Positions 1 through 64,000 of a DNA stretch of 64,000 nucleotides are shown piece by piece; position 1 is the stretch's first letter, and the number at the start of each line of letters is the position of its first letter. This DNA comes from an uncultured bacterium. GTDB taxonomy: Bacteria > Omnitrophota > Omnitrophia > Omnitrophales > Abzuiibacteriaceae. Under the pieces are notes generated by a model. The model saw only the letters and a list, made by a program, of their open reading frames with translations. It ran no database searches and had not been told where the DNA came from. Both the position numbers and the translations under genes were made by a program. The stretch spans positions 32,001 to 96,000 of the forward strand of contig CAYLXA010000003.1 in assembly GCA_964387845.1 (NCBI GenBank), written 5' to 3'.

Positions 1-804
1 GGAGGATTTGTTTCGAGACATGCTGGTATAAATTACTACGGTCACGATAATCATTAATAAAATAAAAAGAGAATTGTGCTGCATGAAACGGCTTGTATCA
101 AGAACAAACTGAGTAATCTCTGGAAGTTTCCGGCCGCCGCCCATACTTTTAAATACTTGTTCAAAAGTTGGGATTACTTTGATCATAAATATTGCGATGG
201 CGCCGACAGAAAATGAAAGCAGAATAGCAGGGTAAATCATTGCTGATGTTACTTTGCGTTTGAACTTTTCGCTTGTTTCCTGATATTTATAAATCTCCTC
301 TAAAACATCCGGCAAAGTGCCGCTCGCTTCGCCGGCTTCAATCAATCCAAGCCAAAAAGGTGGAAATACTTTTGGATAATCCGCTAAAGAATTGCTCAAG
401 CTAAATCCTTGGCTGATTTTATCGATCGTGGAATGAATGACGCGTTTTAAGAGGCCTGCTTTAAGCCCCTGTTCAATAATAGAAAGTGATTTTAAGATCG
501 GGACACCGGCCCGCAAAAGCGCTATCAGCTGGATAAAAAAAGAAGTAAGATCGCTGCCTTTAACACTTTCGAAAAGCGTAATCTCGCCAAACGGTTTTTT
601 TGTACCCTCGGCCTTTTTTTGCTTGCTGCTTGAAGCGCCGAAACCAAAAAGGCCTTTTGCCTTTCCGCCTTCTTCAACGGAAAGGATCAAATAACCTTCA
701 TTCTGAAGCTGCTGGACAATTTGATCGGGCCGTTCGGCCTCTCGGACAAACTGCTCCAACTTTGCATCTGCTTCACGCTTTTTAGCACGGATGGTGAATT
801 TCAT
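1..804 (-). CDS. pilC: Type IV pilus/T2SS inner-membrane platform protein (GspF/PilC family), 5' part; gene continues beyond window start
   Basis: Manual translation of reverse strand from ATG (complement of 802..804): MKFTIRAKKREADAKLEQF... then GEITLFESVKGSDLTSFFIQLIALLRAGVPILKSLSIIEQ... and TM segment AMIYPAILLSFSVGAIAIFMIKVIPTF typical of T2SSF domains; not in ORF track because truncated at window edge. Confidence 0.7.
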   Translation of the reverse strand, partial: MKFTIRAKKREADAKLEQFVREAERPDQIVQQLQNEGYLILSVEEGGKAKGLFGFGASSSKQKKAEGTKKPFGEITLFESVKGSDLTSFFIQLIALLRAGVPILKSLSIIEQGLKAGLLKRVIHSTIDKISQGFSLSNSLADYPKVFPPFWLGLIEAGEASGTLPDVLEEIYKYQETSEKFKRKVTSAMIYPAILLSFSVGAIAIFMIKVIPTFEQVFKSMGGGRKLPEITQFVLDTSRFMQHNSLFILLMIIVTVVIYTSMSRNKSS

Positions 805-806
805 GT

Positions 807-848
807 TCAAGCTCCAAGCTACAAGCTTCAAGCCACAGGCTTCAAGCC
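807..848. repeat. Family A half-palindrome, left arm (ccaagctacaagcttcaagcc...)
   Basis: Matches left arm of full copy at 28664..28738; overlaps last codons of the 4HB gene. Confidence 0.65.
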
Positions 849-1214
849 TTTAACAACAGTTTCTCTAAAGCGATATAATTCCTTGCCTAGCTTTTCATAT
901 TTGCTCATTACTGCATTAAAAACAGATTCATCTTTTAAAGATTGAGTATCAAACAATAATTGCAAATGTTCTTTGGTTTCATCGCACGATGCGATTGCAT
1001 ATGTCAAATATCGTATAAACTCTTGTTGATATTGTTTTCGACCAAATCCTTCGACAATTGCCGCCGGAATTGATTTTGCTGATCGCCTTATTTGGCTACC
1101 TTCTTCATACATTTCTATCTTTGGCAATTTTTGAATCGTCATACTATGAACTTCAACTGCTAATTCATGAGCCAATTTGTATACCCTTAAATCCTTATAA
1201 CTTTGCTTTATCAT
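828..1214 (-). CDS. Four-helix-bundle protein (family typically encoded inside 23S rRNA intervening sequences)
   Basis: 128 aa, MIKQSYKDLRVYKLAHELAVEVHSMTIQKLPKIE...IRRSAKSIPAAIVEGFGR...FIRYLTYAIASCDETKEHL; recognisable 4HB/IVS-protein signature; flanked by inverted palindromic half-repeats (see repeats). Confidence 0.7.
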   Translation of the reverse strand: MIKQSYKDLRVYKLAHELAVEVHSMTIQKLPKIEMYEEGSQIRRSAKSIPAAIVEGFGRKQYQQEFIRYLTYAIASCDETKEHLQLLFDTQSLKDESVFNAVMSKYEKLGKELYRFRETVVKGLKPVA

Positions 1215-1217
1215 TTA

Positions 1218-1262
1218 CGCTTTAAGCTTTAAGCCTGAAGCTTGCAGCTTGTAGCCTGAAAC
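1218..1262. repeat. Family A half-palindrome, right arm (...aagcctgaagcttgcagcttgtagcctgaa)
   Basis: Matches right arm of full copy at 28664..28738; inverted relative to 807..848. Confidence 0.65.
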
Positions 1263-1264
1263 CG

Positions 1265-3448
1265 CTATTCATACGCCACACTCAAAACTTCCTCTAATGT
1301 TGTAACACCCTCTTCAACTTTCCGGACACCGCTGTCGAAAAGAGTTGCTATGCCGGCTTTTTTCTCAGCTTCCCTAAGCAGCTCGATCGGCTCATTGCGG
1401 GCAATCACGCTGCGCATTTCTTCCGTAATCGGCATGATTTCATAAATCGCAACACGGCCCCAGTAACCGATGTCGCGGCAATCTTTGCATCCTTTGGCTT
1501 TGTATATTTTTCGGACATTCAGCCGGAAATCCTTCATTTCTTTATCAGACGCTTCATAGGGCTCTTTACAGCTTGGGCACAATTTACGGACTAGGCGCTG
1601 CGCACCGATTAGAATCAAACTCGAAGCCACTAGATAAGGCTTCACACCAATATCAATGAGCCGCGTGACGGCCGTAGGCGCGTCATTCGTGTGCAACGTG
1701 CTCAAGACCAAATGACCCGTGAGTGCCGCACGCACACAAACATCGGCTGTTTCTTCATCGCGGACTTCGCCGACGAGGATAATGTCGGGATCTTGACGCA
1801 AAAATGCGCGCAAACCGGTTGCAAACGTAAGGCCAATGTCGGGCTTTACCTGCACCTGACCGACACCCTGCATTTGAAATTCGACCGGGTCTTCGATGGT
1901 TAAAATATTCGTTTCGGTAGATTTGACGAAATCAATTGCAGCATAAAGCGTCGTCGTTTTTCCGCTCCCGGTCGGGCCCGTGATATAAATAAGGCCATAC
2001 GGTTTTTCAACTGCATCCTGAAAAGCTTTAAGCTGTTTTTCATCAAACCCCAGGTCTTTGAGGCCTTTTAAGCCAGCACCTTTATCCAAAAGACGCATCA
2101 CGACCCGCTCTCCGAACACCACCGGAACCGTTGAAACACGGACGTCGATATTGCGGCTTTTGTAGGTAATTGAAAACGAGCCGTCCTGCGGGATTCTTTT
2201 TTCGGCGATATCCAACTTAGATAAAATTTTGACGCGTGAGACAACTGCCAAATGCATCTGTTTCGGGGGCGGCGGAAGTTCATACAAAATTCCATCAAGC
2301 CGGTAACGGACAATAAGGCGGTCTTCAAACGGTTCAATGTGAATATCGCTCGCACGGTCTTCGATGGCTTTTTTGAGAAGCAAATCGACAAATCGAATAA
2401 CGGGCGGCTGGTCGGCCTCAGCCATGCGTTCGGCAAGCATGACGCGGCCTTCTGTAACACCGCGGGCAGCTGACTTAGTTTCGGCCTCCATTTGCTTGCC
2501 GGTCACGACTTCTTCTAGCTGAATATCGCCGTAGAAGCTTTGGAGCTTTGCGCGCAAATCATTCGGCGTTGCGAGTACCGGAATAATTTCAAGGCCTGTT
2601 ATTTTTTTAAGATCGTCTAAAAGCAAAAGATCAAAAGGTTTCGCAAACGCGACTGTCAAATTTTTTCCGGACCTGAAAAGCGGAAGCGCAAACCTCTCCT
2701 TTGCAATTTTCTCCGGGAAAATGTCTTTTAACCTTTGGTCAGCCCGGGGATTAAGCTGATCACCCACCATAACCGGCAAATTAAGCTGTTGCGACAAAGC
2801 TACCATAATATCCGTCTCTCGCCGGACAAAACGCATGGTGACTAAGATTTCACCGAGCGGGGCACCTGTCTTTTTTTGATCTGCGAGCGCCTGTTGAAGC
2901 TGATCTTCTGAAATCAAACCCTGGCGGACTAAAATCTCGCCGAGCTTGAGCTTGCGCATGCTGGTTTTAACATCGGCAGACGCGTTTGGCTTATCACTTT
3001 CCTTAAATTCGGTTTTATAAAATGCGTCGATTTTAGCTTCTAAATCCTGTTTGTGCGCAAGCACAGGATCAATATCAAGACTGGTTGCTTTTTTGATATC
3101 GGAAAGAACGTCCGGCGTAAAATTATATGAGAAAGCAACGGTTAGTTTTCCTTCGGTTTTTGAAATGGGCAGCGCTAAATATTTCCGCGCCACAGCTTCG
3201 GGAAAAGCGTACTTGAGTTTCTGATCAGCGTGAGGGATCAGCTGATCACCGATTAAAATCTGAAGTTTATAAATTTGTGAGACAGCAACTACCAGGTCTG
3301 TTTCGCGGCGGATAAAATTGTTCTTGAGGAGAATATCGCCAATCGGCGCCTTACTGTCCTTTTGCTCTGACAGTGCCCGAGACAACTGCTCGGCACTCAT
3401 CAGGCCTTGGCTTACTAAAACATCGCCAAGTGAAGATGGGTCACTCAT
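1265..3448 (-). CDS. pilB: PilB/MshE/GspE-family pilus assembly ATPase with two tandem N-terminal MshEN-like domains
   Basis: 727 aa; Walker A GPTGSGKTTTLYAA; Asp box; tetracysteine CPSCKEP...CKDCRDIGYWGR; two N-terminal repeats each with the MshEN c-di-GMP motif pattern (SLGDVLVSQGLMSAEQLSRALSEQ and KLGEILVRQGLISEDQLQQALADQ). Confidence 0.9.
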   Translation of the reverse strand: MSDPSSLGDVLVSQGLMSAEQLSRALSEQKDSKAPIGDILLKNNFIRRETDLVVAVSQIYKLQILIGDQLIPHADQKLKYAFPEAVARKYLALPISKTEGKLTVAFSYNFTPDVLSDIKKATSLDIDPVLAHKQDLEAKIDAFYKTEFKESDKPNASADVKTSMRKLKLGEILVRQGLISEDQLQQALADQKKTGAPLGEILVTMRFVRRETDIMVALSQQLNLPVMVGDQLNPRADQRLKDIFPEKIAKERFALPLFRSGKNLTVAFAKPFDLLLLDDLKKITGLEIIPVLATPNDLRAKLQSFYGDIQLEEVVTGKQMEAETKSAARGVTEGRVMLAERMAEADQPPVIRFVDLLLKKAIEDRASDIHIEPFEDRLIVRYRLDGILYELPPPPKQMHLAVVSRVKILSKLDIAEKRIPQDGSFSITYKSRNIDVRVSTVPVVFGERVVMRLLDKGAGLKGLKDLGFDEKQLKAFQDAVEKPYGLIYITGPTGSGKTTTLYAAIDFVKSTETNILTIEDPVEFQMQGVGQVQVKPDIGLTFATGLRAFLRQDPDIILVGEVRDEETADVCVRAALTGHLVLSTLHTNDAPTAVTRLIDIGVKPYLVASSLILIGAQRLVRKLCPSCKEPYEASDKEMKDFRLNVRKIYKAKGCKDCRDIGYWGRVAIYEIMPITEEMRSVIARNEPIELLREAEKKAGIATLFDSGVRKVEEGVTTLEEVLSVAYE

Positions 3449-3453
3449 AAACG

Positions 3454-5472
3454 CTATGCGGGCTTCACCCGCAGAGGCGATGCGGCAGCTGAACCTTGAG
3501 GCGGAATTCCTTGATTTGCAGGCGCAGCCAAGGGTGTTGGGTTTTCCTCTGTTTTTGCAACCGCCTCTTTGGAAAGACCGGTGATCAAAGACGGTTGATC
3601 AGTTTCTTCTGAGTTTTCAGGCTGATTAGTTAGCGTGTTTGAATCAGACGAGGTCGTTTCTTTTTCTATTGATTCAGCAGCTACCGGTTCTCCGGACCCT
3701 TCCGCTGTGATTCCGATCGGCCAAGAATTGGTCGGTGCCGAAACGGTATTGAGCTTCTGGCTTTCAAGTTGAAGCGCCTGTTCTATTACTTTATTACGCT
3801 CGTCAAAAAACTGATCAACTTCCTCGCTGGCATCCTGGCCTTTGCTTCGATATCTTTCTTTAAACCAGGGTTTATCCCAAAACTTCCAAAACTCACTTGT
3901 TTCCTCTTCCATAGAAGTCATTTTGTCCGGAATAGACCGCGCTTGAACGATCCTGGAGTCTTCTCGCTTCACAATAACCGGCCTTAAGAAAATCATGAGT
4001 TCCCGGTCTAGTTTGTTGGTGGTCCATTTAGTAAAAAATGCACCAAAAAACGGTATATCACCCAAAATGGGGACCTTTCGGCGGATTTTAACCTCATCAC
4101 GCTGTAAGAGACCGCTGATTGAAATGACTTTACCGCTTTCAACCGAAAGCGTAGTACGAGTAGCGCGGATTCTGGGGTCGCGGAAATCCGTGTTGAATGT
4201 GGATGTATCTGCTGTAGCGTAACGGGGTTCTAAAAGTAATGTGATGTAATTTTCATCGTTGATGAGCGGTGTAACTTTCAACGTGACACCTGTTTCCGAC
4301 CGCTCGGCTGTTTCGGTGGTTAAATTTTCACCCGCTCCGCCGCCCGCCGAAACCTGGCTATTAACACCGATTACTTCATTGACCGTGATTTTAATAAAAG
4401 CCGGCTCGTTGTCTAAAACGAGAACTCTTGGCTTCGCGAGAACTTTTGTCCGAGAATCAGTTTGAAGGGCTCGTAAAGTGGCGGTCATTTGGCTGAAATC
4501 ATAACTACCGAAGGACAGCCCTGTTCCTTCTTCAAGTAAATCATGATTATCGGGAATTAAATCTCCAAATTGATTTATTGATGGTATATTAAAAACACCT
4601 CTCGCACCAGAAATTGTACCCAGAGAATTGTTTTCCCCAGACCCGTTCCCCCAATCAGTGCCTAAGTATTTGTCAAAATCGGTCGCTGTTTCCAAAATGA
4701 TTGCTTCGATCAAAACTTGATCAAGCGGATGATCAAGAATGGTTACGACTTTTTCAATTTGCTCAAGACGGTCCGGGGTGTCGGTCACAATCAGGCTGTT
4801 GGTTCTGTCATCAACGGTTACTTTGCCGCGCGGGCTCAACAAATCTTCAATTGTATCTTTAATTTCACTCGGCTCACCACCTGATACAGTTGCCGATGTT
4901 CCAATGCTTGAAGAGCCTACGCCGACACCAGAGCCTGTGGAAGACCCTGAAGAGCCGCCTGCCGAGCTTGATGTTGATTCGCTCAAGCTAAGTACTTTAA
5001 CTTTTGCCGCTCTTACGTATTTTAATTTAAAAACGCGTGTCTCAAGCGGAGCTAATGCATCTTCACCTGTGATACCGCGGATTAAAATAATGTTGCTTGC
5101 GCCCACTTTCTGCATAACCAGGCTATTGCCTTTGATGATTGCCTCCAAAGCATCATCAAACGAAACATTGTCCAAGAATAAACTGATTTTCTTTTTTGCG
5201 GCGTCTTCTGAAGTAACAAAATTAGCGCCCGAAAGCGAAGAAAGGACTTTGAGAACCTCGCTCAAACCAACATCCGAAAACTCGATTGACAGCTTTCCTT
5301 CTTCAGATTCCTTGATATTGGCAACCGGCGCTTCGGCTGTCTCGGTGCTGTAGGCAGATTGATCGTAATCATATTCGGCAGCATTGGCAGGCATCCCAAA
5401 AGAAAAGATGAGACAAACAATAAGAAGCTGGGGTGTGATTATATGATTAAAATGTATCTTAGATAGGTGCAT
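3454..5472 (-). CDS. pilQ: Secretin (PilQ/GspD family) with long low-complexity C-terminal extension
   Basis: 672 aa; signal peptide; secretin signature region VPILGDIPFFGAFFTKWTTNKLDRELMIFLRPVIV; N-domains LIVTDTPDRLEQIEKVV; acidic/Ser/Pro-rich ~170 aa tail. Confidence 0.85.
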   Translation of the reverse strand: MHLSKIHFNHIITPQLLIVCLIFSFGMPANAAEYDYDQSAYSTETAEAPVANIKESEEGKLSIEFSDVGLSEVLKVLSSLSGANFVTSEDAAKKKISLFLDNVSFDDALEAIIKGNSLVMQKVGASNIILIRGITGEDALAPLETRVFKLKYVRAAKVKVLSLSESTSSSAGGSSGSSTGSGVGVGSSSIGTSATVSGGEPSEIKDTIEDLLSPRGKVTVDDRTNSLIVTDTPDRLEQIEKVVTILDHPLDQVLIEAIILETATDFDKYLGTDWGNGSGENNSLGTISGARGVFNIPSINQFGDLIPDNHDLLEEGTGLSFGSYDFSQMTATLRALQTDSRTKVLAKPRVLVLDNEPAFIKITVNEVIGVNSQVSAGGGAGENLTTETAERSETGVTLKVTPLINDENYITLLLEPRYATADTSTFNTDFRDPRIRATRTTLSVESGKVISISGLLQRDEVKIRRKVPILGDIPFFGAFFTKWTTNKLDRELMIFLRPVIVKREDSRIVQARSIPDKMTSMEEETSEFWKFWDKPWFKERYRSKGQDASEEVDQFFDERNKVIEQALQLESQKLNTVSAPTNSWPIGITAEGSGEPVAAESIEKETTSSDSNTLTNQPENSEETDQPSLITGLSKEAVAKTEENPTPLAAPANQGIPPQGSAAASPLRVKPA

Positions 5473-5480
5473 GTAGGGTT

Positions 5481-5846
5481 TTAGCGCTTTTTTATCGGTA
5501 AAGTCTCCGTAATACCATCAGATAAAATATCGACTGATGTTTCGCCAATCTTAACTACCGTAATTCCACCCTTATTTTCCCCTTCGGCATAAGCCTGCCC
5601 ATCAATAATTACATAAGCACCGCGCGGGCCTCTTCCGACGCCTTGCACTTGAAAACTTGACTTTTCAACTCGTTTGACAGCTTCCTTCTTAGCTTTTTGG
5701 AAAATGCTCATTTCCTGAGGAACCATAGGGTCCCGCAGTCTTTGAACCGGTTGCGGTTCCTCTGCAAAACATACTGCGTGAACGCCTGCTATTAGAATAG
5801 CCCCAAATATGATGAAAACAAGCTTTAATTTAATGAATGGTCGCAT
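5481..5846 (-). CDS. Small periplasmic protein, possible PilP-like pilotin
   Basis: 121 aa with N-terminal hydrophobic signal (LVFIIFGAILIAGVHAVCFA); position between pilO-like and secretin genes. Confidence 0.35.
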   Translation of the reverse strand: MRPFIKLKLVFIIFGAILIAGVHAVCFAEEPQPVQRLRDPMVPQEMSIFQKAKKEAVKRVEKSSFQVQGVGRGPRGAYVIIDGQAYAEGENKGGITVVKIGETSVDILSDGITETLPIKKR

Positions 5847-6400
5847 TAATTCACCATAAAAACGCTGATATCGAGCTGTATTTTTTTATCGATGATATCA
5901 TCATCGCCACGACCGGCAGAAAATCTTCTTCTTTCCAATTCAAAGCCATTTAATTTGATAACAGAGGGAATTAAAAAATAGGGTGCTGACTCAATTTTTT
6001 TCAGAAACTGCAATACCTGAAGGTAATTGCCCTTTGCATCAAGCGTTAATGTCATCTTTACAAAATTAGTACCGAGTAGAGCCTCTTCTTTTGGATCAAT
6101 AGCCGCAACATCAATGCCTTGTTCTCTGGCCCAGTTGGCAACTTCACGAATCACATTATTTTTGTCTTTTGCAAGCGGAAACGCTTTCAAAATATCTTTC
6201 TCTTTCTTTGATAGCTCTGAAAGCTGCTCAATTGCTTTCGTCTTGCGGTTGGCCTCGGAAATATTTCTTCGTAGCAAATTAAGTTCGGCCATAGAATGTG
6301 AGACCACGTAAGAAAATGCGGCCAAAAGCGCAATCGATGCTATTGCGGGAAATAATACTTTCTTTTGAGCTTCTGTTAACGCCAAACTTCTCTTTGCCAT
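5846..6400 (-). CDS. PilO-like bitopic inner-membrane pilus assembly protein
   Basis: 184 aa, single TM (LFPAIASIALLAAFSYVV) followed by coiled coil; gene order pilMN-pilO-pilP-pilQ. Confidence 0.5.
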   Translation of the reverse strand: MAKRSLALTEAQKKVLFPAIASIALLAAFSYVVSHSMAELNLLRRNISEANRKTKAIEQLSELSKKEKDILKAFPLAKDKNNVIREVANWAREQGIDVAAIDPKEEALLGTNFVKMTLTLDAKGNYLQVLQFLKKIESAPYFLIPSVIKLNGFELERRRFSAGRGDDDIIDKKIQLDISVFMVN

Positions 6401-6419
6401 CGTCTTATCCGTTTACCTG

Positions 6420-7982
6420 TTAACTTGCGGTAATCCTGAATTTTGTAAACCGCCTGTCTTGATAAGTAATTCTTTCAATCCCTTCAAGCTTAAAATTCTG
6501 GAAGCCTTCCATGAACTCTGGAGATTTTTGGAGAGATTCTGCATATTCATTAACTCTGCGCAATTCTTCTTCCGGAATTTCACGGAAATAAATATAGCCC
6601 GAGAGCTGTAACTTTCGAGATGACAAGCCCAGCGCGCCGCCAATTCCAATACTTTCTTCGTAAGATAGGCCGGAAAACCACATAAACGCAGGGATGGTTT
6701 GGGACAGAAGCGTAAACTTTTTACTTAAGAAAGACTGACTTCTCTTGAAAGATTCGATTAATTGCGTTTTTGTTTGGATGTCCTGGACCTTTCTCTCAAG
6801 CTCGGATGCAGACTGCGTTGCAAATTCAGGAGCTTCATACGAAAGCTCGGTTGCGCGTGTGGCAGCTTTTTGCAGCATTTTCTTCAATTGATTTGCAGTG
6901 GGAATAAAATAACCGAAATAGAATCCGACACTGATCAATAAAATAGCCAAAATAGCGGCGCCTGTCCATTTGCGCGGTGCAAAGCGCTCTTCAAAAACAG
7001 CGCCTGATTGAAGAAGCGATACTTCTCCGACCGGAGACCGGATACCCATTGCTTTCATTGCGAGACCGGCTGAAATCATATACGCGCTGGATTCGGCTGC
7101 CTGCTCCGGCTTTTCAGTCGGAAATGATGCGATATTGATTTTGAGCCCGGGGTCAAAATTCTGTGCTAGGCGCTCTTTCCACAAATTAAGGTCTCCGTTC
7201 CCCGCGATAAACACCTGAGAAAGCGGCAGGTCGCCCGTTAGTTTTTTGAAATATTCAAAAGACGACTCAACTTCCATAAAGAATTTGTTGATGCTGTTGT
7301 CGTCTGAAAAAGAAACATAAAAATCACGGCACACATAAAGAATTTTGGCTTTTAAGAAGCAAAGAAAAATATCGCCGCTCGCCGAGAAATGAACCAGCAG
7401 CGCAGAACCGTTGGGATCAAACTGGCCTTCCAATGCCCGTGCCAAAGCATGAAAAGGCGGCTCACAGTCTAATAATTTAATGCCGGTGCTTTCAATCTGT
7501 TTGACGTGCGCTTTTAATGTATCGATTCGGATTGCGTTAAAAACAATTCCGAGAGAGCTTTTCCCCGATACGCCGTTGGCTTCATAACTAAACACGGTTT
7601 CATCAAGCCGGAATGGAACAAATCGAGACCCTTCAAATCTAATTGCTTCGGAAAGCTCCTTTTTTCCGACAGAAGGGATTTCAAAATACCGCGTTACGAC
7701 CTTGACGGAGGAAGGCCCTGAAACAATTTGAGAAGGTTTAACGCCGAATTGCTTCAGGCACTTTTGAATAGCAGACGATACTGCATCGCTTTGCTGTTCC
7801 GGAGATAACTCGTCGAAATCTTCCGAAAACATTTCCATTGCAAACCGGCTGATCACAAATCCGGAACCACTCTTGCGGACTTCGGCAATCCGAACACACT
7901 TCTCTTCGACATGAATGCCGACACCGCTTTTGATGAGGCCGAGTGAAAGTAGGATGTATCGCTGAAGCTGAATATTCTTCAT
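6420..7982 (-). CDS. pilM: PilM-PilN fusion protein (actin-like ATPase domain fused to PilN-like TM/periplasmic segment)
   Basis: 520 aa; N-terminus GIHVEEKCVRIAEVRK like PilM start; internal TM AAILAILLISVGFYFGYFIP at about aa 335 followed by PilN-like region. Confidence 0.7.
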   Translation of the reverse strand: MKNIQLQRYILLSLGLIKSGVGIHVEEKCVRIAEVRKSGSGFVISRFAMEMFSEDFDELSPEQQSDAVSSAIQKCLKQFGVKPSQIVSGPSSVKVVTRYFEIPSVGKKELSEAIRFEGSRFVPFRLDETVFSYEANGVSGKSSLGIVFNAIRIDTLKAHVKQIESTGIKLLDCEPPFHALARALEGQFDPNGSALLVHFSASGDIFLCFLKAKILYVCRDFYVSFSDDNSINKFFMEVESSFEYFKKLTGDLPLSQVFIAGNGDLNLWKERLAQNFDPGLKINIASFPTEKPEQAAESSAYMISAGLAMKAMGIRSPVGEVSLLQSGAVFEERFAPRKWTGAAILAILLISVGFYFGYFIPTANQLKKMLQKAATRATELSYEAPEFATQSASELERKVQDIQTKTQLIESFKRSQSFLSKKFTLLSQTIPAFMWFSGLSYEESIGIGGALGLSSRKLQLSGYIYFREIPEEELRRVNEYAESLQKSPEFMEGFQNFKLEGIERITYQDRRFTKFRITAS

Positions 7983-8013
7983 GGATTAATTTTGATGAGC
8001 TCGGGCCGAAAAC

Positions 8014-8793
8014 TTAAGAAATCAATACGGCCCGGTCACTTTCTTGAATTCTTGCCCGTAAATCTTCGCTGATGATTGAGATTGCCGAAATTTTATCCTG
8101 GACACGCTCCACGCTGCCAACCCCTAACAATACATCTTGCCGGTAAAGTTCGACAAGGCCGCCCGGCTTAACACCGTTTAGAGAACCAAAATTAGCAATC
8201 ACAAATCCGTATTCGCGGTCCACCGATATAACCTGTCCGGCTGCGATTTCCGCGCGAGCATCTGGTTTGTTCACGGATTCAACCGAAAAAATTGACGGAA
8301 TGGCGGACCCGGAGCCGGTATTTTGAGCCGATGATCCTTGGAGCGCAGAAACAGCCGTTGGGTCTCCGAGTGCTGCCCGGATAGGTTCTAGTGATTTGGT
8401 CAGCAGCATATTGAAATCGGCATATTGTTTTATTTCACTTTCAAGCTCTTCAATCCGCTTTTCATAATTTTTCTGGAGTTCGGCGATTTCATCTACTTTT
8501 CTTTTTACATCGGCTTCTGCTATTTCCTGATTTTTCTTGGCTTCGGCGGTTTCTTGAGTTAATGTTTCAACTTTTTTCTGGTAACTTTCAAGCTCTGCTT
8601 TTGATTTTTGAAGTTCAGCCGCTGCTTTTAACTTTTCCTCCTCCAAAAATCCAATCCGAACCGACATTTGATCTCTAGATTTGACAGCTTCCGTCGAACT
8701 CCAGTAGAAATAACCGGCTGCACAGGCAACTAAAACAAGGACAACAATGAGGACAACATTTGTGGGATTTCGCTTCTCAAGAGTGATCGCCAT
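8014..8793 (-). CDS. Coiled-coil bitopic membrane protein, function unknown (possibly pilus-associated)
   Basis: 259 aa; TM VVLIVVLVLVACAAGYFYW; long E/K-rich coiled coil; C-terminal beta-rich domain. Confidence 0.4.
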   Translation of the reverse strand: MAITLEKRNPTNVVLIVVLVLVACAAGYFYWSSTEAVKSRDQMSVRIGFLEEEKLKAAAELQKSKAELESYQKKVETLTQETAEAKKNQEIAEADVKRKVDEIAELQKNYEKRIEELESEIKQYADFNMLLTKSLEPIRAALGDPTAVSALQGSSAQNTGSGSAIPSIFSVESVNKPDARAEIAAGQVISVDREYGFVIANFGSLNGVKPGGLVELYRQDVLLGVGSVERVQDKISAISIISEDLRARIQESDRAVLIS

Positions 8794-8857
8794 GGTTTTG
8801 TTTGTTTTAATTCGGTTAATTTTACCTTTTAATTAGTAAAACACTGCGTTGAGTTTC

Positions 8858-8886
8858 TTTCATTATCGACTACTTATTAGTAGTCC
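8858..8886 (-). terminator. Hairpin (cgactacttattagtagtc) immediately downstream of glmS stop
   Basis: Perfect 8-bp inverted repeat with 3-nt loop seen at about 8862..8882, in the 107-nt spacer after glmS. Confidence 0.4.
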
Positions 8887-8900
8887 CTTAATAGAAATCA

Positions 8901-10745
8901 CTATTCAACGGTAACCGATTTAGCCAAATTCCGGGGCTGATCGACATCGCGGTTATTTCGGACCGAAATCTTGTAAGCCAGTAATTGCAATGGAAGCACA
9001 ACCAGCATGGACGAAAAAATTTCTTTGGTTTTTGGGATCGAAAAAACCCAATTGGACAGGCGCTCAACATTATGATCATGCTCAGTTACAATCGAAAGAA
9101 CAATACCCTGCCTGGCCTTGATTTCCTGAATGTTGCTGACCATTTTATCGTAAGTTTTGGATTCGGGCACTAGGCAAATAACCGGCTGCTCGGAATCAAT
9201 CAAAGCAATGGGCCCGTGCTTCATTTCGCCCGCAGCATAGCCGTGCGCATGGGCATACGAGATTTCTTTTAGCTTAAGAGCACCTTCAAGCGCGCTGGGA
9301 TAATTATATCCGCGGCCCAAAAATAAAAAGTTTTTCTTTTGATAAAGCTCGCCGACAGCTTGATCCAGTTCTTTTTCCTTTTTCAGGATCGCTTCTATAT
9401 GCACCGGAATCCTGGAAAGCTCCTTCAAATACTCTTTGGCTTCTTTAGGAGAAATCCGCTTCCTGATCATGCTAAGATAAACCACAAAAAGTGCGAGCGT
9501 AACAAGCTGGGCCATGTAAGCTTTTGTTGATGCAACACCGATTTCAGGGCCGGCATGGGTATAAATCACGTAATCGGCTTCGCGCGCAATCGTGCTTCCA
9601 ACCACATTGACGATTGCGAGGGTTTTAGCTTTTTTCGATTTTGCTTCCCGAAGCGCGGCAAGCGTATCGGCGGTTTCGCCCGATTGCGTAATCAAAACCA
9701 CCAAATCATCTTTATCGATGATCGGATCCGAATAACGGAATTCGCTTGAAACCTGGACTTCCACCGGCATACGCGCATATTCTTCAAACATATACCGGGC
9801 CACAAGACCTGCATGATAGGCCGTGCCGCAGCTGACAATAAAAATTTTTCTGGTCTTTTTGAAAAACTTTTTTGCGCTTTCATTGAGTAATTCAAAATGT
9901 ACTTTCCCGTTTTTAACCCGTTTTGTTAAAGTCTCTCGGACAACGCGCGGCTGCTCGTAAATCTCCTTAAGCATGTAGTGCGGGTAACCTTCTTTCTGGG
10001 CCTGCTCAACCGACCAGCGGATTTCCGTTATTTTTTTCGGAACCGAAACCCATTTTTTATTTCTGAGCTCCGAAATTTCGATCCCTTTTTTATCAAGCGT
10101 GGCAAATTGATTATCATCTAGATAAATCACTTTCCGGGTATAAGGAATGACGGCGGTGGCATCGCTGGCGACAAAATTTTCACTTTTGCCGACACCGATA
10201 ATAAGCGGATTGGAACGCCGGAACACAAATAATTTATCCGGTTCGTCGGCACTTAAAACAACCAGCGCGAAAAACCCGTGAAGGCGTTCGATCGTTTGCC
10301 GGAATGCATCGGTAAAGCTTTTTGTCTTTCTCAACTCTTCTAATAAATGCACCACAACTTCCGTATCCGTTTCGGATTCGAAGCGGTGGCCTTTTTTGAT
10401 AAGTTCTTTTTTGATTTCCTGATAATTCTCGATAATGCCGTTGTGAACCAGCGCGATCCGGCGTTTGCAATCAAAATGCGGATGCGCGTTAAAGTTGGAA
10501 GGAACGCCGTGAGTGGCCCAACGCGTATGGCCAATTCCGATAAAAGACGGCAAGTGCTGGCCGTTTAAGACCTGTTTGAGCTGGCCGAGTTTTCCTTTTT
10601 CCTTGGCGGAAAAAATGTCGGAAGTGGTTTGATTATAACAGGCTACGCCGGCCGAATCGTAGCCGCGATATTCCAATTGTTCGAGCCCTCTAATTAAAAT
10701 CGGAAGCGCTTTTTGCTCTCCGACGTAACCCACAATTCCGCACAT
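8901..10745 (-). CDS. glmS: Glutamine--fructose-6-phosphate aminotransferase
   Basis: 614 aa starting MCGIVGYVG (N-terminal nucleophile Cys); two SIS domains; ends ...PRNLAKSVTVE. Confidence 0.95.
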   Translation of the reverse strand: MCGIVGYVGEQKALPILIRGLEQLEYRGYDSAGVACYNQTTSDIFSAKEKGKLGQLKQVLNGQHLPSFIGIGHTRWATHGVPSNFNAHPHFDCKRRIALVHNGIIENYQEIKKELIKKGHRFESETDTEVVVHLLEELRKTKSFTDAFRQTIERLHGFFALVVLSADEPDKLFVFRRSNPLIIGVGKSENFVASDATAVIPYTRKVIYLDDNQFATLDKKGIEISELRNKKWVSVPKKITEIRWSVEQAQKEGYPHYMLKEIYEQPRVVRETLTKRVKNGKVHFELLNESAKKFFKKTRKIFIVSCGTAYHAGLVARYMFEEYARMPVEVQVSSEFRYSDPIIDKDDLVVLITQSGETADTLAALREAKSKKAKTLAIVNVVGSTIAREADYVIYTHAGPEIGVASTKAYMAQLVTLALFVVYLSMIRKRISPKEAKEYLKELSRIPVHIEAILKKEKELDQAVGELYQKKNFLFLGRGYNYPSALEGALKLKEISYAHAHGYAAGEMKHGPIALIDSEQPVICLVPESKTYDKMVSNIQEIKARQGIVLSIVTEHDHNVERLSNWVFSIPKTKEIFSSMLVVLPLQLLAYKISVRNNRDVDQPRNLAKSVTVE

Positions 10746-10833
10746 TCAGACATGTCTCCTGTAAGCTTTGTATTTTAACAAGTCTCTTTATCTGAAGAAA
10801 GATTTTTTATTCGGCGGATGATTATGGTAATAT

Positions 10834-11499
10834 TTGAGTCCTAAACTACATTTGGCTATGAAAAATAGACGCAAGCAAATTTTAATCGATAAATCCCTCC
10901 AATTTCGCTACAGTTTTTATATCGGAATAACACTTTTCCTGGTTTGCAGCATATCCGCGATAGGCCTCTATTTCGGCATTTGGAGCTCGGTCATTCGATC
11001 CTTCTCGGATGAGAAAATCCGCGCAACCCTTGAAACCGCAGCGCGGCTTGAGGAATATGAGGCCGCACGCACGCCGGAAATTTCACATGCAATGCCCGCA
11101 AGCTTAAAATTTTTTAAAGAAGTTTCTCTTTTAAGCCTGCGTCAGCGTGAAATTGTCAAAGAAATTCTGGAAAAAGCAAACCGCGAGCTCTTCTGGCCGA
11201 TCGTTCTTCTGATTGTCAGCATCGGTGCAGGCAGTATCTATCTAAGCCATAAAATCGCCGGCCCATTTTACCGGTTCCGCAAGTCGTTCGAAGAAATTGA
11301 AGACGGAAACCTAAAAATCCGTATTCATCTCAGAAAATTCGACGAAGGCAAAAAAACGGCTGATGAATTCAACAAAATGGCGCTTTCGCTGGACCAATCC
11401 GTTTCTCAATTAAAACAACTCGCACGCGAAAGTGACGAAAGAGAACTTAAATCAAAATTAACGCGAGAGCTTTCCAAATTTCGAACCAGCAGGCAATAA
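10834..11499 (+). CDS. Membrane protein with HAMP-like domain
   Basis: 221 aa; two TM segments; SHKIAGPFYRFRKSFEEIEDGNLKIRI resembles HAMP helix-1/connector. Confidence 0.4.
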   Translation: MSPKLHLAMKNRRKQILIDKSLQFRYSFYIGITLFLVCSISAIGLYFGIWSSVIRSFSDEKIRATLETAARLEEYEAARTPEISHAMPASLKFFKEVSLLSLRQREIVKEILEKANRELFWPIVLLIVSIGAGSIYLSHKIAGPFYRFRKSFEEIEDGNLKIRIHLRKFDEGKKTADEFNKMALSLDQSVSQLKQLARESDERELKSKLTRELSKFRTSRQ

Positions 11500-11512
11500 T
11501 TCCGTCTTCATC

Positions 11513-12784
11513 TTGAAACGCTTCATCACCTCGACTGCATGTGTACTGATTTTTAGCCTCATCGTTTATATTCCTTGCGGTATTTCTGAAGAAATCAACC
11601 TTTCGCCCGAAGAGCAGGAATTTTTGGCCAAAGTTCAGTCTGATAGTTTTCTGTATTTTCAGACATTTGCGAATGACGAAACCGGATTGATTCACGATTC
11701 TTCCTCTTTCCACTCACCTGCTTCTATCGCAGCAACCGGCTTCGCACTGGCCATTTATGGAATCGCACAAACGCGCGGCTGGATGGGATACCGGGAAAGC
11801 TATCAAGCGATCCAAAAAATTTTTGATACCCTGGAAAAACGCGCCGCGCATAAAAACGGGTTTTATTATCACTTTTTAGATCCAAAAACCGGAAGGCGGA
11901 CCTGGGGTTCGGAAGCATCTTCCATTGATACAGCTCTTTTGATGGCCGGCGTCCTCTTAGCCGGAGAGTATTTTAAGGGGACCGATCTTTATACACGCTC
12001 TCTTAAAATTTACGAAAAAGTCGATTGGGCGTGGATGCTGAACGGAAGCCGAATGTTGTCGCATGGATGGAAACCGGAGAGCGGGTTTTTGCCGCACTAT
12101 TGGGATATGTATTCCGAACATTTGATCCTCCAAGCGCTTGCGTTGGGATCGCCGACCTATCCGATTCCGGCAGAAGCCTGGAACGGTTGGGACCGCCTGG
12201 AGGATGAGTACAACGGCCGGAAAATCGTTTACGCATTCTCGGGAAGCTTATTTACTTACCAATTCTCACACGCATTCATTGATTTTCGTGATTTGGATGA
12301 CCGCGGGATCAATTATTTTGAAAACTCAAAGGAAGCAACGTTGTCCAATAAAGAATTCTGCCTTGAATATAAAACCGAATTTCCGTCTTACTCGGAAAAT
12401 ATCTGGGGCCTCTCTGCCTCGCTGGGCCCTTCGGGTTATAAAGCTTACGGCGCAAAACCGGGCCTTGCGGAACACGATGGGACCGTTGCTCCGTACGCGA
12501 TTGCCTCATCTCTTGTTTTTACGCCGCGCGATTCCTTGGACGCTTTGGTTTATATTTACAAGAATCACAAAAGCGAAGCATATGGTACTTACGGATTTAA
12601 AGATGCTTTTAATTTGGATAAAAATTGGTCTGCGGGAGAATACCTCGGAATCGATCAAGGCATCACAATCTTAATGATCGAAAATTTTCTTAACAACGGC
12701 GCAATTTGGAAACGGTTTATGAAATTACCGGCAGTTCAAAAGTGGATTCAAATCTGTGGGCTTGCCAATCAAAGCGCTGCTTAA
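11513..12784 (+). CDS. Secreted (alpha/alpha)6-barrel glycoside-hydrolase-like protein
   Basis: 423 aa; signal peptide; aromatic/acidic-rich motifs (GFYYHFLDPKTGRRTWGSEASSIDTALLMAGVLLAGEYF) reminiscent of six-hairpin glycosidases; family not determined. Confidence 0.4.
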   Translation: MKRFITSTACVLIFSLIVYIPCGISEEINLSPEEQEFLAKVQSDSFLYFQTFANDETGLIHDSSSFHSPASIAATGFALAIYGIAQTRGWMGYRESYQAIQKIFDTLEKRAAHKNGFYYHFLDPKTGRRTWGSEASSIDTALLMAGVLLAGEYFKGTDLYTRSLKIYEKVDWAWMLNGSRMLSHGWKPESGFLPHYWDMYSEHLILQALALGSPTYPIPAEAWNGWDRLEDEYNGRKIVYAFSGSLFTYQFSHAFIDFRDLDDRGINYFENSKEATLSNKEFCLEYKTEFPSYSENIWGLSASLGPSGYKAYGAKPGLAEHDGTVAPYAIASSLVFTPRDSLDALVYIYKNHKSEAYGTYGFKDAFNLDKNWSAGEYLGIDQGITILMIENFLNNGAIWKRFMKLPAVQKWIQICGLANQSAA

Positions 12785-13039
12785 TTACTCTCTGCCGAGA
12801 AATTTTGCGGCAATTCTTTCGGCCGTTTCCTGAATTGCTTCCTTCGTCAGGAAAGTACCTTTCCGGATAGATTCTTTTAATTCGCGGATTCTGCCAAAAT
12901 TGGGATCGGGGATGTCCTGCAGCAGTCTCTTGTACTTCTCGATTTCCTGATTAATGTTGCGCTCTTCTTCTTTTTTCATACGTAGCCTTAATTCCAAATT
13001 CGACTCATTTTGGGGAAGAGCGTAGTTTGATTTCTCCAT
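12785..13039 (-). CDS. FlgM-like anti-sigma-28 factor
   Basis: 84 aa; C-terminal RIRELKESIRKGTFLTKEAIQETAERIAAKFL resembles FlgM C-terminal sigma-binding helix; lies downstream of fliA-like gene. Confidence 0.5.
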   Translation of the reverse strand: MEKSNYALPQNESNLELRLRMKKEEERNINQEIEKYKRLLQDIPDPNFGRIRELKESIRKGTFLTKEAIQETAERIAAKFLGRE

Positions 13040-13240
13040 GGTTATATCCTTTCAAAACCATTTACTTACTTCTAAAGAGAGTATCGGCTCAAGAATGGAA
13101 AACTTTAAAATTGAGAAAGCCAAGGAGAAAAAGGAAGAATTTTTGAAGTTTTTAACGCTGGATTAAACACTCCTTCATATCAAATCTTGCTTCTATAAAT
13201 GCTTTTAAAATAATCGTTTACAGCAATTTCACCTACTACA

Positions 13241-14023
13241 TTAGGCCTCCAGCGCAATTTCGCCGGTCCGCTTCATCAAATGGCCCCGGAGACGCGAAAT
13301 GACCTTCGTGTGAATCTGGCAAATGCGTGATTCGGAAACGTTCAGCACATCGCCGATTTCCCGTAGAGTCAGATTTTCAAAATAATAGAGAACGACTACT
13401 AATTTTTCTTTCTCCGGCAAACCTTCGATTGCCTTCGACAGAATTTCCTTAATTTCGCCCTGATGAACCGCGCTGAATTGATTCATCATGATCGGGTCTT
13501 CAACGGTTTGAAGCCGCGAAATCGGCTTGTTGCCGTCGTCGTTCTGCCATACTTCATCCAAAGACAAGAAAGAAGTGGAATTTAATTCGCTGTAAATTTC
13601 GTTGAGGTTGCCGACGCTGATTTTGAGAGATTCCGCCAGCTCATGATCAGTCGCAACACGCCCCAAACGCTCTTCCAGTTCCTTGGTTTTCCGGTCAATT
13701 TCGCGCGCACGTTTCCGCAAAAGCCGCGGCGCCCAATCAAGCTTCCGAAGCTCATCCATAATCGAACCGCGGATTCTCGTCACCGCATAGGTTTCGAACT
13801 TATTGCCCTGATTCACGTCATATTTTTCGATCGCATCAAATAATCCCAAAATGCCGTAGCTTACGAGATCGTTAAATTCGACGTTGGGCGGCAGCCCGAT
13901 GGAAACCCTTCCGGCAACATACTTCACCAAGTACAAATATTTCTTCACAATTTCTTCGTGAATCACCTTACTTTTCGTCTTTTTATACTTACGCCACAAC
14001 TTCACATCATTCTCATTCATCAT
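13241..14023 (-). CDS. fliA: Sigma-70 family sigma factor, FliA/WhiG (sigma-28) type
   Basis: 260 aa; region 2 (DLVSYGILGLFDAIEKYD), region 4 HTH (LTLREIGDVLNVSESRICQIHTKVISRLR). Confidence 0.85.
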   Translation of the reverse strand: MMNENDVKLWRKYKKTKSKVIHEEIVKKYLYLVKYVAGRVSIGLPPNVEFNDLVSYGILGLFDAIEKYDVNQGNKFETYAVTRIRGSIMDELRKLDWAPRLLRKRAREIDRKTKELEERLGRVATDHELAESLKISVGNLNEIYSELNSTSFLSLDEVWQNDDGNKPISRLQTVEDPIMMNQFSAVHQGEIKEILSKAIEGLPEKEKLVVVLYYFENLTLREIGDVLNVSESRICQIHTKVISRLRGHLMKRTGEIALEA

Positions 14024-14078
14024 GAACCCCCCTTTCTGAGGTGAAAGATATCCATTTAAAAATGAAGCCTGTCATTTT

Positions 14079-14312
14079 TTATTTTTCCTGTTCTAAAATT
14101 TTTTTGATTTGAAGTAATGTGTAATTTTTTTCCTGCAGAGTCTTGATGTTGGCGATCCGGTCAAAAACGGTTTCATCGTAGAGCCGGTGGCCGGAAACCG
14201 TTCTGCGGGCTTCCGAAATAAGGCCTGCTAGTGTGTAATTATGAATCGTCTGGCGCGACAAACCTGTGTATTCCATCACTTCTCCGATCTTAAACAGTTT
14301 TTCTCTCTTCAT
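14079..14312 (-). CDS. MerR-family HTH transcriptional regulator
   Basis: 77 aa; FKIGEVMEYTGLSRQTIHNYTLAGLI...GHRLYDETVFDRI. Confidence 0.8.
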   Translation of the reverse strand: MKREKLFKIGEVMEYTGLSRQTIHNYTLAGLISEARRTVSGHRLYDETVFDRIANIKTLQEKNYTLLQIKKILEQEK

Positions 14313-14823
14313 TGATCCTGCCGCTCTGGCCGGCTTCCAGTTGATTGAGCAGTTTTTGCGCTTCTTTATGAAATGGATCCAGTAAAAGGATCTTCTGCAA
14401 AGAGAGGCGGGCTTGACTGATTTTTTCCTGCTGGAGATAATTTTTCACATCTACCATATATTGGTGAATCCGGCCTTGAATTTCGCTGTCGTAAACTGCC
14501 CCGACCACACCTGCTTCGCTCTTACTCTCTTTCCCGATTTGTTTTTTGAGTAAATCTATTTTGGCTGAAGCACGTACATTTTCAGGATCTAATGTGAACA
14601 CATGCTCATAAGCTTCGAGAGAACGGGCGTAATCCTTCGCATCCATGAGTTGATCACCCAGCATGAGAAGGTCCTTCACCTGACGATTTTTTTCTTCCCT
14701 TGAAAATTCGGCTTCGATTTCGCGAATCTTTTCGGGATTGGCTTTGAGTGTTGTTGGAAACAAGATTTGAAAGGACACTATTGAGAAGAAAGTTAGAATC
14801 GCACATCCGATCGAACGAGTCAT
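14290..14823 (-). CDS. Secreted TPR-repeat protein
   Basis: 177 aa; signal peptide; TPR-like repeats (ARSLEAYEHVFTLDPENVRA). Confidence 0.5.
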   Translation of the reverse strand: MTRSIGCAILTFFSIVSFQILFPTTLKANPEKIREIEAEFSREEKNRQVKDLLMLGDQLMDAKDYARSLEAYEHVFTLDPENVRASAKIDLLKKQIGKESKSEAGVVGAVYDSEIQGRIHQYMVDVKNYLQQEKISQARLSLQKILLLDPFHKEAQKLLNQLEAGQSGRINEERKTV

Positions 14824-15016
14824 TTTCGATTTTCATATCTCGATTCGTTATGGTTTACAATATGTACTTTACATTTTGTAAATTACAAATCGTAATCTAT
14901 AAGGTGATTCGGAGAGAGTCAAGGATTATTTAGGTGTTTTTTACGGCTGTCTGAAGATTTCTGATGGGCTACTAATAGAAGTATGGGTCAGATAAAACTA
15001 CACCATATATGGTGGT

Positions 15017-16030
15017 CTATTTGGTGCTTTTTGACTCTTCAAAGACACCGATGGATCGAAACTTTTCGTATCGCTTACTGATTAATTCCTTTTTTGACAA
15101 CTTCTCAAAAGATTTTAATGCGCTTGCAATTGCTTCATCAAATGCTTTTGCGGTTGCTTCAAAATCTCTATGCGCACCGCCCAGCGGCTCTTTAACGATC
15201 TTATCGATCACACCCAATTCCAACAAGTCTTTTGCCGTGAGCTTCAATGCTTCGGCTGCATCCGGTGATTTTGCGCTATCGCGCCACAAAATTGCGGCGC
15301 ATCCTTCGGGCGAAATGACAGAATAGTATGCATTCTCGAGCATGAGAACAATGTCACCAACGCCGATCCCGAGCGCGCCTCCCGAGCCGCCTTCCCCGAT
15401 GACCGTCACAATAATAGGAACTGCAATATCCGCCATTTCCTTCAAATTATACGCAATCGCTTCAGCCTGGCCGCGTTCTTCCGCTCCGATTCCGGGATAA
15501 GCGCCGGGCGTATCGATAAACGTGATGATGGGCATATCAAATCTTTCGGCAAGCCGCATGACACGGATTGCCTTACGATAACCTTCCGGATGAGCGCTGC
15601 CGAAACTGCGCATTAAATTCTCTTTTGTATCGCGCCCTTTTTGGTGGCCGATCACACAAACGCTTTGGCCATGAAAGAACCCGAAGCCGGTAATAAGCGC
15701 GCGGTCATCGCTGAAATGCCGGTCGCCGTGAAGTTCCGTAAAATCTTGAATAAAATAATGAATATAATCAAGTGTATACGGCCTGAGCGGATGACGAGCT
15801 ACTTGGACGCGTTGCCAAGCTGTGAGGCTCGAAAAAGTTTTTTGAATCATTGACTGAAGCTTTTTTTCGGCACTTTTAATTTCCGATTCCAAATCAACGC
15901 CTTGCTTGGATTTCATATCCTGAATCATTTTCTCAAGCTCGACGATGGGCTTTTCAAACGGAAGATAAGTGTCAGCCAACGATTTTCCGGGTACTTTTAT
16001 TTTGTTCTTTTTAACCATTACATTCCTCAA
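15017..16030 (-). CDS. accA: Acetyl-CoA carboxylase carboxyltransferase alpha subunit
   Basis: 337 aa; conserved AccA core ([34 protein letters not shown]). Confidence 0.9.
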
Positions 16031-16827
16031 TCCTGAACTTTTACAACTGTACCGGGCGTGACAATGTCGTACAGCTCTTCAACTTCTTTGTTGTGCATCC
16101 TGACGCAGCCGGCCGATGCTTGAGTTCCGATCGTTTCCGGCTCGGTAGTCCCATGAATTCCATATCCCTTCAACGAGTATCCGATCCATCGCGTGCCAAT
16201 AATATTTTCAGGGCTGCCGGGTTCCACAATAGCACCGGCTGTATACCATGTCGGATTTTCGAGCTTATCCGTCACTTTAAATTCCCCAACCGGAGTTGAA
16301 TTGTCTTTGCCGGTGGCAACCGAATAGGTTTTGTAGGGCTGCCCGTTTAATAGAAGCTGGAGCGTATTATCTGACTTATCAACCAAGATCGAATATTTTC
16401 CTCTTGGGATTTTTAGGGTCATGCCGACTTTGATTAAGTCGCTGGTTAAATTGTTGGCTTTTTTCAAATTTGCGACTGTGACATCATTCTTTTTCGCAAT
16501 TACATAAAGGCTATCGCCCTTAACCACCGTATAAGTAATGTCTTCAGGGATCGGTTCTTCATCGATCGCTGCAGGTTCTGACTCATCCGACAAAGAAGGA
16601 TCGGCATAAGGATCGTCATACATGTCTTCCGTTGCCGGGTCTTGAGCGTCATCCACCAAATCCTTGACTTCATTCGAAACCGGAACTTCTTCGCCGTATA
16701 AATTTCCTAGAAAAAACATTGAGCAAGAAAAAACAACCGTAAAAATACAAAACAAAACTTTCGACTTCATCAAGTGACTGACCATGGATTTCCTTTCACG
16801 AAGTTGACTAAGGTTTACCACATGCAA
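16027..16827 (-). CDS. L,D-transpeptidase (YkuD) with LysM domain
   Basis: 266 aa; LysM ([28 protein letters not shown]); catalytic HGT...SAGCVRM motif. Confidence 0.8.
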
Positions 16828-17300
16828 ATAACATAAGAAATAAAAATACCTAAAAACGCGCCGGCAAAAACTTCGATTGGCGTATGCCCTAGAAGTTCTT
16901 TGAGCCGCTTTTCACCGATCTGGCCATGTTCATACAAATCATCCGTCATTTTATTGAGCACAACCGCTTGCTTGCCAACAAGCCGCCTGACGCCCGCAGC
17001 ATCAAACATCGTGACAACCGCAAACGAAAGCGCCATCAAAAATAAAATTGATCCAAACCCGTAATAAAGTCCGGTCACAGTCGCAACCGATGCCACGCCC
17101 GCCGAATGTGAGCTCGGCATGCCGCCGGTATCAAGAAGCCACTTCAAGTTTAAGCGGCGCCTTTTAATCGCAAGCCTCAACACCTTAAGTGACTGAGCCA
17201 AACACCAAGCACAAGCCACGCCCAAGAGAGCACGCCATTCCGGAAATGGTGGATCTATGATGGGGGTCAGAGACATAGACAGCAATAAATATATTGACAA
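16815..17300 (-). CDS. Divergent PAP2-family membrane protein
   Basis: 161 aa; GGMPSSHSAGVASVAT motif typical of divergent PAP2/DUF212. Confidence 0.7.
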   Translation of the reverse strand: MSIYLLLSMSLTPIIDPPFPEWRALLGVACAWCLAQSLKVLRLAIKRRRLNLKWLLDTGGMPSSHSAGVASVATVTGLYYGFGSILFLMALSFAVVTMFDAAGVRRLVGKQAVVLNKMTDDLYEHGQIGEKRLKELLGHTPIEVFAGAFLGIFISYVICMW

Positions 17301-17486
17301 AAATGCATATTTATGTTAAATATAAACAATATCTTTCAAAGCCGCCTTAAGAGTTGAGGAATTATACTAGTATAGCTTCAGCCAAAAGGCAAGCACTTGT
17401 CATTGCCTGAAAAAGCTTTGAATCCTCCCGCGCTTCCTCCATAAATGATTGAAATTAAATAACTTACATCAATAGGAGGAATCTCT

Positions 17487-19016
17487 ATGATCGCAAAAGT
17501 CTATAGCGCTTCGTGCTTTGGTATTGATGCACGCGCTGTTGAAATTGAAGTCGACGTCTCGGGTGGGCTGCCTCAAACCACCATCGTCGGCTTGCCGGAT
17601 CAGGCAGTCAAAGAAAGCAAGGAGCGTGTGAAATCGGCTATCAAAAATAGCGGATTTCCCTTTTCGCCCAAGAAGTTGACCATTAACTTGGCGCCTGCGG
17701 ATTTAAAAAAGGAAGGGCCGTCGTTCGACCTTGCAATCGCCTTAGGCATTTTGATCTCGGAAGGCCAGCTAAATCCGGAATCGATCGGGCAATTTCTATT
17801 CCTGGGTGAACTGGCGCTGGACGGAACAATGCGGAAAGTGAAAGGAGCGCTTCCGGCCGCTCAACTTGCGAAGAAAATGAAGCGTACATTAATTGTGCCT
17901 TCACAAAATGCCGAAGAAGCAGCCATTGAGCCGGATGTGGTTGTTTTGCACGCTCAATCCTTAAAACAGGTTGTCAGTTATCTCAACTCCGAAACCAATT
18001 TGCCGAGAGCAGCCTTCAACGGAAATTTTGACGAGCTTCATTTCTCTGCGTTGAGGTTTGATTTTTCGGAAGTGCGCGGCCAATGGCATGCCAAACGCGC
18101 CATTGAAGTTGCAGTCGCTGGCGGCCACAATATTCTGATGATCGGCCCGCCGGGCGCCGGAAAAACCATGCTCGCGCGCCGGATTCCGGGCATTCTGCCG
18201 CCACTCAGGCGAGAAGAAGCCATTGAGATTTCGAAAATCTACAGCGCCGCCGGCCTGTTTCAGGATGGGAGCGTCACTTTGATGAAACGCCCGTTTCGAT
18301 CACCACATCACACGATTTCTCAAATCGGCCTCGCGGGCGGCGGCAGCTTCCCGAGGCCGGGCGAAATTTCACTCGCACATGGCGGTGTTTTATTCTTGGA
18401 TGAATTTCCGGAATTCCACCGGGACGTGATTGAAGCGCTCAGAAGCCCGCTCGAGGAAGGGTCGATTTTGATATCACGTGCGCGGCAAAATTTGGAATTT
18501 CCGGCAAGATTTCTGCTTGTTTGTGCGATGAACCCATGCCCGTGCGGATATTTGACGAGCCGCAAGCAAGCGTGCCGTTGCAGCATTATTCAGATTCAGA
18601 AATACCTCAATAAAATTTCGGGCCCTATTTTCGACCGCATCGATATTCATCTTGAAATCCCGCAGATTGAATACAAGGATTTGGCCGGAACCGAAACTTC
18701 GGAGAGTTCCTCAGAAATCAGGAAACGGATTATGGGAGCCAGAAAAATTCAGCTCGCAAGATTCTCCGAATTTCGATTTTCGGTTAATGCCGAAATGAAT
18801 CCTCGTGAGATCAAAAAATTCTGCAAGCTTTCAAAGCAATCGGAATCTCTTTTGGAGCGTGCCATGAAGGAGCTGGAATTCAGTGCGCGTGGTTACCATA
18901 AAATTATAAAACTTGGGCGAACCATTGCAGACTTGGCTGGGTCGGAAACGATTGAGCCGGAATTTATTGCGGAAGCACTGCAATACCGTTCTCTTGACCG
19001 TAATTATTTCGGTTAG
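17487..19016 (+). CDS. comM: YifB/ComM-family Mg-chelatase-like AAA+ ATPase
   Basis: 509 aa; Walker A MIGPPGAGKTMLARRIPGILPPL; N-terminal Lon-like and C-terminal ChlI-like regions. Confidence 0.9.
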   Translation: MIAKVYSASCFGIDARAVEIEVDVSGGLPQTTIVGLPDQAVKESKERVKSAIKNSGFPFSPKKLTINLAPADLKKEGPSFDLAIALGILISEGQLNPESIGQFLFLGELALDGTMRKVKGALPAAQLAKKMKRTLIVPSQNAEEAAIEPDVVVLHAQSLKQVVSYLNSETNLPRAAFNGNFDELHFSALRFDFSEVRGQWHAKRAIEVAVAGGHNILMIGPPGAGKTMLARRIPGILPPLRREEAIEISKIYSAAGLFQDGSVTLMKRPFRSPHHTISQIGLAGGGSFPRPGEISLAHGGVLFLDEFPEFHRDVIEALRSPLEEGSILISRARQNLEFPARFLLVCAMNPCPCGYLTSRKQACRCSIIQIQKYLNKISGPIFDRIDIHLEIPQIEYKDLAGTETSESSSEIRKRIMGARKIQLARFSEFRFSVNAEMNPREIKKFCKLSKQSESLLERAMKELEFSARGYHKIIKLGRTIADLAGSETIEPEFIAEALQYRSLDRNYFG

Positions 19017-19017
19017 T

Positions 19018-20169
19018 TTACCAACGTTTTAATATCAGCCGGATTTTATCAAGAATGTAGGCTTGTTCCTGAACGCTTAATTCATTGTAGAAAGGAAGCC
19101 TTAATATTCTCTCGCTCACACTCTCCGTGACGGGTAAGTCGCCCCGGCGATATCCCCACTGTTTTCCCATGGGCGATAAATGAAGCGGGATATAGTGAAA
19201 AATGGACATCACCCCGTATTTTTTCAGCCCCGCCATCATTTTGTCTCTTTGCCGGCGGGTTGGAAATACCATGTAAAACATATGCGCATTGCCCCGGCAA
19301 TGCTTCGGAATAACGGGAAGTCGAAAATAGCCTTGCCGTTCAAATACTTTCAAATAATCGTGATAACGCCGGTAGATACGGTCTCTTTTTTCTTCAATCT
19401 CATCCAAATTTTCAAGCTGTGCATACAAAAATGCGGAAATCAATTCCGACGGGAGAAATGAAGATCCGATATCACGCCAGGTATATTTGTCCACCTCTCC
19501 CCGGAAAAACCGGCACCTGTCTGTGCCTTTCTCCCAAACCATTTCCGCCCGGCTGATGTATTTCTCCCGGTTGATCAGAAGCGCGCCGCCTTCTCCGCTA
19601 ATGCAATTTTTGGTTTCATGGAAACTCAATGTTCCAAAATCGCCGATTGTGCCCAAATATTTTCCTTTGTACTTTGCGTTGATCCCCTGCGCAGCATCCT
19701 CAACCACTTTTAATCCGTAATGGCTGGCCGTTTTCATTATTTCGTCCATTTCGCAGCCGACACCCGCATAATGAACCGGGAAAATAGCTTTTACTTTTTT
19801 ATTTACACTTTTTCTGACCAGCGTTTCATCCAGATTCAAGGTATCGGGCCGGATATCAACAAACTTCGGAACCGCACCGCGGAGAACAAATGCATTGACG
19901 GTAGAAACAAAAGTGAAGGAAGGTGCGATAACTTGATCGTTTGGCTTGAGGTCAATCAAAATAGATGCCATCTCCAACGCAGTCGTGCAGGAAGTTGTGA
20001 GAAGCGTTTTTTTGACACCAAATTTCTTTTCGATAAGCGACTGGCATTTTTGCGTAAAAATTCCGTCTCCGGAAATTTTCCCGCTCCGGACAGCATCACG
20101 AATGTACTGCAGCTCACTTCCGACAAAACAGGGGCGGTTGAACGGGATTTTTATTTTTGATTGAGCCAT
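19018..20169 (-). CDS. DegT/DnrJ/EryC1/StrS-family PLP-dependent sugar aminotransferase (ArnB/WecE-like)
   Basis: 383 aa; family-typical motifs (SGEGGALLIN, HYIPLHL). Confidence 0.85.
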   Translation of the reverse strand: MAQSKIKIPFNRPCFVGSELQYIRDAVRSGKISGDGIFTQKCQSLIEKKFGVKKTLLTTSCTTALEMASILIDLKPNDQVIAPSFTFVSTVNAFVLRGAVPKFVDIRPDTLNLDETLVRKSVNKKVKAIFPVHYAGVGCEMDEIMKTASHYGLKVVEDAAQGINAKYKGKYLGTIGDFGTLSFHETKNCISGEGGALLINREKYISRAEMVWEKGTDRCRFFRGEVDKYTWRDIGSSFLPSELISAFLYAQLENLDEIEEKRDRIYRRYHDYLKVFERQGYFRLPVIPKHCRGNAHMFYMVFPTRRQRDKMMAGLKKYGVMSIFHYIPLHLSPMGKQWGYRRGDLPVTESVSERILRLPFYNELSVQEQAYILDKIRLILKRW

Positions 20170-20879
20170 AAATGATAAACAGGTGTTTTAGAAATAATTT
20201 TAAATCCCGATTTTTGATAAGCCAAAACGGCACCCATATTGGCCTCCTGCGTCACTACTTTAAGTTTTTTCACGCCCAACCGAGCCGCTTCGGCCTTGGC
20301 GGCTCCAAGCAAGCTTCGGCCGATTCCTTTTCCCTGAAACTTTTTCGAAACCCCGAATAGGTCAATGTACAAATCCTTCCCCTTTTTTCGAAGTGTCACT
20401 AAGCCAACGATCCGATTGCCAATTTTATAACCAAGCGCAGACCGGCAATAACCCGATAAAACAGATTTCTTAATCCAGAGTCTATAAAGTTTTTTAGAAG
20501 CCGCCGGACCAAATCTTGGATCAATATAAAACCTGCTCTTCTTACAAATTTCGTTTTCGGCAATTTTGATACAGTCGTTCAGATACGATTTTTGTCTCTT
20601 AACAATGTGTATATTTTTGTCTGATATAAAATTAAATTTTCTCGATAACAGAACTTCTAATATCACTTTGCTGCCTGCTGAAAAAAACCGGCGCCTCAGA
20701 AAAGAATGCAGGGCCGGCCGGCTGTTTTGATTTTCAAAATACAGGCAGCGGTATGCCTTTTGATTGGCTTCGTGCAAAACCGGATTTAATTGGCTCAAAG
20801 CATCGGTGAGCTTAACGATTTTTCCGATTTTTAAGCCAAAAAAACGTGAATCCCAGCTCAAATATTTGATGGTTCGCAT
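20151..20879 (-). CDS. GNAT N-acetyltransferase, WecD (TDP-fucosamine acetyltransferase)-like
   Basis: 242 aa; N-terminal LSWDSRFFGLKIGKI resembling WecD N-domain, C-terminal GNAT (VSKKFQGKGIGRSLL). Confidence 0.6.
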   Translation of the reverse strand: MRTIKYLSWDSRFFGLKIGKIVKLTDALSQLNPVLHEANQKAYRCLYFENQNSRPALHSFLRRRFFSAGSKVILEVLLSRKFNFISDKNIHIVKRQKSYLNDCIKIAENEICKKSRFYIDPRFGPAASKKLYRLWIKKSVLSGYCRSALGYKIGNRIVGLVTLRKKGKDLYIDLFGVSKKFQGKGIGRSLLGAAKAEAARLGVKKLKVVTQEANMGAVLAYQKSGFKIISKTPVYHLWLNQK

Positions 20880-21805
20880 TAGCCGAGAGTTGACCGGACC
20901 ATATACTGCGGCTTCTTATTCAGGTTCAAGTGAACGCGTCCAATGTATTCGCCAATAATACCCAACGACAGCAGCTGAACTCCTGAGAAAAACGTGATGA
21001 GCGTTACGAGAGCCGTGAACCCCATGACCGGAGTTCCGAAAATAATCTTTTTTATGAAAAAGTAAAATCCAATTAAAAATCCGAATAGCGAAAAAACAAT
21101 CCCCAATATAGAAGCCGCCTGTAATGGGACGGTGGAAAAATTGGTCAGCATATTGACGCTCAAGTTGACCAATTTATTAATGTTGTAGTTGGACTTTCCG
21201 ATTTGCCTGGGAAGATGCGAAACCGGGATAGTCGCGATTTTTTGTGTGTACCAAGCAAGCAACCCGTCAATAAAAGTGAAATTGAGTTCATACGCCATCG
21301 CAGCTTCGACAATTTCCCTTCGCATAATTCTAAAGGAGGTCAAATTATTTTTGAGGCCGAATGCTTTTTTGTAAATATACTGCACAAGCGAGGAACCTAT
21401 ATTTCTAAACCAATGATGCTTTTTTGTTTCGTAAGACCCATACACGACATCGTAGCCCTCTTGGATTTTCTGGATAAGTTTTGGAATATCTTCCGGCAAT
21501 ATTTGCAGATCATCATCAATGGTCACAATGTAATCCCCTTTTGCATAGCGAAACCCGCACATCAGAGCGTTGTGCTGGCCAAAATTACGCATTAGCTGAA
21601 TCGCTTTGATTCTGCTGTTGGTTTTGCACAACTCCGTAATCACCTGCCATGAGCGGTCTTTGCTGGCGTCGTCGATCAAGATAAGATCGTAGTGATCCGC
21701 AATAGGTTTCAAAACCTGGTCAAGCCGGCCGCAAAGCTCCTTCAAAGTTTGCTCGCTGTTATAGACCGGCACACATACTGAAAGTGATATTTTTTTCTGT
21801 GTCAT
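20879..21805 (-). CDS. Family-2 glycosyltransferase, polyprenyl-phosphate sugar transferase (ArnC/DPM-like) with two C-terminal TM helices
   Basis: 308 aa; SVCVPVYNSE, DDxD (LILIDDASKD), TIDDDLQ, C-terminal hydrophobic helices. Confidence 0.8.
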   Translation of the reverse strand: MTQKKISLSVCVPVYNSEQTLKELCGRLDQVLKPIADHYDLILIDDASKDRSWQVITELCKTNSRIKAIQLMRNFGQHNALMCGFRYAKGDYIVTIDDDLQILPEDIPKLIQKIQEGYDVVYGSYETKKHHWFRNIGSSLVQYIYKKAFGLKNNLTSFRIMRREIVEAAMAYELNFTFIDGLLAWYTQKIATIPVSHLPRQIGKSNYNINKLVNLSVNMLTNFSTVPLQAASILGIVFSLFGFLIGFYFFIKKIIFGTPVMGFTALVTLITFFSGVQLLSLGIIGEYIGRVHLNLNKKPQYMVRSTLG

Positions 21806-21822
21806 TTTTGATTTTCCTTAGT

Positions 21823-23583
21823 TCAAAATGCCTTCTGGACTTTAAAGTCTTTTTCTTCGAGCGCACGTATTTTAAGCAGATCCGGTATCTTGAAATGGTC
21901 CGGTACGTTATTTATCATAGACTCTATTCTGGGTAAATAAAATTCGGCGGGCTCTAAAATGGTTACATTGTCTTTTTTCTTATATATTTTCTTAATGTTC
22001 CTGATAACAACTAATTTTTCTTCCTGGCTCAACAATTTCCACCATGCAACCGTTCCAATCTTAAAATCTTTTCGGATATAAATGCGATTATCGCCCAATT
22101 CGATATCGATTGTATAATTTTCATCAATTTCCCGATTGACCAGGTTTTGAGCATTTTCGTTCAGATATACGATACCCTTTTTGGGCATCAAAATAAGGGC
22201 GGGCTTCTTCTCAAAAATTTCTCTTACCATGCCTTCTTGAGTGACTTTTTTTCCTTCAAAAGCGCTAATAAACGCTTCTTTTTCAAGGTTTGATGGGTGT
22301 GCTTGTTTAGTGGGAATCAAAGAATCTGTAAACCAATAAAGAATATGATGAGTAGCAAAGAAAACATAACGACCTGATAAATTGTACGTCTTCTCCAAAT
22401 ACTGATTCAAAACATTAACGCGGTCCGGCCTGTCCAATTGTTCGTACTTAATTCTCAATGGATACAACGTCCATAAAAAACTAGAAGCAACCATAAGTGC
22501 AATAATCCATTTCCATCTACCTAAACTAAAACCGTAAGCAATCAATAAACCGGCTGTGATAGACAGCATGGGTAATAGCGGAATTAAATAATGGCCATAT
22601 CCCCATCCCGTTGTGAGTATGGAAAGCAGCATTGAAATAAAAAATATTAAAAAAATTCGGGTGGTTTTTCTCTGCTCGTCATTAAAAACTTGGCTTAAAC
22701 ATCCCAGCAAAAACCCGGCCAGCGAAGCAAGCCAGATAAAAAAACGGTGCGAAACAATCGACATTTTAAATAAATCTATCGTCCGCTCAACTCTTCCCAT
22801 GCTGATTCCCAGAAATGATTTCTCGCTCTGTGCTTCAATGTAAACTAAACAAGCATCAATCATTGTTCTTTTCAGCGTATCGAATTCATGATTTGCAAAA
22901 TAAACAGCCGAGACTGCAAAAATAGGAAATAGATACCCAAGAAAAAACGACAGGCTGTCAGAAAGCGCTCTTTTTTTATCCTGACGAAAATGCCTTAGTA
23001 AAACAACCAGAAATGCTACGAGTACAAAATAAACGATATTGTGCCGAACCAAAGTTGCGATCGATAAAAAAACACCGGCCCAAAATACATGGCTTTTCTT
23101 TTTCCCGGTTATTAAAAACCACAAAAAAAGGCTGATTGGGACCGACGCGATGTGTTCACCCATGGTGGATTGACCGGAATGAAACGTGCTGGAATAAATA
23201 ATATGGATAACACCCGCCCAAAATCCCGCTAAGCGCCCATAAATTCTTTTTCCAAGGAGATAGATAATAAATGCGGTTGACAAGATACACAAAAGGCCCA
23301 AAACGCGTATCGCAATGATGCTTTTCCCGAATAAAAGGATGGTCAGCGCAAATGGCAGGTATAAAAGAGGCGGATAGCCACACCAATAATTCGTGAGCGG
23401 CAGATAACCGTTCACCACATCTTGGGCTATTAGAATGCTTGTGCTTTCATCCCAATCAATTTCATATGGAAAAAAATCCGGTAAACGGATGAGAAGAGCA
23501 AGGCAAAGAAAGAAAATGAGGGCCCAGAATTTATTGTCGATTAAGCGGTCAAATTTGTCTAACTTGACGCTAGGCGCTTGCAT
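21823..23583 (-). CDS. GT-C fold glycosyltransferase (ArnT/PMT, GT39/GT83-like)
   Basis: 586 aa; about 11-13 TM helices plus C-terminal soluble domain; follows ArnC-like GT2 in operon. Confidence 0.55.
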   Translation of the reverse strand: MQAPSVKLDKFDRLIDNKFWALIFFLCLALLIRLPDFFPYEIDWDESTSILIAQDVVNGYLPLTNYWCGYPPLLYLPFALTILLFGKSIIAIRVLGLLCILSTAFIIYLLGKRIYGRLAGFWAGVIHIIYSSTFHSGQSTMGEHIASVPISLFLWFLITGKKKSHVFWAGVFLSIATLVRHNIVYFVLVAFLVVLLRHFRQDKKRALSDSLSFFLGYLFPIFAVSAVYFANHEFDTLKRTMIDACLVYIEAQSEKSFLGISMGRVERTIDLFKMSIVSHRFFIWLASLAGFLLGCLSQVFNDEQRKTTRIFLIFFISMLLSILTTGWGYGHYLIPLLPMLSITAGLLIAYGFSLGRWKWIIALMVASSFLWTLYPLRIKYEQLDRPDRVNVLNQYLEKTYNLSGRYVFFATHHILYWFTDSLIPTKQAHPSNLEKEAFISAFEGKKVTQEGMVREIFEKKPALILMPKKGIVYLNENAQNLVNREIDENYTIDIELGDNRIYIRKDFKIGTVAWWKLLSQEEKLVVIRNIKKIYKKKDNVTILEPAEFYLPRIESMINNVPDHFKIPDLLKIRALEEKDFKVQKAF

Positions 23584-23601
23584 TATCGGATGATTATTGA
23601 A

Positions 23602-24138
23602 CTAACTATTTGTAATTTTTCCACGCTTAGGATTGAGCAGTTCGTTGATATCCAGCATCATTTCTTCTCGGCTGTAGGCGGCAATATCCAAAATTTGTGT
23701 ATCCATCCTGATCGCATCTTCGGGGCATGCTTCCACGCAAAACCCGCAATAAACGCATTTTCCGAGATCGATGTCGAAACTTGAGGGGCGCTTTTCAATA
23801 TTGGGATCGGGATGCTCTTCGGCAACAATATAAATACAGCGTGCCGGACACACGGTTTCACACATCATGCAAGCTACGCAGCGCGGGCTTCCGTCGTCGC
23901 GCTTGGTCAAGCGGTGGCGCGTCCGTGAGCGGTGAGCAAGCGGCGTTTGCTGATCGGGATACTGAACCGTTACAGAAGCCGGAATATTTCTGAATAATCC
24001 GAAAAGATGAAGAATGTGAAGCGTAAAATTCTTTAAGAAATGGCGCGTCGTAATCCAAAGCCCAAAAAAAATCGCGGGCAGATAAATCCGCTGCCAAAAT
24101 GTCATTTTTGGTTGATGAATGACTTTTGTTTTAATCAT
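23602..24138 (-). CDS. nuoI: NADH-quinone oxidoreductase subunit I
   Basis: Two 4Fe-4S ferredoxin motifs CVACMMCETVCP and CVYCGFCVEACP. Confidence 0.9.
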   Translation of the reverse strand: MIKTKVIHQPKMTFWQRIYLPAIFFGLWITTRHFLKNFTLHILHLFGLFRNIPASVTVQYPDQQTPLAHRSRTRHRLTKRDDGSPRCVACMMCETVCPARCIYIVAEEHPDPNIEKRPSSFDIDLGKCVYCGFCVEACPEDAIRMDTQILDIAAYSREEMMLDINELLNPKRGKITNS

Positions 24139-25250
24139 CGCCAGTTTTCCAAGATTAAAATGATAACGGCCGTTACAAAAACATTCGCAAGTGCAATCGG
24201 GAAAATGATTTTCCAGCCGAGCCGGAGCAACTGGTCATACCGGAACCTGGGCAAAGTCCAGCGGATCATCATGAACAGCCAGCAGAAAAAGAAAACTTTC
24301 AGGCTGAAACTCGCGATTTGTAGGATAGAAACCGTCATGGAGGATAGCAGCCAGGTTTCGCCCCAGGGAAAATAAAATCCGTCCGAAAAAAGCCACGGTA
24401 CCTGCCAGCCGCCGAAGAAAAGTGTGGTCGCGAGGCACGCAATCATGATGGTTTCCACAAAATCCGTGAGGAAAAACATGCCGAATTTCATGCCGCTATA
24501 TTCCACAAAGTAGCCGACAATTTCCGATTCACCTTCCGGCACATCAAACGGCACGCGCTTCGTTTCCGCAATACCGGCCGCTAAAAATAGGAAAAATCCG
24601 AGCGGCTGAATCACAAACCCCCAATTCGGGATCCAACCATTTAAAAAATAACCGCCCTGCGCTTTCACTAATTCCTGAAGATTGAGTGTTTCATACGCCA
24701 TAACGAGACCCATGATCGTGAGACCCATCGCAATTTCGTAAGAAAGCATCTGGCTTGAAGCCCTGAGACCGCCCAGGAAAGAATAATTATTGTTGGACGA
24801 AAAACCGGCCAAAATAACGCCGTAAACGCCCATCGATGTCATCGCAAAAATATAGAGCAGTGCGACATTCAAATCCGCAACCTGCAAATTAACGGTTCGC
24901 CCTGCGATTTCAATCGTGTTGCCGAACGGAATCGCTGCAAAACCAACGAGCGCGAAGAAAACGGAAAGAAGAGGCGCGAGCGTGAATAAAAATTTGTTGG
25001 CGGTCGGCGGAATATAATCCTCTTTCGTGAACATTTTGATCATATCCGCAATGGGATGAAAAAGCCCGAAAAGCGTAACCCCAAAAATTGATGCGCGGTT
25101 TGCGCCAACCCGGTCCTGAATGACCGCGCTTTGCTTTCGCTCAAGCCATGTATGAAGCGCGGCTAAATTGAGAACTCCGCCCAAAACAATCGCAGATAAA
25201 ATGGAGGGAACTAAAATCGTTTCGATCATAAACACATGGTGGTTTCGCAT
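24135..25250 (-). CDS. nuoH: NADH-quinone oxidoreductase subunit H
   Basis: 371 aa polytopic membrane protein with NuoH/ND1 conserved segments (LAERKQSAVIQDRVGANRA, GWIPNWGFVIQPLGFF). Confidence 0.9.
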   Translation of the reverse strand: MRNHHVFMIETILVPSILSAIVLGGVLNLAALHTWLERKQSAVIQDRVGANRASIFGVTLFGLFHPIADMIKMFTKEDYIPPTANKFLFTLAPLLSVFFALVGFAAIPFGNTIEIAGRTVNLQVADLNVALLYIFAMTSMGVYGVILAGFSSNNNYSFLGGLRASSQMLSYEIAMGLTIMGLVMAYETLNLQELVKAQGGYFLNGWIPNWGFVIQPLGFFLFLAAGIAETKRVPFDVPEGESEIVGYFVEYSGMKFGMFFLTDFVETIMIACLATTLFFGGWQVPWLFSDGFYFPWGETWLLSSMTVSILQIASFSLKVFFFCWLFMMIRWTLPRFRYDQLLRLGWKIIFPIALANVFVTAVIILILENWR

Positions 25251-26827
25251 TCGGCGTGCTTTTTAGCATCCAGCACCTTCCACACACCGCTCATTTTGCT
25301 ATTCATCTCTTCAAAAACACTCTTTTCGTTCGCATACTGCCATTCAAAGCCAAATTTTCCGGCCAAAATAGAGAGAATTTCCAAATCCTTTCTCGCATTT
25401 CCGATTGGTGTAAGCGCTTGTGAAAAGTGCTGCGTTTTTCCCTCAAAATTTGTGAAAGTTCCGCTCAATTCCGCATAAGCAGCGCTCGGCAGCACATAAT
25501 CACAAGCTTCAGAGGTTAAGCTGGTGTTCATCCCATGAAAAATGGTGAGTTCGATTTTCTCAAAAATCTCGGAAATCTTGGGGTCTTTCACGAGCGTCAG
25601 AAAATCCTGGCCGAATAAGTAAAGTGCTTTGAGCTTTCCCTGCTTCGCAAGCTCAACCACTTTCTCGATTTTCGCACCTGATTCTTTAAAGCCCAGAAGT
25701 TCGGCGCCTTTTCGGTTTGGATTTTTATCGGCGCGAATCAGAAAATCGTCTTCGTAGCCTTCTTTGTTTGGCGATAACAAATAAACATGAGGAAGTTTTA
25801 ATTCTTCGGAAAACAATTTTTTCGCCAAATATAACGATTCGTTCGAAAGTTGAGGCGACAATAGAACCGCTGCAGCACGCGGATCTTCTTTTACGGCATC
25901 AATCCACTTTGTTGAAACTTCAACCAAAGCATCATCCCAATCCAAAACTTCGGGTACTTTGTTGATCCTGCGCGACGGCTCCAAAATACGGTCTTGATCG
26001 ATCCACTTGTAACCATAGCGGCCTTCATCACAAATCCACCACTGGTTGATTTCCGGGTTGTAGCGCGGCTTCAGGCGCATGAGACGTTCGCCGTGTCCGT
26101 GATGTTTGCGTTCGGTGTTGACTTCCATCGAAATCGAACAGCCGCGTGAACAGCCGCTGCAAATTGAATTGGCTTTTCTCAAATACCAAACCCGCACTTT
26201 AAACCTGAAATCGCGGTCTGTGAGCGCGCCGACCGGACAAATGTCCACAACATTTCCCGAATACTTGTTATCAAGCTCTTTTCCCGGATAAAGGCCGATT
26301 TCCGCATGATCACCGCGGTTAAAGATTCCAAAGTCGTTTGTTTTCGTAATCTCATCCGAATAACGCACGCAGCGCGAACACAAAATACAGCGTTCGGAAT
26401 CTAACATCACGTTGGGCCCGATCGGAACCGCTTTTTTCTTTTTTACCTTTGATTCGTTCAGCTTCGAATCATAAAGCCCATGCTTCATGTAATAATCTTG
26501 AAGCCCGCACTCACCCGCCTGATCGCACACGGGACAATCCAAAGGATGATTAACAAGCAGAAATTCTAACACGTGCTCGCGCATGAGCTTGACTTTCTCG
26601 GTGCTGGTTTTCACCACCATGCCGTCTGTGCATTCAATGTGGCAGGAAATTTGAAGTTTCGGGGTTTTCTCGATTTCAACTAAACACATGCGGCAATTGC
26701 CCGCAATGCTCAAACCAGGATGATAGCAATAATGAGGGATGTCGATGCCAAGCTGCTTGGCGGCCTGGATGACGCGCGTTCCCTTTTCGACTGTGACTTC
26801 TTTTCCGTCAATGGTTAATGTTGGCAT
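25226..26827 (-). CDS. nuoG: NADH-quinone oxidoreductase subunit G (short form)
   Basis: 533 aa; N-terminal 2Fe-2S (CYHPGLSIAGNCRMC), 4Fe-4S clusters (CDQAGECGLQD, CILCSRCVRY); shorter than typical NuoG. Confidence 0.85.
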   Translation of the reverse strand: MPTLTIDGKEVTVEKGTRVIQAAKQLGIDIPHYCYHPGLSIAGNCRMCLVEIEKTPKLQISCHIECTDGMVVKTSTEKVKLMREHVLEFLLVNHPLDCPVCDQAGECGLQDYYMKHGLYDSKLNESKVKKKKAVPIGPNVMLDSERCILCSRCVRYSDEITKTNDFGIFNRGDHAEIGLYPGKELDNKYSGNVVDICPVGALTDRDFRFKVRVWYLRKANSICSGCSRGCSISMEVNTERKHHGHGERLMRLKPRYNPEINQWWICDEGRYGYKWIDQDRILEPSRRINKVPEVLDWDDALVEVSTKWIDAVKEDPRAAAVLLSPQLSNESLYLAKKLFSEELKLPHVYLLSPNKEGYEDDFLIRADKNPNRKGAELLGFKESGAKIEKVVELAKQGKLKALYLFGQDFLTLVKDPKISEIFEKIELTIFHGMNTSLTSEACDYVLPSAAYAELSGTFTNFEGKTQHFSQALTPIGNARKDLEILSILAGKFGFEWQYANEKSVFEEMNSKMSGVWKVLDAKKHAECETTMCL

Positions 26828-28118
26828 ATTCGGACTTTTCTAAATCGCATTTTTTTTCTTTGATATGGTACTCAAATTCCGAACGAAATTTTTTCAAATA
26901 ACTCAAAAGCGGCATTTGAGCGCCGTCTGCAAGCGCGCAGATCGTCGTGCCGCCCATAAAACTCCCGATATCGATCACATTCTCAACATCTGAAGACCGC
27001 CCGTTCCCGTCTAGCACGCGTTTGAAAATCCTGGAAATCCATCCTGTCCCTTCGCGGCACGGTGAACACTGGCCGCAAGATTCGTGCGCGTAAAAATTCA
27101 TAGTGACCGAAAGTGCTTTGACCATGCAGACCGTTTCATCAAACACAACCACGCCGCCTGAGCCGCCCATGGAACCGATTGCTCTCAGAGAATCAAAATC
27201 CATTTTCACGTCAATTTCAGATGGCGCAAGAATTGAAGCGGACAATCCGCCTGGCACAACGGCCTTCAGTTTGTGGCCTTTGCGGACACCGCCGGCATCT
27301 TCAATCAGCTGCCGGAGCGGAATTCCGAGCGGGCGCTCGTAAACACCCGGACGCTCAACGTGGCCGCTCACGCTAAAAAGACGCATGCCGCCGTTCTTAT
27401 CGGAGCCGACATTCGCGAACCACTCGGGGCCTTTTTTCAAAATGAACGGCAAATAAGAAAGTGTTTCGACGTTATTAATTACGGTCGGACAATTAAAAAG
27501 CCCGATCACGGCAGGAAAAGGCGGTTTTAAACGCGGCAATCCTTTTTTTCCTTCCAAAGATTCTAAAAGCCCCGTTTCTTCGCCGCAAATGTAGGCGCCG
27601 GCGCCTCGGTGAACCACTACGTCCAAATCAAACCCGGTTCCAAAAATATTTTTCCCGAGGTAATTTTTAGAAACCGCTTCTTCAACTGCTTTCACCATTC
27701 GTTCATATGAAATTTGATATTCACCGCGGATATAAATGTAAGCTTTGTGAATACCGACCGCATATGCGCAAAGCAAAATTCCTTCAAGCAAAAGATGCGG
27801 CGCAAAATTCATAATATATTTATCTTTGAATGTGCCCGGCTCGCCTTCATCGGCGTTGACCACCAAATAAATCGGCTTTCCGGTATTGCGCGGCACAAAA
27901 CTCCATTTCATGCCGCAGCCAAAACCGGCGCCGCCGAGCCCGCGAAGGTTTGATTTTTTCACGATTGCTTCGACTTCCTCCGGCTTTACTTCTTTCAACA
28001 CACGTTTCGCCGTTTCCCAGCCGCCGTTTTCAAGATAAACCGGCAGTGTGTGAGAATTTTGTATGTCGAAGAACTTTGAAATTAATTTTTCCATTATTGC
28101 CTTAAATTCAAATCTCAA
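26808..28118 (-). CDS. nuoF: NADH-quinone oxidoreductase subunit F
   Basis: 436 aa; FMN/NADH-binding motifs (GLRGLGGAGFGCGMKW, GAGAYICGEETGLLESLEGK), 4Fe-4S CGQCSPCREG. Confidence 0.9.
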   Translation of the reverse strand: MRFEFKAIMEKLISKFFDIQNSHTLPVYLENGGWETAKRVLKEVKPEEVEAIVKKSNLRGLGGAGFGCGMKWSFVPRNTGKPIYLVVNADEGEPGTFKDKYIMNFAPHLLLEGILLCAYAVGIHKAYIYIRGEYQISYERMVKAVEEAVSKNYLGKNIFGTGFDLDVVVHRGAGAYICGEETGLLESLEGKKGLPRLKPPFPAVIGLFNCPTVINNVETLSYLPFILKKGPEWFANVGSDKNGGMRLFSVSGHVERPGVYERPLGIPLRQLIEDAGGVRKGHKLKAVVPGGLSASILAPSEIDVKMDFDSLRAIGSMGGSGGVVVFDETVCMVKALSVTMNFYAHESCGQCSPCREGTGWISRIFKRVLDGNGRSSDVENVIDIGSFMGGTTICALADGAQMPLLSYLKKFRSEFEYHIKEKKCDLEKSEYANINH

Positions 28119-28170
28119 ATTTCAAATATCAAAACGAGTTTTTGAATTTTGATATTTTAATTTTGAATTT
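28105..28170. repeat. AT-rich palindromic repeat, family B copy 1 (tcaaatatcaaaac...ttttgatattt)
   Basis: Inverted repeat in 50-nt nuoF/nuoE spacer; same motif recurs at 61939..61996 and 63277..63358. Confidence 0.7.
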
Positions 28171-28648
28171 ACTTACATTCTCTCAATATTTCATCTACTT
28201 TCTCAACTGTGAGCGGGCCAACATAATCTTTATTCACCATCATCATCGGCGCAATTTCGCAAGCACCGAGACATTCAACCGTCTCGAGCCCGAATTTTCC
28301 GTCCGGCGTTTGCTGGCCAACGTCAACACCGAGCCGTTCTTTCAAATAATGAACAATTTTGTCGGAACCCAGAAGCGAACATGTAAGCGTTCGGCAAACA
28401 CTAAGCTGATTTTTTGCACAAGGCTTTGAATGAAACAGGGTGTAAAACGTCATCACTTCCCTGACATCGACAACGGGAACTTCCAAAAGCACGGCAACTT
28501 CCTGCTCTGCCGCCTGCGAGATAAATCCGTAAGTTTCCTGAACGAGCCGCAAAACGGGCAGCATCGCCGCGCGTTTTTGCGGATAATTCGCAAGAATTTT
28601 TTCAGCTTTCTTTTTGAGTTCAGAGTTTAGTATTTCATTTTGTATCAT
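28169..28648 (-). CDS. nuoE: NADH-quinone oxidoreductase subunit E
   Basis: 159 aa; 2Fe-2S thioredoxin-like Cys pattern (CAKNQLSVCRTLTC...CLGACEIAP). Confidence 0.9.
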   Translation of the reverse strand: MIQNEILNSELKKKAEKILANYPQKRAAMLPVLRLVQETYGFISQAAEQEVAVLLEVPVVDVREVMTFYTLFHSKPCAKNQLSVCRTLTCSLLGSDKIVHYLKERLGVDVGQQTPDGKFGLETVECLGACEIAPMMMVNKDYVGPLTVEKVDEILRECK

Positions 28649-28663
28649 CGCGATATATCCATT

Positions 28664-28738
28664 GCTGCAAGCTACAGGCTACAAGCTTCAAGCTTAATCA
28701 ATTGAAGCCTGAAGCTTGTGGCTTGCGGCCTGAAGCTG
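28664..28738. repeat. GC-richer palindromic repeat, family A full copy (gctacaagcttcaagc - loop - gaagcctgaagcttg)
   Basis: About 75-nt hairpin in nuoE/nuoD spacer; its two arms match the half-elements at 807..848 and 1218..1262. Confidence 0.75.
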
Positions 28739-28739
28739 T

Positions 28740-30074
28740 TTATCGATCAAGCTCTCCGCCGATCATATTGACCGACCCAAATGTGACAATAATGTCCGAC
28801 ACAAGGCCGCCGTTGATCATCAAAGGAAGCGCCGCCATAATCGGAAAGCACGGCGGGCGCACACGCACGCGATAAGGCCTTCCCGTTCCGTCTGAAATCA
28901 CGTAAAACCCGAGTTCGCCGTTGCCGCCCTCGACAGCTTGATAAACTTCACCCTTCGGCGGCCGGATTCCGTGCCCGTCCATAATCAATTTAAAATGCTG
29001 CATCAAACCTTCGATATTGCCGTAGGTGTCTTCTTTCGCGGGAAGTGCGGCGCGTTTCTCCTCGGTCAGAATTTCAGGATAGTAAAGTTTGGTGCTTCCT
29101 TCTAGCGTGGGATCCAAATCCACATACTGTTCCTGAATATTGTAAAGCCGGCCCATTTTGGCATCATCAACCATTGCCGATGCCGGCACTTCGCGCCCTT
29201 CCATATCCACCAACACAGAGCCTCCGGGAATTTTCGAGAATGCCTGCTCGACAATCCGCATGCTTTGCTCAATTTCCTCCATCCGGACCAAATAGCGGTC
29301 GTAATTGTCGCCGACCGTACCGACCGGCACTTCAAAATCAAATTGGTCATAGACCAAATAGGGACAATCCTTCCGGACATCAAAATCTACGCCTGTGGAA
29401 CGCAAAAACGGGCCCGTGATTCCGTAAGCAATCGCATTTTTTTTGGAAATAATGCCGGTTCCTTTCAAGCGATCGACAAAAATCCGGTTCGTAGTTAGGA
29501 GCCCGTGACATTCCTTTAAAACTTTCCGGGTTTCTTCTATGGCCTTGCAAACCGCCGGTTCAAATTCAGGCGGCATATCGGCTTTCACGCCGCCCGGACG
29601 CACGTAAGAAATGGTGAGCCGCGCGCCGGTGATCATTTCGATGGTTTTCCAAACCATCTCACGCGCTTTCACCATGTACAAAAACACTGTGAAAGCCCCG
29701 ATTTCCATCGCACTCGCGCCGACGCAGGTTAAATGATCGCAAACGCGGGAAAGTTCTGAGGTGATGACACGGATAAATTGCGCACGCTCGGGAACTTTAA
29801 GGTCGAACAATTTTTCAATGGCCATGCAATAGCCGGCGTTATTGATTAATGGTGATACATAATTCAGGCGGTCCGTGTAAGGAATCACCTGTAAATAACC
29901 GCTCTGCTCCGAAGATTTTTCGAAAGCTCTGTGAAGATAGCCGATCTCGACTTCGGAGCTCACGACCTTTTCGCCGTCAAGCTCCAAAAGAAGCCGCACG
30001 ATTCCGTGCATCGCCGGATGCGACGGACCCATATTCAGCATCATGGTTTCGGATTTAGTTTGCTTGGTGGTCAA
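28740..30074 (-). CDS. nuoD: NADH-quinone oxidoreductase subunit D
   Basis: 444 aa; NMGPSHPAMHGIVRL start typical of 49-kDa subunit; C-terminal RVRVRPPCF. Confidence 0.9.
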   Translation of the reverse strand: MTTKQTKSETMMLNMGPSHPAMHGIVRLLLELDGEKVVSSEVEIGYLHRAFEKSSEQSGYLQVIPYTDRLNYVSPLINNAGYCMAIEKLFDLKVPERAQFIRVITSELSRVCDHLTCVGASAMEIGAFTVFLYMVKAREMVWKTIEMITGARLTISYVRPGGVKADMPPEFEPAVCKAIEETRKVLKECHGLLTTNRIFVDRLKGTGIISKKNAIAYGITGPFLRSTGVDFDVRKDCPYLVYDQFDFEVPVGTVGDNYDRYLVRMEEIEQSMRIVEQAFSKIPGGSVLVDMEGREVPASAMVDDAKMGRLYNIQEQYVDLDPTLEGSTKLYYPEILTEEKRAALPAKEDTYGNIEGLMQHFKLIMDGHGIRPPKGEVYQAVEGGNGELGFYVISDGTGRPYRVRVRPPCFPIMAALPLMINGGLVSDIIVTFGSVNMIGGELDR

Positions 30075-30550
30075 TTTTTGGGCCCAATCAATGGTTGACG
30101 TTTATTTACCGGATAATCTTTGCGCAAAGGATGCCCCACAAATTCGTCATACATTAAAATGCGCTTCAAATCCGGATGGCCTTGAAAACGGATACCGAAC
30201 ATGTCCCACACTTCGCGTTCAAACCAATCCGCAGCAGGCCAGATCGAAGTAACAGACTCAATCGTTAAATCGCTTTCATCGAGACCGGCTTTCACGCGTA
30301 TACGGCGCTTTTTACCGATCGAATAAAGATGATACACAACGTCAAACCTGGGCGCCCGCTCTTGCCAGAGGTAATCAACACCGCACAAATCCATGAGCAT
30401 GTTGAAATCGAGTTCCATGTCGGATTTCAAATAGTACAAAACTTCGTAAACAAATTCCTTTTTAACGACAACGGTATCATCGCCGCGGAAAGAGCTGGTT
30501 TCTAAAACAGCTTTCGGAAAATGTTCTGCGATTTTTTCTAAATTTGACAT
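30071..30550 (-). CDS. nuoC: NADH-quinone oxidoreductase subunit C
   Basis: 159 aa, 30-kDa subunit-like; overlaps nuoD by 4 nt. Confidence 0.85.
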   Translation of the reverse strand: MSNLEKIAEHFPKAVLETSSFRGDDTVVVKKEFVYEVLYYLKSDMELDFNMLMDLCGVDYLWQERAPRFDVVYHLYSIGKKRRIRVKAGLDESDLTIESVTSIWPAADWFEREVWDMFGIRFQGHPDLKRILMYDEFVGHPLRKDYPVNKRQPLIGPKN

Positions 30551-30571
30551 GATTTTTTCTTTCGGAGAGAA

Positions 30572-31075
30572 CTAAATACCGACAGGCCTTGATTCCGAAA
30601 CCCTTGCCTCGCCGTTTGCGTCTCTTTGAATCTTGTTTTGTAATTTCATGAGCCCGTCCATCACATTTTCAGGACGCGGCGGACAGCCCGGAATGTACAC
30701 ATCCACCGGGATAATCGTATCAATGCCCATCACTGTCGCGTAATTGTCGTAAAACCCGCCGGTGCAAGTACAAACACCAAACGCCACCACCCATTTAGGC
30801 TCACACATTTGATCATAAATCCGTTTCAAAACCGGCGCCATTTTGTGGCTAATGGTGCCGACTACAAGCAACACATCAGATTGGCGCGGGCTGAATCTTG
30901 GGAACCCGGCACCAAAACGGTCCAGATCGTGATGCGCGCAGGCAACCGACATATATTCAATTCCGCAACAAGCCGTTACAAACGGATATTGAAAGAGCGA
31001 ATACTTCCGAGCCCATCCCAAAATATCATTCAGCTTTGTTGTCACAAATCCGGCGTCAGACTGATTTTCCATCAT
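30572..31075 (-). CDS. nuoB: NADH-quinone oxidoreductase subunit B
   Basis: 167 aa; N2 cluster Cys motifs (CCGIEYM, GVCTCTGG, CPPRPE). Confidence 0.9.
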   Translation of the reverse strand: MMENQSDAGFVTTKLNDILGWARKYSLFQYPFVTACCGIEYMSVACAHHDLDRFGAGFPRFSPRQSDVLLVVGTISHKMAPVLKRIYDQMCEPKWVVAFGVCTCTGGFYDNYATVMGIDTIIPVDVYIPGCPPRPENVMDGLMKLQNKIQRDANGEARVSESRPVGI

Positions 31076-31440
31076 TCCACCTCAAGCGCGCGCTTTTTCC
31101 AGGCATACACATAAGCCAATAAAATAAAGAAAACAAAAATGCTAATGTGAAAAAGCCCTGCAAATCCAAGTTCTTTAAACAAAACCGCCCAGGGAAATAA
31201 AAACATCAGCTCAACATCAAACACGATAAAAATCATCGCGATCAGATAAAAATGAATTTGAAGTTTCCGGTGGCTGGGCGGCGTGAGCGGATCTTTGCCG
31301 CACTCATAAGGAAGGTCTTTCACCGGATTTCGTTTTTTTGGGCCTAGAATCGAGCCCAGAAAAATCATAATCCCTGATAAAGCGAGCGACAAAATAAAGA
31401 TAATAATGATTCCGATATAGTCCTGGAGCATAGAGTGCAA
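31072..31440 (-). CDS. nuoA: NADH-quinone oxidoreductase subunit A
   Basis: 122 aa, three TM helices, NuoA-like; overlaps nuoB start. Confidence 0.85.
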   Translation of the reverse strand: MHSMLQDYIGIIIIFILSLALSGIMIFLGSILGPKKRNPVKDLPYECGKDPLTPPSHRKLQIHFYLIAMIFIVFDVELMFLFPWAVLFKELGFAGLFHISIFVFFILLAYVYAWKKRALEVE

Positions 31441-31478
31441 TTATATAAGAAATCGCGAAAAATGCTAAGAGAAAACGG

Positions 31479-31964
31479 TTAATTGAGCATGCCGCGGAGG
31501 CGATTCACGGCGCGGGCGGCAAGAGTGTAATCGGGATTTTCTTTAAGAGAAAGTTGGTAATATTCAAGCGCTTTCACCCAATTTCCCTTCTTTTCGTATA
31601 CTCGGCCCAGATTGTAATGCGGGTAGCAGTAACTTTCATAGCGTTTGGCTTGCGTGGCTTTCATGAGCCATTCGACGGCTTCGTCGTATTTTCCGAGCTC
31701 GATTAGATAGGCGCCGATATCGTTGTAAGGATTTCCAAAATCAGGATCGATCGAAATGGCTTTTTTACATTCCTCGATCGCTTCACTGTGGCGGCCCTGA
31801 AAACTGTAGGACCAGCCCAAAAAAGTATGCGCTTCGGCGGTCGGATAGACTTCAATCGATTTTTGGTAATTCAAAATCGCCTCCTCGACCTTGCCTTCCA
31901 TTTGGAGCTTATAGCCTTTTTCGAAAAGCTCCTGCGCAATTTCGCGTTCCGGTTTCCATTCCAT
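31479..31964 (-). CDS. TPR-repeat protein
   Basis: 161 aa of consecutive TPR motifs. Confidence 0.6.
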   Translation of the reverse strand: MEWKPEREIAQELFEKGYKLQMEGKVEEAILNYQKSIEVYPTAEAHTFLGWSYSFQGRHSEAIEECKKAISIDPDFGNPYNDIGAYLIELGKYDEAVEWLMKATQAKRYESYCYPHYNLGRVYEKKGNWVKALEYYQLSLKENPDYTLAARAVNRLRGMLN

Positions 31965-32048
31965 AGTCAGCGTACAGCGGACAGCGTATAGCGTTCAGGA
32001 TCAGGTTCGATTAACTTTACCTGACCGCTGAGCGCTGCACGCTGAACG

Positions 32049-32699
32049 CTAATATCCCATTCTTTGATGCAAAAAGTTTTGTAAATTGCCTGCCTGTAAA
32101 TACGGATTGTGTTTCCGCTCCTGATCAATCGTCGACGATGTCGCTTCATCCGAATAATTGTGGCCGGGAAATAAAATCGTACTGCCGTCCAGTTCCGACA
32201 AACGTTTCAAGCTGTGATACATTTCCTCCGCGTTTCCGCCCGGAAGATCGCAGCGGCCGCAAGCATTGATAAAAAGTGTGTCGCCCGAAATTAACCGGTT
32301 TTGAACCAAGAAACATTGCGAGCCCGGCGTGTGCCCAGGCGTATGAAGCAGCGTGATTTCCACATCGCCGACGTTAATTTTATCGCCGCCCTCAACTTTC
32401 TTCAAATTGCCGCTCATGCCTTTTAAATAGGGCGCTTCGGATTTGTGAATATACGCAACGCCGTCTGTGGCATTCAGAAGTTCTTCCAAACCATTCACAT
32501 GGTCAAAATGCGCATGCGTAATAAGAGCGCCTTTGATTTTAAGGTCTTCTTTTTTGGCCTCTTTTAAGATGGTATCCACCTGCCAGGCGGGATCAACCAC
32601 AAAAACTTCGCGCATGTTTGGGTCACCCACAAAGTAGACGAAGTTTTGCATGGGCCCGACTTCCATTTGCTTCAAGTAAAGGGTTCCGGAGATTGCCAT
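32049..32699 (-). CDS. MBL-fold metallo-hydrolase
   Basis: 216 aa; HAHFDH metal-binding motif. Confidence 0.8.
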   Translation of the reverse strand: MAISGTLYLKQMEVGPMQNFVYFVGDPNMREVFVVDPAWQVDTILKEAKKEDLKIKGALITHAHFDHVNGLEELLNATDGVAYIHKSEAPYLKGMSGNLKKVEGGDKINVGDVEITLLHTPGHTPGSQCFLVQNRLISGDTLFINACGRCDLPGGNAEEMYHSLKRLSELDGSTILFPGHNYSDEATSSTIDQERKHNPYLQAGNLQNFLHQRMGY

Positions 32700-32798
32700 A
32701 GCAGAACATCATAATATGTGAAGGATTTACGGTCAATAAGGCGGCAAATGGGCAGAAAAAAACCGCCCCGTTTAAGCTAAAAACAGGGCGGTTTTTTG

Positions 32799-33212
32799 TT
32801 AAATTTTTTCGTACAAATATCCCGTCAGCGCACCGACTAAAATAAACTCGGCCATGCCCCAAACAAACCAGCTGAGCGCAAGCACGCCCGGAATCGGAAG
32901 CACCACAAACCAAACCAAGTTCGGCATAATGGTCATCAGAAGCCCGACGAAAATACCGTAACACGCACCTTGCTGCACGGCTTCTTTTTTCGATTCGTGC
33001 CCCATTTCATAACCATAAACAAACACCGGCGCAAACAGCAAATAGCCAAGCCACATCATCCAGCAAACCTGTTTCATATTTTCCTGGGTCCGCCATATTG
33101 ATGCGGTTTGCTCGTACAGATCTTTCAAAACCATTCCGTGAACAAGATACTCAATCCCGGCCATGGCAATAAAAACGCCCACACTGATTTTCGCTAATTT
33201 ACCCAGCTTCAT
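32799..33212 (-). CDS. Small polytopic membrane protein, unknown function
   Basis: 137 aa, four predicted TM helices. Confidence 0.4.
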   Translation of the reverse strand: MKLGKLAKISVGVFIAMAGIEYLVHGMVLKDLYEQTASIWRTQENMKQVCWMMWLGYLLFAPVFVYGYEMGHESKKEAVQQGACYGIFVGLLMTIMPNLVWFVVLPIPGVLALSWFVWGMAEFILVGALTGYLYEKI

Positions 33213-33251
33213 TGGAGCCCCCCTGTTTTTGAAGTGATTGAGTATGAAATA

Positions 33252-33824
33252 TTAGGCAGAGATTGTTTGTTCTTTGAGGAGCTTCCGGTAGGAACGTTCT
33301 TCTTTGTGCTTGTCTTCGAACCCGAGTTTTTCCGCGATTGATTTAATACTTTTCGGAAACCCTTCGATTTCAACGAACCAACCGCAGGACGGCAAATGAT
33401 CGAGGCAAATCGTGGCGTCCTGCCATTTGAATTCTTCGCGGTTTTTCCCGTAAGATGCCGTCACTCGGAATCCCATTGCAACCAAAATCCGGCGCATACT
33501 TTCAAAATGAACCGGTGTTTCAATTTCGAGGCGGCGCTTATGCTCACCTTTCAGGCGTTTTCCTTTTAATGTGAGCCATGCCCCATAATCGCCGTGAAAC
33601 CGGAGCCGCACGATTTGTTTGCGCTTCCTGAATGTCTTTCCGATATCAAAAAGTTCGTTGTGTTCGTAGCCAACTTTGACGCGTTTAGCACCGAGTGCGC
33701 GAAGTGTTTTTCGGATTGAGTGAGGGTCTTCGACGCGGTATTTTTGCTCAACTTCAACATGCGTTGTGATCAGCCGTTCGTGAAGCTGTTCGGCCTGTAG
33801 TTCTTCAAATTTAGACTTTTTCAT
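33252..33824 (-). CDS. CYTH-domain (triphosphate tunnel metalloenzyme / CyaB-like) protein
   Basis: 190 aa; N-terminal EVEQKYRV...acidic/basic beta-strand pattern typical of CYTH. Confidence 0.6.
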   Translation of the reverse strand: MKKSKFEELQAEQLHERLITTHVEVEQKYRVEDPHSIRKTLRALGAKRVKVGYEHNELFDIGKTFRKRKQIVRLRFHGDYGAWLTLKGKRLKGEHKRRLEIETPVHFESMRRILVAMGFRVTASYGKNREEFKWQDATICLDHLPSCGWFVEIEGFPKSIKSIAEKLGFEDKHKEERSYRKLLKEQTISA

Positions 33825-33887
33825 CTTAAAAGAACTATCGGCAAAAGAAGAAAAGGAGTTAAGAAAGGGATTTCGAGAAGAAATAAA

Positions 33888-33925
33888 AAAGGCAGCTTAT
33901 TGAAAGCTGCCTTTTTTATTGTTAC
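33888..33925. terminator. Bidirectional rho-independent terminator (aaaaaaggcagctt-attg-aaagctgcctttttt)
   Basis: GC stem flanked by A-tract and T-tract seen directly in sequence. Confidence 0.7.
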
Positions 33926-33948
33926 TAATCAATCTAAGTGCGGTGGTC

Positions 33949-34119
33949 TAGCCCTCTGCGCCGGATGTACCGTACGGTGTTTCAATGAGAGGTTCTTGGC
34001 CTTTCATATAAACCCACGCGCAATCAAGAAAAACTATTGGGTCGGTTGCCATTGCTGCTGATGGGGCTAAAGTCATAAATAATGACGCTGCAACAAAAAA
34101 CGCTGCGATTGTTTTCATG
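33949..34119 (-). CDS. Small secreted peptide (56 aa), not in ORF track
   Basis: ATG (complement of 34117..34119) preceded by GAGGA 5 nt upstream; MKTIAAFFVAASLFMTLAPSAAMA signal peptide with AxA site; mature about 32 aa TDPIVFLDCAWVYMKGQEPLIETPYGTSGAEG. Confidence 0.4.
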
Positions 34120-34277
34120 GATTCCTCACGGTTAATAAATGAACGGTTGCAAAATTCTTATACCGCCATAACTTGTGCTTGTCAACATTCAATTATCGGA
34201 CGCTGGCAGCTAGATATTGATCCAACAATACGCAACTGTCCTTATTTACGCATATTTCATGTTCGGCTTTTAAATGT

Positions 34278-34811
34278 TTAATTTTTTTCAAGAGCTTGAA
34301 GCTCACGGCCACAGTTCCTGGAAACCCGGACAAAATCGGATGCCTCGACCGGCAGCGTGACTATAATTTGGGGTTGGCCGATGTAGGCCTGATCGCCGTC
34401 AGTCAAAGCGTTTGACTGGGCATTGATTAGAAAATCGGCGTTGATGATAAAATTACCGCATTGTGGGACGATAACATTTTGCGCAACCGCAATCACGTTT
34501 GAGGAATGCGGCAGAACCGTTGCCCGGACCGCGTTAAGGTCAAATACGCCGTAGTTTCCGCTCGGTCCCGAGGCATCTTCGATGACCACTTGGCCGATTG
34601 TGTAACCCGGCGTCAGCTGAATACCGCTTTGATTTAAAATGTAGTTGCGGCCTGTGTCGTTATGCAATATGACAGTAACGACCGCCGGGCGATTGGCCGC
34701 TACGGGTTCTTCGATATTCACTTCGACTCTCAATCCATCGTACGCATAAGCTGAAACACTTGCCAAAAACAACAGGGCAAAACTAATGAACATTACATTT
34801 TTCGATTTCAT
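34278..34811 (-). CDS. Secreted hypothetical protein
   Basis: 177 aa with signal peptide (FISFALLFLASVSAYA). Confidence 0.4.
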   Translation of the reverse strand: MKSKNVMFISFALLFLASVSAYAYDGLRVEVNIEEPVAANRPAVVTVILHNDTGRNYILNQSGIQLTPGYTIGQVVIEDASGPSGNYGVFDLNAVRATVLPHSSNVIAVAQNVIVPQCGNFIINADFLINAQSNALTDGDQAYIGQPQIIVTLPVEASDFVRVSRNCGRELQALEKN

Positions 34812-34893
34812 GATTTCTCCTTTGATGACTGAAATATCAACGAATCTGGGTTTAACTATCGGCTAAAAATGTAATTCTAAATAGAATTTTTGA

Positions 34894-35223
34894 CTACCAC
34901 TTTTTGAATACAAAGAAAACAGCGCCGGCCATGAGCGCAAATCCGACGAGATAATTCCAACGAAGCTCTTCTTTTAAATAAACGACGGAAAAAACGCAGA
35001 ACACGGCAAGCGTGATAACTTCCTGAATGGTCTTAAGCTGCGCCGTTGTAAAAGTTTCAGAACCAATGCGGTTGGCAGGCACTTGAAAGCAATACTCCAA
35101 AAAAGCAATTAGCCAACTAATGACGATCACGCGCCACAGTGCGACATTCTTAAATTTTAAATGGCCGTACCAGGCAAACGTCATGAAAATATTGGAAATC
35201 GTAAGAAGGATAATGGCTCTCAT
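34894..35223 (-). CDS. Small DMT-like (DUF486-type) membrane protein
   Basis: 109 aa, 4 TM helices. Confidence 0.4.
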   Translation of the reverse strand: MRAIILLTISNIFMTFAWYGHLKFKNVALWRVIVISWLIAFLEYCFQVPANRIGSETFTTAQLKTIQEVITLAVFCVFSVVYLKEELRWNYLVGFALMAGAVFFVFKKW

Positions 35224-35529
35224 TTATAAAACCCTGGCTTTGTCAGCCCATTCAGTGAATAAATCTGAATTTTCGATGATATCGACCGGGACTTCGTAAT
35301 AATTCTTGAAGGTCGCGTCTTTGGAAGGCTTGAAAGGCTTCATGCCGTGCTCTTTGTGCCGCTTCTTTGCGGCGTCATCCGTCTTAAAATAAATCCGGCC
35401 ATTATAAATAATGCCGAAAAACTTGCCTTCCGAATAAACACCGTAACCGCCGAACATGCGCTTGGCTTCAATGTCCTTGACGCTGTGCAGTTGGTCTAAA
35501 ATAAAATCCTTAAACGTCTCGTCTTTCAC
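35224..35529 (-). CDS. TfoX/Sxy N-terminal-domain protein
   Basis: 101 aa; KRMFGGYGVYSEGKFFGIIYNGRIYFK typical of TfoX_N. Confidence 0.6.
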   Translation of the reverse strand: MKDETFKDFILDQLHSVKDIEAKRMFGGYGVYSEGKFFGIIYNGRIYFKTDDAAKKRHKEHGMKPFKPSKDATFKNYYEVPVDIIENSDLFTEWADKARVL

Positions 35530-35551
35530 CGGTTTCAGCCGCCCAACTTAA

Positions 35552-37111
35552 TTAAAGTGTCCTAGCGTACTCATTCCGCTTGAGTTTCCAAACGGGGACG
35601 CCGCAGAAGCGGTCGCCTTCGGGGCAAAAGGGCTTAGTGCCGCCGCGCTCGCGAAGGCCGCAAGGCGGAAGAATGAATTGGGTGATGCGGGGATGGATTT
35701 TGGCGACTTCCTCGACTTCGTCCAAACACATGCGCCAAATTTCTTCCTGTGCTGTGTAACAAAGCCGCGTCGTCCATTTGTGGTGAAGGTTCAAAAGATC
35801 GCCCGATTCTTCGAAGCGAATCGGAAACGCGTTCGGCAGCAAATACATCGCAAATTCGGGCTTCACACCTTGCCCGAGCAAAATATTAATGTTCTGCCAA
35901 ATAACGGACATTGTTTTTACGTATAAATCGTTTGCTTCGGCGCATTCGGCAATTAATGGCGGCGTGATAAAATCAGGAATCTCGGCTTGGAAATGCGAAA
36001 ATAAAATCGGCCGCGAGCCGGGCGTCATGCGGTGGCGCTGGTCTTGAGAGTCAGCCGTATGTGAGAGTTTTTTCATGAATGTGTAATGCGGATGCGAAAG
36101 TGTGCGCGTGAGTTTCGATAAGGAAGACAAATTCAAAGCTTCTTTAAAATACGTATTTTTCTGCGGATCCAAAACCGCCAAAATCGCGTCCGAATCGCTC
36201 AAATCCCGCTTCGTTAAACCCAAAATGCTGCGGACCGACTGTGCCAGCACCGCTTCGGAATTTACTTTATAATCCACAAGTTTCGATGTTTTATTCCCGA
36301 GCCGTTCGTCAAATTCCTTCACAAACGCGTTTTCGGGAACTTCCGTGATGCTCCGCTCGTAAACGGAAAACATTTTGTATTCCGGCGTTTCCGTGAGAGG
36401 AATCGGGTCTTCGATATTTTTAAAGAAAAGCGGATCGATTTCGTTCACAGCATCGATCATTTTTCCGACGACGAGATTTTGTTCGTATGGCGTATCGAAA
36501 ACGTTCTTTAATTTATTGTAACGGTGCAAAGTCAAGCCGCTAATCGTGTGATACAAATGCGCATAAGTCGCGATCGGCAGAATGTAGCGCGCAACTTCCT
36601 GCACTTTTTTCTTGATGGGGCCTTTCCATTTTTCGGGATCTTTCGAACGCACCGGAAAGATTTTAAAATAGTGTTTCTCCGTATCCTTCCACAAAATTTC
36701 AATCAACTTGTGATACACATCCATCTGTAAATTGGCTGTTGCGTGATACGTCTCAAGCAAATGTTCCGGAAGAGGCGGCGTAAAATAAGTGCCGGGCTTT
36801 ACGGCCACATAGCGCTGGCTCACCTGTTCGGAATTATAGAAAGTGTGATTGTGAAGAAAGCTCCAGATAAACTGGCGTGAGATTTTCTCGAGCGTAAATT
36901 GAAATGTGGAGTGCTGAATCGTTGTGTGGTGACCGGCTTGATAAATGGATTCGGCGATTTTGTCGCGCAGAGCAACCGCTTTATCGTCTTTGTCGACTTC
37001 TTCCGTGGAAATCACGCGCGAAGAATAGCAAGTCCGCGCCGTTGCGACCGCGTTATTGAACGGCTCTTTGAAGGAATTGATAAGGGTTACGACAGGCTGT
37101 TCTGAATTCAT
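35552..37111 (-). CDS. Long-form ThyX-like (FAD-dependent thymidylate synthase family) protein, tandem pseudo-dimer
   Basis: 519 aa; N-half has ThyX-like block GHHTTIQHSTFQFTLEKISRQFIWSFLHNHTFYNSEQVSQRYV (HNH where RHR is expected), C-half has RHRMTPGS. Confidence 0.5.
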   Translation of the reverse strand: MNSEQPVVTLINSFKEPFNNAVATARTCYSSRVISTEEVDKDDKAVALRDKIAESIYQAGHHTTIQHSTFQFTLEKISRQFIWSFLHNHTFYNSEQVSQRYVAVKPGTYFTPPLPEHLLETYHATANLQMDVYHKLIEILWKDTEKHYFKIFPVRSKDPEKWKGPIKKKVQEVARYILPIATYAHLYHTISGLTLHRYNKLKNVFDTPYEQNLVVGKMIDAVNEIDPLFFKNIEDPIPLTETPEYKMFSVYERSITEVPENAFVKEFDERLGNKTSKLVDYKVNSEAVLAQSVRSILGLTKRDLSDSDAILAVLDPQKNTYFKEALNLSSLSKLTRTLSHPHYTFMKKLSHTADSQDQRHRMTPGSRPILFSHFQAEIPDFITPPLIAECAEANDLYVKTMSVIWQNINILLGQGVKPEFAMYLLPNAFPIRFEESGDLLNLHHKWTTRLCYTAQEEIWRMCLDEVEEVAKIHPRITQFILPPCGLRERGGTKPFCPEGDRFCGVPVWKLKRNEYARTL

Positions 37112-37127
37112 TGGACGCGTATTATAT

Positions 37128-37262
37128 CAGTATCTGGTATCTCGTATCTAGTATCTAGTCCACCGCACCTCCTCACCCTATCCCTCTCCCCCTCTAAGGG
37201 GGAGAGGGTAAAGGAGAGGGGGTTTGTAAAACGAGATACTAGATACCAGATACTAAATACGG
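37128..37262. repeat. Long imperfect palindrome (family D) with polypurine/polypyrimidine core
   Basis: agtatctggtatctcgtatctagtatctagt ... ccctctccccctctaagggggagagggtaaaggagaggggg ... cgagatactagataccagatactaaatac. Confidence 0.7.
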
Positions 37263-37265
37263 AAG

Positions 37266-38228
37266 TTAGGATTTTTTTCGGGCAAGAACTTTTTCGACTG
37301 CTTTGAGGATACCGGCGGCGGTGAGGCCGTACTTTTCCATCAAACCATCCGGCGATCCGGATTCGGCGTAAGTGTCTTGAACGGCCACATATTCAATTGG
37401 TGTCGGACATTCCTCGGAAAGCACTTTCGCGACCACGCTTCCGAGGCCGCCGTAAATGGAATGTTCTTCTGCCGTCACAACGGCGCCGCATTTTTTGGCT
37501 TGAGCAACGACCAGCTCACGATCAAGCGGCTTAATGGTGTGAATGTCCACGACGGAAGCGTTAATTCCCTTTTCAGCCAATTTGTCCGCCGCAACAAGCG
37601 CTTCAAATACAAGAAGGCCGTTCGCAAAAATCGCGACGCTTGTGCCGTCTTTCAGCAAAACACCTTTTCCGATTTCAAATTTGGACACATCTGAGGCCGA
37701 ATAAACAAGCGGCGCTTTCGGACGCCCTGTGCGCATGAAAACCGGGCCTTTGTGTGCAACCATTTTCGCTGTGAGTCCCGCGGTTTCAAATTCATCGCAA
37801 GGGCCAAGCACAACAAAATTGGGCAAAGAAGCCGCGAGCGCGATATCTTCGATTGATTGCTGCGAAGCGCCGTCTTCGCCGATGGAAATACCGCAATGAG
37901 AACCGACGGCTTTTACATTTAATTCCGGAAATGCGACCGACATTCGAAGTTGGTCGTAAGTTTTACACATCAGAAACGTCGCGAAGCTGCTCATGCACGG
38001 AATAAATCCCGTAGTTGCAAGGCCTGAAGCGATACCCGCCATATTGGCTTCTTGAATGCCGCAATCAAAGAAACGATCCGGATGCGCTTTTGCGAAAACA
38101 TCGGTCTTTGTGGATTTTGCAAGATCGGCGTCCAGGACGATTACATTCGGGTTTGATTTGCCGACTTCGGCGATCGCCTTGCCGTACGCATCACGCGTTG
38201 CGGCGCCCATTTTACGTTCGCGGCTCAT
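37266..38228 (-). CDS. Transketolase, C-terminal (pyrimidine-binding) subunit
   Basis: 320 aa; split-transketolase B-chain motifs; overlaps N-terminal subunit gene by 4 nt. Confidence 0.9.
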   Translation of the reverse strand: MSRERKMGAATRDAYGKAIAEVGKSNPNVIVLDADLAKSTKTDVFAKAHPDRFFDCGIQEANMAGIASGLATTGFIPCMSSFATFLMCKTYDQLRMSVAFPELNVKAVGSHCGISIGEDGASQQSIEDIALAASLPNFVVLGPCDEFETAGLTAKMVAHKGPVFMRTGRPKAPLVYSASDVSKFEIGKGVLLKDGTSVAIFANGLLVFEALVAADKLAEKGINASVVDIHTIKPLDRELVVAQAKKCGAVVTAEEHSIYGGLGSVVAKVLSEECPTPIEYVAVQDTYAESGSPDGLMEKYGLTAAGILKAVEKVLARKKS

Positions 38229-39070
38229 AACTTCACCGCATTGAGTTCGGCTAAAGCTTTCTTTTCTTCTTCAGCCGTCGGCGCGACACCGTGGAAATGA
38301 TTGTTATTTTCCATAAACGAAACGCCCTTGCCTTTGACCGTATGCGCGATTAAGCAAATGGGTTTGCCTGATATTTTCTTCGCTGATTCCAAAGTTTTCA
38401 CAACTTCTTCCATGTTATGGCCGTCAAATTCGACGACATGCCAATTAAACGAGCGCCATTTGTCCGCGAGCGGTTCCATGTTGAGAATTTTCTCGGTAGA
38501 GTCCGAAAGCTGATATTTGTTGTAATCAATGATCAAAACCAAATGATCGATTTTGTGGTGCCACGCAAACGCAGCGCCTTCCCAGGTTTGGCCCTCGTCC
38601 ATTTCACCGTCCGACATCATGACGTAAGTCCAATAATCTTGCTTGCGAAGTTTTCGCGCAAGTGCCATTCCGATTCCGATCGATAAACCTTGGCCCAGCG
38701 AACCTGTGGATGCTTCAACGCCCGGCACGCGGCGGCGGTCCGGATGGCCCTGCATCGGGCTTCCGAGCTCGCGAAATGTCAAAAGCGTGTCGACTGAAAA
38801 ATATCCCGTACGCGCAAGAGCCGAATATAAAACCGGCGACGCATGGCCTTTGCTTAATATGAAGCGATCGCGGTCCGGCCATTCGGGATTTTTGGAATCA
38901 TGTTTGAGAATATTGAAATAGAGCGCGGTCAAAATATCAGTCGCAGAAAGCGAGCCGCCGGGATGTCCGGAGCCTGCTTTTGCCGTCATGCGGATGATGT
39001 CTTTTCGGATTTCGAGGGCGTGCTTTTTTAAATCCGGAATTGATACTTTTTGCATCTCTTTTGCTTGCAT
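38225..39070 (-). CDS. Transketolase, N-terminal (TPP-binding) subunit
   Basis: 281 aa; GHPGGSLS, MMSDGEMDEGQTWEGAAFA TPP-binding motifs. Confidence 0.9.
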   Translation of the reverse strand: MQAKEMQKVSIPDLKKHALEIRKDIIRMTAKAGSGHPGGSLSATDILTALYFNILKHDSKNPEWPDRDRFILSKGHASPVLYSALARTGYFSVDTLLTFRELGSPMQGHPDRRRVPGVEASTGSLGQGLSIGIGMALARKLRKQDYWTYVMMSDGEMDEGQTWEGAAFAWHHKIDHLVLIIDYNKYQLSDSTEKILNMEPLADKWRSFNWHVVEFDGHNMEEVVKTLESAKKISGKPICLIAHTVKGKGVSFMENNNHFHGVAPTAEEEKKALAELNAVKL

Positions 39071-39660
39071 ATAGTTACAGAAAAATATAAAAACGTTAAA
39101 TTGGCAAAAATTAGGTGATTAATATAGCTTTTTTTTATCTGCACGTCAACATTCTGTTTTTCCCTCCTCCACCTCCCCCTTTTCCGGCGCAATAATTTCG
39201 CCGGATCTAAAATATATGCTGCTCTGCTTCGTTGCGCTCCGGCAATTCTAGGCGGAAGGCCTAAACAGAATTGCCGGTGCTCACTGTCCCAATTCTCATT
39301 GATTTTCCCGAAGCGCTTACTAATTGAAAATTGGGACTGCCCTCACTACCGATTAGAATACAATCGGGCTTTAATGAAAGTGATGGGCTGCTAGTTTCAC
39401 TACGAGCCGAGCTGGACTCTCCGTTCAACTAATGCCGCTCCGCAGCATATATTTCGACCCGGCGAAGAAAGTTGTTTCTCAAAGCGCCTTACGGAGCGAG
39501 GATTCAGGTCGAATCATCGCGGAGTCAGGACGAGCACGGCAAATCATTGGCCAGTTCGCCAATAGATTGCCGGCGGAGTGAAGCGGAGAGAAACAACTTT
39601 CTGAGCAATGCATGAATAAGGCTATATATTTTGCGGTGGGGAACAGTATAATAGCGGGCT

Positions 39661-40788
39661 ATGAGCGAACAAAAGCAGGCGATTTTGATTATCGATGACA
39701 GCGAACGCAATGCAGACATGTATTACGCCACGAAATTTATTGCGCCGGATCCTTTCATCTTCATTCAAATCGACGGAAAAAAGACTTTGCTCGCAAGCGA
39801 CCTAGAGCTTGACCGTGCAAAAGATCAATCAATTGCCGATGAAGTGCTTTCCACTTCTGAAATCGCAAAAACCCTGAAAGCAAAAGGTATTGCGCCGAAC
39901 AGCATTGAAATCACCGATTGGGTTTTGAAAAACCGCGGGATTCAGAATATTTTGGTTCCGGCCAGCTTCCCCGTTCAATATGCCGACGCGCTCCGTAAAA
40001 AAAGTTACACGCTTGAATGGAAACGCGATCCTTTTTTTGATGCGCGCGTGATTAAAACAAAAGACGAGATCAAGGCCATCACACAAGCGCTGCGCCATAC
40101 CGAAAATGCGATTCACGCGGCTGTTGAAGTCCTCAAAAAATCCAAAATCAGCGGAAAATATTTGATGTACAAAGGCAAAAAACTGACTTCGGAAGATATT
40201 AAAAAAGTCATTAACGTCAAATTAATGGAAGCGGGCTGCATCGCGGCTCATACAATTATTTCCTGCTTCAATGATTGCGTCGACCCGCACAATCAAGGCT
40301 CGGGGCCTTTATTAGCCAATCAATCGATCATCATGGACGTGTTTCCGCATTCATCCGAAACACGCTATTTCGCGGATATCACACGGACATTCGTGCGCGG
40401 GAAAGCGTCTGATAAATTAAAGCAGATTTATAAGACGGTGAAAGAAGGCCAAGAGATCGCATTCCGCCAAGTGCGAAACGGCGCGGACGGCTCCAAAATT
40501 CATTCCGACATTATGAAATATTTTGAAAGTTTGGGATTCAAAACCGGTGTTCAAGACGGCCGCATGCAGGGATTTTTCCACGGAACGGGCCACGGCGTCG
40601 GAATCGAAATTCACGAGCCGCCGCGGATTTCCGTATCAAAAGACATTCTCAAAACCAACCAAGTCGTGACAGTCGAACCCGGGCTTTATTATTGGAATAC
40701 GGGCGGTGTCCGGCTGGAAGATATGGTTGTCGTTGATGAGAATGGATGTACGAACCTCACCAAATTTCCCAAACAACTTGAAATCTAG
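39661..40788 (+). CDS. M24-family Xaa-Pro aminopeptidase/dipeptidase
   Basis: 375 aa; metal ligands in HGTGHGVGIEIHEPP and VTVEPGLY. Confidence 0.85.
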   Translation: MSEQKQAILIIDDSERNADMYYATKFIAPDPFIFIQIDGKKTLLASDLELDRAKDQSIADEVLSTSEIAKTLKAKGIAPNSIEITDWVLKNRGIQNILVPASFPVQYADALRKKSYTLEWKRDPFFDARVIKTKDEIKAITQALRHTENAIHAAVEVLKKSKISGKYLMYKGKKLTSEDIKKVINVKLMEAGCIAAHTIISCFNDCVDPHNQGSGPLLANQSIIMDVFPHSSETRYFADITRTFVRGKASDKLKQIYKTVKEGQEIAFRQVRNGADGSKIHSDIMKYFESLGFKTGVQDGRMQGFFHGTGHGVGIEIHEPPRISVSKDILKTNQVVTVEPGLYYWNTGGVRLEDMVVVDENGCTNLTKFPKQLEI

Positions 40789-40859
40789 TGATAAGTTGTA
40801 AGTGGTAAGTGCTAAGTTGTTCGATTTTCACTTTCTTAACACTTACAACTTATCACTTA
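40787..40859. repeat. Palindromic repeat, family C copy 1 (agtgataagttgtaagtg ... cacttacaacttatcact)
   Basis: Perfect 18-nt arms; between convergent genes, likely bidirectional terminator. Confidence 0.7.
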
Positions 40860-40867
40860 AAACTGAA

Positions 40868-41227
40868 TTAACGTCCTGTCCAGCCAAAATCCCCGAGCGT
40901 ACACTGACTCACCGGCTCTGTCGGTGACGGCGGGAGCCAAAACAAAATTACTTCCCCAGCGCCCTGGAATAATCTTAGGAAAAAATAGCCGAACCCTTTT
41001 CCGATTCCGCTTACAACATCCGGCTCTTTAAACGGCTGAACAAATATTTCCGCCCAGCTGAGACCGATATTGGTGATACCGCGCGTGAGTTTTCCCGGTG
41101 CGCTAACGGCCCAATTGCGCGATTCAGCGATATTGCAAACCCCGCAGCTTCCCTGAGGCGCAGCAAGTGCAACCCCGGAACCGGCGGCCAGAATTAAAAC
41201 CAAAGCAATGGCGATAACTTTTTTCAT
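40868..41227 (-). CDS. Small secreted hypothetical protein
   Basis: 119 aa with signal peptide ALVLILAAGSGVALA. Confidence 0.35.
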   Translation of the reverse strand: MKKVIAIALVLILAAGSGVALAAPQGSCGVCNIAESRNWAVSAPGKLTRGITNIGLSWAEIFVQPFKEPDVVSGIGKGFGYFFLRLFQGAGEVILFWLPPSPTEPVSQCTLGDFGWTGR

Positions 41228-41339
41228 GTGACTTTCCTCCTCGTGTGTTTTCCTCTTATTTGTCGGCGCAGGCAGCTTTAAAGTTTAAATTGATAACACC
41301 GATACATCAACAATCGGAAATTCGCATCTTCGGGAGGAT

Positions 41340-41822
41340 GTGACCATGACGATTCTAAAGTTCGTCCGCCGAAAAAGATCAAGCGGCATATACGGAGGCC
41401 TCGAAAAACGCAGGCATGAGCGGTTTTCCTTCGAACTTCCGCTTCGTTTTCAATCCGCAGGGCCCGAATCTCACGGCCCGCTTCAAATGGGAAAAGCCAG
41501 AGACGTCAGCCAGGGCGGCATGTTGTTTAAGGCCGTTAATCCACTTGCCCGCAAAACAACCGTTTTAATTGACCCCAATACCAAGCTGCTTTCCAAATTA
41601 ATCCGGATCGAAAAGGAACTTGTCACAATCGGCGGGAAAATTTTGGCGCGCGTCATGCGCACACATCTGAATCTTAATAATGGCTTGTTCGAAATCGGTG
41701 TGGAGTTTGTGAAAGTTAATGCAAAAGAAAAGAAATTTGAAGAAGAATCTGTCCGGGAAATCGGACAAAAGTTAGAAACCAAGCACAACCGTTTAGACAA
41801 ACGACGGTTTGGGTTTGCCTGA
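41340..41822 (+). CDS. PilZ-domain protein (putative c-di-GMP receptor)
   Basis: 160 aa; RRHERF (RxxxR) and DVSQGG (DxSxGG) motifs. Confidence 0.7.
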   Translation: MTMTILKFVRRKRSSGIYGGLEKRRHERFSFELPLRFQSAGPESHGPLQMGKARDVSQGGMLFKAVNPLARKTTVLIDPNTKLLSKLIRIEKELVTIGGKILARVMRTHLNLNNGLFEIGVEFVKVNAKEKKFEEESVREIGQKLETKHNRLDKRRFGFA

Positions 41823-42632
41823 AATAATTTTGTTTTTCTGTGCCAGTTGAAATAGTTTTTTAATTGCCGCCTTGCCCTTCTTTCCCATTTCAACCGTATA
41901 ATCGTTCACATACATGCCGACAAACTTGTCGTTCAAATCCGGTTTTAAGCCGCGGCCGAACTTAATTGCGTAATCGAGTGCGGGTTTTCGGTTTTCAAGC
42001 CCGTGGACAATGCTTTCTTTAAAAATCTTCGATATCTTTTTTACTTTGTCTTTCCCGAGATTTTTCCGGACCACATCAACACCTAAAGGCAGAGGCAATT
42101 TGGTTTTCTTCCACCACCACTCGCCTAAATCGACGATTTTGTAGAGTTTTTTATCTTTATAAGTTAACTGGCCTTCATGAATTACAACGCCGGCATCGAC
42201 TTTGCCCTTCGCGACAAAATCCAAAATCTGGTCAAACGGAACAATCTGCGTTTCCACATCTTTTTTGAACAATTTGAGGACAAGTGCTGCGGTCGTGAGA
42301 ATCCCGGGAATCGCAACTATTTTTCCGGAAAGCTCGGATGGTTTCATGGGTTTTTTAGAAATTATGATGGGCCCGTATTTATCACCGATACTCGCTCCGG
42401 CACGCATAACGGAATAATGATTCGTCAGATAGGCATACGCGTGAACCGAAACGGCTGTGGCTTCAAGCTCGGCTTTGAGCGCGCGCTGATTCAGGGATTC
42501 GATATCTTCCACCACGTGATCAATTTGGAGGCCATGTGTATCGATCTTATCCTTCGCGATTGCGTAAAACATAAACGCATCGTCAGGATCCGGCGAATGG
42601 CCAAAGCGTATCTTGGTTTCAGCAATTTTCAT
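41793..42632 (-). CDS. MqnA/MqnD-family protein (futalosine-pathway menaquinone biosynthesis)
   Basis: 279 aa; RFGHSPDPDDAFMFYAIA motif characteristic of the family. Confidence 0.7.
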   Translation of the reverse strand: MKIAETKIRFGHSPDPDDAFMFYAIAKDKIDTHGLQIDHVVEDIESLNQRALKAELEATAVSVHAYAYLTNHYSVMRAGASIGDKYGPIIISKKPMKPSELSGKIVAIPGILTTAALVLKLFKKDVETQIVPFDQILDFVAKGKVDAGVVIHEGQLTYKDKKLYKIVDLGEWWWKKTKLPLPLGVDVVRKNLGKDKVKKISKIFKESIVHGLENRKPALDYAIKFGRGLKPDLNDKFVGMYVNDYTVEMGKKGKAAIKKLFQLAQKNKIISGKPKPSFV

Positions 42633-42668
42633 AGGAGAGGCGTTATATCACGGTTTCCATTTTCGATC

Positions 42669-42727
42669 TAGTGGTAAGTGATAAGTTGGTCGATTAACTT
42701 ATCACTTATGACTTAGCACTTACCACT
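42669..42727. repeat. Palindromic repeat, family C copy 2 (agtggtaagtgataagtt ... aacttatcacttatgacttagcacttaccact)
   Basis: Shares ggtaagtg/gataagtt words with copy 1; immediately downstream of giant ORF stop. Confidence 0.65.
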
Positions 42728-42731
42728 GAAA

Positions 42732-45700
42732 TTACGCCGCTTTTCCAAGTACGGCGCGGCTAAAGAGCGTATGCATGAGTGAGCTGATAAATTCCGAGCT
42801 CGGATCGATCACGTCGCCCAACGAACGGAAATTGAACGAATCATTATGAGCGATTAGAAGCTGCGCAGCCTCAACGGCTCCCGGTCGGCCCAAAACTTTT
42901 GGAATATCACGCCGCGTGAGTTTTGAGAATAAATCGTGCTCGCCAATGGCCACAATCCGAGTCGTATCGCCTTTTGCATTGAGTTCATGTTTTAAGCGGT
43001 CGATTAAAATATTGTACGCTTGATCCGCCGAAAGTTCGCGGCCGACACTCAAACGCTCGCGCGTATAAAGCTGCAAGCGCGATCTTTGCCCGCTTTGCTT
43101 GCCAAAAATGTCGGCGTTTGGAAATAACTCTTCAACAGCCCTTTCGGCAACAAATGTGTTATCAAATTCGGAAGCGACAACCGAAAATTCGATTTTTGAA
43201 CCGGGATTTGCACTCATATCCGCCAAAATCGCTTCGCGCAATTCCGAACGGTTCTTCAATTCCTCAAACGAGATTACAATATTCCCCTTCACGTTTGACG
43301 GAATGCTTGCTTGATTCGCTTCACGCCTCAATTCAGACCGGGATTCTTGAGTTTCACCAAAAACCGCCTTAAGTCGATCCAAATATTGTGTCCGGTAAGC
43401 GCCCTCCGGAAAGTCTTCCAACTCGTCGGGATGGCTGCGGGCGGCGTCTGCTTCCTGTTCGACCTCATCGCCAACCCGTTCATCCTCTAAATATTCTTTG
43501 ATCACCTTCGTGGCCGCTTCAAGCTGTGCTTGGGTAATTCCCAATCGTTTAGGTGCTTCCAAATAAATTGCGATCGGTGTTTCATATATTGTGAAAAGCG
43601 TGGTGGCGGTTATCCGGCTTGAAAAATGATTCGCCGGATTATTTTCTTCACCAATCCAATAACGGACACCTGCCTCGATCAAAGGCAGTGTCAAGCCGAG
43701 CAATATTCGGCTTGGGCCTTCATGCAAGCCGGCAGCGTGATTTAAAACTGCGTGTTCAAGATGAAAAGAACTGTTGTCCAAACGGCTTTCAAAATGATCT
43801 TTAAATTCATTCCGGATATGCTCGATCAATGCCTCATCGCTTGTGCGCAATTCAGAGCGGGATTCGTCCTTTCGTACAAGAGCGCTCTTCCAGCCTCTTG
43901 ATTTTTGGCCGTCAGCGCCAACCGCCATCAGCATGTTGCCAAGTTCGTACGTTTGTAAATTGGTCCTGCCAAATACAGCATTTGTTAAAATTTTTACTTG
44001 CACACTTTTATCTTCGATTTCTGAAATTACTTTTAAGATTGGATTAGCATTGGTTAAAGCATCTTTAATGATCCACCTCGCTAAATATTTTGGAAACTTT
44101 AAGAAAAATTCTTCTTGTTCCAGAAAAGTCAAATCAGAAAATTTTTCATCCAAAATTCTGATCAATTCATCCGTTGTTTTGACCTCGCCAAATCTTGGCC
44201 AAGCCGGGAAGTTTTCCTGAATAAATTCTTGTATTTTTAAAACTCTTTGTGCATCGTTAGAAAATTTTTGTCCTTTTGTTGCTTCTGAGATTAACTGATT
44301 TGTCAGAAGGCGTGGATTTTCTATTTGATATAAATTCGAAATTTGAATTCTTTCATCTTTGGATAATTCCGATATTTTCTGCCGAAGACGGCGTTCTAAA
44401 TCCATATCTTTTTCAGGATCAATAAAGGGCAATTCGTAGAATGAGGCGTCTGCTAAATCAGGATGATGACGGGTTAAATAAGTCAGTAAAATATCTTGGA
44501 TGCTTCTGTTTTCCAAAGGTACGTTGCCATCGCCAAATTCCCGCACTAAGAGTTCTTTTTTATTTGAATCACCAGATATTAATAATCTATTCGAGGCATC
44601 AATAAAAACTTCCGGAATAATTCCGGGGAATGCGAGAACAATCTCTCGTCCTTGCCGGAAACTATTCGGCTGAAATTTTTCCTGTGCCCAATCCGGAATA
44701 TCAGTTCTTCCCCAAAGTCCGCCTGCTTCACCCATAAAATCCCGTTTTAATTCTCTTTCTAAAGACTCAAATGAAACACCAGCGCGCAAAAGCCAGCTTA
44801 ATTTGGTCCGCGCTTTCGAGAAAGTCATGTGATAAGGAATATTAATGGCGCCTGATTGCGAAACATTTGAAACAACAGGGATTTTCTTCCTTTTCAAACT
44901 TTGAATAGTAGCCCTGATATATTCGATCTCGGGGTTCTTTGAAAAATCGCCCTGGATAACAAGTCCTGCCCGAACGCCGGCTTGCTCTGCGTGCCGCTCG
45001 ATTCGATTGCCGGCTTGAAAGAGCACCAGCGCAGGCGTTGTTTCATCTATAAGCAAATGCTCAACATAACCAAATTCTTCATTTTTATGAAACTTTGGTT
45101 GTTTTTCTAGATTGGCCAATTTGCTGCTTACTGTTTGTAAGAAATCCATATCGAAACTGATATTTCCCTTGGAATCAACGGCGCCGATTGCTTTTCCATA
45201 ACTAGCAAAAAGACTCCCTTTTGAAGACGAGTCCGTTCTGATCTTCGAAATAAGACTTCCGAGATAGATTTGACTGTCAATGACAACATAGACCAAATTT
45301 GGAATATCTGTACGTTTTGCAACTTCTTCAGCTGCTTTCAAATTTAATATCTTTTCCTTTTCATTAACCGTGGAAGATCCTGTTAAAACAATTCGTGTCG
45401 GTAATGATCCATCAAATTCAAGCGAAAGAACCAGGCCTGTTTCTGCCAAGGTGTCGGTTCCGTGCGTGAGGATAATTCCACCCATTTCTCTTTGAGAAAC
45501 CTTGATCTCTTCGGCTAATGTCGTCTTCCTCGAGATTTCATCTTTGATATGATCAATTATTTTTTCCCATTCTTTCGGGCCAATATTCGTACTATCCGGA
45601 TTTTTATCGAAAACACTTTTGTAAAAAACAGTATTCTTTAAATGCGTTAATAAAACTCTTACCGCATCAACAGTCTTCCGCGCAAATTCGCCGATCATAT

Positions 45701-48700
45701 CAATCGTTCCGCCGGCATTTAAGATTGAAACGCCGGACAATTCTTTCTGAAGTTCTGCAATACTTTGCCCGCTGCGCAATTCGGATCTCACGTTTTCTTC
45801 AACCGGCTCTTCGGCATTCGGCTCATCGAGCTGTTTCAAGACGCGGTTTGTGGTAGCAATCGAATCTTCAAAAACGCCCAGCTCTTCCTTCGCTTTTTTC
45901 AATTCTAATAATTCCCTTGCCTGATCTTCAGGAAGTTCGACAATCCGGTCTTTGATTTCCAAAATCTTTTCAAGTCTGTCCGGACTAACGCCCAGCGCTT
46001 TCCTTAAAAATGCGGAATCTTTTAAATAATCAAAGAGCTTTTCGACCGCTTTGGCCATATCAAAAGGAGGAAGGATTTTGATGTATTGATCAATGTCGGG
46101 TGTTTTGTTTTCCCATGCATCTTTCAAGATCGTCACATTCTGGACTATTTTTTTCTTCGTTCCCTTTCCTCCCTTCACCGGAGCATCCACAATCTTGGGT
46201 GCCAATTCGATGCCGGTTAAACGAGCTATTTCCGGCATCCTGGATTCTTTGTTATAAAGCTCTTTTCTAACCCGGTAAGGCAGCCGCATAACCAGATCTG
46301 CATGAATACGAGCTCTTAATAGTGCTTTATACTCAGGGCTTCCGAATTCAATCGGTTTTTCGGGTTCAGGCTCTTGCGTGACAGAGGAATTTTCGAATGA
46401 ATCGACTAATGGGGTTTTTCCTATGATCGCCCGGGGTATCTCCAAACGCCTATTCGTTACCGCTGCCTGGCGAGCGTTTTTAGGTAAAAATTTATCGGCG
46501 AAATGCGGCGGATACGGATCCGCATTAAGTTCTAGAACCGTTTCGCGCCTAATCCCATAAATTAAATCTGAAGTCACATTCAATATTCTCGCCAACTTGC
46601 CCACTAATCTAGTAACTTCGGTGAATTTGACTTGTTTACTCCCGGAAAGCACTGCGTGAACATGCCCATAGGTTTCTTGTATTTGATTAAAAAGCTCGCT
46701 GGTAGTGATATGAGTAATGCCTCTTGCTTCAACAATGATTCTAATTCTGTCCCAATATGTCAAACTTGGATCAAACAAAGATTCGATAATGGCTGGCGTA
46801 AGAGCATAAATCGTCCATTGATCAACCGGAGATGCTCTTTCAATTTCCGAGACAAATGGTGGTTGCTGTTCTGGTTGGGGCGCTTCGGAAGCAGTTTCTG
46901 GAGTACTATCAATGTTTTTTAGCATTTCCGACAATCTAAGCGGCAACATTTCTTCTGCAGTTTCTTCTATCGTACCCGTCAGGGGTTGTTCTTCTGTTTC
47001 TGAGGGTTTAGCTTCAGTCAAAACTTCTTGTTTTACCAACTCAAGTTCTTGCTCGGTAGTCAAACCCAATCGTATGGAAAACTGTTCAAAGAGCATGATT
47101 TCTGGCCCTAAGATCCTTCTGATTTCTTTACCCTCTTCGCTTTCAGGAGTGTGGAGCAATTGTGCAAACTCCAAAGTATCTACTAACACTTCCCGGCTGG
47201 CAATACGCGGCCCCCCAAATGCGGGGTTGGTCGGCGGTACAAACAATAAACCTCGGTCAATCATATGCTGCAATGCTTCACCCATACGGGCTCCGCCGAT
47301 CGTGGTACCGAGCCGCGGATGCCAAACGACGTCCTGCGATTGGCCTTCCGATTTCGTATAAATTTCTTCCCAAAGAATCAATGCAATCAAGAGAGGCGCC
47401 ATTATCCTGCCTTTGTTCGGCCCGCTTTTGTATTTGAAAAGAACGTCGGGATCCTTCAGTAAAGTATCGGGAAGCAGATATTCTTTCACTGAAAATTTCA
47501 AATATTCTTTCAATGCGGCTTGATCCACGGAAAGATTTTCAAACGGTTGGTCTGGATTTCTGTTTAAGATTGCTTCTTCAATTTTTTTGCGAACCTCCGC
47601 ACCCATTTCATGATCAACTTCGAGCTGATTTTTGCTGTTAAACAATGATTCAAAATCCAACCCCACATGATTCGTGTATTCAGACATAGCTTCTACTTGC
47701 CATGGCTCTAGCTTTTCTGAAAGCCATTCGTGCACTTGCCCTACTCGAATGGTAACGTCCCGGTATTTTTCATCAGAATAAATTTGGTCAACTAATTTGC
47801 TAATTTCTTGAGGGTCTTCTTCTTTGATTGTCTTGAAAAATAAGTTTTCAAGATCGGCATCTCCCGTCAAATGATGAAGCAGCATATACCGAAGAATTGT
47901 TTTTTGCGTATTGCCTGCAAACCGCATTCCTCTCACAGTATCTGAATCCCTCATCTTAGTAATCGCTTTCATGGAGGAGCGCCGGATATTACCATGCATG
48001 CGCTCGACTGCCTGGCGATTAAGTCCGAAAATCAAATAAAGATCGATGATCATAAGCTGGGTTTCAACTGGAAGAGCTCCGCTTTGCTCGAAGCTTCTCT
48101 CAACAGCTTTATCAATCAATCCAATTTGACCTTCAATCAACAAATGTGTACGCCGGCTCGAATCCATCATCGATTTCAAAAGCTTCAATCGGTGGCCTTC
48201 GGCTAACGCTAAATCACGAAATTCGATCTGAAGCGTTGTGCTGCGATTCATTTCTATCTGGCGTGAAAAAACTTTGTCCAGTTTTTCAAACGCTTTTTCC
48301 AAGTCTATCTTTGCCTGGCCGATCAACTCTTCCGCAAGCTCCGGTTCGACTTGATCCACCAAGTGATCGGCTTGGTTTAGTTTTGCTTTTGCCTGGCCTA
48401 AATAATATTTAAACCATTGCTTATAAACTTGGGTTGAAATGTCTTCATAGATAGAACGTAAACGCCAATAAGCTTCTCCCCATTTGCTGGATGTTTGGCT
48501 CTCTTTAAATGAATCATCGTCCAAGAATGTTTTTACGGTTACGGCAACCTTCATCATGGTTTCGTAAAATAAATTAATTCTTGCTTGTTGAATGGAAATA
48601 TCCGATGCGCCGGATAGTGACTTGAAGTCTTTGTGCAAACGCCCGTAAACAGGAGATGTTCTGCTTTCAAAAAATATAGACTCTTTATTTTTAATATCCA

Positions 48701-51700
48701 AAAGAGAAAGCAAAACATCCAACTTTTTTAAGACGGTGTTGAGATGTCTGTTTTGAAGAATGGGCGGGATTCTGGCCGTTAAAGCATGGGCGCCTTCCAA
48801 CCATGAATAAAACGCATTCCGCTCATCAGAAGTTCCCATTAAATCGATAAATTCATCTAATTCCTTTTTTAACTTTACCAAGCTATCAAAGTGGCGAACC
48901 AGGTCGGAATTCTTCAAATCCGAAAGAAATGCATCTAGAAAAGCAGATGATTGAGACGCTATTTTCAACTGCTCTTCAAGTTTCGCCCGGCTTTCGGCAG
49001 TATTTTCGGAGGCCAATGCAGTCAAGGCAGTTTGGCGTAAAGCAGAAATGGATTCTACCTCGATAAACTTTTTGGCCAACTCGTCAATTTTCTGGATTCT
49101 CTGAATAATTTTTTCACTGCGGGTTTTCCGAACAAAAGAAACGGTTTCATTTTCATTTGATTTAACAATCAAATTTAAAATTAACGGCAGGGCTTCCTTT
49201 CTGAAGAATTTGCCCACGATTTTCCGGATCTCATCCAGTTTTTCTGACCGTCCTTTTTCCGGATTATTGGCAAGTTGATTAATGCTCAAAATTCCTTCGT
49301 CAACTTCAAGAAGCCACGAAAATACAGTTTCTATTTCACTTGCGGTGCCTAGATCAGAAATAAATTTTTCAAACCGGCTTTGGATTTCTCTCAGTTTGTG
49401 ATAAGCATCCCTGTTCTCACTTTCGGTAAGACCGTCAAATATTTTTTTCAGAATTTCAAAAGATTTTCTTGCTTCCGATCCAATATTTTTAAGATCTTCA
49501 AACCCTGCAAACGCCGTTTCGATGTCGAATTCCCCGTCACTTGAAGCAGGAATTAATTTGGATAAAACAAATGAGTCTAGATCGGAAAACCATGCGTCTG
49601 AAAAAAATGCTGCATATTGGGGCGCTGCGGCCGCATAAGTAGTTTTGCTGCGTGTGATTTGAGACAGTAATAAATTCCCGCGGCTATTCGCTGATTTCCA
49701 GCTGTTCATATTCATGCTTTCAAGCGAACGCAATTCTGATTTCTTGCTTTCAGCCGCATTCAACGTTTCGGCAATGAACGTTTTCATTACGCGATAGACA
49801 TATTCGGTTTGCTCTTGGGTAGGTTCGCTATTAAGAAAACGATCATAGAATTTGGCGGGATCCGAACCGCGCGGGTAAGCCTGTGAATAAGACAAAAGCC
49901 AGGCGCCAATAATAGATTGTCTAAACGTTGGAAGAGGAAGTTTTTTTAATTGTACGCCGCGGAGGCCGATGTTGACGAAAATAGCCGGCACATTTGCATC
50001 AAATTCTTTCCAACGGCGAAGGCGATGAATCGGCGCAAACCGGTCAAGCTCGCCCTTCCAAGGAATATAATCAATCTTCAAATCCTGCCCGTCGACCGTA
50101 ATTTTTTTCAAATCTTTGAGCAATTCCATAGCTTTAGAAGTGGCAATAATGCGGATCGGAGCGCGCGTTTCGCGAGGGCGTCTTTCCATAAACGTGATAT
50201 GCCAATCCATCATAAACGGAATATCGGGAAATTTTTGATGCAGGACCTGCATGAATTTTTCTCCGATTGGCGCCGGAATAGATTCAAAATTAGGCTGTGA
50301 ATCCGGTTTAATCTCGGCTATCAATTCTTCCGAAAATGCAGCCAACATTTTTTTGAATAACTTGTCCCGCTCTCCATGAAATTCGAGACGTTTTTGAAAA
50401 TCTGCGGCGCCTGCCGACATTTTTCGTTTCGTGCTCAAGCGCCGCTTTTTTCTTTCAGAAGGCCAATCTTTTTCTGCGTCATTTGTGATACGCTTTTGAA
50501 CAATATGCAGCAAGCGACTATTGATTTCATTACCGATTAAACCTTCCCGATCGGAAGCTTTGCTGAAATGAAAGTCGATCAAATTTAAACTGCTCTGGTC
50601 ATCACTTGTTTCAATTGCACGATCAATATCTTCTATCACTTTTTCCAATGTTTCAACAAACCACCGTTCTTTATCTTTGGAATATCGCTTTGACGCGGCC
50701 CCGTGCTCAAAAATTCTTCTCCCTTCTCTTCTATAAGCTTCGAGCATCCGCATAACACCCCGGTAAATCAAGTTGGTCTCGCCGACCGGCGTAAAAGACG
50801 ATCTCCACCTGCCGATTGCAGCATACCCGCCAAATTCTTGTTTCAAATCACGAATCATTGCTGCCGTGCGCTCCAAAGGATAATCACGATCAGTCAAGAT
50901 AAGCGGTGCTGTTCCTTCGGAGGATTTGACCGATTCCAGCAATTGAATTGCAGAACCAATGCTTTCCGGGAACAAATCTTCCGGAGCAAGCAGGCCCAGC
51001 TCAAACATGATTTGATTAAAAATGGTGCGCTGAGGGCCTCTCAGGCCTTTTATCCATGGATCTTTTTCGTAAATGGGCCGGATGCTTTTTGCGGTGATAT
51101 TGCCGTCTTCATCGCGATATTGATTGAATATATCGTTTTCGATTAAATATTCGATCGTGTTGTTTAAATAATCATACTGACGTAGCGTATCGGTCCATAA
51201 CAATAGAAGAAAAACAAGTTCGGGAGCCGGTTTTTGAAAGGGCATGAGCTGCTCGATTAATTCGTCGGATTCAAGAACTTTTCGGTAATAATCGACTAAA
51301 TTTTCAAATTTGGGATCTTTTATTTTATATTCTCCGCGATCAAACTTGCGAATAACTCTCCTAAGCACTATTCGAACGTCGTGCTTGAGCAGGGCTTCAT
51401 ACGCATACAACACACGTGATATTTTGTTGTCATAATCCCACGACGGATTTTTAGCAAAATCACTCTCGATCGCGATAAGGGTCCTAGCAATCAAACTTGC
51501 TGCATACATATTAGACCCCGGCAGCGGGTTGCCATACATGAGATCGGTTACATTTGGATGGACAATGTTTCCTGCGCGATCTGTCTCATCATTGGAAACA
51601 ACTTCATTGGGGAACACCTGATCCATAATAGCTTCACGGCTTCGAGTCCTCCGGTATTCTTCCCGTGCCCATTCTAAACGTTTTTTAAGTTGCCACCCTT

Positions 51701-54700
51701 TCGACCCTATTCCCAAAACAGACAACAACATCGCAATTGCATAATCCCGATAACCGACGTTTCCGACCATTTCAAACCGCAGCCTTGGATTGATTGCACG
51801 ATTCAGCCGGCGTACTACTTTTCGAAGAGAATGTTCATTTGCGTATTGAAACGCCGGAATTTTAAGTGCGATCGTGCTTGGAAGGCCCGCCTTCTCTTTA
51901 ATAGCACGCTCGTAATGATTTTCTTGCTCGTTTTCCGCTAATCCTGATAAAGCATGAAATATTTTCCTTTCGGCAGAATCCTCAGACTCCAAATAAGCAT
52001 GCCAAGCACGAGATTCAAATCGCCCCCACAAGTTTCCAAGTCCATGAAATTGGCTTTGAAATGCAAAAACCTGGCTTGCGCTCGCCATTTTATTTAGATG
52101 ATAACTGGCTTCGACAAGTTGACGATAAATATCGGGCAGGCCTTTTGAAGGCGTCATTTTGTACCGTTCTAGAGTTTCAAATGCGGCGTTCTTATGATAA
52201 TCAAAATAGAATTCGTGAATGCTTATGATTAACTCTCTGGTTTTTTCTTTAAAAACATCAATGGCGTGCGATTTCCCAAGCCCCATTGCGAGATCATAAA
52301 ACGATTGGAAGTACCGCGATAACCCCTCTGAGACTGCAAACCGGAGTCTCGCGTCGGTCTTGGATTTTTCGAGCAACGTATTTGTTATATCGCGAACAGG
52401 TTCAAAGAACACTTCCAACTTTGATTCGACGTTACTCTTTTTATTTCTTTTTGTACTGCCCTTTTTGATGTTGGCTGTCGCCAAACTAATTAAAAATTCT
52501 TGTGCGGTCTTTTGAGAAAAAGAATTGATGATGTGTTCCCACAAAAATATTGGTACTTTGATTTTAGATTTTGCACTCTGCACTAAATCTAAAAACATCC
52601 TTTCGGTCATTCTTTTATGATTGAAATTTTTTACGGGCAATACACGCACGCCGGGAATCGACTGAATTAAGAAATAGCTTTCTCTTTGGTCCTTATCTCC
52701 GCTTGTTTCTAACTTGCGGCTCGTAATGAGTTTGACTCTCGCAATAATTTTTAAGTCTGTTTGTTCTCCTCCGCGTGCAATCAAGAAACCATCTTCACGG
52801 CTTGGATTTAGTTTTATATCAAATTTTAAATCGTTTTGATTCTTTTCGCCGATGATCTGTTGGATTTTGTCCAAATCTTTCTGCCGATGCCATGCGGATC
52901 TGATTCCGACAAGAGAACCGCCCACCGATTCAACTCGCACTCTTGATATTTGTTTAGGGACAGATTCAACACGAATATGCATTGATTCGGTATTGCCATC
53001 CTCGTCAAAAACAACTGTAAATGTGCGACCGTGGCCAACTGAAACTAACTGCCGACCCACAAATCTTTTGGTACCAATCCGCTTCGCTTGAGAGATCAAT
53101 GCATCATCCGATCTGAGTTCAGACTTTTTTGTGGCCTGTCTTATTTCAAAATACTGCTGATAAAGTTCCTGAAAACTCGGCGTTTCCTGGATTTCAAGTT
53201 CGATTTCTCTAGCCATGTCCACTGCAGTGTCATTCAGAATATTTTCGTATGCACCAGCATCATAAGCTTTCTGTGAATCCTTACCGATTTCGTCCAGCCA
53301 TTTCCTCTCTGCCGGAATCCAGTCTTTATAATCATAAAAAATACTTTCGACATCCTCATAGGCCGTGAAGCGGATTAATTGTTTAAGAATAGCTAAAACC
53401 GCAGGGCTTACCGCAACGCTAATTGGAACATTGGCGTATTTACCTTTCATGTAGATTAAAAACAGCATGAACCGCCGCCAGCCAGCCATTTCGCCGCAGA
53501 TACTGACTTCCAACCCTGCCGCGCTCGCATGCTCAATGATTGTTTCGATCTTTTCAAGAAATGTGGAAAGCAATTCTGTGTACAATCTTCCGCCATATTC
53601 ACGGTCCCGGCCGAATGTTTGTTGCAATAAATCATTGGTGCCGATAGAAATAAAATCGACGTATTTCTTCTGTGCGATCACCGGAAGATTTTCAATGGCT
53701 TTGTTGGTTTCGATCATAATTCCGAACGGAATTTTGATCCGGAAGCGATTAAGATCGTGACGAAATTTTTCTAACTCCTGATCAAAGATAGTCCGGACAA
53801 ATATTACGTCATCCTCAGTTTGAACCATCGGTACAAATACTTTGACCGCAGATTCTCTTCCGGTTTCTCCTTCGGCGTGAAAATGCTCTGCAGCCATAAT
53901 GCTCGCGCGAATTGCCGCTCGAATTTGAGCTCTCAAGATCGGTTCGCCTTCCGTAGGATCCCTGTAAAGATCGAACCCGATTTTTGTATTCGTTTCTGAA
54001 ATGGCTGAAACAGGCTTGTCCAGCTGACGGTCTAACGTTCTTACCGCAAATGCGCCACGTAAGATAATCCTGCCCTGAGATAATATTTGAGTAAGATCGT
54101 CTTCATATTCTTTTATATTTGCTTCCCAGGATTCGTGGCGGTAGAAATGCGTAGGGAAATTGACTTCGGTTCGATAGAGCCGCACACCATCCGTATCTGC
54201 GGAAAGCTCTTGAATATGTTCAAGCGCATCCGCACTTCCGCTAACTTCCATCAACAGTGAAGCAACGCTGTCTTTCTTTGCAAACACAGGTTCTAGTGCG
54301 AGGGTTTTTGCCAATTGCAAATACGCTTCTTCCTTGACGATTTTCTGTTCATATTCGGCAGCATCTTTTTGTGAAGGATTGGCATGCAGCATTCCGTTTT
54401 CCCCGTCCGCATAAATGATTTGCCCTGACTTGATATCTGCAAACTTACCTAGTTTGGCCTTGAGCGCGGTAAGAACTAAGATCCCGTAATTAGCGCCGAC
54501 AATAACCCAATGTTCGGTGGGAGATCCAAACTCGGCTACAACCGCACCCAAATTTGGGTAAGCTTTTTTTAGACTTAAGAGAGTCGGCGCATTCATCGCT
54601 CCTGCCAAATACGGCTGTTCTTTTGAGACTTTTAAAATAACCACCAAATGATCAACTTTATCCGTCGTAAATTGCTGATCCGACACCAATTGCCGCGCCA

Positions 54701-57700
54701 TTTTTTCGTTTAGAATCAAAACTGCGTCTTTTAAAAGAACTAAAATATTTAGCAGCGTTTTCTCCTGAAGATCGGATGTGTCTTCAGAACTCATCTTGGT
54801 GCCGATATCCAAAATCAACTTTTGATAAGCATATTGGAGCGCAACATCAGGATACACATTTTTTGTATTGATTAACCAGCTGGTTTCTTCTTGAAATCGA
54901 TCAAGAAGCTCTTGAAATGAATACTTATCCGGCATGTTGTCGACAGGCGCTTGATCAACTAATTGGTCAGCCGCTGATTGAAATGCGCTTGCTATTTGAT
55001 CGTTGTATTCTTTGATTTTCTCTTGATAGAGTTCCTCGGACATTCCTTCCATTTTAAAAGACTCGCCATAGCTCAAAAAACTCATCATCCGGTAGAGCGT
55101 GGAAAGGATTTCCCTATTTCGAGCCTTGATCTGTTTTTCTTCATCCGTGCCCTCGGTTCCCTTGAGAGATTCGATGGCATTATGGATATCTTTAACAATT
55201 CTAGGAATTGGCTGGCCGGCTTTTTCAAGCTGTGTATAAGCATTGGGGTGCGCATACAACTTAAACGCATCGAAATATGAGATTTTTTTGTCCTTCAAAG
55301 ATTCCATCACTAATTTTATTGAATCGGTGTTATATTTAAAAAATTGCCATGTGATTTCTAATGCTTTTGCATCACGCAGACGCCCTTTTTGCTTTAGATC
55401 CCGAATTCTAATTTGAAAATCGAAATTAAAAATATCTAGAATCGCTTTAAAATGTTGCACATCACGTTCGGCAGCTTCAGGGCTAAGAATGGCAGGCTGT
55501 TTAAATTTGCTGCTAAATTTTTCCAAACTCTCTCCTAGCGCTCTGCTCGACCACAAATAGTAAATCTGAAAACCAACGCTATTCACTTTTGATTTAATTT
55601 CTTCTTCAAGAAGATGATCCGCTCTTTTCCCTTCGCTTTCTATTTTTTCCAGAACAGAATCTTTCAATTCGTCTAAAACTTGCAGTAAATTTTTGTTCGA
55701 TTGGTCTTCTTCCAAAATCATCCTGTCTATCTTTTCTGAAAATTTTACCTTTTCGATTCTTATCTTTTCTTGAACATCTGGTTCTTCATCCAAATTCGAT
55801 CTCAACGAATAAGCAGCTGTAAAAAAGTCGTCTGCCTGGAAAAGCATCGTGGTGCCTCGAAATACACGCCGGGCCTGATTTTTATTGCCCTGCATCAGAA
55901 CGGTTCGAAGTTCTGATCTTTTTTCCGATTCGCCTTCGGCATCACTTGTTTTGCTTTTGGATTTTTTCTCTTCGATCATTTCTTCAATGAGATCCAGCAG
56001 ATCTGTTAGTTGAGGGGGCAAAACTCCTTCGATTGCGTCCATGCTCAGCCCTGTATTCGCAATCACTCTTGCGATTATTTCGAGAGCGCTGTTTCCTGTA
56101 GAAACCGGATTTGCATTTATAATTGCCGCTATTTCCTCGTCATTTACTGATTCTTCTTTCGGGTCAAAATAAGAAGCGATTCCGGATTGCGCAGCAGGTT
56201 TTTCGGATTTGTTTTCTGCTGCTTGAGGTTGGGTTTGCGGCTCTGCCGGCTGTGCTGATTTGGCTTTTTCAATGACGAGTTGAAAAAAAGCGTCTCTCTG
56301 GTTTTGCTTTATCGATTTGAATTGATCATTTATAAACTTAGCGAAGGTCGATCCTGCTCTTAAGGGAAATTTATTCACGCTCGGATTCCCTTGTTTATAT
56401 TCGCTTGCCAATGCGCCACTCTTGTTAGCGTCTGTGATAATTGTCCGCTCAATTTCTGTTAGGTTGCCTTCCTTCCCCTCGGCAAGTTTCACAACGCCGG
56501 AAAAAAATGCTTCCACGTTTGCCTGCTGCGTCATATCTGCCGGAACTCCCGCCGCCCAATCGATCAATTTTTGGATTTGCGAATTGACAGCCCGCAATTC
56601 AGAACGATCGTTCTTCTCAGATTGTTGAGAAGGTTGTATAGAAACTGCATACGAGGCCAATTTCGAATCATCAAAATATGCCCTATCAATAAACTTTTCA
56701 AAAGTGGCTTGCCAACCGTCAGGGTTGTAGTAATACTCGGGCAACGATTTTCCTGATTTTGCTTGCACTTCGGATGCAAACCTGAGCAAAGCTTGTTGGA
56801 TAGGAACAAGAAACCGGTTATCAAAATTCTCCGCCGCTGTCCCCGGATTATTTTTGTTGATCAACGCACGCGTATATCCCAATTGCAGCGTCATTAGTTT
56901 CAAAATGTATCTTGATTTTTTCCAGTTCTTATCATTTGCGGCATCACGAAATCTCGATGAATCATAATGAAGGCGCGTTAATGTTGCCGCAAGTGATTCC
57001 GGATATTGATCCCTGGAGACATAGCGGACTTTAAGCCAATCAGATGCAACATCATCTAAAAATACCGAAACAACTCTGTGGGGAGTTTGTTCAATAACAA
57101 CCGACTCTGGATCCTTGAAACCAACCACCCCATTCTCATAAGCAAGATGGCCGACTTCGTGATACACATGATAATCGCTTACCCATTCAAATAACCGTGC
57201 CCTGTCTTCCTTATTTCCAATCTCACCGTGGTGGATAATTTGATGCTGGAGCATTGCCATTCTGAGTGAAATTCGGAGTCTGCGATAAGTTTCGTCATAA
57301 ATTAACGAAAATCCTGTATTGTCAGCCATAGATTCCGAATCTTTCATTTCAGCCGAAAAATTGATAGAGGGTGTCTCTAAAAATTTCTTCAACTCTGCCG
57401 GTAACTTTTCATAACTCTCAGAGGTTCGGCTTATCATCAAAAACGAATCCAAAATCTCTTCCATACTTAAATTGAGCTTCTTGAGTTCGCGATAAATCAT
57501 GATTAGCATAGAAAAAATATTTTGGCTTAATTTGTCAGGAAATTTACTTGTTGAAGATGGGATATAAAGGAATGATGATTGACCGCCTCGATAGGCCGAA
57601 ATAATAACATCAATTGGCCTTGCAAAAAGCCATCTTGAAAAGTAAATAAGCATCACTTGTGTAAGTTTTTTGATTTGAGACAGGTTGGGAAATTCTGGTT

Positions 57701-59243
57701 GTAAACGCAATTCCGATCTGTGTGAAATTGGATCTGCAGAATTAAAATATTCCTGCGGATTAAAATCCGAATTAAAAACTTGAAGCGGATTTGAGATGGC
57801 GGAAGATTTTAGAAACTCTTCGAACTTGGGTTTTAGTTTCTCAAAAGTTGGTGTTTCACCGTTCATGCGTTCGTAATAGCGGTCGTAATCCGTTTCCGGA
57901 GAAACTTGCGGCGAAATCAAAACAAACGGAATGTTTTCCTTTCGGAATTTTTCGGTTAGGTCTTCGGCATGAAAACCGCCGGTGACGAGGATAATGCCGG
58001 AGCCCGGCGGTAAAGGGTAAGCGTTAGGCGTTAAGTCTGACTTATCGCTTAACGCGTAACGCTTAACGCTATTTAAGAATGCTTCATCGCGTCTTTTGCT
58101 GGTGGTATAAAACTGTTCAGCAACATTGAGTTTTTTCGGATCTAGTTTTCCTTTGAGAAATTTTGTAATTTCTTTTTTGTGCTGTTGGTAAAATAGAAAG
58201 TCTTCCGGAGTTGCCTGCAGCGAAACGAGCGCTTTAACGGATTTTAAATATTCGCCTTCTTCATGAAGCCCTTCCTCACCTTTTCCGGAAAACAAACGCT
58301 CACGGACACGGTCTTTGAAAAGACTAATTTCACGAAACAAATTTACAGCACCGATTTCGCGGCTGATTCTTTCAAATTCTTTCTTCTCATCTATTTTTTC
58401 GCCGGCTTTCACACCCGTTAAACTGCGCTCCAATAGAACAAGCGATATTAATTTCTCAATCTCATACAAATCCGAGCGCTTGACGCCTTCGTTGCGCCCA
58501 ATATTCGCTAAATGAGAGATCAGCGAAATTAATTCGCCGCGCTGTTCGTATAAGCCCGTTTTTGTTTCGAATTCGAGCAAGCGCTTGTTGTACGTTTTCT
58601 CTTTCGCTTCCTGATTTTCTTTAAAAAGAAAATGGACGGCGGGCAAAAGTTCTTTTTGCACTTCAAGTGCTTTTAAAAATTCCTTCCGGTTTGAATCATA
58701 AAGTGCCGCATCTTCGGCCCCGATTAACTCATAGGACTTGGGGTTTAAAACGGCTTCTGCTTCAATGCCGGTTAAAATAACCTGCTCAAGCCAAAATCGG
58801 GTGGCGAGTTCTTTTACTTTTTGGTTAGGATAATTACGAAATCTGAAAAGATCTGCAGTGCCGGATGCGCCCTCGGCTAAAATCGTGCGGACGCCGAATT
58901 TTTCCGATATAAGCCTTGCGATCTTCTGAATATTCTGCTGAGCGCCCAGGTTTGCGTGAGCATCTTGGATGTAAAAAACTATAGGGGCAAGGGTCATGGG
59001 TCCAGGGTCAAGGTTCGTTCCTTGACCCTTGCTACTTGCTACTTGACCCTTCGGAATAAAGACTTCCGAGACACGCCCCAGAGCTTCTGGAATTAAATTT
59101 CCAAAATCCTGTTGATTAGATATGGGTCTTTGGTAATCAAGAGGCGCTGCATGAGAGATGTCTGCCCAGATAAACGCCACGATTAGGACAAACGCAATAA
59201 TGCGGAGAGCCGGAGAATATTTTTTGTTTTGGGGGAAAAACAA
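42732..59243 (-). CDS. Giant multidomain protein (5,503 aa) with N-terminal signal anchor, HExxH, PEP-utilising-enzyme-like and asparaginase-like modules, nine [RK]SELR motifs
   Basis: Single uninterrupted 16,512-nt ORF; TTG start preceded by GAGGTG; hydrophobic segment LRIIAFVLIVAFIWADISHA; YHVYHEVGHLAYENG; DGVRLYRTEVNF / FISIGTNDLLQQTFGRDREYGG / SICGEMAG; LNAGGTIDM / ILTHGTDTLAETG. Confidence 0.85.
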   Translation of the reverse strand: MFFPQNKKYSPALRIIAFVLIVAFIWADISHAAPLDYQRPISNQQDFGNLIPEALGRVSEVFIPKGQVASSKGQGTNLDPGPMTLAPIVFYIQDAHANLGAQQNIQKIARLISEKFGVRTILAEGASGTADLFRFRNYPNQKVKELATRFWLEQVILTGIEAEAVLNPKSYELIGAEDAALYDSNRKEFLKALEVQKELLPAVHFLFKENQEAKEKTYNKRLLEFETKTGLYEQRGELISLISHLANIGRNEGVKRSDLYEIEKLISLVLLERSLTGVKAGEKIDEKKEFERISREIGAVNLFREISLFKDRVRERLFSGKGEEGLHEEGEYLKSVKALVSLQATPEDFLFYQQHKKEITKFLKGKLDPKKLNVAEQFYTTSKRRDEAFLNSVKRYALSDKSDLTPNAYPLPPGSGIILVTGGFHAEDLTEKFRKENIPFVLISPQVSPETDYDRYYERMNGETPTFEKLKPKFEEFLKSSAISNPLQVFNSDFNPQEYFNSADPISHRSELRLQPEFPNLSQIKKLTQVMLIYFSRWLFARPIDVIISAYRGGQSSFLYIPSSTSKFPDKLSQNIFSMLIMIYRELKKLNLSMEEILDSFLMISRTSESYEKLPAELKKFLETPSINFSAEMKDSESMADNTGFSLIYDETYRRLRISLRMAMLQHQIIHHGEIGNKEDRARLFEWVSDYHVYHEVGHLAYENGVVGFKDPESVVIEQTPHRVVSVFLDDVASDWLKVRYVSRDQYPESLAATLTRLHYDSSRFRDAANDKNWKKSRYILKLMTLQLGYTRALINKNNPGTAAENFDNRFLVPIQQALLRFASEVQAKSGKSLPEYYYNPDGWQATFEKFIDRAYFDDSKLASYAVSIQPSQQSEKNDRSELRAVNSQIQKLIDWAAGVPADMTQQANVEAFFSGVVKLAEGKEGNLTEIERTIITDANKSGALASEYKQGNPSVNKFPLRAGSTFAKFINDQFKSIKQNQRDAFFQLVIEKAKSAQPAEPQTQPQAAENKSEKPAAQSGIASYFDPKEESVNDEEIAAIINANPVSTGNSALEIIARVIANTGLSMDAIEGVLPPQLTDLLDLIEEMIEEKKSKSKTSDAEGESEKRSELRTVLMQGNKNQARRVFRGTTMLFQADDFFTAAYSLRSNLDEEPDVQEKIRIEKVKFSEKIDRMILEEDQSNKNLLQVLDELKDSVLEKIESEGKRADHLLEEEIKSKVNSVGFQIYYLWSSRALGESLEKFSSKFKQPAILSPEAAERDVQHFKAILDIFNFDFQIRIRDLKQKGRLRDAKALEITWQFFKYNTDSIKLVMESLKDKKISYFDAFKLYAHPNAYTQLEKAGQPIPRIVKDIHNAIESLKGTEGTDEEKQIKARNREILSTLYRMMSFLSYGESFKMEGMSEELYQEKIKEYNDQIASAFQSAADQLVDQAPVDNMPDKYSFQELLDRFQEETSWLINTKNVYPDVALQYAYQKLILDIGTKMSSEDTSDLQEKTLLNILVLLKDAVLILNEKMARQLVSDQQFTTDKVDHLVVILKVSKEQPYLAGAMNAPTLLSLKKAYPNLGAVVAEFGSPTEHWVIVGANYGILVLTALKAKLGKFADIKSGQIIYADGENGMLHANPSQKDAAEYEQKIVKEEAYLQLAKTLALEPVFAKKDSVASLLMEVSGSADALEHIQELSADTDGVRLYRTEVNFPTHFYRHESWEANIKEYEDDLTQILSQGRIILRGAFAVRTLDRQLDKPVSAISETNTKIGFDLYRDPTEGEPILRAQIRAAIRASIMAAEHFHAEGETGRESAVKVFVPMVQTEDDVIFVRTIFDQELEKFRHDLNRFRIKIPFGIMIETNKAIENLPVIAQKKYVDFISIGTNDLLQQTFGRDREYGGRLYTELLSTFLEKIETIIEHASAAGLEVSICGEMAGWRRFMLFLIYMKGKYANVPISVAVSPAVLAILKQLIRFTAYEDVESIFYDYKDWIPAERKWLDEIGKDSQKAYDAGAYENILNDTAVDMAREIELEIQETPSFQELYQQYFEIRQATKKSELRSDDALISQAKRIGTKRFVGRQLVSVGHGRTFTVVFDEDGNTESMHIRVESVPKQISRVRVESVGGSLVGIRSAWHRQKDLDKIQQIIGEKNQNDLKFDIKLNPSREDGFLIARGGEQTDLKIIARVKLITSRKLETSGDKDQRESYFLIQSIPGVRVLPVKNFNHKRMTERMFLDLVQSAKSKIKVPIFLWEHIINSFSQKTAQEFLISLATANIKKGSTKRNKKSNVESKLEVFFEPVRDITNTLLEKSKTDARLRFAVSEGLSRYFQSFYDLAMGLGKSHAIDVFKEKTRELIISIHEFYFDYHKNAAFETLERYKMTPSKGLPDIYRQLVEASYHLNKMASASQVFAFQSQFHGLGNLWGRFESRAWHAYLESEDSAERKIFHALSGLAENEQENHYERAIKEKAGLPSTIALKIPAFQYANEHSLRKVVRRLNRAINPRLRFEMVGNVGYRDYAIAMLLSVLGIGSKGWQLKKRLEWAREEYRRTRSREAIMDQVFPNEVVSNDETDRAGNIVHPNVTDLMYGNPLPGSNMYAASLIARTLIAIESDFAKNPSWDYDNKISRVLYAYEALLKHDVRIVLRRVIRKFDRGEYKIKDPKFENLVDYYRKVLESDELIEQLMPFQKPAPELVFLLLLWTDTLRQYDYLNNTIEYLIENDIFNQYRDEDGNITAKSIRPIYEKDPWIKGLRGPQRTIFNQIMFELGLLAPEDLFPESIGSAIQLLESVKSSEGTAPLILTDRDYPLERTAAMIRDLKQEFGGYAAIGRWRSSFTPVGETNLIYRGVMRMLEAYRREGRRIFEHGAASKRYSKDKERWFVETLEKVIEDIDRAIETSDDQSSLNLIDFHFSKASDREGLIGNEINSRLLHIVQKRITNDAEKDWPSERKKRRLSTKRKMSAGAADFQKRLEFHGERDKLFKKMLAAFSEELIAEIKPDSQPNFESIPAPIGEKFMQVLHQKFPDIPFMMDWHITFMERRPRETRAPIRIIATSKAMELLKDLKKITVDGQDLKIDYIPWKGELDRFAPIHRLRRWKEFDANVPAIFVNIGLRGVQLKKLPLPTFRQSIIGAWLLSYSQAYPRGSDPAKFYDRFLNSEPTQEQTEYVYRVMKTFIAETLNAAESKKSELRSLESMNMNSWKSANSRGNLLLSQITRSKTTYAAAAPQYAAFFSDAWFSDLDSFVLSKLIPASSDGEFDIETAFAGFEDLKNIGSEARKSFEILKKIFDGLTESENRDAYHKLREIQSRFEKFISDLGTASEIETVFSWLLEVDEGILSINQLANNPEKGRSEKLDEIRKIVGKFFRKEALPLILNLIVKSNENETVSFVRKTRSEKIIQRIQKIDELAKKFIEVESISALRQTALTALASENTAESRAKLEEQLKIASQSSAFLDAFLSDLKNSDLVRHFDSLVKLKKELDEFIDLMGTSDERNAFYSWLEGAHALTARIPPILQNRHLNTVLKKLDVLLSLLDIKNKESIFFESRTSPVYGRLHKDFKSLSGASDISIQQARINLFYETMMKVAVTVKTFLDDDSFKESQTSSKWGEAYWRLRSIYEDISTQVYKQWFKYYLGQAKAKLNQADHLVDQVEPELAEELIGQAKIDLEKAFEKLDKVFSRQIEMNRSTTLQIEFRDLALAEGHRLKLLKSMMDSSRRTHLLIEGQIGLIDKAVERSFEQSGALPVETQLMIIDLYLIFGLNRQAVERMHGNIRRSSMKAITKMRDSDTVRGMRFAGNTQKTILRYMLLHHLTGDADLENLFFKTIKEEDPQEISKLVDQIYSDEKYRDVTIRVGQVHEWLSEKLEPWQVEAMSEYTNHVGLDFESLFNSKNQLEVDHEMGAEVRKKIEEAILNRNPDQPFENLSVDQAALKEYLKFSVKEYLLPDTLLKDPDVLFKYKSGPNKGRIMAPLLIALILWEEIYTKSEGQSQDVVWHPRLGTTIGGARMGEALQHMIDRGLLFVPPTNPAFGGPRIASREVLVDTLEFAQLLHTPESEEGKEIRRILGPEIMLFEQFSIRLGLTTEQELELVKQEVLTEAKPSETEEQPLTGTIEETAEEMLPLRLSEMLKNIDSTPETASEAPQPEQQPPFVSEIERASPVDQWTIYALTPAIIESLFDPSLTYWDRIRIIVEARGITHITTSELFNQIQETYGHVHAVLSGSKQVKFTEVTRLVGKLARILNVTSDLIYGIRRETVLELNADPYPPHFADKFLPKNARQAAVTNRRLEIPRAIIGKTPLVDSFENSSVTQEPEPEKPIEFGSPEYKALLRARIHADLVMRLPYRVRKELYNKESRMPEIARLTGIELAPKIVDAPVKGGKGTKKKIVQNVTILKDAWENKTPDIDQYIKILPPFDMAKAVEKLFDYLKDSAFLRKALGVSPDRLEKILEIKDRIVELPEDQARELLELKKAKEELGVFEDSIATTNRVLKQLDEPNAEEPVEENVRSELRSGQSIAELQKELSGVSILNAGGTIDMIGEFARKTVDAVRVLLTHLKNTVFYKSVFDKNPDSTNIGPKEWEKIIDHIKDEISRKTTLAEEIKVSQREMGGIILTHGTDTLAETGLVLSLEFDGSLPTRIVLTGSSTVNEKEKILNLKAAEEVAKRTDIPNLVYVVIDSQIYLGSLISKIRTDSSSKGSLFASYGKAIGAVDSKGNISFDMDFLQTVSSKLANLEKQPKFHKNEEFGYVEHLLIDETTPALVLFQAGNRIERHAEQAGVRAGLVIQGDFSKNPEIEYIRATIQSLKRKKIPVVSNVSQSGAINIPYHMTFSKARTKLSWLLRAGVSFESLERELKRDFMGEAGGLWGRTDIPDWAQEKFQPNSFRQGREIVLAFPGIIPEVFIDASNRLLISGDSNKKELLVREFGDGNVPLENRSIQDILLTYLTRHHPDLADASFYELPFIDPEKDMDLERRLRQKISELSKDERIQISNLYQIENPRLLTNQLISEATKGQKFSNDAQRVLKIQEFIQENFPAWPRFGEVKTTDELIRILDEKFSDLTFLEQEEFFLKFPKYLARWIIKDALTNANPILKVISEIEDKSVQVKILTNAVFGRTNLQTYELGNMLMAVGADGQKSRGWKSALVRKDESRSELRTSDEALIEHIRNEFKDHFESRLDNSSFHLEHAVLNHAAGLHEGPSRILLGLTLPLIEAGVRYWIGEENNPANHFSSRITATTLFTIYETPIAIYLEAPKRLGITQAQLEAATKVIKEYLEDERVGDEVEQEADAARSHPDELEDFPEGAYRTQYLDRLKAVFGETQESRSELRREANQASIPSNVKGNIVISFEELKNRSELREAILADMSANPGSKIEFSVVASEFDNTFVAERAVEELFPNADIFGKQSGQRSRLQLYTRERLSVGRELSADQAYNILIDRLKHELNAKGDTTRIVAIGEHDLFSKLTRRDIPKVLGRPGAVEAAQLLIAHNDSFNFRSLGDVIDPSSEFISSLMHTLFSRAVLGKAA

Positions 59244-59265
59244 CCGCGCACCTCAAGATAAATTT

Positions 59266-59291
59266 AATAACCACAACTGCTAGTGGTTATT
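59266..59291. promoter_or_regulatory. Perfect palindrome aataaccac-N8-gtggttatt between putative -10 and RBS of giant gene (candidate operator)
   Basis: 9-nt arms; lies between the giant-gene TTG start (GAGGTG RBS) and candidate sigma-70-like -35 TTGAAA / -10 TAAACT elements read on the minus strand at about 59300..59328. Confidence 0.35.
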
Positions 59292-59391
59292 AGTACCAAA
59301 GTTTATCTTAAAGTACCGGATATTTCAAGTTTATAACCGTTAATTTATTAGACTGTATAATAAAGATACAATTTTATCTGTAAAATATAGT

Positions 59392-60693
59392 CTATTTCGG
59401 GTCATTTAAGTTGATTTGATTAGATTGACACACTTTTGAATAATAACGGGCACTTTCGCGGATCCGGCGCTCTTGTGTCGTATAGTTCACATCGATCAAA
59501 CCAAAGCGCGGCCCGAAGCCATAAGCCCATTCAAAATTATCCAAAAGTGACCAATACAAATAACCGATTACCGGCACCTTTTTTTCGATAGCGCGCGAAA
59601 CTTCGACTAAATTGCGGTGAATAAAGAATTTCCTTTGCGTGTCATCATCCGTGCAAATTCCATTTTCCGTAACGATGACGGGAACTTCATAGCGCTTCAG
59701 CTGCAGCAGGATATCGAATAACCCTTTCGGATAAATTTCCCAACCCATTTTGTTCCGAGGGCCTGAAGATTCATGATGTTTAATCGAGCAGACATCCCCG
59801 AAAATTTCGGGGAAACCGAAACCGGCAAAGTGAACATAATCACGTGTGTAATAGTTAAGCCCCAGAAAATCAAAACTTTTCGGCAATGCAAGCGGCTCGC
59901 AATAAACCCCCGGGATAAATAAAAATCCGCGGTAAAGCGCGTCTGAGAACAAATGATTAAACATTTCGTTCCGGAGCCATGCGGATAACTTGTCGAACAT
60001 GGATTGAGGCCTGCACGGCGTCGCTACCATCATGTGCTGCGCAAAACCAACCTGCGGTTTTTTCATGCCGCGGCCTTTGGATGCTTCGTGAATTATTTTG
60101 TACGCACGCACATGCGCCAGCAGAAAATGTTTGAGGACTTTCAGCGCATTCCGGGATGAACGGCCTCCCGGCGGCCACTCACCGGTGATGTAGCTTAGAT
60201 AAATGTAAACCATCGGTTCGTTAATCGTAACCCAGTAAGTCACGTCTTTTCCGAATGCATGCACGCACCGCTTCACATATTCGCCGAAATAATCGACGGA
60301 ACGCGGATTCGTCCAGTCACCGATTTTGGAAAACCAGGTGGGATTCGTAAAATGATGCAGCGTCACGACGGGTTCGATGCCGCGGTCTTTGAGCGCTTTA
60401 ATCACTTGCGCATAGTGCGCAAATTCGGATTGATTCCAGTGGTGACGGGCAGGCTGCAGGCGGCTCCATTCGATAGAAAACCGGTGCGCATTGTGAGAAA
60501 TCTCTTTCGCCAGATCGAAATCGGATTCGAAGCGTGCGTAATGATCGCAGGCATCCAGCGAACGGGTTTTAACTTTATGCTCTTTTTCCCATTGCCACCA
60601 GTCGTTCAGGGTGTTATTGCCCTCAACCTGATGGGAAGAAGTGGCGGCGCCCCAGAGGAAATTTTTTGGAAATGTATAAACGTTTTCAGACAT
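59392..60693 (-). CDS. GH1-family beta-glucosidase
   Basis: 433 aa; catalytic NEP (YWVTINEP) and TENG (VIVTENGICT) motifs. Confidence 0.9.
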   Translation of the reverse strand: MSENVYTFPKNFLWGAATSSHQVEGNNTLNDWWQWEKEHKVKTRSLDACDHYARFESDFDLAKEISHNAHRFSIEWSRLQPARHHWNQSEFAHYAQVIKALKDRGIEPVVTLHHFTNPTWFSKIGDWTNPRSVDYFGEYVKRCVHAFGKDVTYWVTINEPMVYIYLSYITGEWPPGGRSSRNALKVLKHFLLAHVRAYKIIHEASKGRGMKKPQVGFAQHMMVATPCRPQSMFDKLSAWLRNEMFNHLFSDALYRGFLFIPGVYCEPLALPKSFDFLGLNYYTRDYVHFAGFGFPEIFGDVCSIKHHESSGPRNKMGWEIYPKGLFDILLQLKRYEVPVIVTENGICTDDDTQRKFFIHRNLVEVSRAIEKKVPVIGYLYWSLLDNFEWAYGFGPRFGLIDVNYTTQERRIRESARYYSKVCQSNQINLNDPK

Positions 60694-60760
60694 AGTGTGT
60701 GTTTCTCTATGGAGAAAACGGCTAAATGGGCCGGAAAATTAAGGGGTGATTCGCCGGGCG

Positions 60761-61108
60761 TTACCGGCTATGGCGGGCGTCTTCAATGCGCTGTTTCAGC
60801 ATGGTGTCGCTCGTCTGAAACTCTTCAAGCCGTTTGAGCCGTTGGATGCGGAAGTCTTCTAACAACTTGTCTTTCTCTTCCTGGCTGATCTCTGACCCCA
60901 TCTGTGCATGGACTTCTTTGCCTTCGTCGTACAATTCATCCAAAAACGATTTCCGGAGCTGGTCTTGTTCGGTTAACAGATCCTGAACTTCCTTTGGCTC
61001 CTGATTTCTGGGAACCGGCGCCGCATTTTCGGCCAAAAGAGGCGCGGGTAGCAAAAGGGCCGAAACAATCCATAGAACACTGATTTGCCTGAGGGTTATT
61101 TTTTTCAT
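60761..61108 (-). CDS. Small periplasmic coiled-coil protein
   Basis: 115 aa; signal peptide; E/K/Q-rich helical region. Confidence 0.35.
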   Translation of the reverse strand: MKKITLRQISVLWIVSALLLPAPLLAENAAPVPRNQEPKEVQDLLTEQDQLRKSFLDELYDEGKEVHAQMGSEISQEEKDKLLEDFRIQRLKRLEEFQTSDTMLKQRIEDARHSR

Positions 61109-61170
61109 AAACTTGCTACTATTCTAACTGATAACCCGCCTTTTGCAAGATTGCCAAAAATCACCGGATT

Positions 61171-61938
61171 GTGCTATATAAGTCAGCCATGATTATGCTT
61201 CGAGCCGTTTTCCTGACGTTTTTTTCATTTTTTACCTGGTTTTTGGTGGCGACTTGGACAATTTTGGTTTCCATTCCTATTGTTTTGATTTCACTTTTGC
61301 TTGCACCGATTGACCCGGACCGCCGAATTGCACACAGACTTGGCACAATCTGGGGCCAAGGTATTTTCTTGATGAATCCGCTTTGGAAATTAAAAATTTC
61401 TGGAAAAGGGTTTGTCCGGAAAAACAAAGCTTACGTTTTGGTCGCAAATCACCTGAGTCTTGCCGACATCATTTGCATTTATTGCCTGGACCGGCAGTTT
61501 AAATGGATCGCAAAAGAAAGTTTGTTCAAAATTCCGTTTTTCGGATGGGCGATGAGCGCCATGCGATATGTGCGTTTGCGTCGCGGCGAATTGGGAAGTA
61601 TTCGCGAAAGCTTTGACGAGTCATTCCGGTGGCTCAAGCGGGACATGTCTCTTTTGATTTTTCCGGAAGGAACCCGCAGCAAGAGCGGCCAGCTGGGCAC
61701 GTTTAAAAACGGGGCCTTTAAACTGGCGATCCGGGCCAAAAAACCTGTCGTCCCGATTGTATTGGCAGGGACCAATCGCGCAATCCAGAAAGGAAAGAAA
61801 GTAATGTCGACTGAGGTCAAATGCCGATTGAAAGTTTTAAAACCGATTCCGACGGATCAATATAAAGAGGAAGATTTTGCGAAACTTCGGGATTTGGTCC
61901 GGTCTAAAATGTCGGAAGCAATCGGACAACTAACATAA
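61171..61938 (+). CDS. plsC: 1-acyl-sn-glycerol-3-phosphate acyltransferase
   Basis: 255 aa; HX4D (VANHLSLADI) and FPEGTRS motifs. Confidence 0.85.
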   Translation: MLYKSAMIMLRAVFLTFFSFFTWFLVATWTILVSIPIVLISLLLAPIDPDRRIAHRLGTIWGQGIFLMNPLWKLKISGKGFVRKNKAYVLVANHLSLADIICIYCLDRQFKWIAKESLFKIPFFGWAMSAMRYVRLRRGELGSIRESFDESFRWLKRDMSLLIFPEGTRSKSGQLGTFKNGAFKLAIRAKKPVVPIVLAGTNRAIQKGKKVMSTEVKCRLKVLKPIPTDQYKEEDFAKLRDLVRSKMSEAIGQLT

Positions 61939-61996
61939 ATTAAAATCTCAAATATCAAACTGGAAATATGATTTTGAATTTTGATATTTGAATTTA
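61939..61996. repeat. AT-rich palindromic repeat, family B copy 2
   Basis: tctcaaatatcaaactggaaatatgattttgaattttgatatttga between convergent plsC and zinc-ribbon gene. Confidence 0.7.
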
Positions 61997-63274
61997 TATT
62001 AATTTTTTAATGACGGCTTCTTTTTGCCGTGCATCATCCGCCAACTCCGGTGGAAATTGCACTTTCTCAAGCGCCAAAAGCGCTTCCTGCCATTTTTTAT
62101 CCCGGATTGCCGCGATGGCTTTACTATATTCTTCCTGAATAACGCGCAAACTGGCCGGCAAATTTTGGCTCAAAACCTTTTTCTTGATCCGCAGGTCGGC
62201 CGCAACCGATGTCAGCTTCACCGAAACCGGCTCAAGTAATTCGTCTTGAATATCAATGCCGCGCCTAATATCGGAATCGATTTGTGCAACTTCAGGCGGA
62301 TAGTCGATTTGCACTTGCTTGGCTACATTGTTCGTGAGTTCAATATCTCTTTCGAGGGATTCCGCAAGCTGAAACGCCTCTTCTATTTTGTTGTCTTTCA
62401 CCAAATCAAACAATGTTCCATATTTTGTTTCCACCGGTTGCATGGAATTTCGGACACGCGCCATCAATAAATGCATATTGAGCTGGTGAATTTTGCCGAG
62501 CACATCATTGATATACGGCTGAAGCATCACCAGCGCTACGGCTTTGTGATGCAAAGGATTATTCGAATAAACCGGAAAAACGAGCGACTGAATAAACTCA
62601 TACCGAGCGGTTTCGTAATCATTTTTGGCAAGCGCTTCACCGGCCTTTAAATAATGCTCCTTGAAAAGCTGGATTAATTTGCGCTCATAGCCCCAACTAA
62701 AATAGATGCCTCTTGCTTTTTGCTGTTTCACCAAAAAAGCTTCAAAATCATCCTGTGTCCACATTTTTGACAGTTGGGGCTTTTCGGTTTGAAAAGGAAA
62801 ATCAACCCGTTGATTAAAAATTTGAAGCTCATCTTGCCCGAATGGCCGCGGAATCTCTAATTTGACTTCGCGCGCAAGAATTTGGGCTTCCGCATCGCTC
62901 AAAACAGGTTCTGCAGGCATCTCGGAAACAGGCGTCTTTTGCACATCCGGCTTCGGTTTGTCTTCTTCGGACAAACGGGTTTTCACATTGTCTACAATGC
63001 CGGAGGTTTGCTGTACGATGCTTTTTAAAACCCAAACAGCCGCAATAATAATTACGAGTGCTGTAATGATTTTGAAAATTTTTGGAGAAATATTCGGAGA
63101 TTTCAGCTTAGGCAGAGGCGGTTTTATGTCTTTTGTAAGATCAACTTTCTTGGGCGAATCCGGCTCACCCACCAAATGAACCGAAGTTGTCCAAAAACAG
63201 GACGGGCAGCGCTGGACAATCGTTTCGGGCGCATCAAATTTTTTACCGCAGTGTTCGCAATAATATTGAGCCAT
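61994..63274 (-). CDS. Zinc-ribbon-anchored bitopic membrane protein, function unknown
   Basis: 426 aa; N-terminal CEHCGKKF...CPSCFW zinc ribbon, TM IFKIITALVIIIAAVWVL, large helical C-terminal domain. Confidence 0.45.
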   Translation of the reverse strand: MAQYYCEHCGKKFDAPETIVQRCPSCFWTTSVHLVGEPDSPKKVDLTKDIKPPLPKLKSPNISPKIFKIITALVIIIAAVWVLKSIVQQTSGIVDNVKTRLSEEDKPKPDVQKTPVSEMPAEPVLSDAEAQILAREVKLEIPRPFGQDELQIFNQRVDFPFQTEKPQLSKMWTQDDFEAFLVKQQKARGIYFSWGYERKLIQLFKEHYLKAGEALAKNDYETARYEFIQSLVFPVYSNNPLHHKAVALVMLQPYINDVLGKIHQLNMHLLMARVRNSMQPVETKYGTLFDLVKDNKIEEAFQLAESLERDIELTNNVAKQVQIDYPPEVAQIDSDIRRGIDIQDELLEPVSVKLTSVAADLRIKKKVLSQNLPASLRVIQEEYSKAIAAIRDKKWQEALLALEKVQFPPELADDARQKEAVIKKLI

Positions 63275-63276
63275 AA

Positions 63277-63358
63277 AATCAAATTCAAAATCTAAATTTC
63301 AAATATCAAAACTGAAAATACGGTTGTTTTGAATTTTGATATTTGAGATTTGAAATTA
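63277..63358. repeat. AT-rich palindromic repeat, family B copy 3
   Basis: aatttcaaatatcaaaac-N-gttttgaattttgatatttgagatttgaaatt, near-perfect about 30-nt arms. Confidence 0.75.
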
Positions 63359-63754
63359 AACCGCAGGTTTTAAAAGCCGTTCGACTTCTTCGAGTAAAAC
63401 AGAAGTGTTAACCGGTTTTGGGATCAAAGAATACGGTGCGCTTTCCATTTGACGCGCAAAGGTTGGCGGAATTCCTTCTCCGAGTGCGGTAAAGAAAATA
63501 ACGGGGATTTTCGCCGTCGGTTTCTTAGATCTCAGGTCTTCATAGACGCTGACACCATCGAGATCCGGTAGAATAATATCGAGCATCACGAGATTAGGTT
63601 TGAATTGTTCGACCAATTTAAGCGCCGTACTTCCGGAATCTGCATCCTGAACTTCATAGCCGGAATCGCGGAGAAAATCCGCAAGCATGTCTCGGATGTC
63701 TTTTTCATCGTCGACAACGAGAATTTTAATTTGATTTTTTTTGGAAGACAGCAT
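63356..63754 (-). CDS. Stand-alone response-regulator receiver (CheY-like) protein
   Basis: 132 aa; ILVVDDEKDIRDML...MLDIILPDLDG...K with conserved acidic pocket. Confidence 0.85.
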   Translation of the reverse strand: MLSSKKNQIKILVVDDEKDIRDMLADFLRDSGYEVQDADSGSTALKLVEQFKPNLVMLDIILPDLDGVSVYEDLRSKKPTAKIPVIFFTALGEGIPPTFARQMESAPYSLIPKPVNTSVLLEEVERLLKPAV

Positions 63755-64000
63755 TTATTTGGGCAGATGTTTTGAAATCGTTTTCCACAAACTCGATAAA
63801 TCGGATGATTTCACAACGTAATCCTGGATACCTTCTACATTAAACAAATCGCGCATTGGTTCATAAGAAGTTAAAACAATGACGGGAATTGTTTTGGTTT
63901 TGTCGTCATGCTTAAGCTCTCGGACAAACAAATAGCCGTCCATGCGCGGCATTTTGATATCAACCATGATTAAATCCGGCAGGATCGCCTTTGCTTTTTC
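63755..64000 (-). CDS. Response-regulator receiver domain protein, 3' part (gene start lies beyond window end)
   Basis: Reading frame continues upstream of the listed Met (EKAKAILPDLIMVDIKMPRMDGY...); REC motif. Confidence 0.7.
   Translation of the reverse strand, partial: EKAKAILPDLIMVDIKMPRMDGYLFVRELKHDDKTKTIPVIVLTSYEPMRDLFNVEGIQDYVVKSSDLSSLWKTISKHLPK

What the first reader, a model, noticed from the sequence alone, without database searches (positions are those of the whole stretch)
42732..59243. Giant 5,503-aa secreted/anchored multi-enzyme protein
- **The ORF.** One uninterrupted reading frame of 16,512 nt sits on the minus strand. A stop-free frame of this length essentially cannot occur by chance. 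It opens with TTG preceded by a GAGGTG Shine-Dalgarno, followed by a hydrophobic signal-anchor-like segment.
- **What it contains.** Three recognisable enzyme-like modules are separated by long stretches with no recognisable similarity:
  - a HExxH zincin motif (HEVGH, around 57150);
  - a PEP-utilising enzyme phospho-histidine and TIM-barrel module (around 53550..54750);
  - an L-asparaginase/glutaminase-like module (around 44700..45720).
  - There is also a possible TraB/GumN-like region near the N-terminus, with weak similarity only.
- **Why it stands out.** A phosphotransfer-type domain, an amidohydrolase and a metalloprotease combined in one exported polypeptide is not a described architecture. 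Giant genes in small-celled uncultivated bacteria have been proposed to mediate host or prey attachment and attack. Here the gene sits near a complete type IV pilus system, which supports a surface or contact function.
Basis: partly seen in the sequence, partly recalled or inferred. Interest (0 to 1): 0.92.

Follow-up and report, generated by a model that had tools for sequence, protein, structure and literature searches.

The report
Cysteine-free, motif-punctuated giant polyprotein (Omnitrophota)
The 5,503-residue gene is real and belongs to a large, undescribed family of exported, almost cysteine-free giant proteins of Omnitrophota bacteria, in which whole enzyme-sized cassettes are strung between a conserved hydrolase-like head and a conserved tail, each cassette bounded by the same five-residue motif (R-S-E-L-R), most likely a processing site.

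Summary
The ORF (42732..59243, minus strand, TTG start) is confirmed. The same protein is on record on a 228-kb public contig.

- a PTS Enzyme-I-like PEP-utilising module with its catalytic residues in place;
- an asparaginase-like module.

The TraB/GumN-like N-terminus is supported by fold. The HExxH module remains untested. The type IV pilus genes lie 34 kb away and are unrelated.

- The pentapeptide [KR]SELR occurs 9 times (0.24 expected). It cuts the protein into cassettes.
- Relatives share these cassettes as units, in a different order, with breakpoints at the motif.
- The protein has one cysteine in 5,503 residues, and it is the catalytic Cys of the EI-like module.
- The ~500-aa head has over 5,500 relatives, nearly all in Omnitrophota. 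They carry Sec-type signal peptides, R[SA]E[LVM]R punctuation (392 observed, 16 expected) and a C-terminus ending in -[AS]A.
- Cargo in relatives is cytoplasm-type: DnaJ, SNF2 helicase, HPr and NAD- or ATP-dependent enzymes.

Best reading (confidence about 0.5): an exported polyprotein cut at the motif, MARTX-like in logic, whose cassettes act outside the producer's cytoplasm, possibly in a host cell. I found no description of the motif in the literature.

The parts
42732..59243 (-). Whole ORF, 5,503 aa plus stop codon
   Evidence: The identical protein, P0001, is in the public collection.
59249..59254 (-). GAGGTG Shine-Dalgarno, 5 nt before the TTG start
59148..59243 (-). Sec-type signal peptide, aa 1-32. 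It has a K7/K8/R14 n-region, an IIAFVLIVAFIW h-region and an S-H-A|A-P c-region. Cleavage is inferred, not shown.
   Evidence: for hydropathy; in 119 of 124 family N-termini the N-flank is more positive than the C-flank, and c-regions read SWSAP, SFSAPE or SHAAP.
57744..59147 (-). Conserved 'head', aa ~33-500, with an Ere/ChaN/TraB/TIKI-superfamily fold. Invariant residues are H96, E124, R385 and H425.
57705..57719 (-). Motif 1, RSELR (aa 509-513), at the end of the head
   Evidence: Residues 481-509 of the head model have pLDDT 61 falling to 41.
56607..57704 (-). Cassette 2, aa 514-879. It contains HEVGH (aa 695-699, nt 57147..57161). Possible metallopeptidase, unproven.
   Evidence: The only homologue is P0009 at 39% identity, with 'HEVGHLAY.NG' conserved.
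56592..56606 (-). Motif 2, RSELR (aa 880-884)
55920..56591 (-). Cassette 3, aa 885-1108. No relatives found.
55905..55919 (-). Motif 3, RSELR (aa 1109-1113)
   Evidence: A synteny breakpoint with P0003 starts exactly here.
53127..55904 (-). Cassette 4, aa 1114-2039. It has three parts: a helical N-domain; a phospho-His swivel domain (aa 1562-1617, His1578); and a PEP-binding TIM barrel (aa 1676-1932, nt 53448..54218). Cys1916 (nt 53496..53498) is the only cysteine in the protein.
   Evidence: PF02896, E 5.6e-37. PtsI models match from position 179 onward; alignment to EI 2hro, with LYRTE, VRTLD, GIMIE, GTNDL, CGEMAG and the His all conserved. for the cysteine count. The cassette is conserved as a unit in P0002-5, P0116 and P0089.
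53112..53126 (-). Motif 4, KSELR (aa 2040-2044)
49743..53111 (-). Cassette 5, aa 2045-3167. No known family. Conserved in P0002-P0006, and placed before the EI-like cassette in P0003, P0004 and P0005.
49728..49742 (-). Motif 5, KSELR (aa 3168-3172)
   Evidence: Alignments to P0003 and P0004 end here.
45789..49727 (-). Cassette 6, aa 3173-4485. No known family. Shared only with P0002. Contains a ~215-aa subdomain also present in cassette 5.
45774..45788 (-). Motif 6, RSELR (aa 4486-4490)
43860..45773 (-). Cassette 7, aa 4491-5128. Asparaginase/glutaminase-like: the N-domain is aa 4505-4673 (nt 45225..45731), and the C-domain is split by a long insertion.
   Evidence: PF00710, E 7.1e-20.. AGGTID, HGTDT and SKIR are conserved. 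The whole cassette is 36% identical to P0158, annotated 'asparaginase, partial', from Ca. Omnitrophica.
43845..43859 (-). Motif 7, RSELR (aa 5129-5133)
   Evidence: Low pLDDT in model 2.
43341..43844 (-). Cassette 8, aa 5134-5301. Probable HPr-like phosphocarrier: core aa ~5159-5253 (nt 43485..43769), with 'AGLHEGP' at aa 5171-5177.
   Evidence: signature shared with P0005, 'AGFHVRPA'; beta-alpha-beta-beta-alpha-beta-alpha order; hhalign P 4.3e-4 with the His aligned. Pfam PTS-HPr is significant in sister protein P0006. No Pfam or PDB hit for the window copy itself.
43326..43340 (-). Motif 8, RSELR (aa 5302-5306). This is the conserved delimiter before the tail.
   Evidence: aligned with RSELR, RSEFR, RTELR or KSELR in relatives; pLDDT <50.
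42735..43325 (-). Tail domain, aa 5307-5503. Rossmann-like alpha/beta fold ending in an amphipathic helix and -G-K-A-A-COOH. It contains the ninth RSELR (aa 5332-5336, nt 43236..43250) inside a folded helix.

Best explanation
**What it is.** The gene encodes an exported modular polyprotein of an Omnitrophota bacterium.

**Anatomy.**
- A Sec-type signal peptide takes it out of the cytoplasm.
- A conserved ~470-aa head follows, with the Ere/ChaN/TraB/TIKI hydrolase fold.
- Then come seven cassettes, each the size of a whole protein and each bounded by [KR]-S-E-L-R:
  1. a possible HExxH peptidase;
  2. an orphan;
  3. a catalytically intact Enzyme-I-like PEP-dependent phosphotransferase;
  4. 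a large unknown cassette;
  5. a second large unknown cassette;
  6. an asparaginase-like amidohydrolase;
  7. a probable HPr-like phosphocarrier.
- A conserved tail domain ends in -KAA.

**Proposed mechanism.** The motif is a proteolytic processing site at which the precursor is cut into separate proteins. The cutting enzyme would be the head itself, since two characterised members of that superfamily, TIKI and RRSP, are site-specific endopeptidases. Alternatively it is a protease acting in trans. The cassettes then work outside the producer's cytoplasm. Because they need PEP, and relatives' cassettes need ATP or NAD, the most likely place is the cytoplasm of a host or prey cell.

**Shown.**
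- The anatomy.
- The motif statistics.
- Cassette conservation and reshuffling.
- Cysteine depletion.
- Intact catalytic residues.
- The head fold.
- Family size and phylum.

**Inferred.**
- Export and signal-peptide cleavage.
- Proteolysis at the motif.
- Which protease cuts.
- Delivery to another cell.
For: **Motif statistics.**
- [KR]SELR occurs 9 times against 0.24 expected. Codons differ at every copy, so it is not a DNA repeat.
- It occurs nowhere else in the window.
- Across 150 head-family proteins, [KR][SAT]E[LVIAM]R occurs 392 times against 15.8 expected.
- Density is 0.054 per 1,000 aa in 258,000 aa of neighbouring ORFs, against 1.2-1.6 per 1,000 aa in the family.
- The logo is a sharp pentapeptide with nearly information-free flanks.

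**Cassettes behave as units.**
- Cassettes bounded by the motif are conserved as units in relatives.
- They occur in a different order: the EI-like cassette precedes cassette 5 here and in P0002, but follows it in P0003, P0004 and P0005.
- Alignments end within 0-40 aa of motifs, several exactly at them.
- P0002 has other cassettes in place of cassettes 2+3 and 7.
- 0 of 26 Pfam domain stretches in 10 motif-bearing family proteins contain a motif, against about 7.6 expected.
- Median motif spacing is 280 aa, close to a typical protein length.
- Motifs at aa 509, 5129 and 5302 fall in low-confidence linkers of AF2 models.

**Cysteine depletion.**
- The protein has 1 Cys in 5,503 residues. Other ORFs of the window have 1.23% (P about 2e-28).
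- The single Cys is the EI catalytic Cys.
- Motif-rich relatives have a median of 0.045% Cys; motif-less ones have 0.33%.

**Export.** Signal-peptide features hold family-wide.

**Head.**
- Fold evidence.
- H96, E124, R385 and H425 are invariant.

**Cargo in relatives is cytoplasm-type.** It includes DnaJ, sigma-70 region 3, SNF2, HATPase_c, HPr, pseudouridine synthase, PCMT, 2-hydroxyacid dehydrogenase, PdxA-like, sugar-acid kinase and PPDK_N.
Against: - No direct evidence of cleavage exists.
- Two motif copies are not in free linkers. The copy at aa 5332 sits in a well-folded tail helix. RAELR at aa 3541 of P0116 lies between the His domain and the barrel of its EI-like module.
- The head also occurs in many proteins without the motif, including ~700-aa head-plus-tail proteins and Cys-containing giants.
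- P0009 has motifs but no head. Head and motif are therefore not strictly coupled in cis.
- No member of the head family has been shown to be a protease.
- Some superfamily members are esterases or haem binders.
- No secretion or injection machinery recurs next to family genes.
- Export was inferred from sequence rules only, because no signal-peptide predictor was available.
Confidence: 0.5

Rival explanations
1. The protein is an uncleaved giant multi-enzyme scaffold. It stays in one piece in the periplasm or on the cell surface. The R-S-E-L-R pentapeptide is a short linear docking or handling motif in the linkers, for example for a chaperone, a translocation motor or an anchoring partner. 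It is not a cleavage site.
For: - The motif sits in linkers, has no flanking conservation, and fits a short linear motif as well as a cleavage site.
- One copy lies within a folded helix.
- Some relatives end in RAELR-x-AA, where cleavage would remove only three residues.
- Giant Omnitrophota proteins are generally discussed as intact surface or membrane proteins.
Against: - Enzymes that depend on PEP, NAD or ATP, and DNA- or RNA-directed domains, have no substrate outside the cytoplasm.
- Free reordering and replacement of cassettes argues that they function independently of neighbours.
- No partner gene recurs nearby.
Confidence: 0.25
2. The protein is a membrane-tethered enzyme array on the cytoplasmic face. 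The N-terminal hydrophobic helix only anchors it. The EI-like and HPr-like modules run a PTS-type phosphorelay in the producer's own cytoplasm, with or without processing at the motif.
For: - An EI-like module with intact catalytic residues, plus an HPr-like module, form a coherent PEP-dependent relay.
- All identifiable cargo in relatives is cytoplasm-type.
- The 2026 preprint favours this reading for giants that have transmembrane helices but no signal peptide.
Against: - The N-terminus follows the positive-inside rule for N-in/C-out in 119 of 124 family members.
- Its h-region is only ~13-15 residues long and is followed by an A-x-A-like site.
- No later transmembrane segment exists to bring the chain back.
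- Cytoplasmic location gives no reason for removing about 67 expected cysteines.
- Bacterial relatives of the head fold with known location (ChaN, GumN, PrgY) are extracytoplasmic. This rests on established knowledge, not on a test here.
Confidence: 0.13
3. One reading: one secreted or anchored multi-enzyme protein combining a zincin, a phosphotransferase and an amidohydrolase, acting in contact-dependent attack together with the neighbouring type IV pilus.
For: - Export signal.
- Two enzyme modules are genuine.
- The Omnitrophota lifestyle fits.
Against: - The pilus genes are 34 kb away, behind a complex I operon and many housekeeping genes.
- No pilus or secretin gene recurs at 79 related loci.
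- The zincin is unproven.
- This version ignores the punctuation and cassette exchange.
Confidence: 0.08
4. The ORF is an artefact: a mis-assembly, a fused pseudogene or a non-coding open frame.
For: None found.
Against: - Homologues with the same head, cassettes and tail exist in independent samples and sources.
- Catalytic residues are conserved.
- The start site is consistent with relatives.
Confidence: 0.01

Closest known systems
MARTX toxins (multifunctional autoprocessing repeats-in-toxin, e.g. Vibrio RtxA). Comparison from established knowledge.
   Same: - Giant secreted proteins of 3,500-5,300 aa.
- Conserved N- and C-terminal regions flank a variable string of independent effector domains.
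- The effector domains are exchanged between strains and released by cleavage in the inter-domain linkers.
   Different: - MARTX toxins use type I secretion, with no Sec signal peptide.
- They carry glycine-rich repeats.
- They are cut after Leu by an internal cysteine protease domain.
- Here there is a Sec-type signal, no GGxGxD repeats and no cysteine protease (only one Cys).
- The delimiter here is a defined pentapeptide.
- The phylum is different.
Omnitrophota giant 'multi-enzyme' proteins (Nielsen & Lui 2026 preprint, 10.64898/2026.06.07.730766; West-Roberts et al. 2023 preprint, 10.1101/2023.11.21.568195)
   Same: - Same phylum.
- Long polypeptides tiled with unrelated enzyme families.
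- Most carry signal peptides and/or transmembrane helices.
- They pose the same paradox of cytoplasm-type content behind an export signal.
- Cleavage is suspected.
   Different: - Those surveys cover proteins of >=10,000 aa, many with dozens of transmembrane helices.
- They report no conserved head, no delimiter motif, no cysteine depletion and no cassette reshuffling.
- The 2023 preprint states that cleavage points are unknown.
PTS Enzyme I / HPr (PtsI, PtsH) and fused multiphosphoryl-transfer proteins
   Same: - A phospho-His swivel domain and a PEP-binding barrel are present.
- Conserved residues include the His, the Arg of LYRTE and RTLD, Glu, Asn-Asp, and the catalytic Cys of CGEMAG.
- A probable HPr-like module is present.
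- A sister protein has a canonical HPr.
   Different: - Scores are far below the PtsI equivalog cut-offs: 133.8 against 341.7 bits.
- The HPr-binding N-terminal subdomain is not detected; a ~440-aa helical region takes its place.
- The module is embedded in an exported polyprotein.
- The HPr-like module has Gly where HPr has Arg17.
TIKI / TraB / PrgY / GumN / ChaN / erythromycin-esterase superfamily
   Same: - Same fold.
- Same His...Glu...Arg...Gly-x-His pattern of invariant residues.
- Extracytoplasmic location is typical of the bacterial members.
   Different: - No Pfam TraB/GumN, ChaN or Ere model matches.
- A ~230-aa helical insertion is present.
- The head is fused to thousands of residues of cargo.
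- Activity is unknown.
Polymorphic toxins (CdiA, Rhs) and viral polyproteins
   Same: - Short conserved peptides demarcate exchangeable modules (VENN in CdiA).
- Short conserved peptides mark protease sites between mature proteins (picornavirus and potyvirus polyproteins).
   Different: - Polymorphic toxins have one variable tip, not a string of cassettes.
- Viral polyproteins are cytoplasmic and carry their protease among the products.

Membership tests
PEP-utilising enzyme, PEP-binding domain (PF02896) | Profile match above the Pfam gathering score | tested here: met
   127.9 bits against a cut-off of 22.8; E 5.6e-37; aa 1676-1932.
PTS Enzyme I (PtsI) | Catalytic set: phospho-His, the Arg of (L)YRTE and RTLD, Glu, Asn-Asp (Mg2+/PEP), and the Cys of CGEMAG | tested here: met
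   All are aligned and conserved against EI structure 2hro. Positions are given.
PTS Enzyme I (PtsI) | Equivalog-level score and an HPr-binding N-terminal subdomain | tested here: not met
   TIGR01417 scores 133.8 bits against a cut-off of 341.7, and the match starts at model position 179. No PEP-utilisers_N hit. The upstream 440 aa are helical and unrelated.
L-asparaginase/glutaminase (PF00710, PF17763) | N-terminal domain profile match, plus catalytic Thr (GGTI), HGTDT and Lys | tested here: met
   PF00710 scores 71.8 bits against a cut-off of 22.5. AGGTID, HGTDT and SKIR are aligned to asparaginase structures and conserved in P0158.
L-asparaginase/glutaminase (PF00710, PF17763) | Canonical C-terminal domain | tested here: inconclusive
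   PF17763 scores 16.9 bits against a cut-off of 34.6. A second fragment aligns at cassette residues 582-624, which suggests a C-domain split by a ~240-aa insertion.
Zincin metallopeptidase | HExxH in an active-site helix, plus a third zinc ligand and a zincin fold | tested here: inconclusive
   HEVGH is present and conserved in the only homologue. There is no Pfam, NCBIfam or other family match. Only one relative was found in the metagenome scan. With so few sequences no useful structure model could be made.
TraB/PrgY/GumN - TIKI superfamily | Sequence-profile membership (PF01963 and relatives) | tested here: not met
   No Pfam or NCBIfam hit for the head or for ten short family members.
TraB/PrgY/GumN - TIKI superfamily | Fold, and conserved His/Glu/Arg/His active-site pattern | tested here: met
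HPr phosphocarrier (PF00381) | Profile match; G-[LI]-H-x-R-P signature; beta-alpha-beta-beta-alpha-beta-alpha fold | tested here: inconclusive
   - No Pfam or PDB sequence hit for the window copy.
- No fold-search hit.
- The signature 'AGLHEGP' has the His but lacks the Arg.
- The AF2 topology fits.
- hhalign gives P 4.3e-4.
- Sister protein P0006 passes PF00381 with 36.1 bits against a cut-off of 23.
MARTX toxin | Glycine-rich RTX repeats, an internal cysteine protease domain, a type I secretion signal and no Sec signal | tested here: not met
   No GGxGxD repeats. One Cys only, and it belongs to the EI module. A Sec-type N-terminus is present.
Cell-surface anchoring or outer-membrane export domains (LPXTG, autotransporter barrel, T9SS C-terminal domain) | A corresponding C-terminal signal or domain | tested here: not met
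   No LPXTG. The tail is a Rossmann-like alpha/beta domain, not a beta-barrel or beta-sandwich. No Pfam or NCBIfam hit.
Head-plus-punctuated-cassette family of Omnitrophota (defined here) | Signal peptide, head domain, repeated R[SA]E[LVM]R, cysteine depletion, C-terminus -[AS]A | tested here: met
   All five features are present in the window protein.

The most novel reading that the evidence does not exclude
Omnitrophota possess a phylum-wide polyprotein system. Sets of otherwise cytoplasmic enzymes and regulators are translated as one cysteine-free precursor: PTS-type phosphorelay proteins, chaperone, helicase, kinase, dehydrogenases. The precursor is exported by Sec and cut at R-S-E-[LV]-R by a TIKI-like head protease. 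The products are delivered into a host or prey cell, where PEP, ATP and NAD are available. This would be a bacterial counterpart of viral polyproteins and MARTX toxins, with freely exchangeable cassettes.
Probability: 0.3. Interest if true: 0.9.

Novelty: new variant of a known kind. Interest (0 to 1): 0.8.

Why it matters
**An open question becomes testable.**
- Giant genes of Omnitrophota are a recognised puzzle.
- Published surveys say cleavage is suspected but that the cleavage points are unknown.
- They also note that metabolic, cytoplasm-type domains sit behind export signals.

**What this finding adds.**
- A simple pentapeptide parses these proteins into protein-sized units.
- Those units are exchanged and reordered between relatives.
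- That gives a concrete prediction of where the proteins are cut.
- It also gives a rule for splitting dark-matter giants into units for structure prediction.

**If processing and delivery are confirmed.**
- This would be a new route by which ultra-small episymbiotic bacteria manipulate other cells.
- It would also be a rare case of polyprotein expression in bacteria.

**Handles for experiment and annotation.**
- The extreme selection against cysteine.
- The conserved free C-terminus ending in -[AS]A.

Tried and rejected
**Homologue and locus searches that found nothing or failed.**
- Whole-protein homologue searches failed on length or time limits.
- An exact look-up of the neighbouring GH1 protein found nothing.
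- A word-indexed search with cassette 5 found nothing.
- The same kind of search with the head found only 5 relatives, against 5,556 with the exhaustive HMMER search.
- Locus scans with residues 1110-3168 found no close relative in genome or metagenome collections.
- The diverse head alignment A1 was too variable for a locus scan. The closer alignment A2 worked.

**Literature.** Searches for the motif and for 'polyprotein' in Omnitrophota found nothing relevant.

**Structure and profile comparisons that were uninformative.**
- A profile of the head against PDB sequences gave only spurious helical hits to Mediator subunit 31.
- There are no internal repeats in the protein.
- Cassette 2 (HExxH) has no further relatives among the family or in metagenomes, so its fold could not be tested.
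- Tails of different sub-families are not detectably homologous (hhalign P 0.04-0.2). I therefore dropped the idea of one universal tail domain and kept only the C-terminal tripeptide signature.
- A Foldseek search of the second model gave nothing significant.

**Genomic context.**
- No gene recurs next to family genes. dnaX lies upstream in 7 of 79 loci.
- A functional link to the type IV pilus cluster was rejected on distance and on lack of conservation.

**Other ideas rejected.**
- The N-terminal part of the EI-like cassette is charged and helical, so a PEP-synthase-type ATP-grasp domain there was judged unlikely from its sequence.
- Lipoprotein anchoring is rejected because no Cys follows the signal peptide.


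Full report
**1. Observation.** The window holds one ORF at 42732..59243 on the minus strand: 5,503 aa with a TTG start. GAGGTG lies 5 nt upstream of the start. The identical protein (P0001) is in the public protein collection, from NCBI and Logan, on a 228-kb contig. A relative from other samples, P0002/P0151, has a head 59% identical and is colinear over about 3,400 residues. The frame is therefore a real gene and not an assembly chimera, although I could not map reads. The gene's GC content is slightly lower (0.40-0.43) than the rest of the window (0.44-0.48).

**2.
- *PEP-utilising module.* PF02896 matches at E 5.6e-37, and the mobile His domain matches weakly. NCBIfam PtsI models match from position 179 onward but score far below equivalog cut-offs.
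  - The alignment to Enzyme I structure 2hro conserves the phospho-His (SPTEH), LYRTE, VRTLD, GIMIE, GTNDL and CGEMAG.
  - The HPr-binding subdomain is absent. About 440 charged, helical residues precede the His domain.
- *Asparaginase module.* PF00710 matches at E 7.1e-20. AGGTID, HGTDT and SKIR are in place.
  - The whole 643-aa cassette is 36% identical to a partial Omnitrophica protein annotated as asparaginase.
- *HExxH.* HEVGH at aa 695 is the only HExxH in the protein, with about 0.15 expected by composition.
  - It lies in the best-conserved block shared with the single homologue, P0009.
  - No family match exists.
  - No further relatives were found, so the zincin claim stays open.
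- *N-terminus.* About 500 residues form a well-predicted domain (pLDDT 85).
  - H96, E124, R385 and H425 are invariant in 44 family members.

**3. The punctuation motif.** Reading the translation shows [KR]SELR nine times, against 0.24 expected. Codons differ at each copy, and the motif occurs nowhere else in the window. The motifs divide the protein into the following parts:

| Part | Residues | Content |
|---|---|---|
| Head | 1-508 | Signal peptide plus TIKI/TraB-like domain |
| Cassette 2 | 514-879 | HExxH |
| Cassette 3 | 885-1108 | Orphan |
| Cassette 4 | 1114-2039 | EI-like |
| Cassette 5 | 2045-3167 | Unknown |
| Cassette 6 | 3173-4485 | Unknown |
| Cassette 7 | 4491-5128 | Asparaginase-like |
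| Cassette 8 | 5134-5301 | Probable HPr-like |
| Tail | 5307-5503 | Conserved C-terminal domain |

**4. Cysteine depletion.** The protein has a single cysteine. Other ORFs of the window have 1.23% Cys (P about 2e-28). That cysteine is the catalytic Cys of the EI-like barrel. This argues both for strong selection against cysteine and for a working enzyme.

**5. The family.**
- An exhaustive HMMER search with residues 1-1109 found 5,556 proteins at E<=1e-3. Almost all match only the head, always at their N-terminus. Their lengths range from about 430 to 7,979 aa.
- Named members, and 195 loci in species-representative genomes, are nearly all Omnitrophota, often with several paralogues per genome.
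- In the best 150 hits, [KR][SAT]E[LVIAM]R occurs 392 times against 15.8 expected.
- The logo is R94/K6, S75/A23, E100, L37/V34/M11/A10/I7, R100. The flanks are almost information-free.
- In 258,000 aa of neighbouring ORFs the density is 0.054 per 1,000 aa. More than half of those copies lie in two truncated giants of the same type. The density is 1.2 per 1,000 aa in the family and 1.6 in the window protein.
- Motif-rich members are cysteine-poor (median 0.045%). Motif-less members are not (0.33%).

**6. Cassettes are units.**
- Local iterative searches show that the EI-like cassette, cassette 5, cassette 8 and the tail recur in relatives. Their ends lie within 0-40 aa of motifs.
- The order differs: cassette 5 follows the EI-like cassette here and in P0002, but precedes it in P0003, P0004 and P0005.
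- Several alignments stop exactly at the motif.
- P0002 carries other sequences in place of cassettes 2+3 and 7.
- The HExxH cassette sits in a separate, headless but signal-peptide-bearing and motif-punctuated protein of that genome.
- None of 26 Pfam domain stretches in ten motif-bearing members contains a motif, against about 7.6 expected.
- Whole multi-domain enzymes stay within one cassette. Examples are the two SNF2 lobes, the two 2-hydroxyacid dehydrogenase domains, and SBD_N + NBD_C + PdxA.
- Median motif spacing is 280 aa.
- Motifs at aa 509, 5129 and 5302 lie in low-confidence linkers of the two AF2 models.
- There are two exceptions. The ninth copy (aa 5332) sits in a confident helix of the tail, where relatives have unrelated residues. 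One RAELR in P0116 lies between the His domain and the barrel.

**7. A probable HPr-like module.**
- Cassette 8 carries 'AVLNHAAGLHEGP'; P0005 has 'AVLNHSAGFHVRPA'.
- The AF2 model has the beta-alpha-beta-beta-alpha-beta-alpha order of HPr, at modest confidence.
- hhalign against HPr sequences aligns the His at P 4.3e-4. Two of those HPr sequences were recalled from memory; the third is the P0006 region.
- Sister protein P0006 has a Pfam-significant HPr (GLHARP...SAKSIM) 40 aa after one of its motifs.
- Fold searches did not confirm the window copy, so I rate it as probable, not shown.
- EI-like plus HPr-like modules would form a PEP-dependent phosphorelay. P0005 has just head, cassette 5, EI-like, HPr-like and tail.

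**8. Export and termini.**
- The N-terminus has a basic n-region, a 13-15-residue hydrophobic core and S-H-A|A-P.
- In 119 of 124 family members the N-flank is more positive than the C-flank. Their c-regions read SWSAP, SFSAPE or AQAAPE.
- No later hydrophobic segment exists, so the whole chain should cross the inner membrane. This is an inference.
- At the other end, 85 of 157 family proteins finish in -AA or -SA. An amphipathic helix and a basic residue precede this ending. Cys-containing, motif-less members often end in -L-x-S-L.
- About 700-aa members consist of head plus a short tail and end the same way.
- The window's tail domain is conserved in ten relatives. It is a Rossmann-like fold without HAD catalytic motifs.
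- Tails of other sub-families are not detectably related.

**9. Cargo in relatives.** Domains found are:
- DnaJ and sigma-70 region 3;
- TauE and starch synthase;
- SNF2 helicase;
- HATPase_c;
- PEP-utilising modules and PPDK_N;
- HPr;
- pseudouridine synthase and methyltransferases;
- PCMT;
- 2-hydroxyacid dehydrogenase;
- a sugar-acid kinase with a PdxA-like domain;
- FHA.

They are cytoplasm-type functions that need PEP, ATP, NAD or nucleic acids. The 2026 preprint notes the same contradiction for the >=10,000-aa giants.

**10. Mechanism.** The anatomy fits a polyprotein best:
- a short, sharp, flank-free motif in linkers;
- protein-sized cassettes that are independent and exchangeable;
- a conserved head of a fold whose characterised protease members are site-specific endopeptidases (TIKI and RRSP; from established knowledge).

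I propose cleavage at the motif by the head or by a trans-acting protease, after Sec export. Cysteine avoidance would then reflect passage and function outside the producer's cytoplasm. The cofactor needs of the cargo point to action inside another cell, which fits the episymbiotic or predatory lifestyle proposed for Omnitrophota. None of these steps is shown. Points against the proposal:
- the head also occurs without the motif;
- the motif occurs without a head in cis;
- two motif copies are not in free linkers;
- no delivery machinery is linked.

I put about 0.5 on processing at the motif and about 0.3 on the full export-cut-deliver model. The main rival is an uncleaved scaffold in which the motif is a docking element (0.25). 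A cytoplasmic-face array comes next (0.13).

**11. Comparison and novelty.**
- In logic the closest system is the MARTX toxin. The defining features of MARTX are absent: RTX repeats, a cysteine protease domain and type I secretion.
- In phylogeny the closest are the Omnitrophota giant proteins of two preprints. Neither reports the head, the motif, cassette exchange or cysteine depletion, and the 2023 preprint states that cleavage points are unknown.
- Literature searches for the motif returned nothing. The library searched is incomplete.
- I class this as a new variant of a known kind, with a real chance that it is more than that.

**12. Context.**
- The gene is flanked by a GH1 glycosidase upstream and an MqnA/D-like futalosine enzyme downstream.
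- The type IV pilus genes are at 1265..8793. A complex I operon and many housekeeping genes lie in between.
- Nothing recurs next to family genes in 79 loci.

Noticed in passing
window 42735..42746 (last residues G-K-A-A); family proteins P0002-P0157; loci L002-L080: The extreme C-terminus is conserved family-wide as [RKQ]-[AS]-A-COOH. 85 of 157 proteins end in AA or SA, against 2 of 46 other ORFs in the window. An amphipathic helix precedes it. Cys-containing, motif-less members often end in L-x-S-L instead. Something appears to read the free C-terminus.
   Followed up: partly
window 43236..43250 (aa 5332-5336); P0116 aa 3541: Two motif copies are not in free linkers. One lies in a confidently folded helix of the tail. 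The other lies between the His domain and the barrel of the EI-like module in a relative.
   Followed up: partly
window ~52000..52620 versus 48144..48788 (aa ~2210-2425 and 3486-3700): Cassettes 5 and 6 share a ~215-aa subdomain. A profile built from cassette 5 relatives matches inside cassette 6 at E 1.8e-51.
   Followed up: no
L081 and P0009 (JGI contig Ga0268299_1000036, 525 kb; it also encodes P0151): A headless 2,454-aa protein has its own signal peptide, RAELR 20 residues after it, the HExxH cassette, three more motifs, no cysteine and a C-terminus ending in -QSA. The punctuated architecture therefore exists without the head in cis.
   Followed up: partly
family proteins P0015, P0019, P0138, P0139: These are cysteine-poor family giants without the R[SA]E[LV]R motif. 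P0015 and P0019 instead repeat GFGA/GFGT, which may be another kind of punctuation.
   Followed up: no
loci L009, L035, L042, L043, L070, L077, L080; L038 and L058: Head-family genes often occur in tandem or next to the C-terminal part of another cysteine-poor, motif-bearing giant. dnaX lies immediately upstream in 7 of 79 loci. An MqnA-like gene is adjacent in 3 loci, as in the window.
   Followed up: partly
window 23602..31964: A complex I (nuo-type) operon: 4Fe-4S subunit, NuoH, NuoG-like, NuoF, NuoE, NuoD and NuoB homologues. It is cysteine-rich, in contrast to the giant gene.
   Followed up: partly
window 1265..8793: A type IV pilus or type II secretion-like cluster: an ATPase with an MshEN domain, a secretin and PilM. 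A PilZ-domain protein lies at 41340..41822, close to the giant gene.
   Followed up: partly
window 35552..37111 and 37266..39070: A 519-aa ThyX with two Thy1 repeats, and a split transketolase (N- and C-terminal halves as separate genes).
   Followed up: no
window 42732..59243 versus flanks: The giant gene has lower GC (0.40-0.43) than the rest of the window (0.44-0.48). Between the window protein and P0002 the head is 59% identical, but the cargo only 35% and the tail 27%. The cargo evolves faster than the head.
   Followed up: no

Follow-up and report, generated by a model that had tools for sequence, protein, structure and literature searches.

In a giant open reading frame (ORF) of Omnitrophota, the peptide [RK]SELR occurs nine times, and eight of the copies lie between modules of the encoded protein. 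As the motifs mark flexible joints between interchangeable modules, they are likely cutting sites of a polyprotein, and we assign a probability of about one half to the reading that they are processing sites of an exported modular bacterial polyprotein. The ORF lies on the minus strand at positions 42732-59243 of the window (the whole stretch of 64,000 nucleotides that was analysed), starts with TTG, and encodes a modular protein of 5,503 aa belonging to an Omnitrophota-type family. The same protein, P0001, is found on Logan contig SRR15237813_23125. The gene is chromosomal, and the genes flanking it, a GH1 glucosidase and an MqnA-like protein, are ordinary bacterial ones. No second copy of the conserved N-domain or C-domain was found elsewhere in the window, and a scan of the window against Rfam returned no RNA family.

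A recount of the translation agreed with the preliminary description: SELR occurs nine times (Ser at aa 510, 881, 1110, 2041, 3169, 4487, 5130, 5303, and 5333), seven times as RSELR and twice as KSELR. The copies are irregularly spaced, as had been described, but the intervals range over 30-1,318 aa and not 30-1,000 aa; the span originally given for the feature, from 43325, holds eight copies, and the ninth (43236-43250) falls just outside it. From the composition of the protein, 0.24 copies of SELR (Poisson p = 5e-12) and 0.03 copies of [RK]SELR (p = 1e-19) would be expected, confirming the proposed excess over a composition-matched expectation. In 2,000 shuffles, SELR reached at most three copies and no 4-mer reached nine, and no other 4-mer in the giant protein comes close to SELR in over-representation. 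SELR is also the top 4-mer in the relatives P0007, P0015, P0037, P0051, and P0065. Given these statistics and the replication of the motif in many independent relatives, chance or a compositional artefact is already refuted as its origin. The remaining frames and ORFs of the window contained no further [RK]SELR.

At the DNA level, the nine motif 15-mers are all different, and the three codon strings quoted in the preliminary description are correct (aa 4486, 5302, and 5129). The Ser codon is TCN in 9/9 copies, which is more uniform than usage predicts (p = 0.03), and the Leu codon is TTG in 7/9 copies compared with a usage of 29% (p = 0.0035); the relatives lack this core-codon bias of the giant ORF motifs. 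When the giant protein was compared with itself by BLASTP, and its 250-aa chunks with one another, nothing was found under E = 0.05. An internal or degenerate domain repeat was rejected on the basis of this lack of internal similarity, and a DNA-level repeat or recombination site was rejected because motif 15-mers and codons vary among copies and relatives. Upkeep at the peptide level without a propagated DNA repeat, as previously suggested, was thus borne out and, judged from the sequences compared, the motif is preserved by selection on the peptide.

The copies, all on the minus strand, were then placed relative to the N-domain, the cargo modules M1 to M7, and the C-domain. Copy 1 (RSELR, aa 509-513; 57705-57719), at the N-domain/M1 joint, aligns with KSELR 501 of the relative P0065, and copy 2 (RSELR, aa 880-884; 56592-56606), at the M1/M2 joint, has a polar upstream flank and is absent from P0065. 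Copy 3 (RSELR, aa 1109-1113; 55905-55919), at the M2/M3 joint, aligns with P0065 RSELR 1035 and is the exact start of a block of homology to P0051, with aa 1109 corresponding to P0051 RAELR 4089. The M3/M4 joint holds copy 4 (KSELR, aa 2040-2044; 53112-53126), which aligns with P0065 KSELR 1996 and is flanked by the P0051 block ends 2047 and 2018. At the M4/M5 joint, copy 5 (KSELR, aa 3168-3172; 49728-49742) aligns with P0065 RSELR 3226, and the P0051 block stops at 3172, equivalent to RAELR 4089-4093. Copy 6 (RSELR, aa 4486-4490; 45774-45788), at the M5/M6 joint, aligns with P0065 RSELR 4554; copy 7 (RSELR, aa 5129-5133; 43845-43859), at the M6/M7 joint, lies in coil and equals P0007 RAELR 2868 at the end of a homology block. 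Copy 8 (RSELR, aa 5302-5306; 43326-43340) forms the M7/C-domain joint and aligns with P0065 RSELR 5162; in most relatives, a motif is found 15-50 aa upstream of the C-domain. Copy 9 (RSELR, aa 5332-5336; 43236-43250) is not a linker copy and lies within the folded C-domain, at the start of the helix after strand 1.

The motif occupies flexible linkers at the module joints examined. P0065 and P0001 share an overall identity of 40%, and each of the six P0065 motifs falls in the same alignment columns as a P0001 motif; the shared-motif regions carry 30 gaps per 85 columns versus a background of 7.8. Furthermore, 27% of homology-block ends lie within 10 aa of a motif compared with 3% at random, with a median distance of 36 aa versus 222 aa. 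The flanks upstream of the motif are polar (p = 0.001). The placement at module boundaries suggested earlier therefore stands for eight of the nine copies, with independent homology support for only some of these boundaries, but not for copy 9. Structure prediction gave the same division: junction copies 1, 7, and 8 (3/9 sites, those under structure models) have pLDDT<50, whereas copy 9 is folded with pLDDT ~95. Both examples of boundary placement proposed in the preliminary description were upheld, since RSELR 4486-4490 ends 15 aa ahead of the Pfam start of the asparaginase-like module at 4505, and KSELR 2040-2044 lies downstream of the end of the PEP-utilising module at 1932-1968.

The cargo of the giant protein consists of Enzyme-I-like (EI-like), HPr-like, and asparaginase-like modules and several unknown modules. 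A Pfam scan of the entire protein, in three pieces, matched only PEP-utilizers, HpcH_HpaI, and Asparaginase; adhesin-type domains were not found, which leaves the adhesin precursor once proposed unsupported. M3 contains a PTS Enzyme-I-like PEP-utilising module (aa ~1551-1968; 53340-54593, minus strand; PF02896, 2.4e-36; NCBIfam PTS_I_fam, 3e-38) that also matches EI structures in the PDB. It combines a PEP-binding domain with catalytic Cys and a phospho-His domain and keeps TEH, GTNDL, and ICGE, the Cys of the last (aa 1916) being the only one in the protein. PF00391 scored under its cutoff (16.7 versus 23.1 bits), and no HPr-binding subdomain was aligned in the PDB EI matches. The module is EI-like and not an EI orthologue, because its PTS_I_fam score of 131.6 bits is far under the equivalog cutoff of 341.7. 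M6 (aa 4491-5128; 43860-45773, minus strand) is asparaginase-like (PF00710, 7.6e-19), with an L-asparaginase N-terminal domain carrying the GGTI threonine motif as AGGTIDM, and scores far under the NCBIfam asparaginase cutoffs. Its ~640 aa equal whole stand-alone proteins of ~680 aa (P0009-P0036; HMMER, query 104-725 end to end), among which P0013 and P0009 have the same Pfam asparaginase domain; the termini of these homologues map onto both flanking motifs, with implied N-termini at aa 4474-4491. M7 (aa 5134-5301; 43341-43844, minus strand) contains a putative HPr-fold domain with the loop NHAAGLHEGPS, to be set against the HPr active-site loop G-h-H-x-R-P. In the relative P0037, the cargo includes a module resembling pseudouridine synthase.

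Aa 1-33 (59145-59243, minus strand) were predicted, from a reading of the sequence, to be a Sec signal peptide or signal anchor (KK..R, IIAFVLIVAFIW, and SHA followed by AP), and the N-termini of relatives follow the same signal-peptide-like pattern. The giant protein is probably exported, and this is consistent with its N-terminus and with the single Cys in 5,503 aa. Cargo resembling cytoplasmic housekeeping enzymes (EI, HPr, asparaginase, pseudouridine synthase) is awkward to reconcile with export, unless the modules do their work within another cell.

Relatives were gathered by a full HMMER search and two contig scans, with their loci cut at 10 kb, and were found in Candidatus Omnitrophota. 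In word-indexed protein searches, a 5,000-aa query matched only itself, an N-domain query matched five distant proteins of 500-740 aa, and a C-domain profile matched a single protein; the first contig scan with the giant protein as query gave no match. Family members begin with a signal peptide and a conserved N-domain of ~450 aa, continue with cargo modules that vary from protein to protein, and close with a conserved C-domain whose last residues are -AA. They measure 2.4-6.4 kaa and have one N-terminal hydrophobic segment and enzyme-like cargo. The conserved end domains flank permuted cargo in P0001, P0015, P0037, P0051, and P0065. For example, the order of M3 and M4 is reversed in P0051 (P0001 1109-2047 = P0051 4089-5005; 2018-3172 = 2965-4093), and P0015 shows the same reversal. 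The motif remains at the joints while the modules permute between P0001, P0051, and P0015.

Across 20 giants, 134 unique instances conform to a generalised motif, R-[SA]-E-[LVT]-R-[small residue], in which Arg and Glu are invariant and the Ser position holds Ala in 46% and Thr in 2%. The next residue is S/A/T/G/N in 66% compared with a background of 28%. In 12 loci, the giants carry 1.93 motifs per 1,000 aa and neighbouring ORFs 0.07. The flavour differs among lineages: L085 has ten RAEVR and two RSEVR, L088 has 13 RAETR, and two further clades replace the motif by GFGA (12 copies in L157) or GARLA (ARLA seven times in L079). Because one flavour runs throughout each lineage and flavours sort by N-domain clade, a common reader is implied. 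These comparisons indicate that [RK]SELR represents, in this protein, the flavour of a junction motif common to the whole family, and its R-x-E-x-R spacing presumably sets it apart from RxLR, PEXEL, furin, and Tat motifs.

The N-domain (aa ~34-483; 57795-59144, minus strand) has a predicted TIKI/TraB/Ere/ChaN-like fold. The alpha/beta core fold of this superfamily is present in its model, and matches of the predicted fold include Ere-like 2rad and 2qgm, TraB 8bqs_DQ, ChaN 2g5g, HopBA1, EreC, and RRSP; a Foldseek search against the PDB gave no significant match. Pfam at E up to 10 returned nothing for the N-domain, P0133, or P0136, and just weak matches to unrelated families for P0135 and P0137; the curated TraB_PrgY_gumN, Erythro_esteras, and Cofac_haem_bdg models left the N-domain unmatched. 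D94-x-H96, E124, R385, and GGFH425 are invariant, with D94-x-H96, E124, and H425 invariant in A1 and A3. In common with the TIKI/TraB/PrgY/GumN-Ere-ChaN superfamily, the N-domain has an acidic-x-His motif, a Glu 28 residues on, and a second His in G-x-x-H. A 2His/2Glu signature has been described for RRSP (H3902/E3930) and Bcr135 (H85/E113) (PMC6254334), and the His-to-Glu spacing of 28 is the same in the N-domain as in these two proteins; in contrast to the superfamily, its first acidic residue is Asp and not Glu, and a helical insertion of ~220 residues separates the two halves. Based on this model, the N-domain is a candidate hydrolase or protease. The fold does not imply a protease role, because the superfamily includes esterases and haem binders. 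In addition, most Omnitrophota N-domain proteins have 480-800 aa and lack the motif, and in several giants with the N-domain no junction motif could be detected, which means that the N-domain has a function that does not depend on the motif. Minimal N+C proteins without cargo also exist.

The C-domain (aa ~5317-5503; 42735-43295, minus strand) has a Rossmannoid alpha/beta fold and ends in GKAA-COOH. A HAD phosphatase was rejected as its identity, because the match by fold is a generic one and strand 1 lacks the DxD nucleophile motif. This strand terminates in x-[SE]-E-L, and in some members RSELR comes next; the position of copy 9 reads RSELR in P0075, P0077, and P0117, reads SSELR in P0090, and differs in P0015, P0037, and P0051.

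Shuffled cargo, lineage-specific flavours, and a TIKI-like hydrolase N-domain make a cleavage site in a polyprotein the leading and plausible reading of these sequences. A dedicated endopeptidase would recognise and cut the motif, separating the exported precursor into modules, as in viral polyproteins or MARTX toxins; with less confidence, we suggest that this endopeptidase could be the protein's own N-domain. A different account, which we think rather unlikely, is that the motif is an uncleaved docking or recognition element, the linkers displaying one peptide to the N- or C-domain, a chaperone, or an export machine while the protein stays whole. Lineage-specific flavours, linker location, and peptide-level conservation fit it equally, since it too would have a common reader. 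The motif copy within the folded C-domain of several relatives could reflect intramolecular mimicry or binding, and the minimal N+C proteins show that the end domains act together without cargo. However, the intervals track module boundaries (30-1,318 aa) instead of the regular spacing of handles, modules match complete stand-alone enzymes, which suits module release, and the small residue after the last Arg (66%) is typical of the P1' position of a scissile bond, although none of these points is decisive.

The pentapeptide could also be a scar of cassette insertion, for example a duplicated C-domain boundary, with little present function. The cassettes are clearly shuffled, the strand-1 end of the C-domain, x-[SE]-E-L with RSELR in some members, supplies a motif-like boundary sequence, and the core codons are over-uniform in this gene (TCN 9/9, TTG 7/9). 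We nevertheless regard a scar as improbable: the motif is exact at orthologous joints of proteins that are 40% identical while the linker around it has taken up many indels and substitutions; codons for Arg, Ser, and Leu vary among copies and relatives, including AGT/AGC for Ser and CTN for Leu; and 15 bases are too short for homologous recombination. Moreover, selection or a shared reader is needed to explain how whole lineages have changed every copy (RAEVR, RAETR, GFGA). The remaining alternative, a post-translational modification site tuning the linkers (Ser phosphorylation or glycosylation, or Arg modification), appears very improbable. It would suit a conserved peptide that is short, lies exposed in flexible regions, and has invariant Arg and Glu. 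With Ala in place of Ser in 46% and Thr in 2% of the 134 instances, however, the conserved function cannot be a modification directed at Ser, and among the neighbours of the giant ORF (GH1 glucosidase, MqnA-like) no modifying enzyme was seen.

Building on the cleavage reading, a wider proposal, which we offer tentatively and hold to be on balance doubtful, is that these giants are phylum-specific, self-processing exported polyproteins. A TIKI-type protease would co-evolve with the motif (RSELR, RAEVR, or RAETR in most clades, GFGA or GARLA elsewhere), and shuffled cargo (EI/HPr-like, asparaginase-like, methyltransferase, and pseudouridine-synthase-like) would be released onto or into host or prey cells. 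If true, the proposal would give viral polyprotein grammar a counterpart in cells, add a new architecture for effector delivery, and offer a handle on how Omnitrophota nanobacteria act upon their hosts. Should cleavage be confirmed, it would define a polyprotein system in bacteria whose processing enzyme and recognition site are of a new type, and the pair of site-specific protease and tag might serve as a tool. The joints carry a strict pentapeptide specific to each lineage, and this provides a simple sequence rule for splitting giants into functional units; the rule predicts processing products, can be used for mining further cargo modules, and renders the question of processing directly testable.

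Omnitrophota are characterised by giant ORFs, which have been called poorly understood (PMC10066038). Such ORFs are described in Seymour et al. 2023 (PMC10066038), West-Roberts et al. 2023 (bioRxiv 10.1101/2023.11.21.568195), and bioRxiv 10.64898/2026.06.07.730766 as ORFs >20 kb encoding many transmembrane helices and adhesion or cell-wall-degrading domains. The present family shares with them the phylum, very long and poorly annotated proteins, and the theme of a host-dependent or predatory lifestyle. SELR, TraB, polyprotein, and cleavage are unmentioned in these three texts, asparaginase is unmentioned in both bioRxiv preprints, and 'motif' is unmentioned in 10.64898/2026.06.07.730766. A full-text literature search for 'RSELR' matched only the varSelRF software.

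The MARTX toxins of Vibrio and relatives are likewise giant secreted proteins with conserved ends and a variable, shuffled cassette of enzymes or effectors. Their domains are freed by cleavage of inter-domain linkers, as we infer for the Omnitrophota giant. MARTX linkers are cut after Leu and are not known to have a fixed pentapeptide, whereas the Omnitrophota joints carry a strict five-residue motif. The phylum also differs; no glycine-rich RTX-type repeats were found in the giant protein by Pfam, and BLASTP showed no internal repeats. The MARTX cysteine protease domain (CPD, Peptidase C80) had no Pfam match there, and the sole Cys (aa 1916) belongs to the EI-like module. The TIKI-type fold to which the N-domain is similar also occurs in a MARTX effector, RRSP (PMC6254334).

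Viral polyproteins processed by potyvirus NIa, picornavirus 3C, or coronavirus Mpro offer a second parallel, with a long precursor, a short boundary motif usually followed by a small residue, and a lineage-specific flavour of the motif, as expected under co-evolution with the protease. In contrast, cleavage of the Omnitrophota giant is a proposal made here, and its candidate protease would be TIKI-like and not chymotrypsin- or papain-like. Furthermore, the giant is encoded by a cellular, chromosomal gene amid ordinary bacterial genes, and the order and content of its modules are freely permuted.

The giant ORF, which starts with TTG and lies on the minus strand of the window at 42732-59243, specifies a protein of 5,503 aa, P0001. 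Exact counting agreed with the preliminary description in finding nine SELR, seven as RSELR and two as KSELR, the pentapeptides (copies 1-9) starting at aa 509, 880, 1109, 2040, 3168, 4486, 5129, 5302, and 5332. Their intervals are irregular, as described, and range from 30 to 1,318 aa, beyond the upper limit of roughly 1000 residues given then; the interval to which all nine had been assigned stops just short of the ninth copy (43236-43250). The expectation that SELR exceeds chance was borne out by permutation: composition predicts 0.24 SELR (Poisson p = 5e-12) and 0.03 [RK]SELR (p = 1e-19) in P0001, and in 2,000 shuffles SELR reached at most three copies and no 4-mer reached nine. The over-representation of SELR in P0001 surpasses that of every other 4-mer by several orders of magnitude. 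Outside the giant ORF, [RK]SELR was absent from all other reading frames of the 64-kb window. Elsewhere in the window, a 519-aa ORF (35552-37111, minus strand) matches the ThyX model (FAD-dependent thymidylate synthase, 211 positions) in two stretches and may represent a ThyX duplication or fusion.

All nine motif-encoding 15-mers of the P0001 gene are distinct, and the three codon strings quoted previously are exact. Codon choice varies freely at Arg and Lys, and the core is nearly invariant TCN-GAA-TTG (window 45774-57719), with Ser as TCN in 9/9 and AGY in 0/9 (p = 0.03 vs. codon usage), Glu always as GAA, and Leu as TTG in 7/9 (vs. 29% usage, p = 0.0035). Because AGT/AGC and CTN codons occur at the same sites in relatives, this uniformity was given no DNA-level meaning. 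A single base change links TCN to the Ala (GCN) and Thr (ACN) codons of the Ser/Ala/Thr alternation in relatives. BLASTP comparisons of P0001 with itself, and of its 250-aa chunks with one another, gave no match better than E = 0.05, indicating that the pentapeptide is the sole recurring element of a non-repetitive protein. Together with the distinct 15-mers and the differing codons of relatives, this result sustained the earlier view that the peptide, and not a propagated DNA repeat, is maintained.

A word-indexed protein search with P0001 returned itself as the sole match; when aa 4401-5503 served as query, a full HMMER scan retrieved 132 proteins. Query positions ~104-725 were matched by about 30 stand-alone proteins, ~630-750 aa in length, and their implied ends on P0001, calculated for eight, fell at aa 4474-4491 and 5124-5134. 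These ends correspond to RSELR 4486-4490 and 5129-5133, so the module between them is one whole protein's worth. The comparison with other giant ORFs that the preliminary description had proposed showed that several carry the motif: among giants sharing the last ~190 aa, SELR occurs eight times in P0051 (6,402 aa), nine in P0007, six in P0065, five in P0015, and four in P0094, and it is also the top 4-mer in P0007, P0015, P0037, P0051, and P0065.

Pairwise BLAST showed that the N-domain (aa 1 to ~516; 40-59% identity) and the C-domain are conserved between giants, and that the order of the cargo blocks between them varies. For example, P0001 1109-2047 matches P0051 4089-5005 and P0001 2018-3172 matches P0051 2965-4093, in reversed order, and P0015 has the same reversed order relative to P0001. 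The edges of the reversed blocks coincide with motifs in both P0001 and P0051 (RAELR 4089, 4998). Taken together, ten giants had 27% of their internal block ends ≤10 aa from a motif vs. 3% of random positions, with a median distance of 36 aa vs. 222 aa, statistics that are descriptive only because high-scoring pairs are non-independent. Moreover, in the P0065-P0001 alignment (40% identity, 4,870 columns), each of the six P0065 motifs matched a P0001 motif column for column, in surroundings with 30 gap columns per 85 vs. a background of 7.8 (p < 5e-5). These results showed that [RK]SELR is a selected, peptide-level element that marks junctions.

Scans with the N-domain alignment yielded 228 (GTDB genomes) and 285 (JGI metagenomes) confirmed matches, the named genome records being mostly Candidatus Omnitrophota/Omnitrophica with a minority of uncultured Planctomycetia. 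The majority were motif-free proteins of 480-520 aa (N-domain alone) or 700-800 aa (N- plus C-domain), the latter ending K[AS][AV]. This N+C form (loci L003-L035 and others; proteins P0133, P0134, and P0136) is the commonest in Omnitrophota and usually lacks the motif. The giants resemble an expanded version of this minimal protein, with cargo placed between its two halves. Motif-bearing modular giants come largely from Omnitrophota-labelled genomes, and the motif versions track N-domain clades, clustering together on an N-domain neighbor-joining tree; in the giants closest to P0001 they are RSELR in L082 (P0065 type), L083, and L084; RAEVR in L085 (ten copies, plus two RSEVR) and L149 (seven); RAETR in L088 (thirteen, p = 7e-24); and mixed R[SA]E[VL]R in L150, L101, and L108. 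Two sister clades share the N-domain without R-x-E-x-R, and have instead recurrent [SA]GFG[AS] (L157, a 3,627-aa ORF with 12 copies, p = 3e-23; L145; P0004) or G-ARLA-[AS] (seven in L079, nine in P0082), which may be alternative junction motifs. Some N-domain giants have no detectable junction motif. At L106, three long tandem same-strand ORFs (approximately nt 2-3841, 3792-9857, and 9833-19204; >1,280, 2,022, and 3,124 aa), each with RSE[LV]R motifs and ending -SA or -QA, suggest that one genome carries paralogues of the family in tandem.

The pooled set of 134 unique instances (20 proteins) gave R (91%), S (51%) or A (46%), E (100%), L (51%), V (35%) or T (10%), and R (100%); the following residue was S/A/T/G/N in 66% vs. 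28% background, and no conservation was found beyond it. Motif density per 1,000 aa was 1.93 in giants and 0.07 in neighboring ORFs. A Ser-directed modification is ruled out by the Ser/Ala alternation.

AlphaFold2 models from small alignments were obtained for the N-domain (pLDDT 76) and aa 5100-5503 (pLDDT 72). Copies 1, 7, and 8 fell within segments of pLDDT <50, and the 15-residue upstream flanks of the nine motifs were more polar than average (p = 0.001). Copy 9, where the first helix of the C-domain begins, had a pLDDT of ~95; RSELR/SSELR occupies this position in some relatives and unrelated sequence in others. The proposed placement of the motifs at module boundaries thus holds for eight junction copies, three of them (1, 7, and 8) covered by the models, and fails for copy 9, within a folded domain. 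Copies 8 and 9 (window 43236-43340, aa 5302-5336) are only 30 aa apart and flank 25 residues, REANQASIPSNVKGNIVISFEELKN, among them the first C-domain strand; the same double arrangement occurs in P0075 (aa 327 and 361). If both copies were cut, the C-domain would lose that strand.

For the N-domain, the Pfam search gave no family match and Foldseek no significant one, EreC again being the best. Among the members of the TIKI superfamily are proteases (TIKI, RRSP), esterases (Ere), and a haem binder (ChaN). Independently of fold, the family alignment revealed invariant D94-x-H96, E124, R385, and G-G-F-H425. Active enzymes of the TIKI superfamily carry a 2His/2Glu signature (RRSP E3900-x-H3902, E3930, and H4030; Bcr135 H85/E113; PMC6254334), and the N-domain shares their His-to-Glu spacing of 28. 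The N-domain quite probably belongs to this superfamily. In the model, the C-domain folds confidently as a Rossmannoid domain; its HAD-like matches are only generic, and it lacks a DxD motif. Almost all family members observed, 700-aa minimal forms and giants alike, terminate in -AA, -SA, or -SV, in many cases after a K or R (GKAA, ESAA, RRAA, KKSV); P0001 ends in GKAA (aa 5500-5503, window 42735-42746, minus strand), and L003-L035, P0015, P0051, P0075, and others have similar tails. These may resemble ssrA-type or tail-specific-protease recognition tails.

Curated models matched just two parts of P0001: a PTS Enzyme-I-like PEP-utilising module (aa ~1551-1968, window 53340-54593, minus strand; PF02896, 2.4e-36) retaining TEH, GTNDL, and ICGE signatures, and an asparaginase-like domain from aa 4505 (minus strand; PF00710, 7.6e-19) with GGTI. 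A predicted HPr-fold module (43341-43844, minus strand) occupies a separate motif-bounded unit of the same protein; the HPr loops are canonical in P0015 and P0037, and in P0001 Gly replaces the conserved Arg. The two could be a PTS-like phosphorelay pair borne as cargo. The lone Cys of P0001 (aa 1916, window 53496-53498) is the catalytic-type Cys of ICGE, and the counts in relatives of 2.4-6.4 kaa are 0-8 Cys, a depletion that would fit an exported protein. Read from sequence, the N-terminus resembles a Sec signal peptide (KK..R, IIAFVLIVAFIW, SHA|AP). Despite this predicted signal peptide and the near absence of Cys, the cargo of giants includes enzymes of a cytoplasmic type (EI, HPr, asparaginase, pseudouridine synthase); their delivery into another cell would be one, speculative, explanation.

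A single motif version throughout each protein, together with lineage-wide switches of version, suggests a common reader of the motif. We put at about one in two the reading that the motifs are cleavage sites in the linkers of an exported polyprotein, with the N-domain as the candidate protease acting on them. Cleavage is favored by the common reader, the whole-enzyme modules, the flexible joints, the small residue after the final Arg, and the TIKI-like hydrolase, predicted with an intact signature at the head of every member. The assignment of the protease role to the N-domain is weaker than cleavage itself, because this domain occurs mostly in short motif-free proteins. A docking element that stays uncleaved is a tentative alternative, roughly half as probable. 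That the motif is a scar of module insertion is improbable, as it is kept exactly inside divergent linkers and its switching between versions contradicts such an origin; a modification site is less probable still.

Both MARTX toxins and viral polyproteins provide precedents for the concept of a modular precursor with processing sites in its linkers. A text search of the Omnitrophota giant-protein literature (Seymour, PMC10066038; West-Roberts, bioRxiv 10.1101/2023.11.21.568195; bioRxiv 10.64898/2026.06.07.730766) found no mention of SELR, TraB, polyprotein, or cleavage. The junction pattern of the giants is similar to that of MARTX processing, although neither RTX repeats nor a CPD were detected in the family, which thus does not qualify as MARTX. 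The whole-enzyme modules, the flexible joints, and the small residue after the final Arg likewise resemble the junction grammar of viral polyproteins.

Follow-up and report, generated by a model that had tools for sequence, protein, structure and literature searches.

The window analyzed here (64,000 nucleotides of DNA from an uncultured, Omnitrophota-like bacterium) carries on its minus strand a giant open reading frame (ORF) that holds an asparaginase-like unit of ~640 aa (positions 43845-45773). Judging from homology searches and a predicted structure, this unit is probably an active Thr-nucleophile amidohydrolase and a whole-protein unit of a polyprotein-like chain. Its sequence places it in the class 1 (bacterial/archaeal type) L-asparaginase superfamily, within which it represents a rare, unstudied subfamily that combines an N-C-C' arrangement of domains with a missing lid tyrosine and invariant motifs of its own.

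The giant ORF

The ORF (42732..59243, minus strand) begins with a TTG start codon and encodes 5,503 aa, which nine [RK]SELR motifs divide into 10 units. The identical protein (P0012) is present on an NCBI contig (228 kb) and in the independent Logan assembly SRR15237813 (29 kb). Since it was assembled twice independently, the giant ORF is no assembly artefact. A search for orthologues with 5,000 aa of its sequence retrieved only the protein itself. Its start resembles a signal peptide (K7, K8 and R14, with aa 9-27 hydrophobic and followed by SHA-AP), and no further convincing membrane segment was found in the protein. Pfam searches identified a PEP-utilising enzyme unit in the same ORF and no recognised endopeptidase or protease domain in any of the units. 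Units 1 and 2, looked at as candidate protease units, have no relatives in Pfam or PDB, and none were detectable there for a unit with a HEVGH motif.

Homology and extent of the asparaginase-like unit

An asparaginase-like module in the giant protein had been proposed in an earlier note on this DNA, and homology searches bear this out. The Pfam family PF00710 matched module aa 15-183 with E=7.1e-20 (71.8 bits vs. a cut-off of 22.5), although the second family suggested for this check, PF17763, reached only 17 bits against a cut-off of 34.6. A phmmer search of PDB returned 58 sequences of the asparaginase superfamily, nearly all of them L-asparaginases or glutaminase-asparaginases plus one GatD, with 1wls as the best match (4.7e-9). 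The AF2 model of the unit (pLDDT 78.6, pTM 0.82) was used in a Foldseek search, in which the top 50 matches were all L-asparaginases (TM 0.60-0.74 on target; 1wls at 6e-13). The best NCBIfam matches were type I asparaginase (1.3e-16) and GatD (3.7e-14).

The scores of the curated models all remained below their cut-offs: 60.5 vs. 260.5 bits for the type I model TIGR00519, which scored best, 34.1 vs. 314.3 and 31.9 vs. 506 bits for the type II models TIGR00520 and PRK11096, and 52.3 vs. 324 and 50.4 vs. 310 bits for the GatD models TIGR02153 and PRK04183. Because these values are far below every curated cut-off, substrate specificity cannot be transferred from type I, type II or GatD enzymes. 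The N-terminal domain of GatD was not found (no PF18195 match), and the unit begins ~20 residues before GGT.

Both motifs on which the proposal had been based were located in the same minus-strand ORF. AGGTIDM (45696-45716, ORF aa 4510-4516) corresponds to the Thr-nucleophile motif TGGTIAG, with the nucleophile Thr kept and Ala replacing the non-catalytic T9 of E. coli AnsB. The expected HGTDTMEET-like motif is present as HGTDTLAET (45438-45464, ORF aa 4594-4602). Both catalytic threonines were retained when the unit was aligned with AnsA and AnsB of E. coli, whose reference sequences are exact matches to PDB entries 2p2d and 1nns, respectively. The two motifs are short, which is the only support for a chance resemblance. 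An explanation by chance or by an assembly artefact has next to no probability, being refuted by the Pfam (E=7e-20), Foldseek (E=6e-13) and hhalign (E=5e-45) results and by the occurrence of the ORF in two assemblies.

The module was thought to occupy positions 44700-45720 and to start directly after RSELR. This span includes the N-domain and the first C-domain, but another C-like domain extends the unit as far as 43845, making it twice the length flagged. The start was roughly right: the upstream RSELR (45774..45788, minus strand, ORF aa 4486-4490) ends 17 residues before the proposed coordinate and 19 before AGGTIDM. The downstream RSELR lies at 43845..43859 (minus strand, ORF aa 5129-5133), and stand-alone homologues stop immediately ahead of it in the alignment.

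Domain architecture

According to profile and structure comparisons, the unit is composed of three domains: N, C, and a further C-domain into which ~130 helical residues are inserted. The N-terminal catalytic domain (module aa 14-227; 45093..45734, minus strand, as are all following features) is supported by PF00710, Foldseek and hhalign, the latter giving a probability of 100% (E=5e-45) against classical N-domains. It is followed, as had been expected, by a C-terminal domain, C1 (module aa 228-350; 44724..45092), aligned by hhalign with classical C-domains over 108 columns (probability 98.7%, E=2.8e-16). In C1, the KARTKLSWLL helix at the end of the domain and the final GE are retained, and the family-specific motif GYVEH is present.

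The second C-like domain was matched with classical C-domains with the same hhalign probability as the first (98.7% each). Its first half, C2a (module aa 372-428; 44490..44660), ends with EFGDGNVP, which corresponds to the classical GxGNxP motif. Its second half, C2b (module aa 560-632; 43878..44096), contains the motifs ARWIIKDA and YELGNML, and its aa 578-620 were aligned by phmmer with residues 243-284 of 1wls. The helical insert between them (~131 aa, module aa 429-559; 44097..44489) is little conserved and varies in length among relatives. In classical asparaginases, the C-domain of the partner subunit completes the active site across an intimate dimer. It may be speculated that the extra C-domain replaces that of the partner subunit, and an enzyme with the N-C-C' architecture may be a single-chain answer to an active site classically built across a dimer.

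Catalytic and substrate-binding residues

The alignment with AnsB identified equivalents of the nucleophile T12 (Thr23 in AGGTIDM; 45705..45707), of S58, which binds the substrate carboxylate (Ser61 in the DSTNIG motif; 45591..45593), of T89-D90 (Thr106-Asp107 in HGTDT; 45453..45458) and of K162 (Lys177; 45243..45245). All five residues are 100% conserved in an alignment of 31 family members, copies from giant proteins among them. The Thr-Asp-Lys triad (T106-D107-K177), one of the two triads singled out for checking, is therefore complete. The other, the classical Thr-Tyr-Glu triad, is incomplete because the lid tyrosine is missing and no Glu283 can be assigned: no family member has a lid-loop Tyr (AnsB Y25) after GGTIDM, where the loop instead contains an Arg (R32) conserved to at least 90% in alignment A1, and the region of AnsB Glu283 aligns unreliably with the unit, so that no equivalent was identified.

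Asparaginases are recognised by two PROSITE-type signatures, [LIVM]-x2-T-G-G-T-[IV]-[AGS] and G-x-[LIVM]-x2-H-G-T-D-T-[LIVM]. The segment ILNAGGTID does not fit the first, since it has A for T and D for [AGS], neither position being catalytic; GIILTHGTDTL agrees with the second.

A rare family of mostly stand-alone proteins

An exhaustive HMMER search identified 81 members of the family among 1.84 billion representatives. It should be noted that searching by word index, either with the unit itself or with its profile, returned only 10-11 relatives, and the family was seen only by the exhaustive search. Most relatives are stand-alone proteins of 640-750 aa, covering 95-98% of the unit, and their ends coincide with the RSELR positions. 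The 31 aligned members are divergent (28-36% identity to the window copy) and share the family-specific invariant motifs GYVEH, R257, GFGDGNxP and YELGN. A GTDB scan yielded three true members, two from Omnitrophota and one from a MAG labelled Enterobacterales; the relatives of the giant ORF derive from Omnitrophota-labelled MAGs.

Of the 72 columns that are highly conserved in the family, the window copy deviates from the consensus at 13, which is among the highest counts of any member. The deviations include a near-universal S-D before the NL helix changed to K-E, R174L, G412E and R567W, and there is also a 3-residue deletion. Deviations are more numerous in embedded copies, which, like the fused ones, lie outside the clade formed by the stand-alone proteins. 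The departures from the consensus are therefore at least partly phylogenetic, with relaxed constraint as a further possibility, and the notion that embedded copies are degenerate was softened for this reason.

The gene neighbourhoods of five relatives (P0002, P0007, P0008, P0009 and L010) had nothing in common and gave no consistent functional hint. The only match was found for the close pair P0005/P0006, which have an ACT-domain protein downstream and a ~228-aa protein in common.

Predicted function and alternative explanations

The unit would most likely hydrolyse a side-chain amide (an asparagine- or glutamine-type substrate) via a threonine acyl-enzyme intermediate, like classical asparaginases, probably with an altered lid chemistry because the lid tyrosine is missing. 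The absence of a Tyr25 equivalent, together with the 13 deviating columns, the SD to KE change and the deletion in the window copy, could also indicate a pseudo-enzyme or scaffold that has kept the asparaginase fold, lost efficient catalysis and taken on a binding or structural role in the giant protein. We regard this as rather unlikely: the tyrosine loss is family-wide and not a decay of the window copy, and the invariance of the five alignable catalytic and substrate-binding residues in 31 divergent members, every embedded copy included, is difficult to account for if catalysis is not under selection. S61 and D107 match residues that hold the carboxylate and amino groups of the free amino acid in classical enzymes, a role assignment that we take to follow from the established AnsB structures. 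This argues against an exported effector that deamidates host or prey proteins or cell-wall peptides, or causes Asn/Gln starvation, as the earlier note had suggested. The five stand-alone relatives read from their first residue (P0003-P0007) also lack an N-terminal signal segment, and the PEP-utilising enzyme unit in the same chain would make little sense outside the cytoplasm. The effector role is thus improbable, even though the giant protein has a signal-peptide-like N-terminal segment as its only convincing membrane segment and Omnitrophota, according to published descriptions, live as host-dependent or predatory bacteria that possess giant surface proteins (PMC10066038; 10.1101/2023.11.21.568195).

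A role as a GatD-like ammonia donor, i.e., a glutaminase/asparaginase that feeds a partner synthetase or transferase unit and is not catabolic, would be in line with the location of the relative P0008 next to genes for an amidase and an asparagine synthase. Several results make it very improbable: a score that falls far short of the 324 bits required for GatD, the lack of the GatD N-terminal domain in the unit, the failure of Pfam to detect a GatE-like or synthetase domain in the giant ORF, and the non-conserved neighbourhoods of relatives. Among known proteins, the type I (cytosolic/archaeal) L-asparaginases (e.g., Pyrococcus horikoshii PH0066, 1wls; E. coli AnsA, 2p2d) are among the closest to the unit. 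The unit has in common with these enzymes the fold of the N-domain and first C-domain (Foldseek E 6e-13 to 1e-10), the nucleophile Thr, the Thr-Asp-Lys triad and the DS(S/T) substrate loop, but differs from them in the missing lid tyrosine, a size doubled by the extra C-domain with its helical insert, and its own invariant motifs. GatD, a subunit of the archaeal Glu-tRNA(Gln) amidotransferase (2d6f), likewise combines an asparaginase-type core with an added domain and is comparably weak in similarity; however, its added domain is N-terminal and unrelated, whereas the unit's addition is a duplicated C-domain, and no GatE partner was seen. The mammalian 60-kDa lysophospholipase/asparaginase (guinea pig ASPG catalytic domain, 4r8k and 5dnd), found among the Foldseek matches, natively consists of a class 1 core followed by a large extension at its C-terminal end. 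This extension consists of ankyrin repeats and contains no second asparaginase C-domain.

Junction motifs and the polyprotein question

The [RK]SELR motif occurs nine times in the giant ORF, compared to 0.03 occurrences expected from composition and a maximum of 2 in 20,000 shuffles. The nine copies use differing synonymous codons, and a DNA-level repeat or palindrome behind RSELR was rejected on these grounds. The excess of copies combined with the synonymous codon variation suggests that RSELR is selected at the peptide level. A literature search for RSELR gave only unrelated matches (the software name varSelRF), and one for polyproteins in Omnitrophica gave nothing relevant.

Since both of its ends match RSELR motifs and the natural termini of stand-alone relatives, the sequence comparison demonstrates that the asparaginase-like unit is a whole protein strung into the chain rather than one domain within a larger fold; the status of a complete independent protein is established for this unit only. 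The unit is thus a clean marker for giant proteins: its ends are known from stand-alone relatives, and it follows that at least one class of giant ORF would consist of complete proteins concatenated via short selected junction motifs. We infer that the chain acts as a polyprotein or a beads-on-a-string assembly, with RSELR as a peptide-level junction signal and possibly a processing site.

MARTX toxins and viral polyproteins carry several functional units per chain with short linker sites between them. The similarity to the giant ORF is an analogy of working principle only, i.e., a multi-unit chain with short linker sites, and cleavage is putative here. Unlike MARTX, the giant ORF has no RTX repeats and, according to Pfam searches of all units, no Peptidase_C80 or other recognised protease.

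The ORF also recalls the giant proteins of Omnitrophota (West-Roberts et al., preprint 10.1101/2023.11.21.568195; Seymour et al., PMC10066038) in its great length and its link to this phylum. West-Roberts et al. (10.1101/2023.11.21.568195) described repeat-rich, multi-transmembrane giants of the adhesin or carbohydrate-binding type with C39 or S8 peptidase domains, and asked whether such proteins are cut into several products after translation, stating that the cleavage points are unknown. In contrast to those proteins, the ORF studied here is made up of units that are non-repetitive and of enzyme size; its only hydrophobic segment is N-terminal, and a short junction motif recurs along the chain. 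Asparaginase and polyproteins are mentioned neither there nor in 10.64898/2026.06.07.730766. The mapped junctions of the unit make the question of giant-protein cleavage and its sites directly testable.

Comparable junction motifs border the asparaginase-like unit in other long proteins. In P0035 (Ca. Abzuiibacterium), RAELR is located eight residues past the end of the asparaginase-like unit. The unit is preceded by DQAM and followed by DFAM in P0030, while it is followed by DDAM in P0036, DAAM in P0052 and GFGAA in P0037. These variants are compatible with a genuine bacterial polyprotein, in which whole enzymes are made as one chain and separated by a dedicated putative protease at lineage-specific junction peptides (RSELR here and in P0035, D-x-A-M in P0036, P0030 and P0052, GFG-x-A in P0037). 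We put this forward tentatively, as a possibility with less than even chances. If true, it would supply the missing "cleavage points" of giant Omnitrophota-type proteins and make the asparaginase-like enzyme a recurrent cargo of polyprotein chains. A point against this view is P0046, in which the same two unit types are connected and no obvious junction motif is seen.

Position of the asparaginase-like unit in the giant ORF

An L-asparaginase/glutaminase-like module had been proposed in an earlier note at window positions 44700-45720. The plus-strand translation of this interval contains stops throughout, and the coding sequence is part of a giant ORF of 5,503 aa on the minus strand (window 42732..59243; TTG start), which was recovered in identical form in two independent assembly datasets. 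The asparaginase-like stretch is real, but lies on the minus strand, and the interval covers only the first half of the unit. The three motifs named in the note were all found in this ORF: AGGTIDM (window 45696-45716), HGTDT (within HGTDTLAET, 45438-45464) and an upstream RSELR, which ends at 45774, 19 residues ahead of AGGTIDM. The complete unit, designated unit 7, is located between two RSELR motifs (ORF aa 4491-5133; window 43845-45773, minus strand).

Nine [RK]SELR motifs divide the giant ORF into ten units, the shortest of 30 aa and the longest of 1,318 aa. The motifs start at ORF aa 509, 880, 1109, 2040, 3168, 4486 (upstream of unit 7), 5129 (end of unit 7), 5302 and 5332, with the SELR codons at window positions 57705-57716, 56592-56603, 55905-55916, 53112-53123, 49728-49739, 45774-45785, 43845-43856, 43326-43337 and 43236-43247, respectively, all on the minus strand. 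Only 0.03 occurrences are expected from composition, and the maximum in 20,000 shuffles was two. Each of the nine motifs is preceded by a short acidic or polar stretch. The synonymous codons used for R, S and L vary between the copies, which rules out a DNA repeat as the reason for their recurrence and therefore indicates selection on the peptide. The [RK]SELR motifs are candidate junction or processing signals. Among the ~89 loci compared, multiple motifs of the RSELR type were found only in the window ORF and in the long protein P0035. According to a preprint on giant Omnitrophota genes, the cleavage points are not known (10.1101/2023.11.21.568195).

Fold and catalytic residues of unit 7

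Pfam family PF00710 matched module aa 15-183 (E=7.1e-20; 71.8 bits vs cut-off 22.5), while PF17763, the other family suggested for checking the proposed module, scored 17 bits only. In a phmmer search, 58 asparaginase-superfamily PDB sequences were matched, nearly all of them L-asparaginases or glutaminase-asparaginases, plus one GatD (a Glu-tRNA(Gln) amidotransferase subunit); the best match was 1wls from Pyrococcus horikoshii (4.7e-9). The whole unit was modelled with AlphaFold2 from an input alignment of 10 sequences, with a mean pLDDT of 78.6 and a pTM of 0.82. When this model was compared with the PDB using Foldseek, all of the top 50 matches were L-asparaginases (1wls, 6e-13), with TM values of 0.60-0.74 on the target over ~375 columns. 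The sequence and fold evidence are concordant and show that the unit has an asparaginase fold.

Catalytic residues were mapped by aligning the unit and six of its relatives with the E. coli asparaginases AnsA and AnsB, the reference sequences being exact matches to PDB 2p2d and 1nns. The AnsB nucleophile T12 corresponds to T23 of the unit, the carboxylate-binding serine S58 to S61, and the residues of the Thr-Asp-Lys triad (T89, D90 and K162) to T106, D107 and K177. None of the five varies across a family alignment of 31 members. In AGGTIDM the Thr that has been kept is the nucleophile, with Ala in place of the non-catalytic T9. The lid-loop tyrosine is absent from every member of the 31-member alignment, a conserved Arg being present instead, and no equivalent of Glu283 could be placed in the alignment with AnsA and AnsB. 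Because of these residues, the Thr-Asp-Lys triad is complete and the Thr-Tyr-Glu triad incomplete. The proposal of an asparaginase/glutaminase-like module retaining its catalytic threonines, aligned here as T23 and T106, is thus borne out by the Pfam, PDB and Foldseek matches; only one of the two triads expected in it is fully present.

Unit 7 would most likely act as a threonine acyl-enzyme amidohydrolase. Its predicted substrate is an Asn- or Gln-type amide, since the equivalents of S61 and D107 in the classical enzymes hold the free amino acid. The chemistry of the lid is probably altered, because the tyrosine is absent.

Duplicated C-domain

The C-terminal domain anticipated in the note follows the N-domain: module aa 228-350 constitute a complete classical C-domain, C1 (profile-profile comparison: probability 98.7%, E=2.8e-16). 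A second C-domain, C', is formed by module aa 372-428 and 560-632 (probability 98.7%, E=3e-16) and retains the GxGNxP and Y-x-x-G motifs of classical C-domains. It is interrupted directly after GDGNVP by a helical insert of ~131 residues, with generic helical-bundle resemblances only. Since two C-domains are present, the second interrupted by the insert, the architecture of the unit is N - C - C'(insert). At the level of sequence profiles, these matches demonstrate duplication of the C-domain. No description of this architecture was found in an asparaginase survey, according to which the active site of class 1 enzymes is completed by the C-domain of the partner subunit (PMC9500103). By analogy, it may be speculated that the second C-domain completes the active site in cis, replacing that of the partner subunit.

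Family placement and distribution

The nearest NCBIfam models scored far below their cut-offs: type I asparaginase (60.5 bits vs 260), GatD (52.3 bits vs 324) and type II asparaginase (34 bits vs 314). As judged from these scores, the unit belongs to the asparaginase superfamily and is outside all curated subfamilies. When the family profile was run exhaustively with HMMER against 1.84 billion representatives, 81 proteins were identified at E<=1e-30. The full-length matches are mostly stand-alone proteins of 640-750 aa, and the clusters are small, nearly all containing one to four sequences of metagenomic origin. Near-invariant motifs particular to the family include GYVEH (at the start of C1), R257, KARTKLSWLL, GFGDGNxP and YELGN. 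Among GTDB species representatives, true members were found at three loci only, in two Omnitrophota MAGs and one MAG labelled Enterobacterales. The named relatives closest to the unit belong to Candidatus Omnitrophica and Ca. Abzuiibacterium, so the window itself is probably of Omnitrophota origin.

Deviations at 72 highly conserved columns number 13 in the window copy, 7-15 in the other embedded copies and 0-6 in stand-alone copies. In a neighbour-joining tree the stand-alone clade is separate from the embedded and fused copies; therefore, much of the deviation reflects lineage and not necessarily decay. In two relatives, P0009 (aa about 185-890) and P0033 (aa about 1095-1762; locus L009 181-5988), the HGTDT strand-helix (CGTDTLSD / SHGTDTLSE) is displaced ~150 residues downstream, to a position after the Lys-containing strand and immediately ahead of GFVEH; in both, the catalytic domain appears to have undergone a segment permutation. 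The genes of the stand-alone relatives P0005 and P0006 (loci L088 2520-4257 and L089 4397-6135) are followed by a gene for a ~350-aa ACT-domain protein and then one for a ~228-aa protein, the latter with weak TIR_2 / nucleoside 2-deoxyribosyltransferase-like matches in L088 only (E about 1e-3). This downstream pair is the only conserved neighbourhood seen among the relatives.

A complete protein within giant chains

The stand-alone relatives start ~15-20 residues ahead of GGTIDM and finish a few residues past the GW motif, and in the alignment their termini coincide exactly with the two RSELR motifs of the window unit. This correspondence in sequence identifies unit 7 as a complete protein inside the chain, with its ends marked by junction motifs.

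The asparaginase-like unit also occurs within the very long proteins P0035 (3,081 aa), P0036 (6,249 aa) and P0037 (5,942 aa), as well as in P0030, P0033, P0048, P0061, P0052, P0046 and P0042. Five of the ten have a motif that is repeated along their length and borders the unit. P0035 (Ca. Abzuiibacterium; locus L007 6001-15246) carries eleven [RKH][SA]ELR motifs, one of them 8 residues after the unit. The motif is D-x-A-M in P0030 (DQAM 4 residues before the unit, DFAM directly after it), in P0036 (26 copies, one 10 residues after the unit) and in P0052 (DAAM after the unit), and GFG-x-A in P0037 (six copies, one 22 residues after the unit). This distribution suggests that the junction motifs are lineage-specific across the giant proteins that share the unit. 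The setting, a complete motif-bounded unit recurring in polyprotein-like giants, is more surprising than the enzyme itself.

The 1,430-aa protein P0046 was compared with the segments aa 3205-4329 (in unit 6) and aa 4724-5140 (in unit 7) of the window ORF. In P0046 the asparaginase-like unit is followed by a homologue of unit 6, the opposite of the order in the window ORF; no obvious junction motif separates the two. This arrangement points to module shuffling, and perhaps units 6 and 7 are functionally linked.

Other parts of the giant ORF and flanking genes

Only unit 7 and unit 4 of the ten units gave Pfam matches. Unit 4 (ORF aa 1114-2044; window 53112-55904, minus strand) resembles PEP-utilising enzymes (PEP-utilizers_C, 5.4e-37); HpcH/HpaI (1.5e-8) and, weakly, the mobile domain around GSPTEHW were also matched. 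The N-terminus of the ORF (aa 1-28; window about 59160-59243, minus strand) resembles a Sec signal peptide or anchor: the residues K7, K8 and R14 are combined with a hydrophobic stretch (aa 9-27), followed by SHA-AP. No other convincing hydrophobic segment was found across the 5,503 aa. An enzyme such as unit 4 would be unexpected if the chain were exported. Similar N-termini are present in P0035, P0037, P0042, P0048 and P0061.

Unit 2 (aa 514-884), for which no relatives were detected in Pfam or PDB, contains an HExxH motif, HEVGH (aa 695-699; window 57147-57161, minus strand), and could be a metalloprotease, hence a candidate processing enzyme. HEFGH is present in P0048 and P0061, inside a multi-transmembrane N-terminal region.

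The genes flanking the giant ORF are ordinary, encoding a GH1 glycosidase, a menaquinone (futalosine-pathway type) biosynthesis protein, a PilZ protein, an M24 peptidase, a split transketolase and ThyX. In the 519-aa ThyX ORF (window 35555-37111, minus strand) the Thy1 domain was matched in two stretches, resembling a tandem-duplicated, fused flavin-dependent thymidylate synthase. The transketolase (window 37269-39070, minus strand) is encoded by two adjacent ORFs with a 4-nt overlap, one for the N-terminal TPP-binding part (281 aa) and the other for the pyrimidine-binding and C-terminal parts (320 aa).
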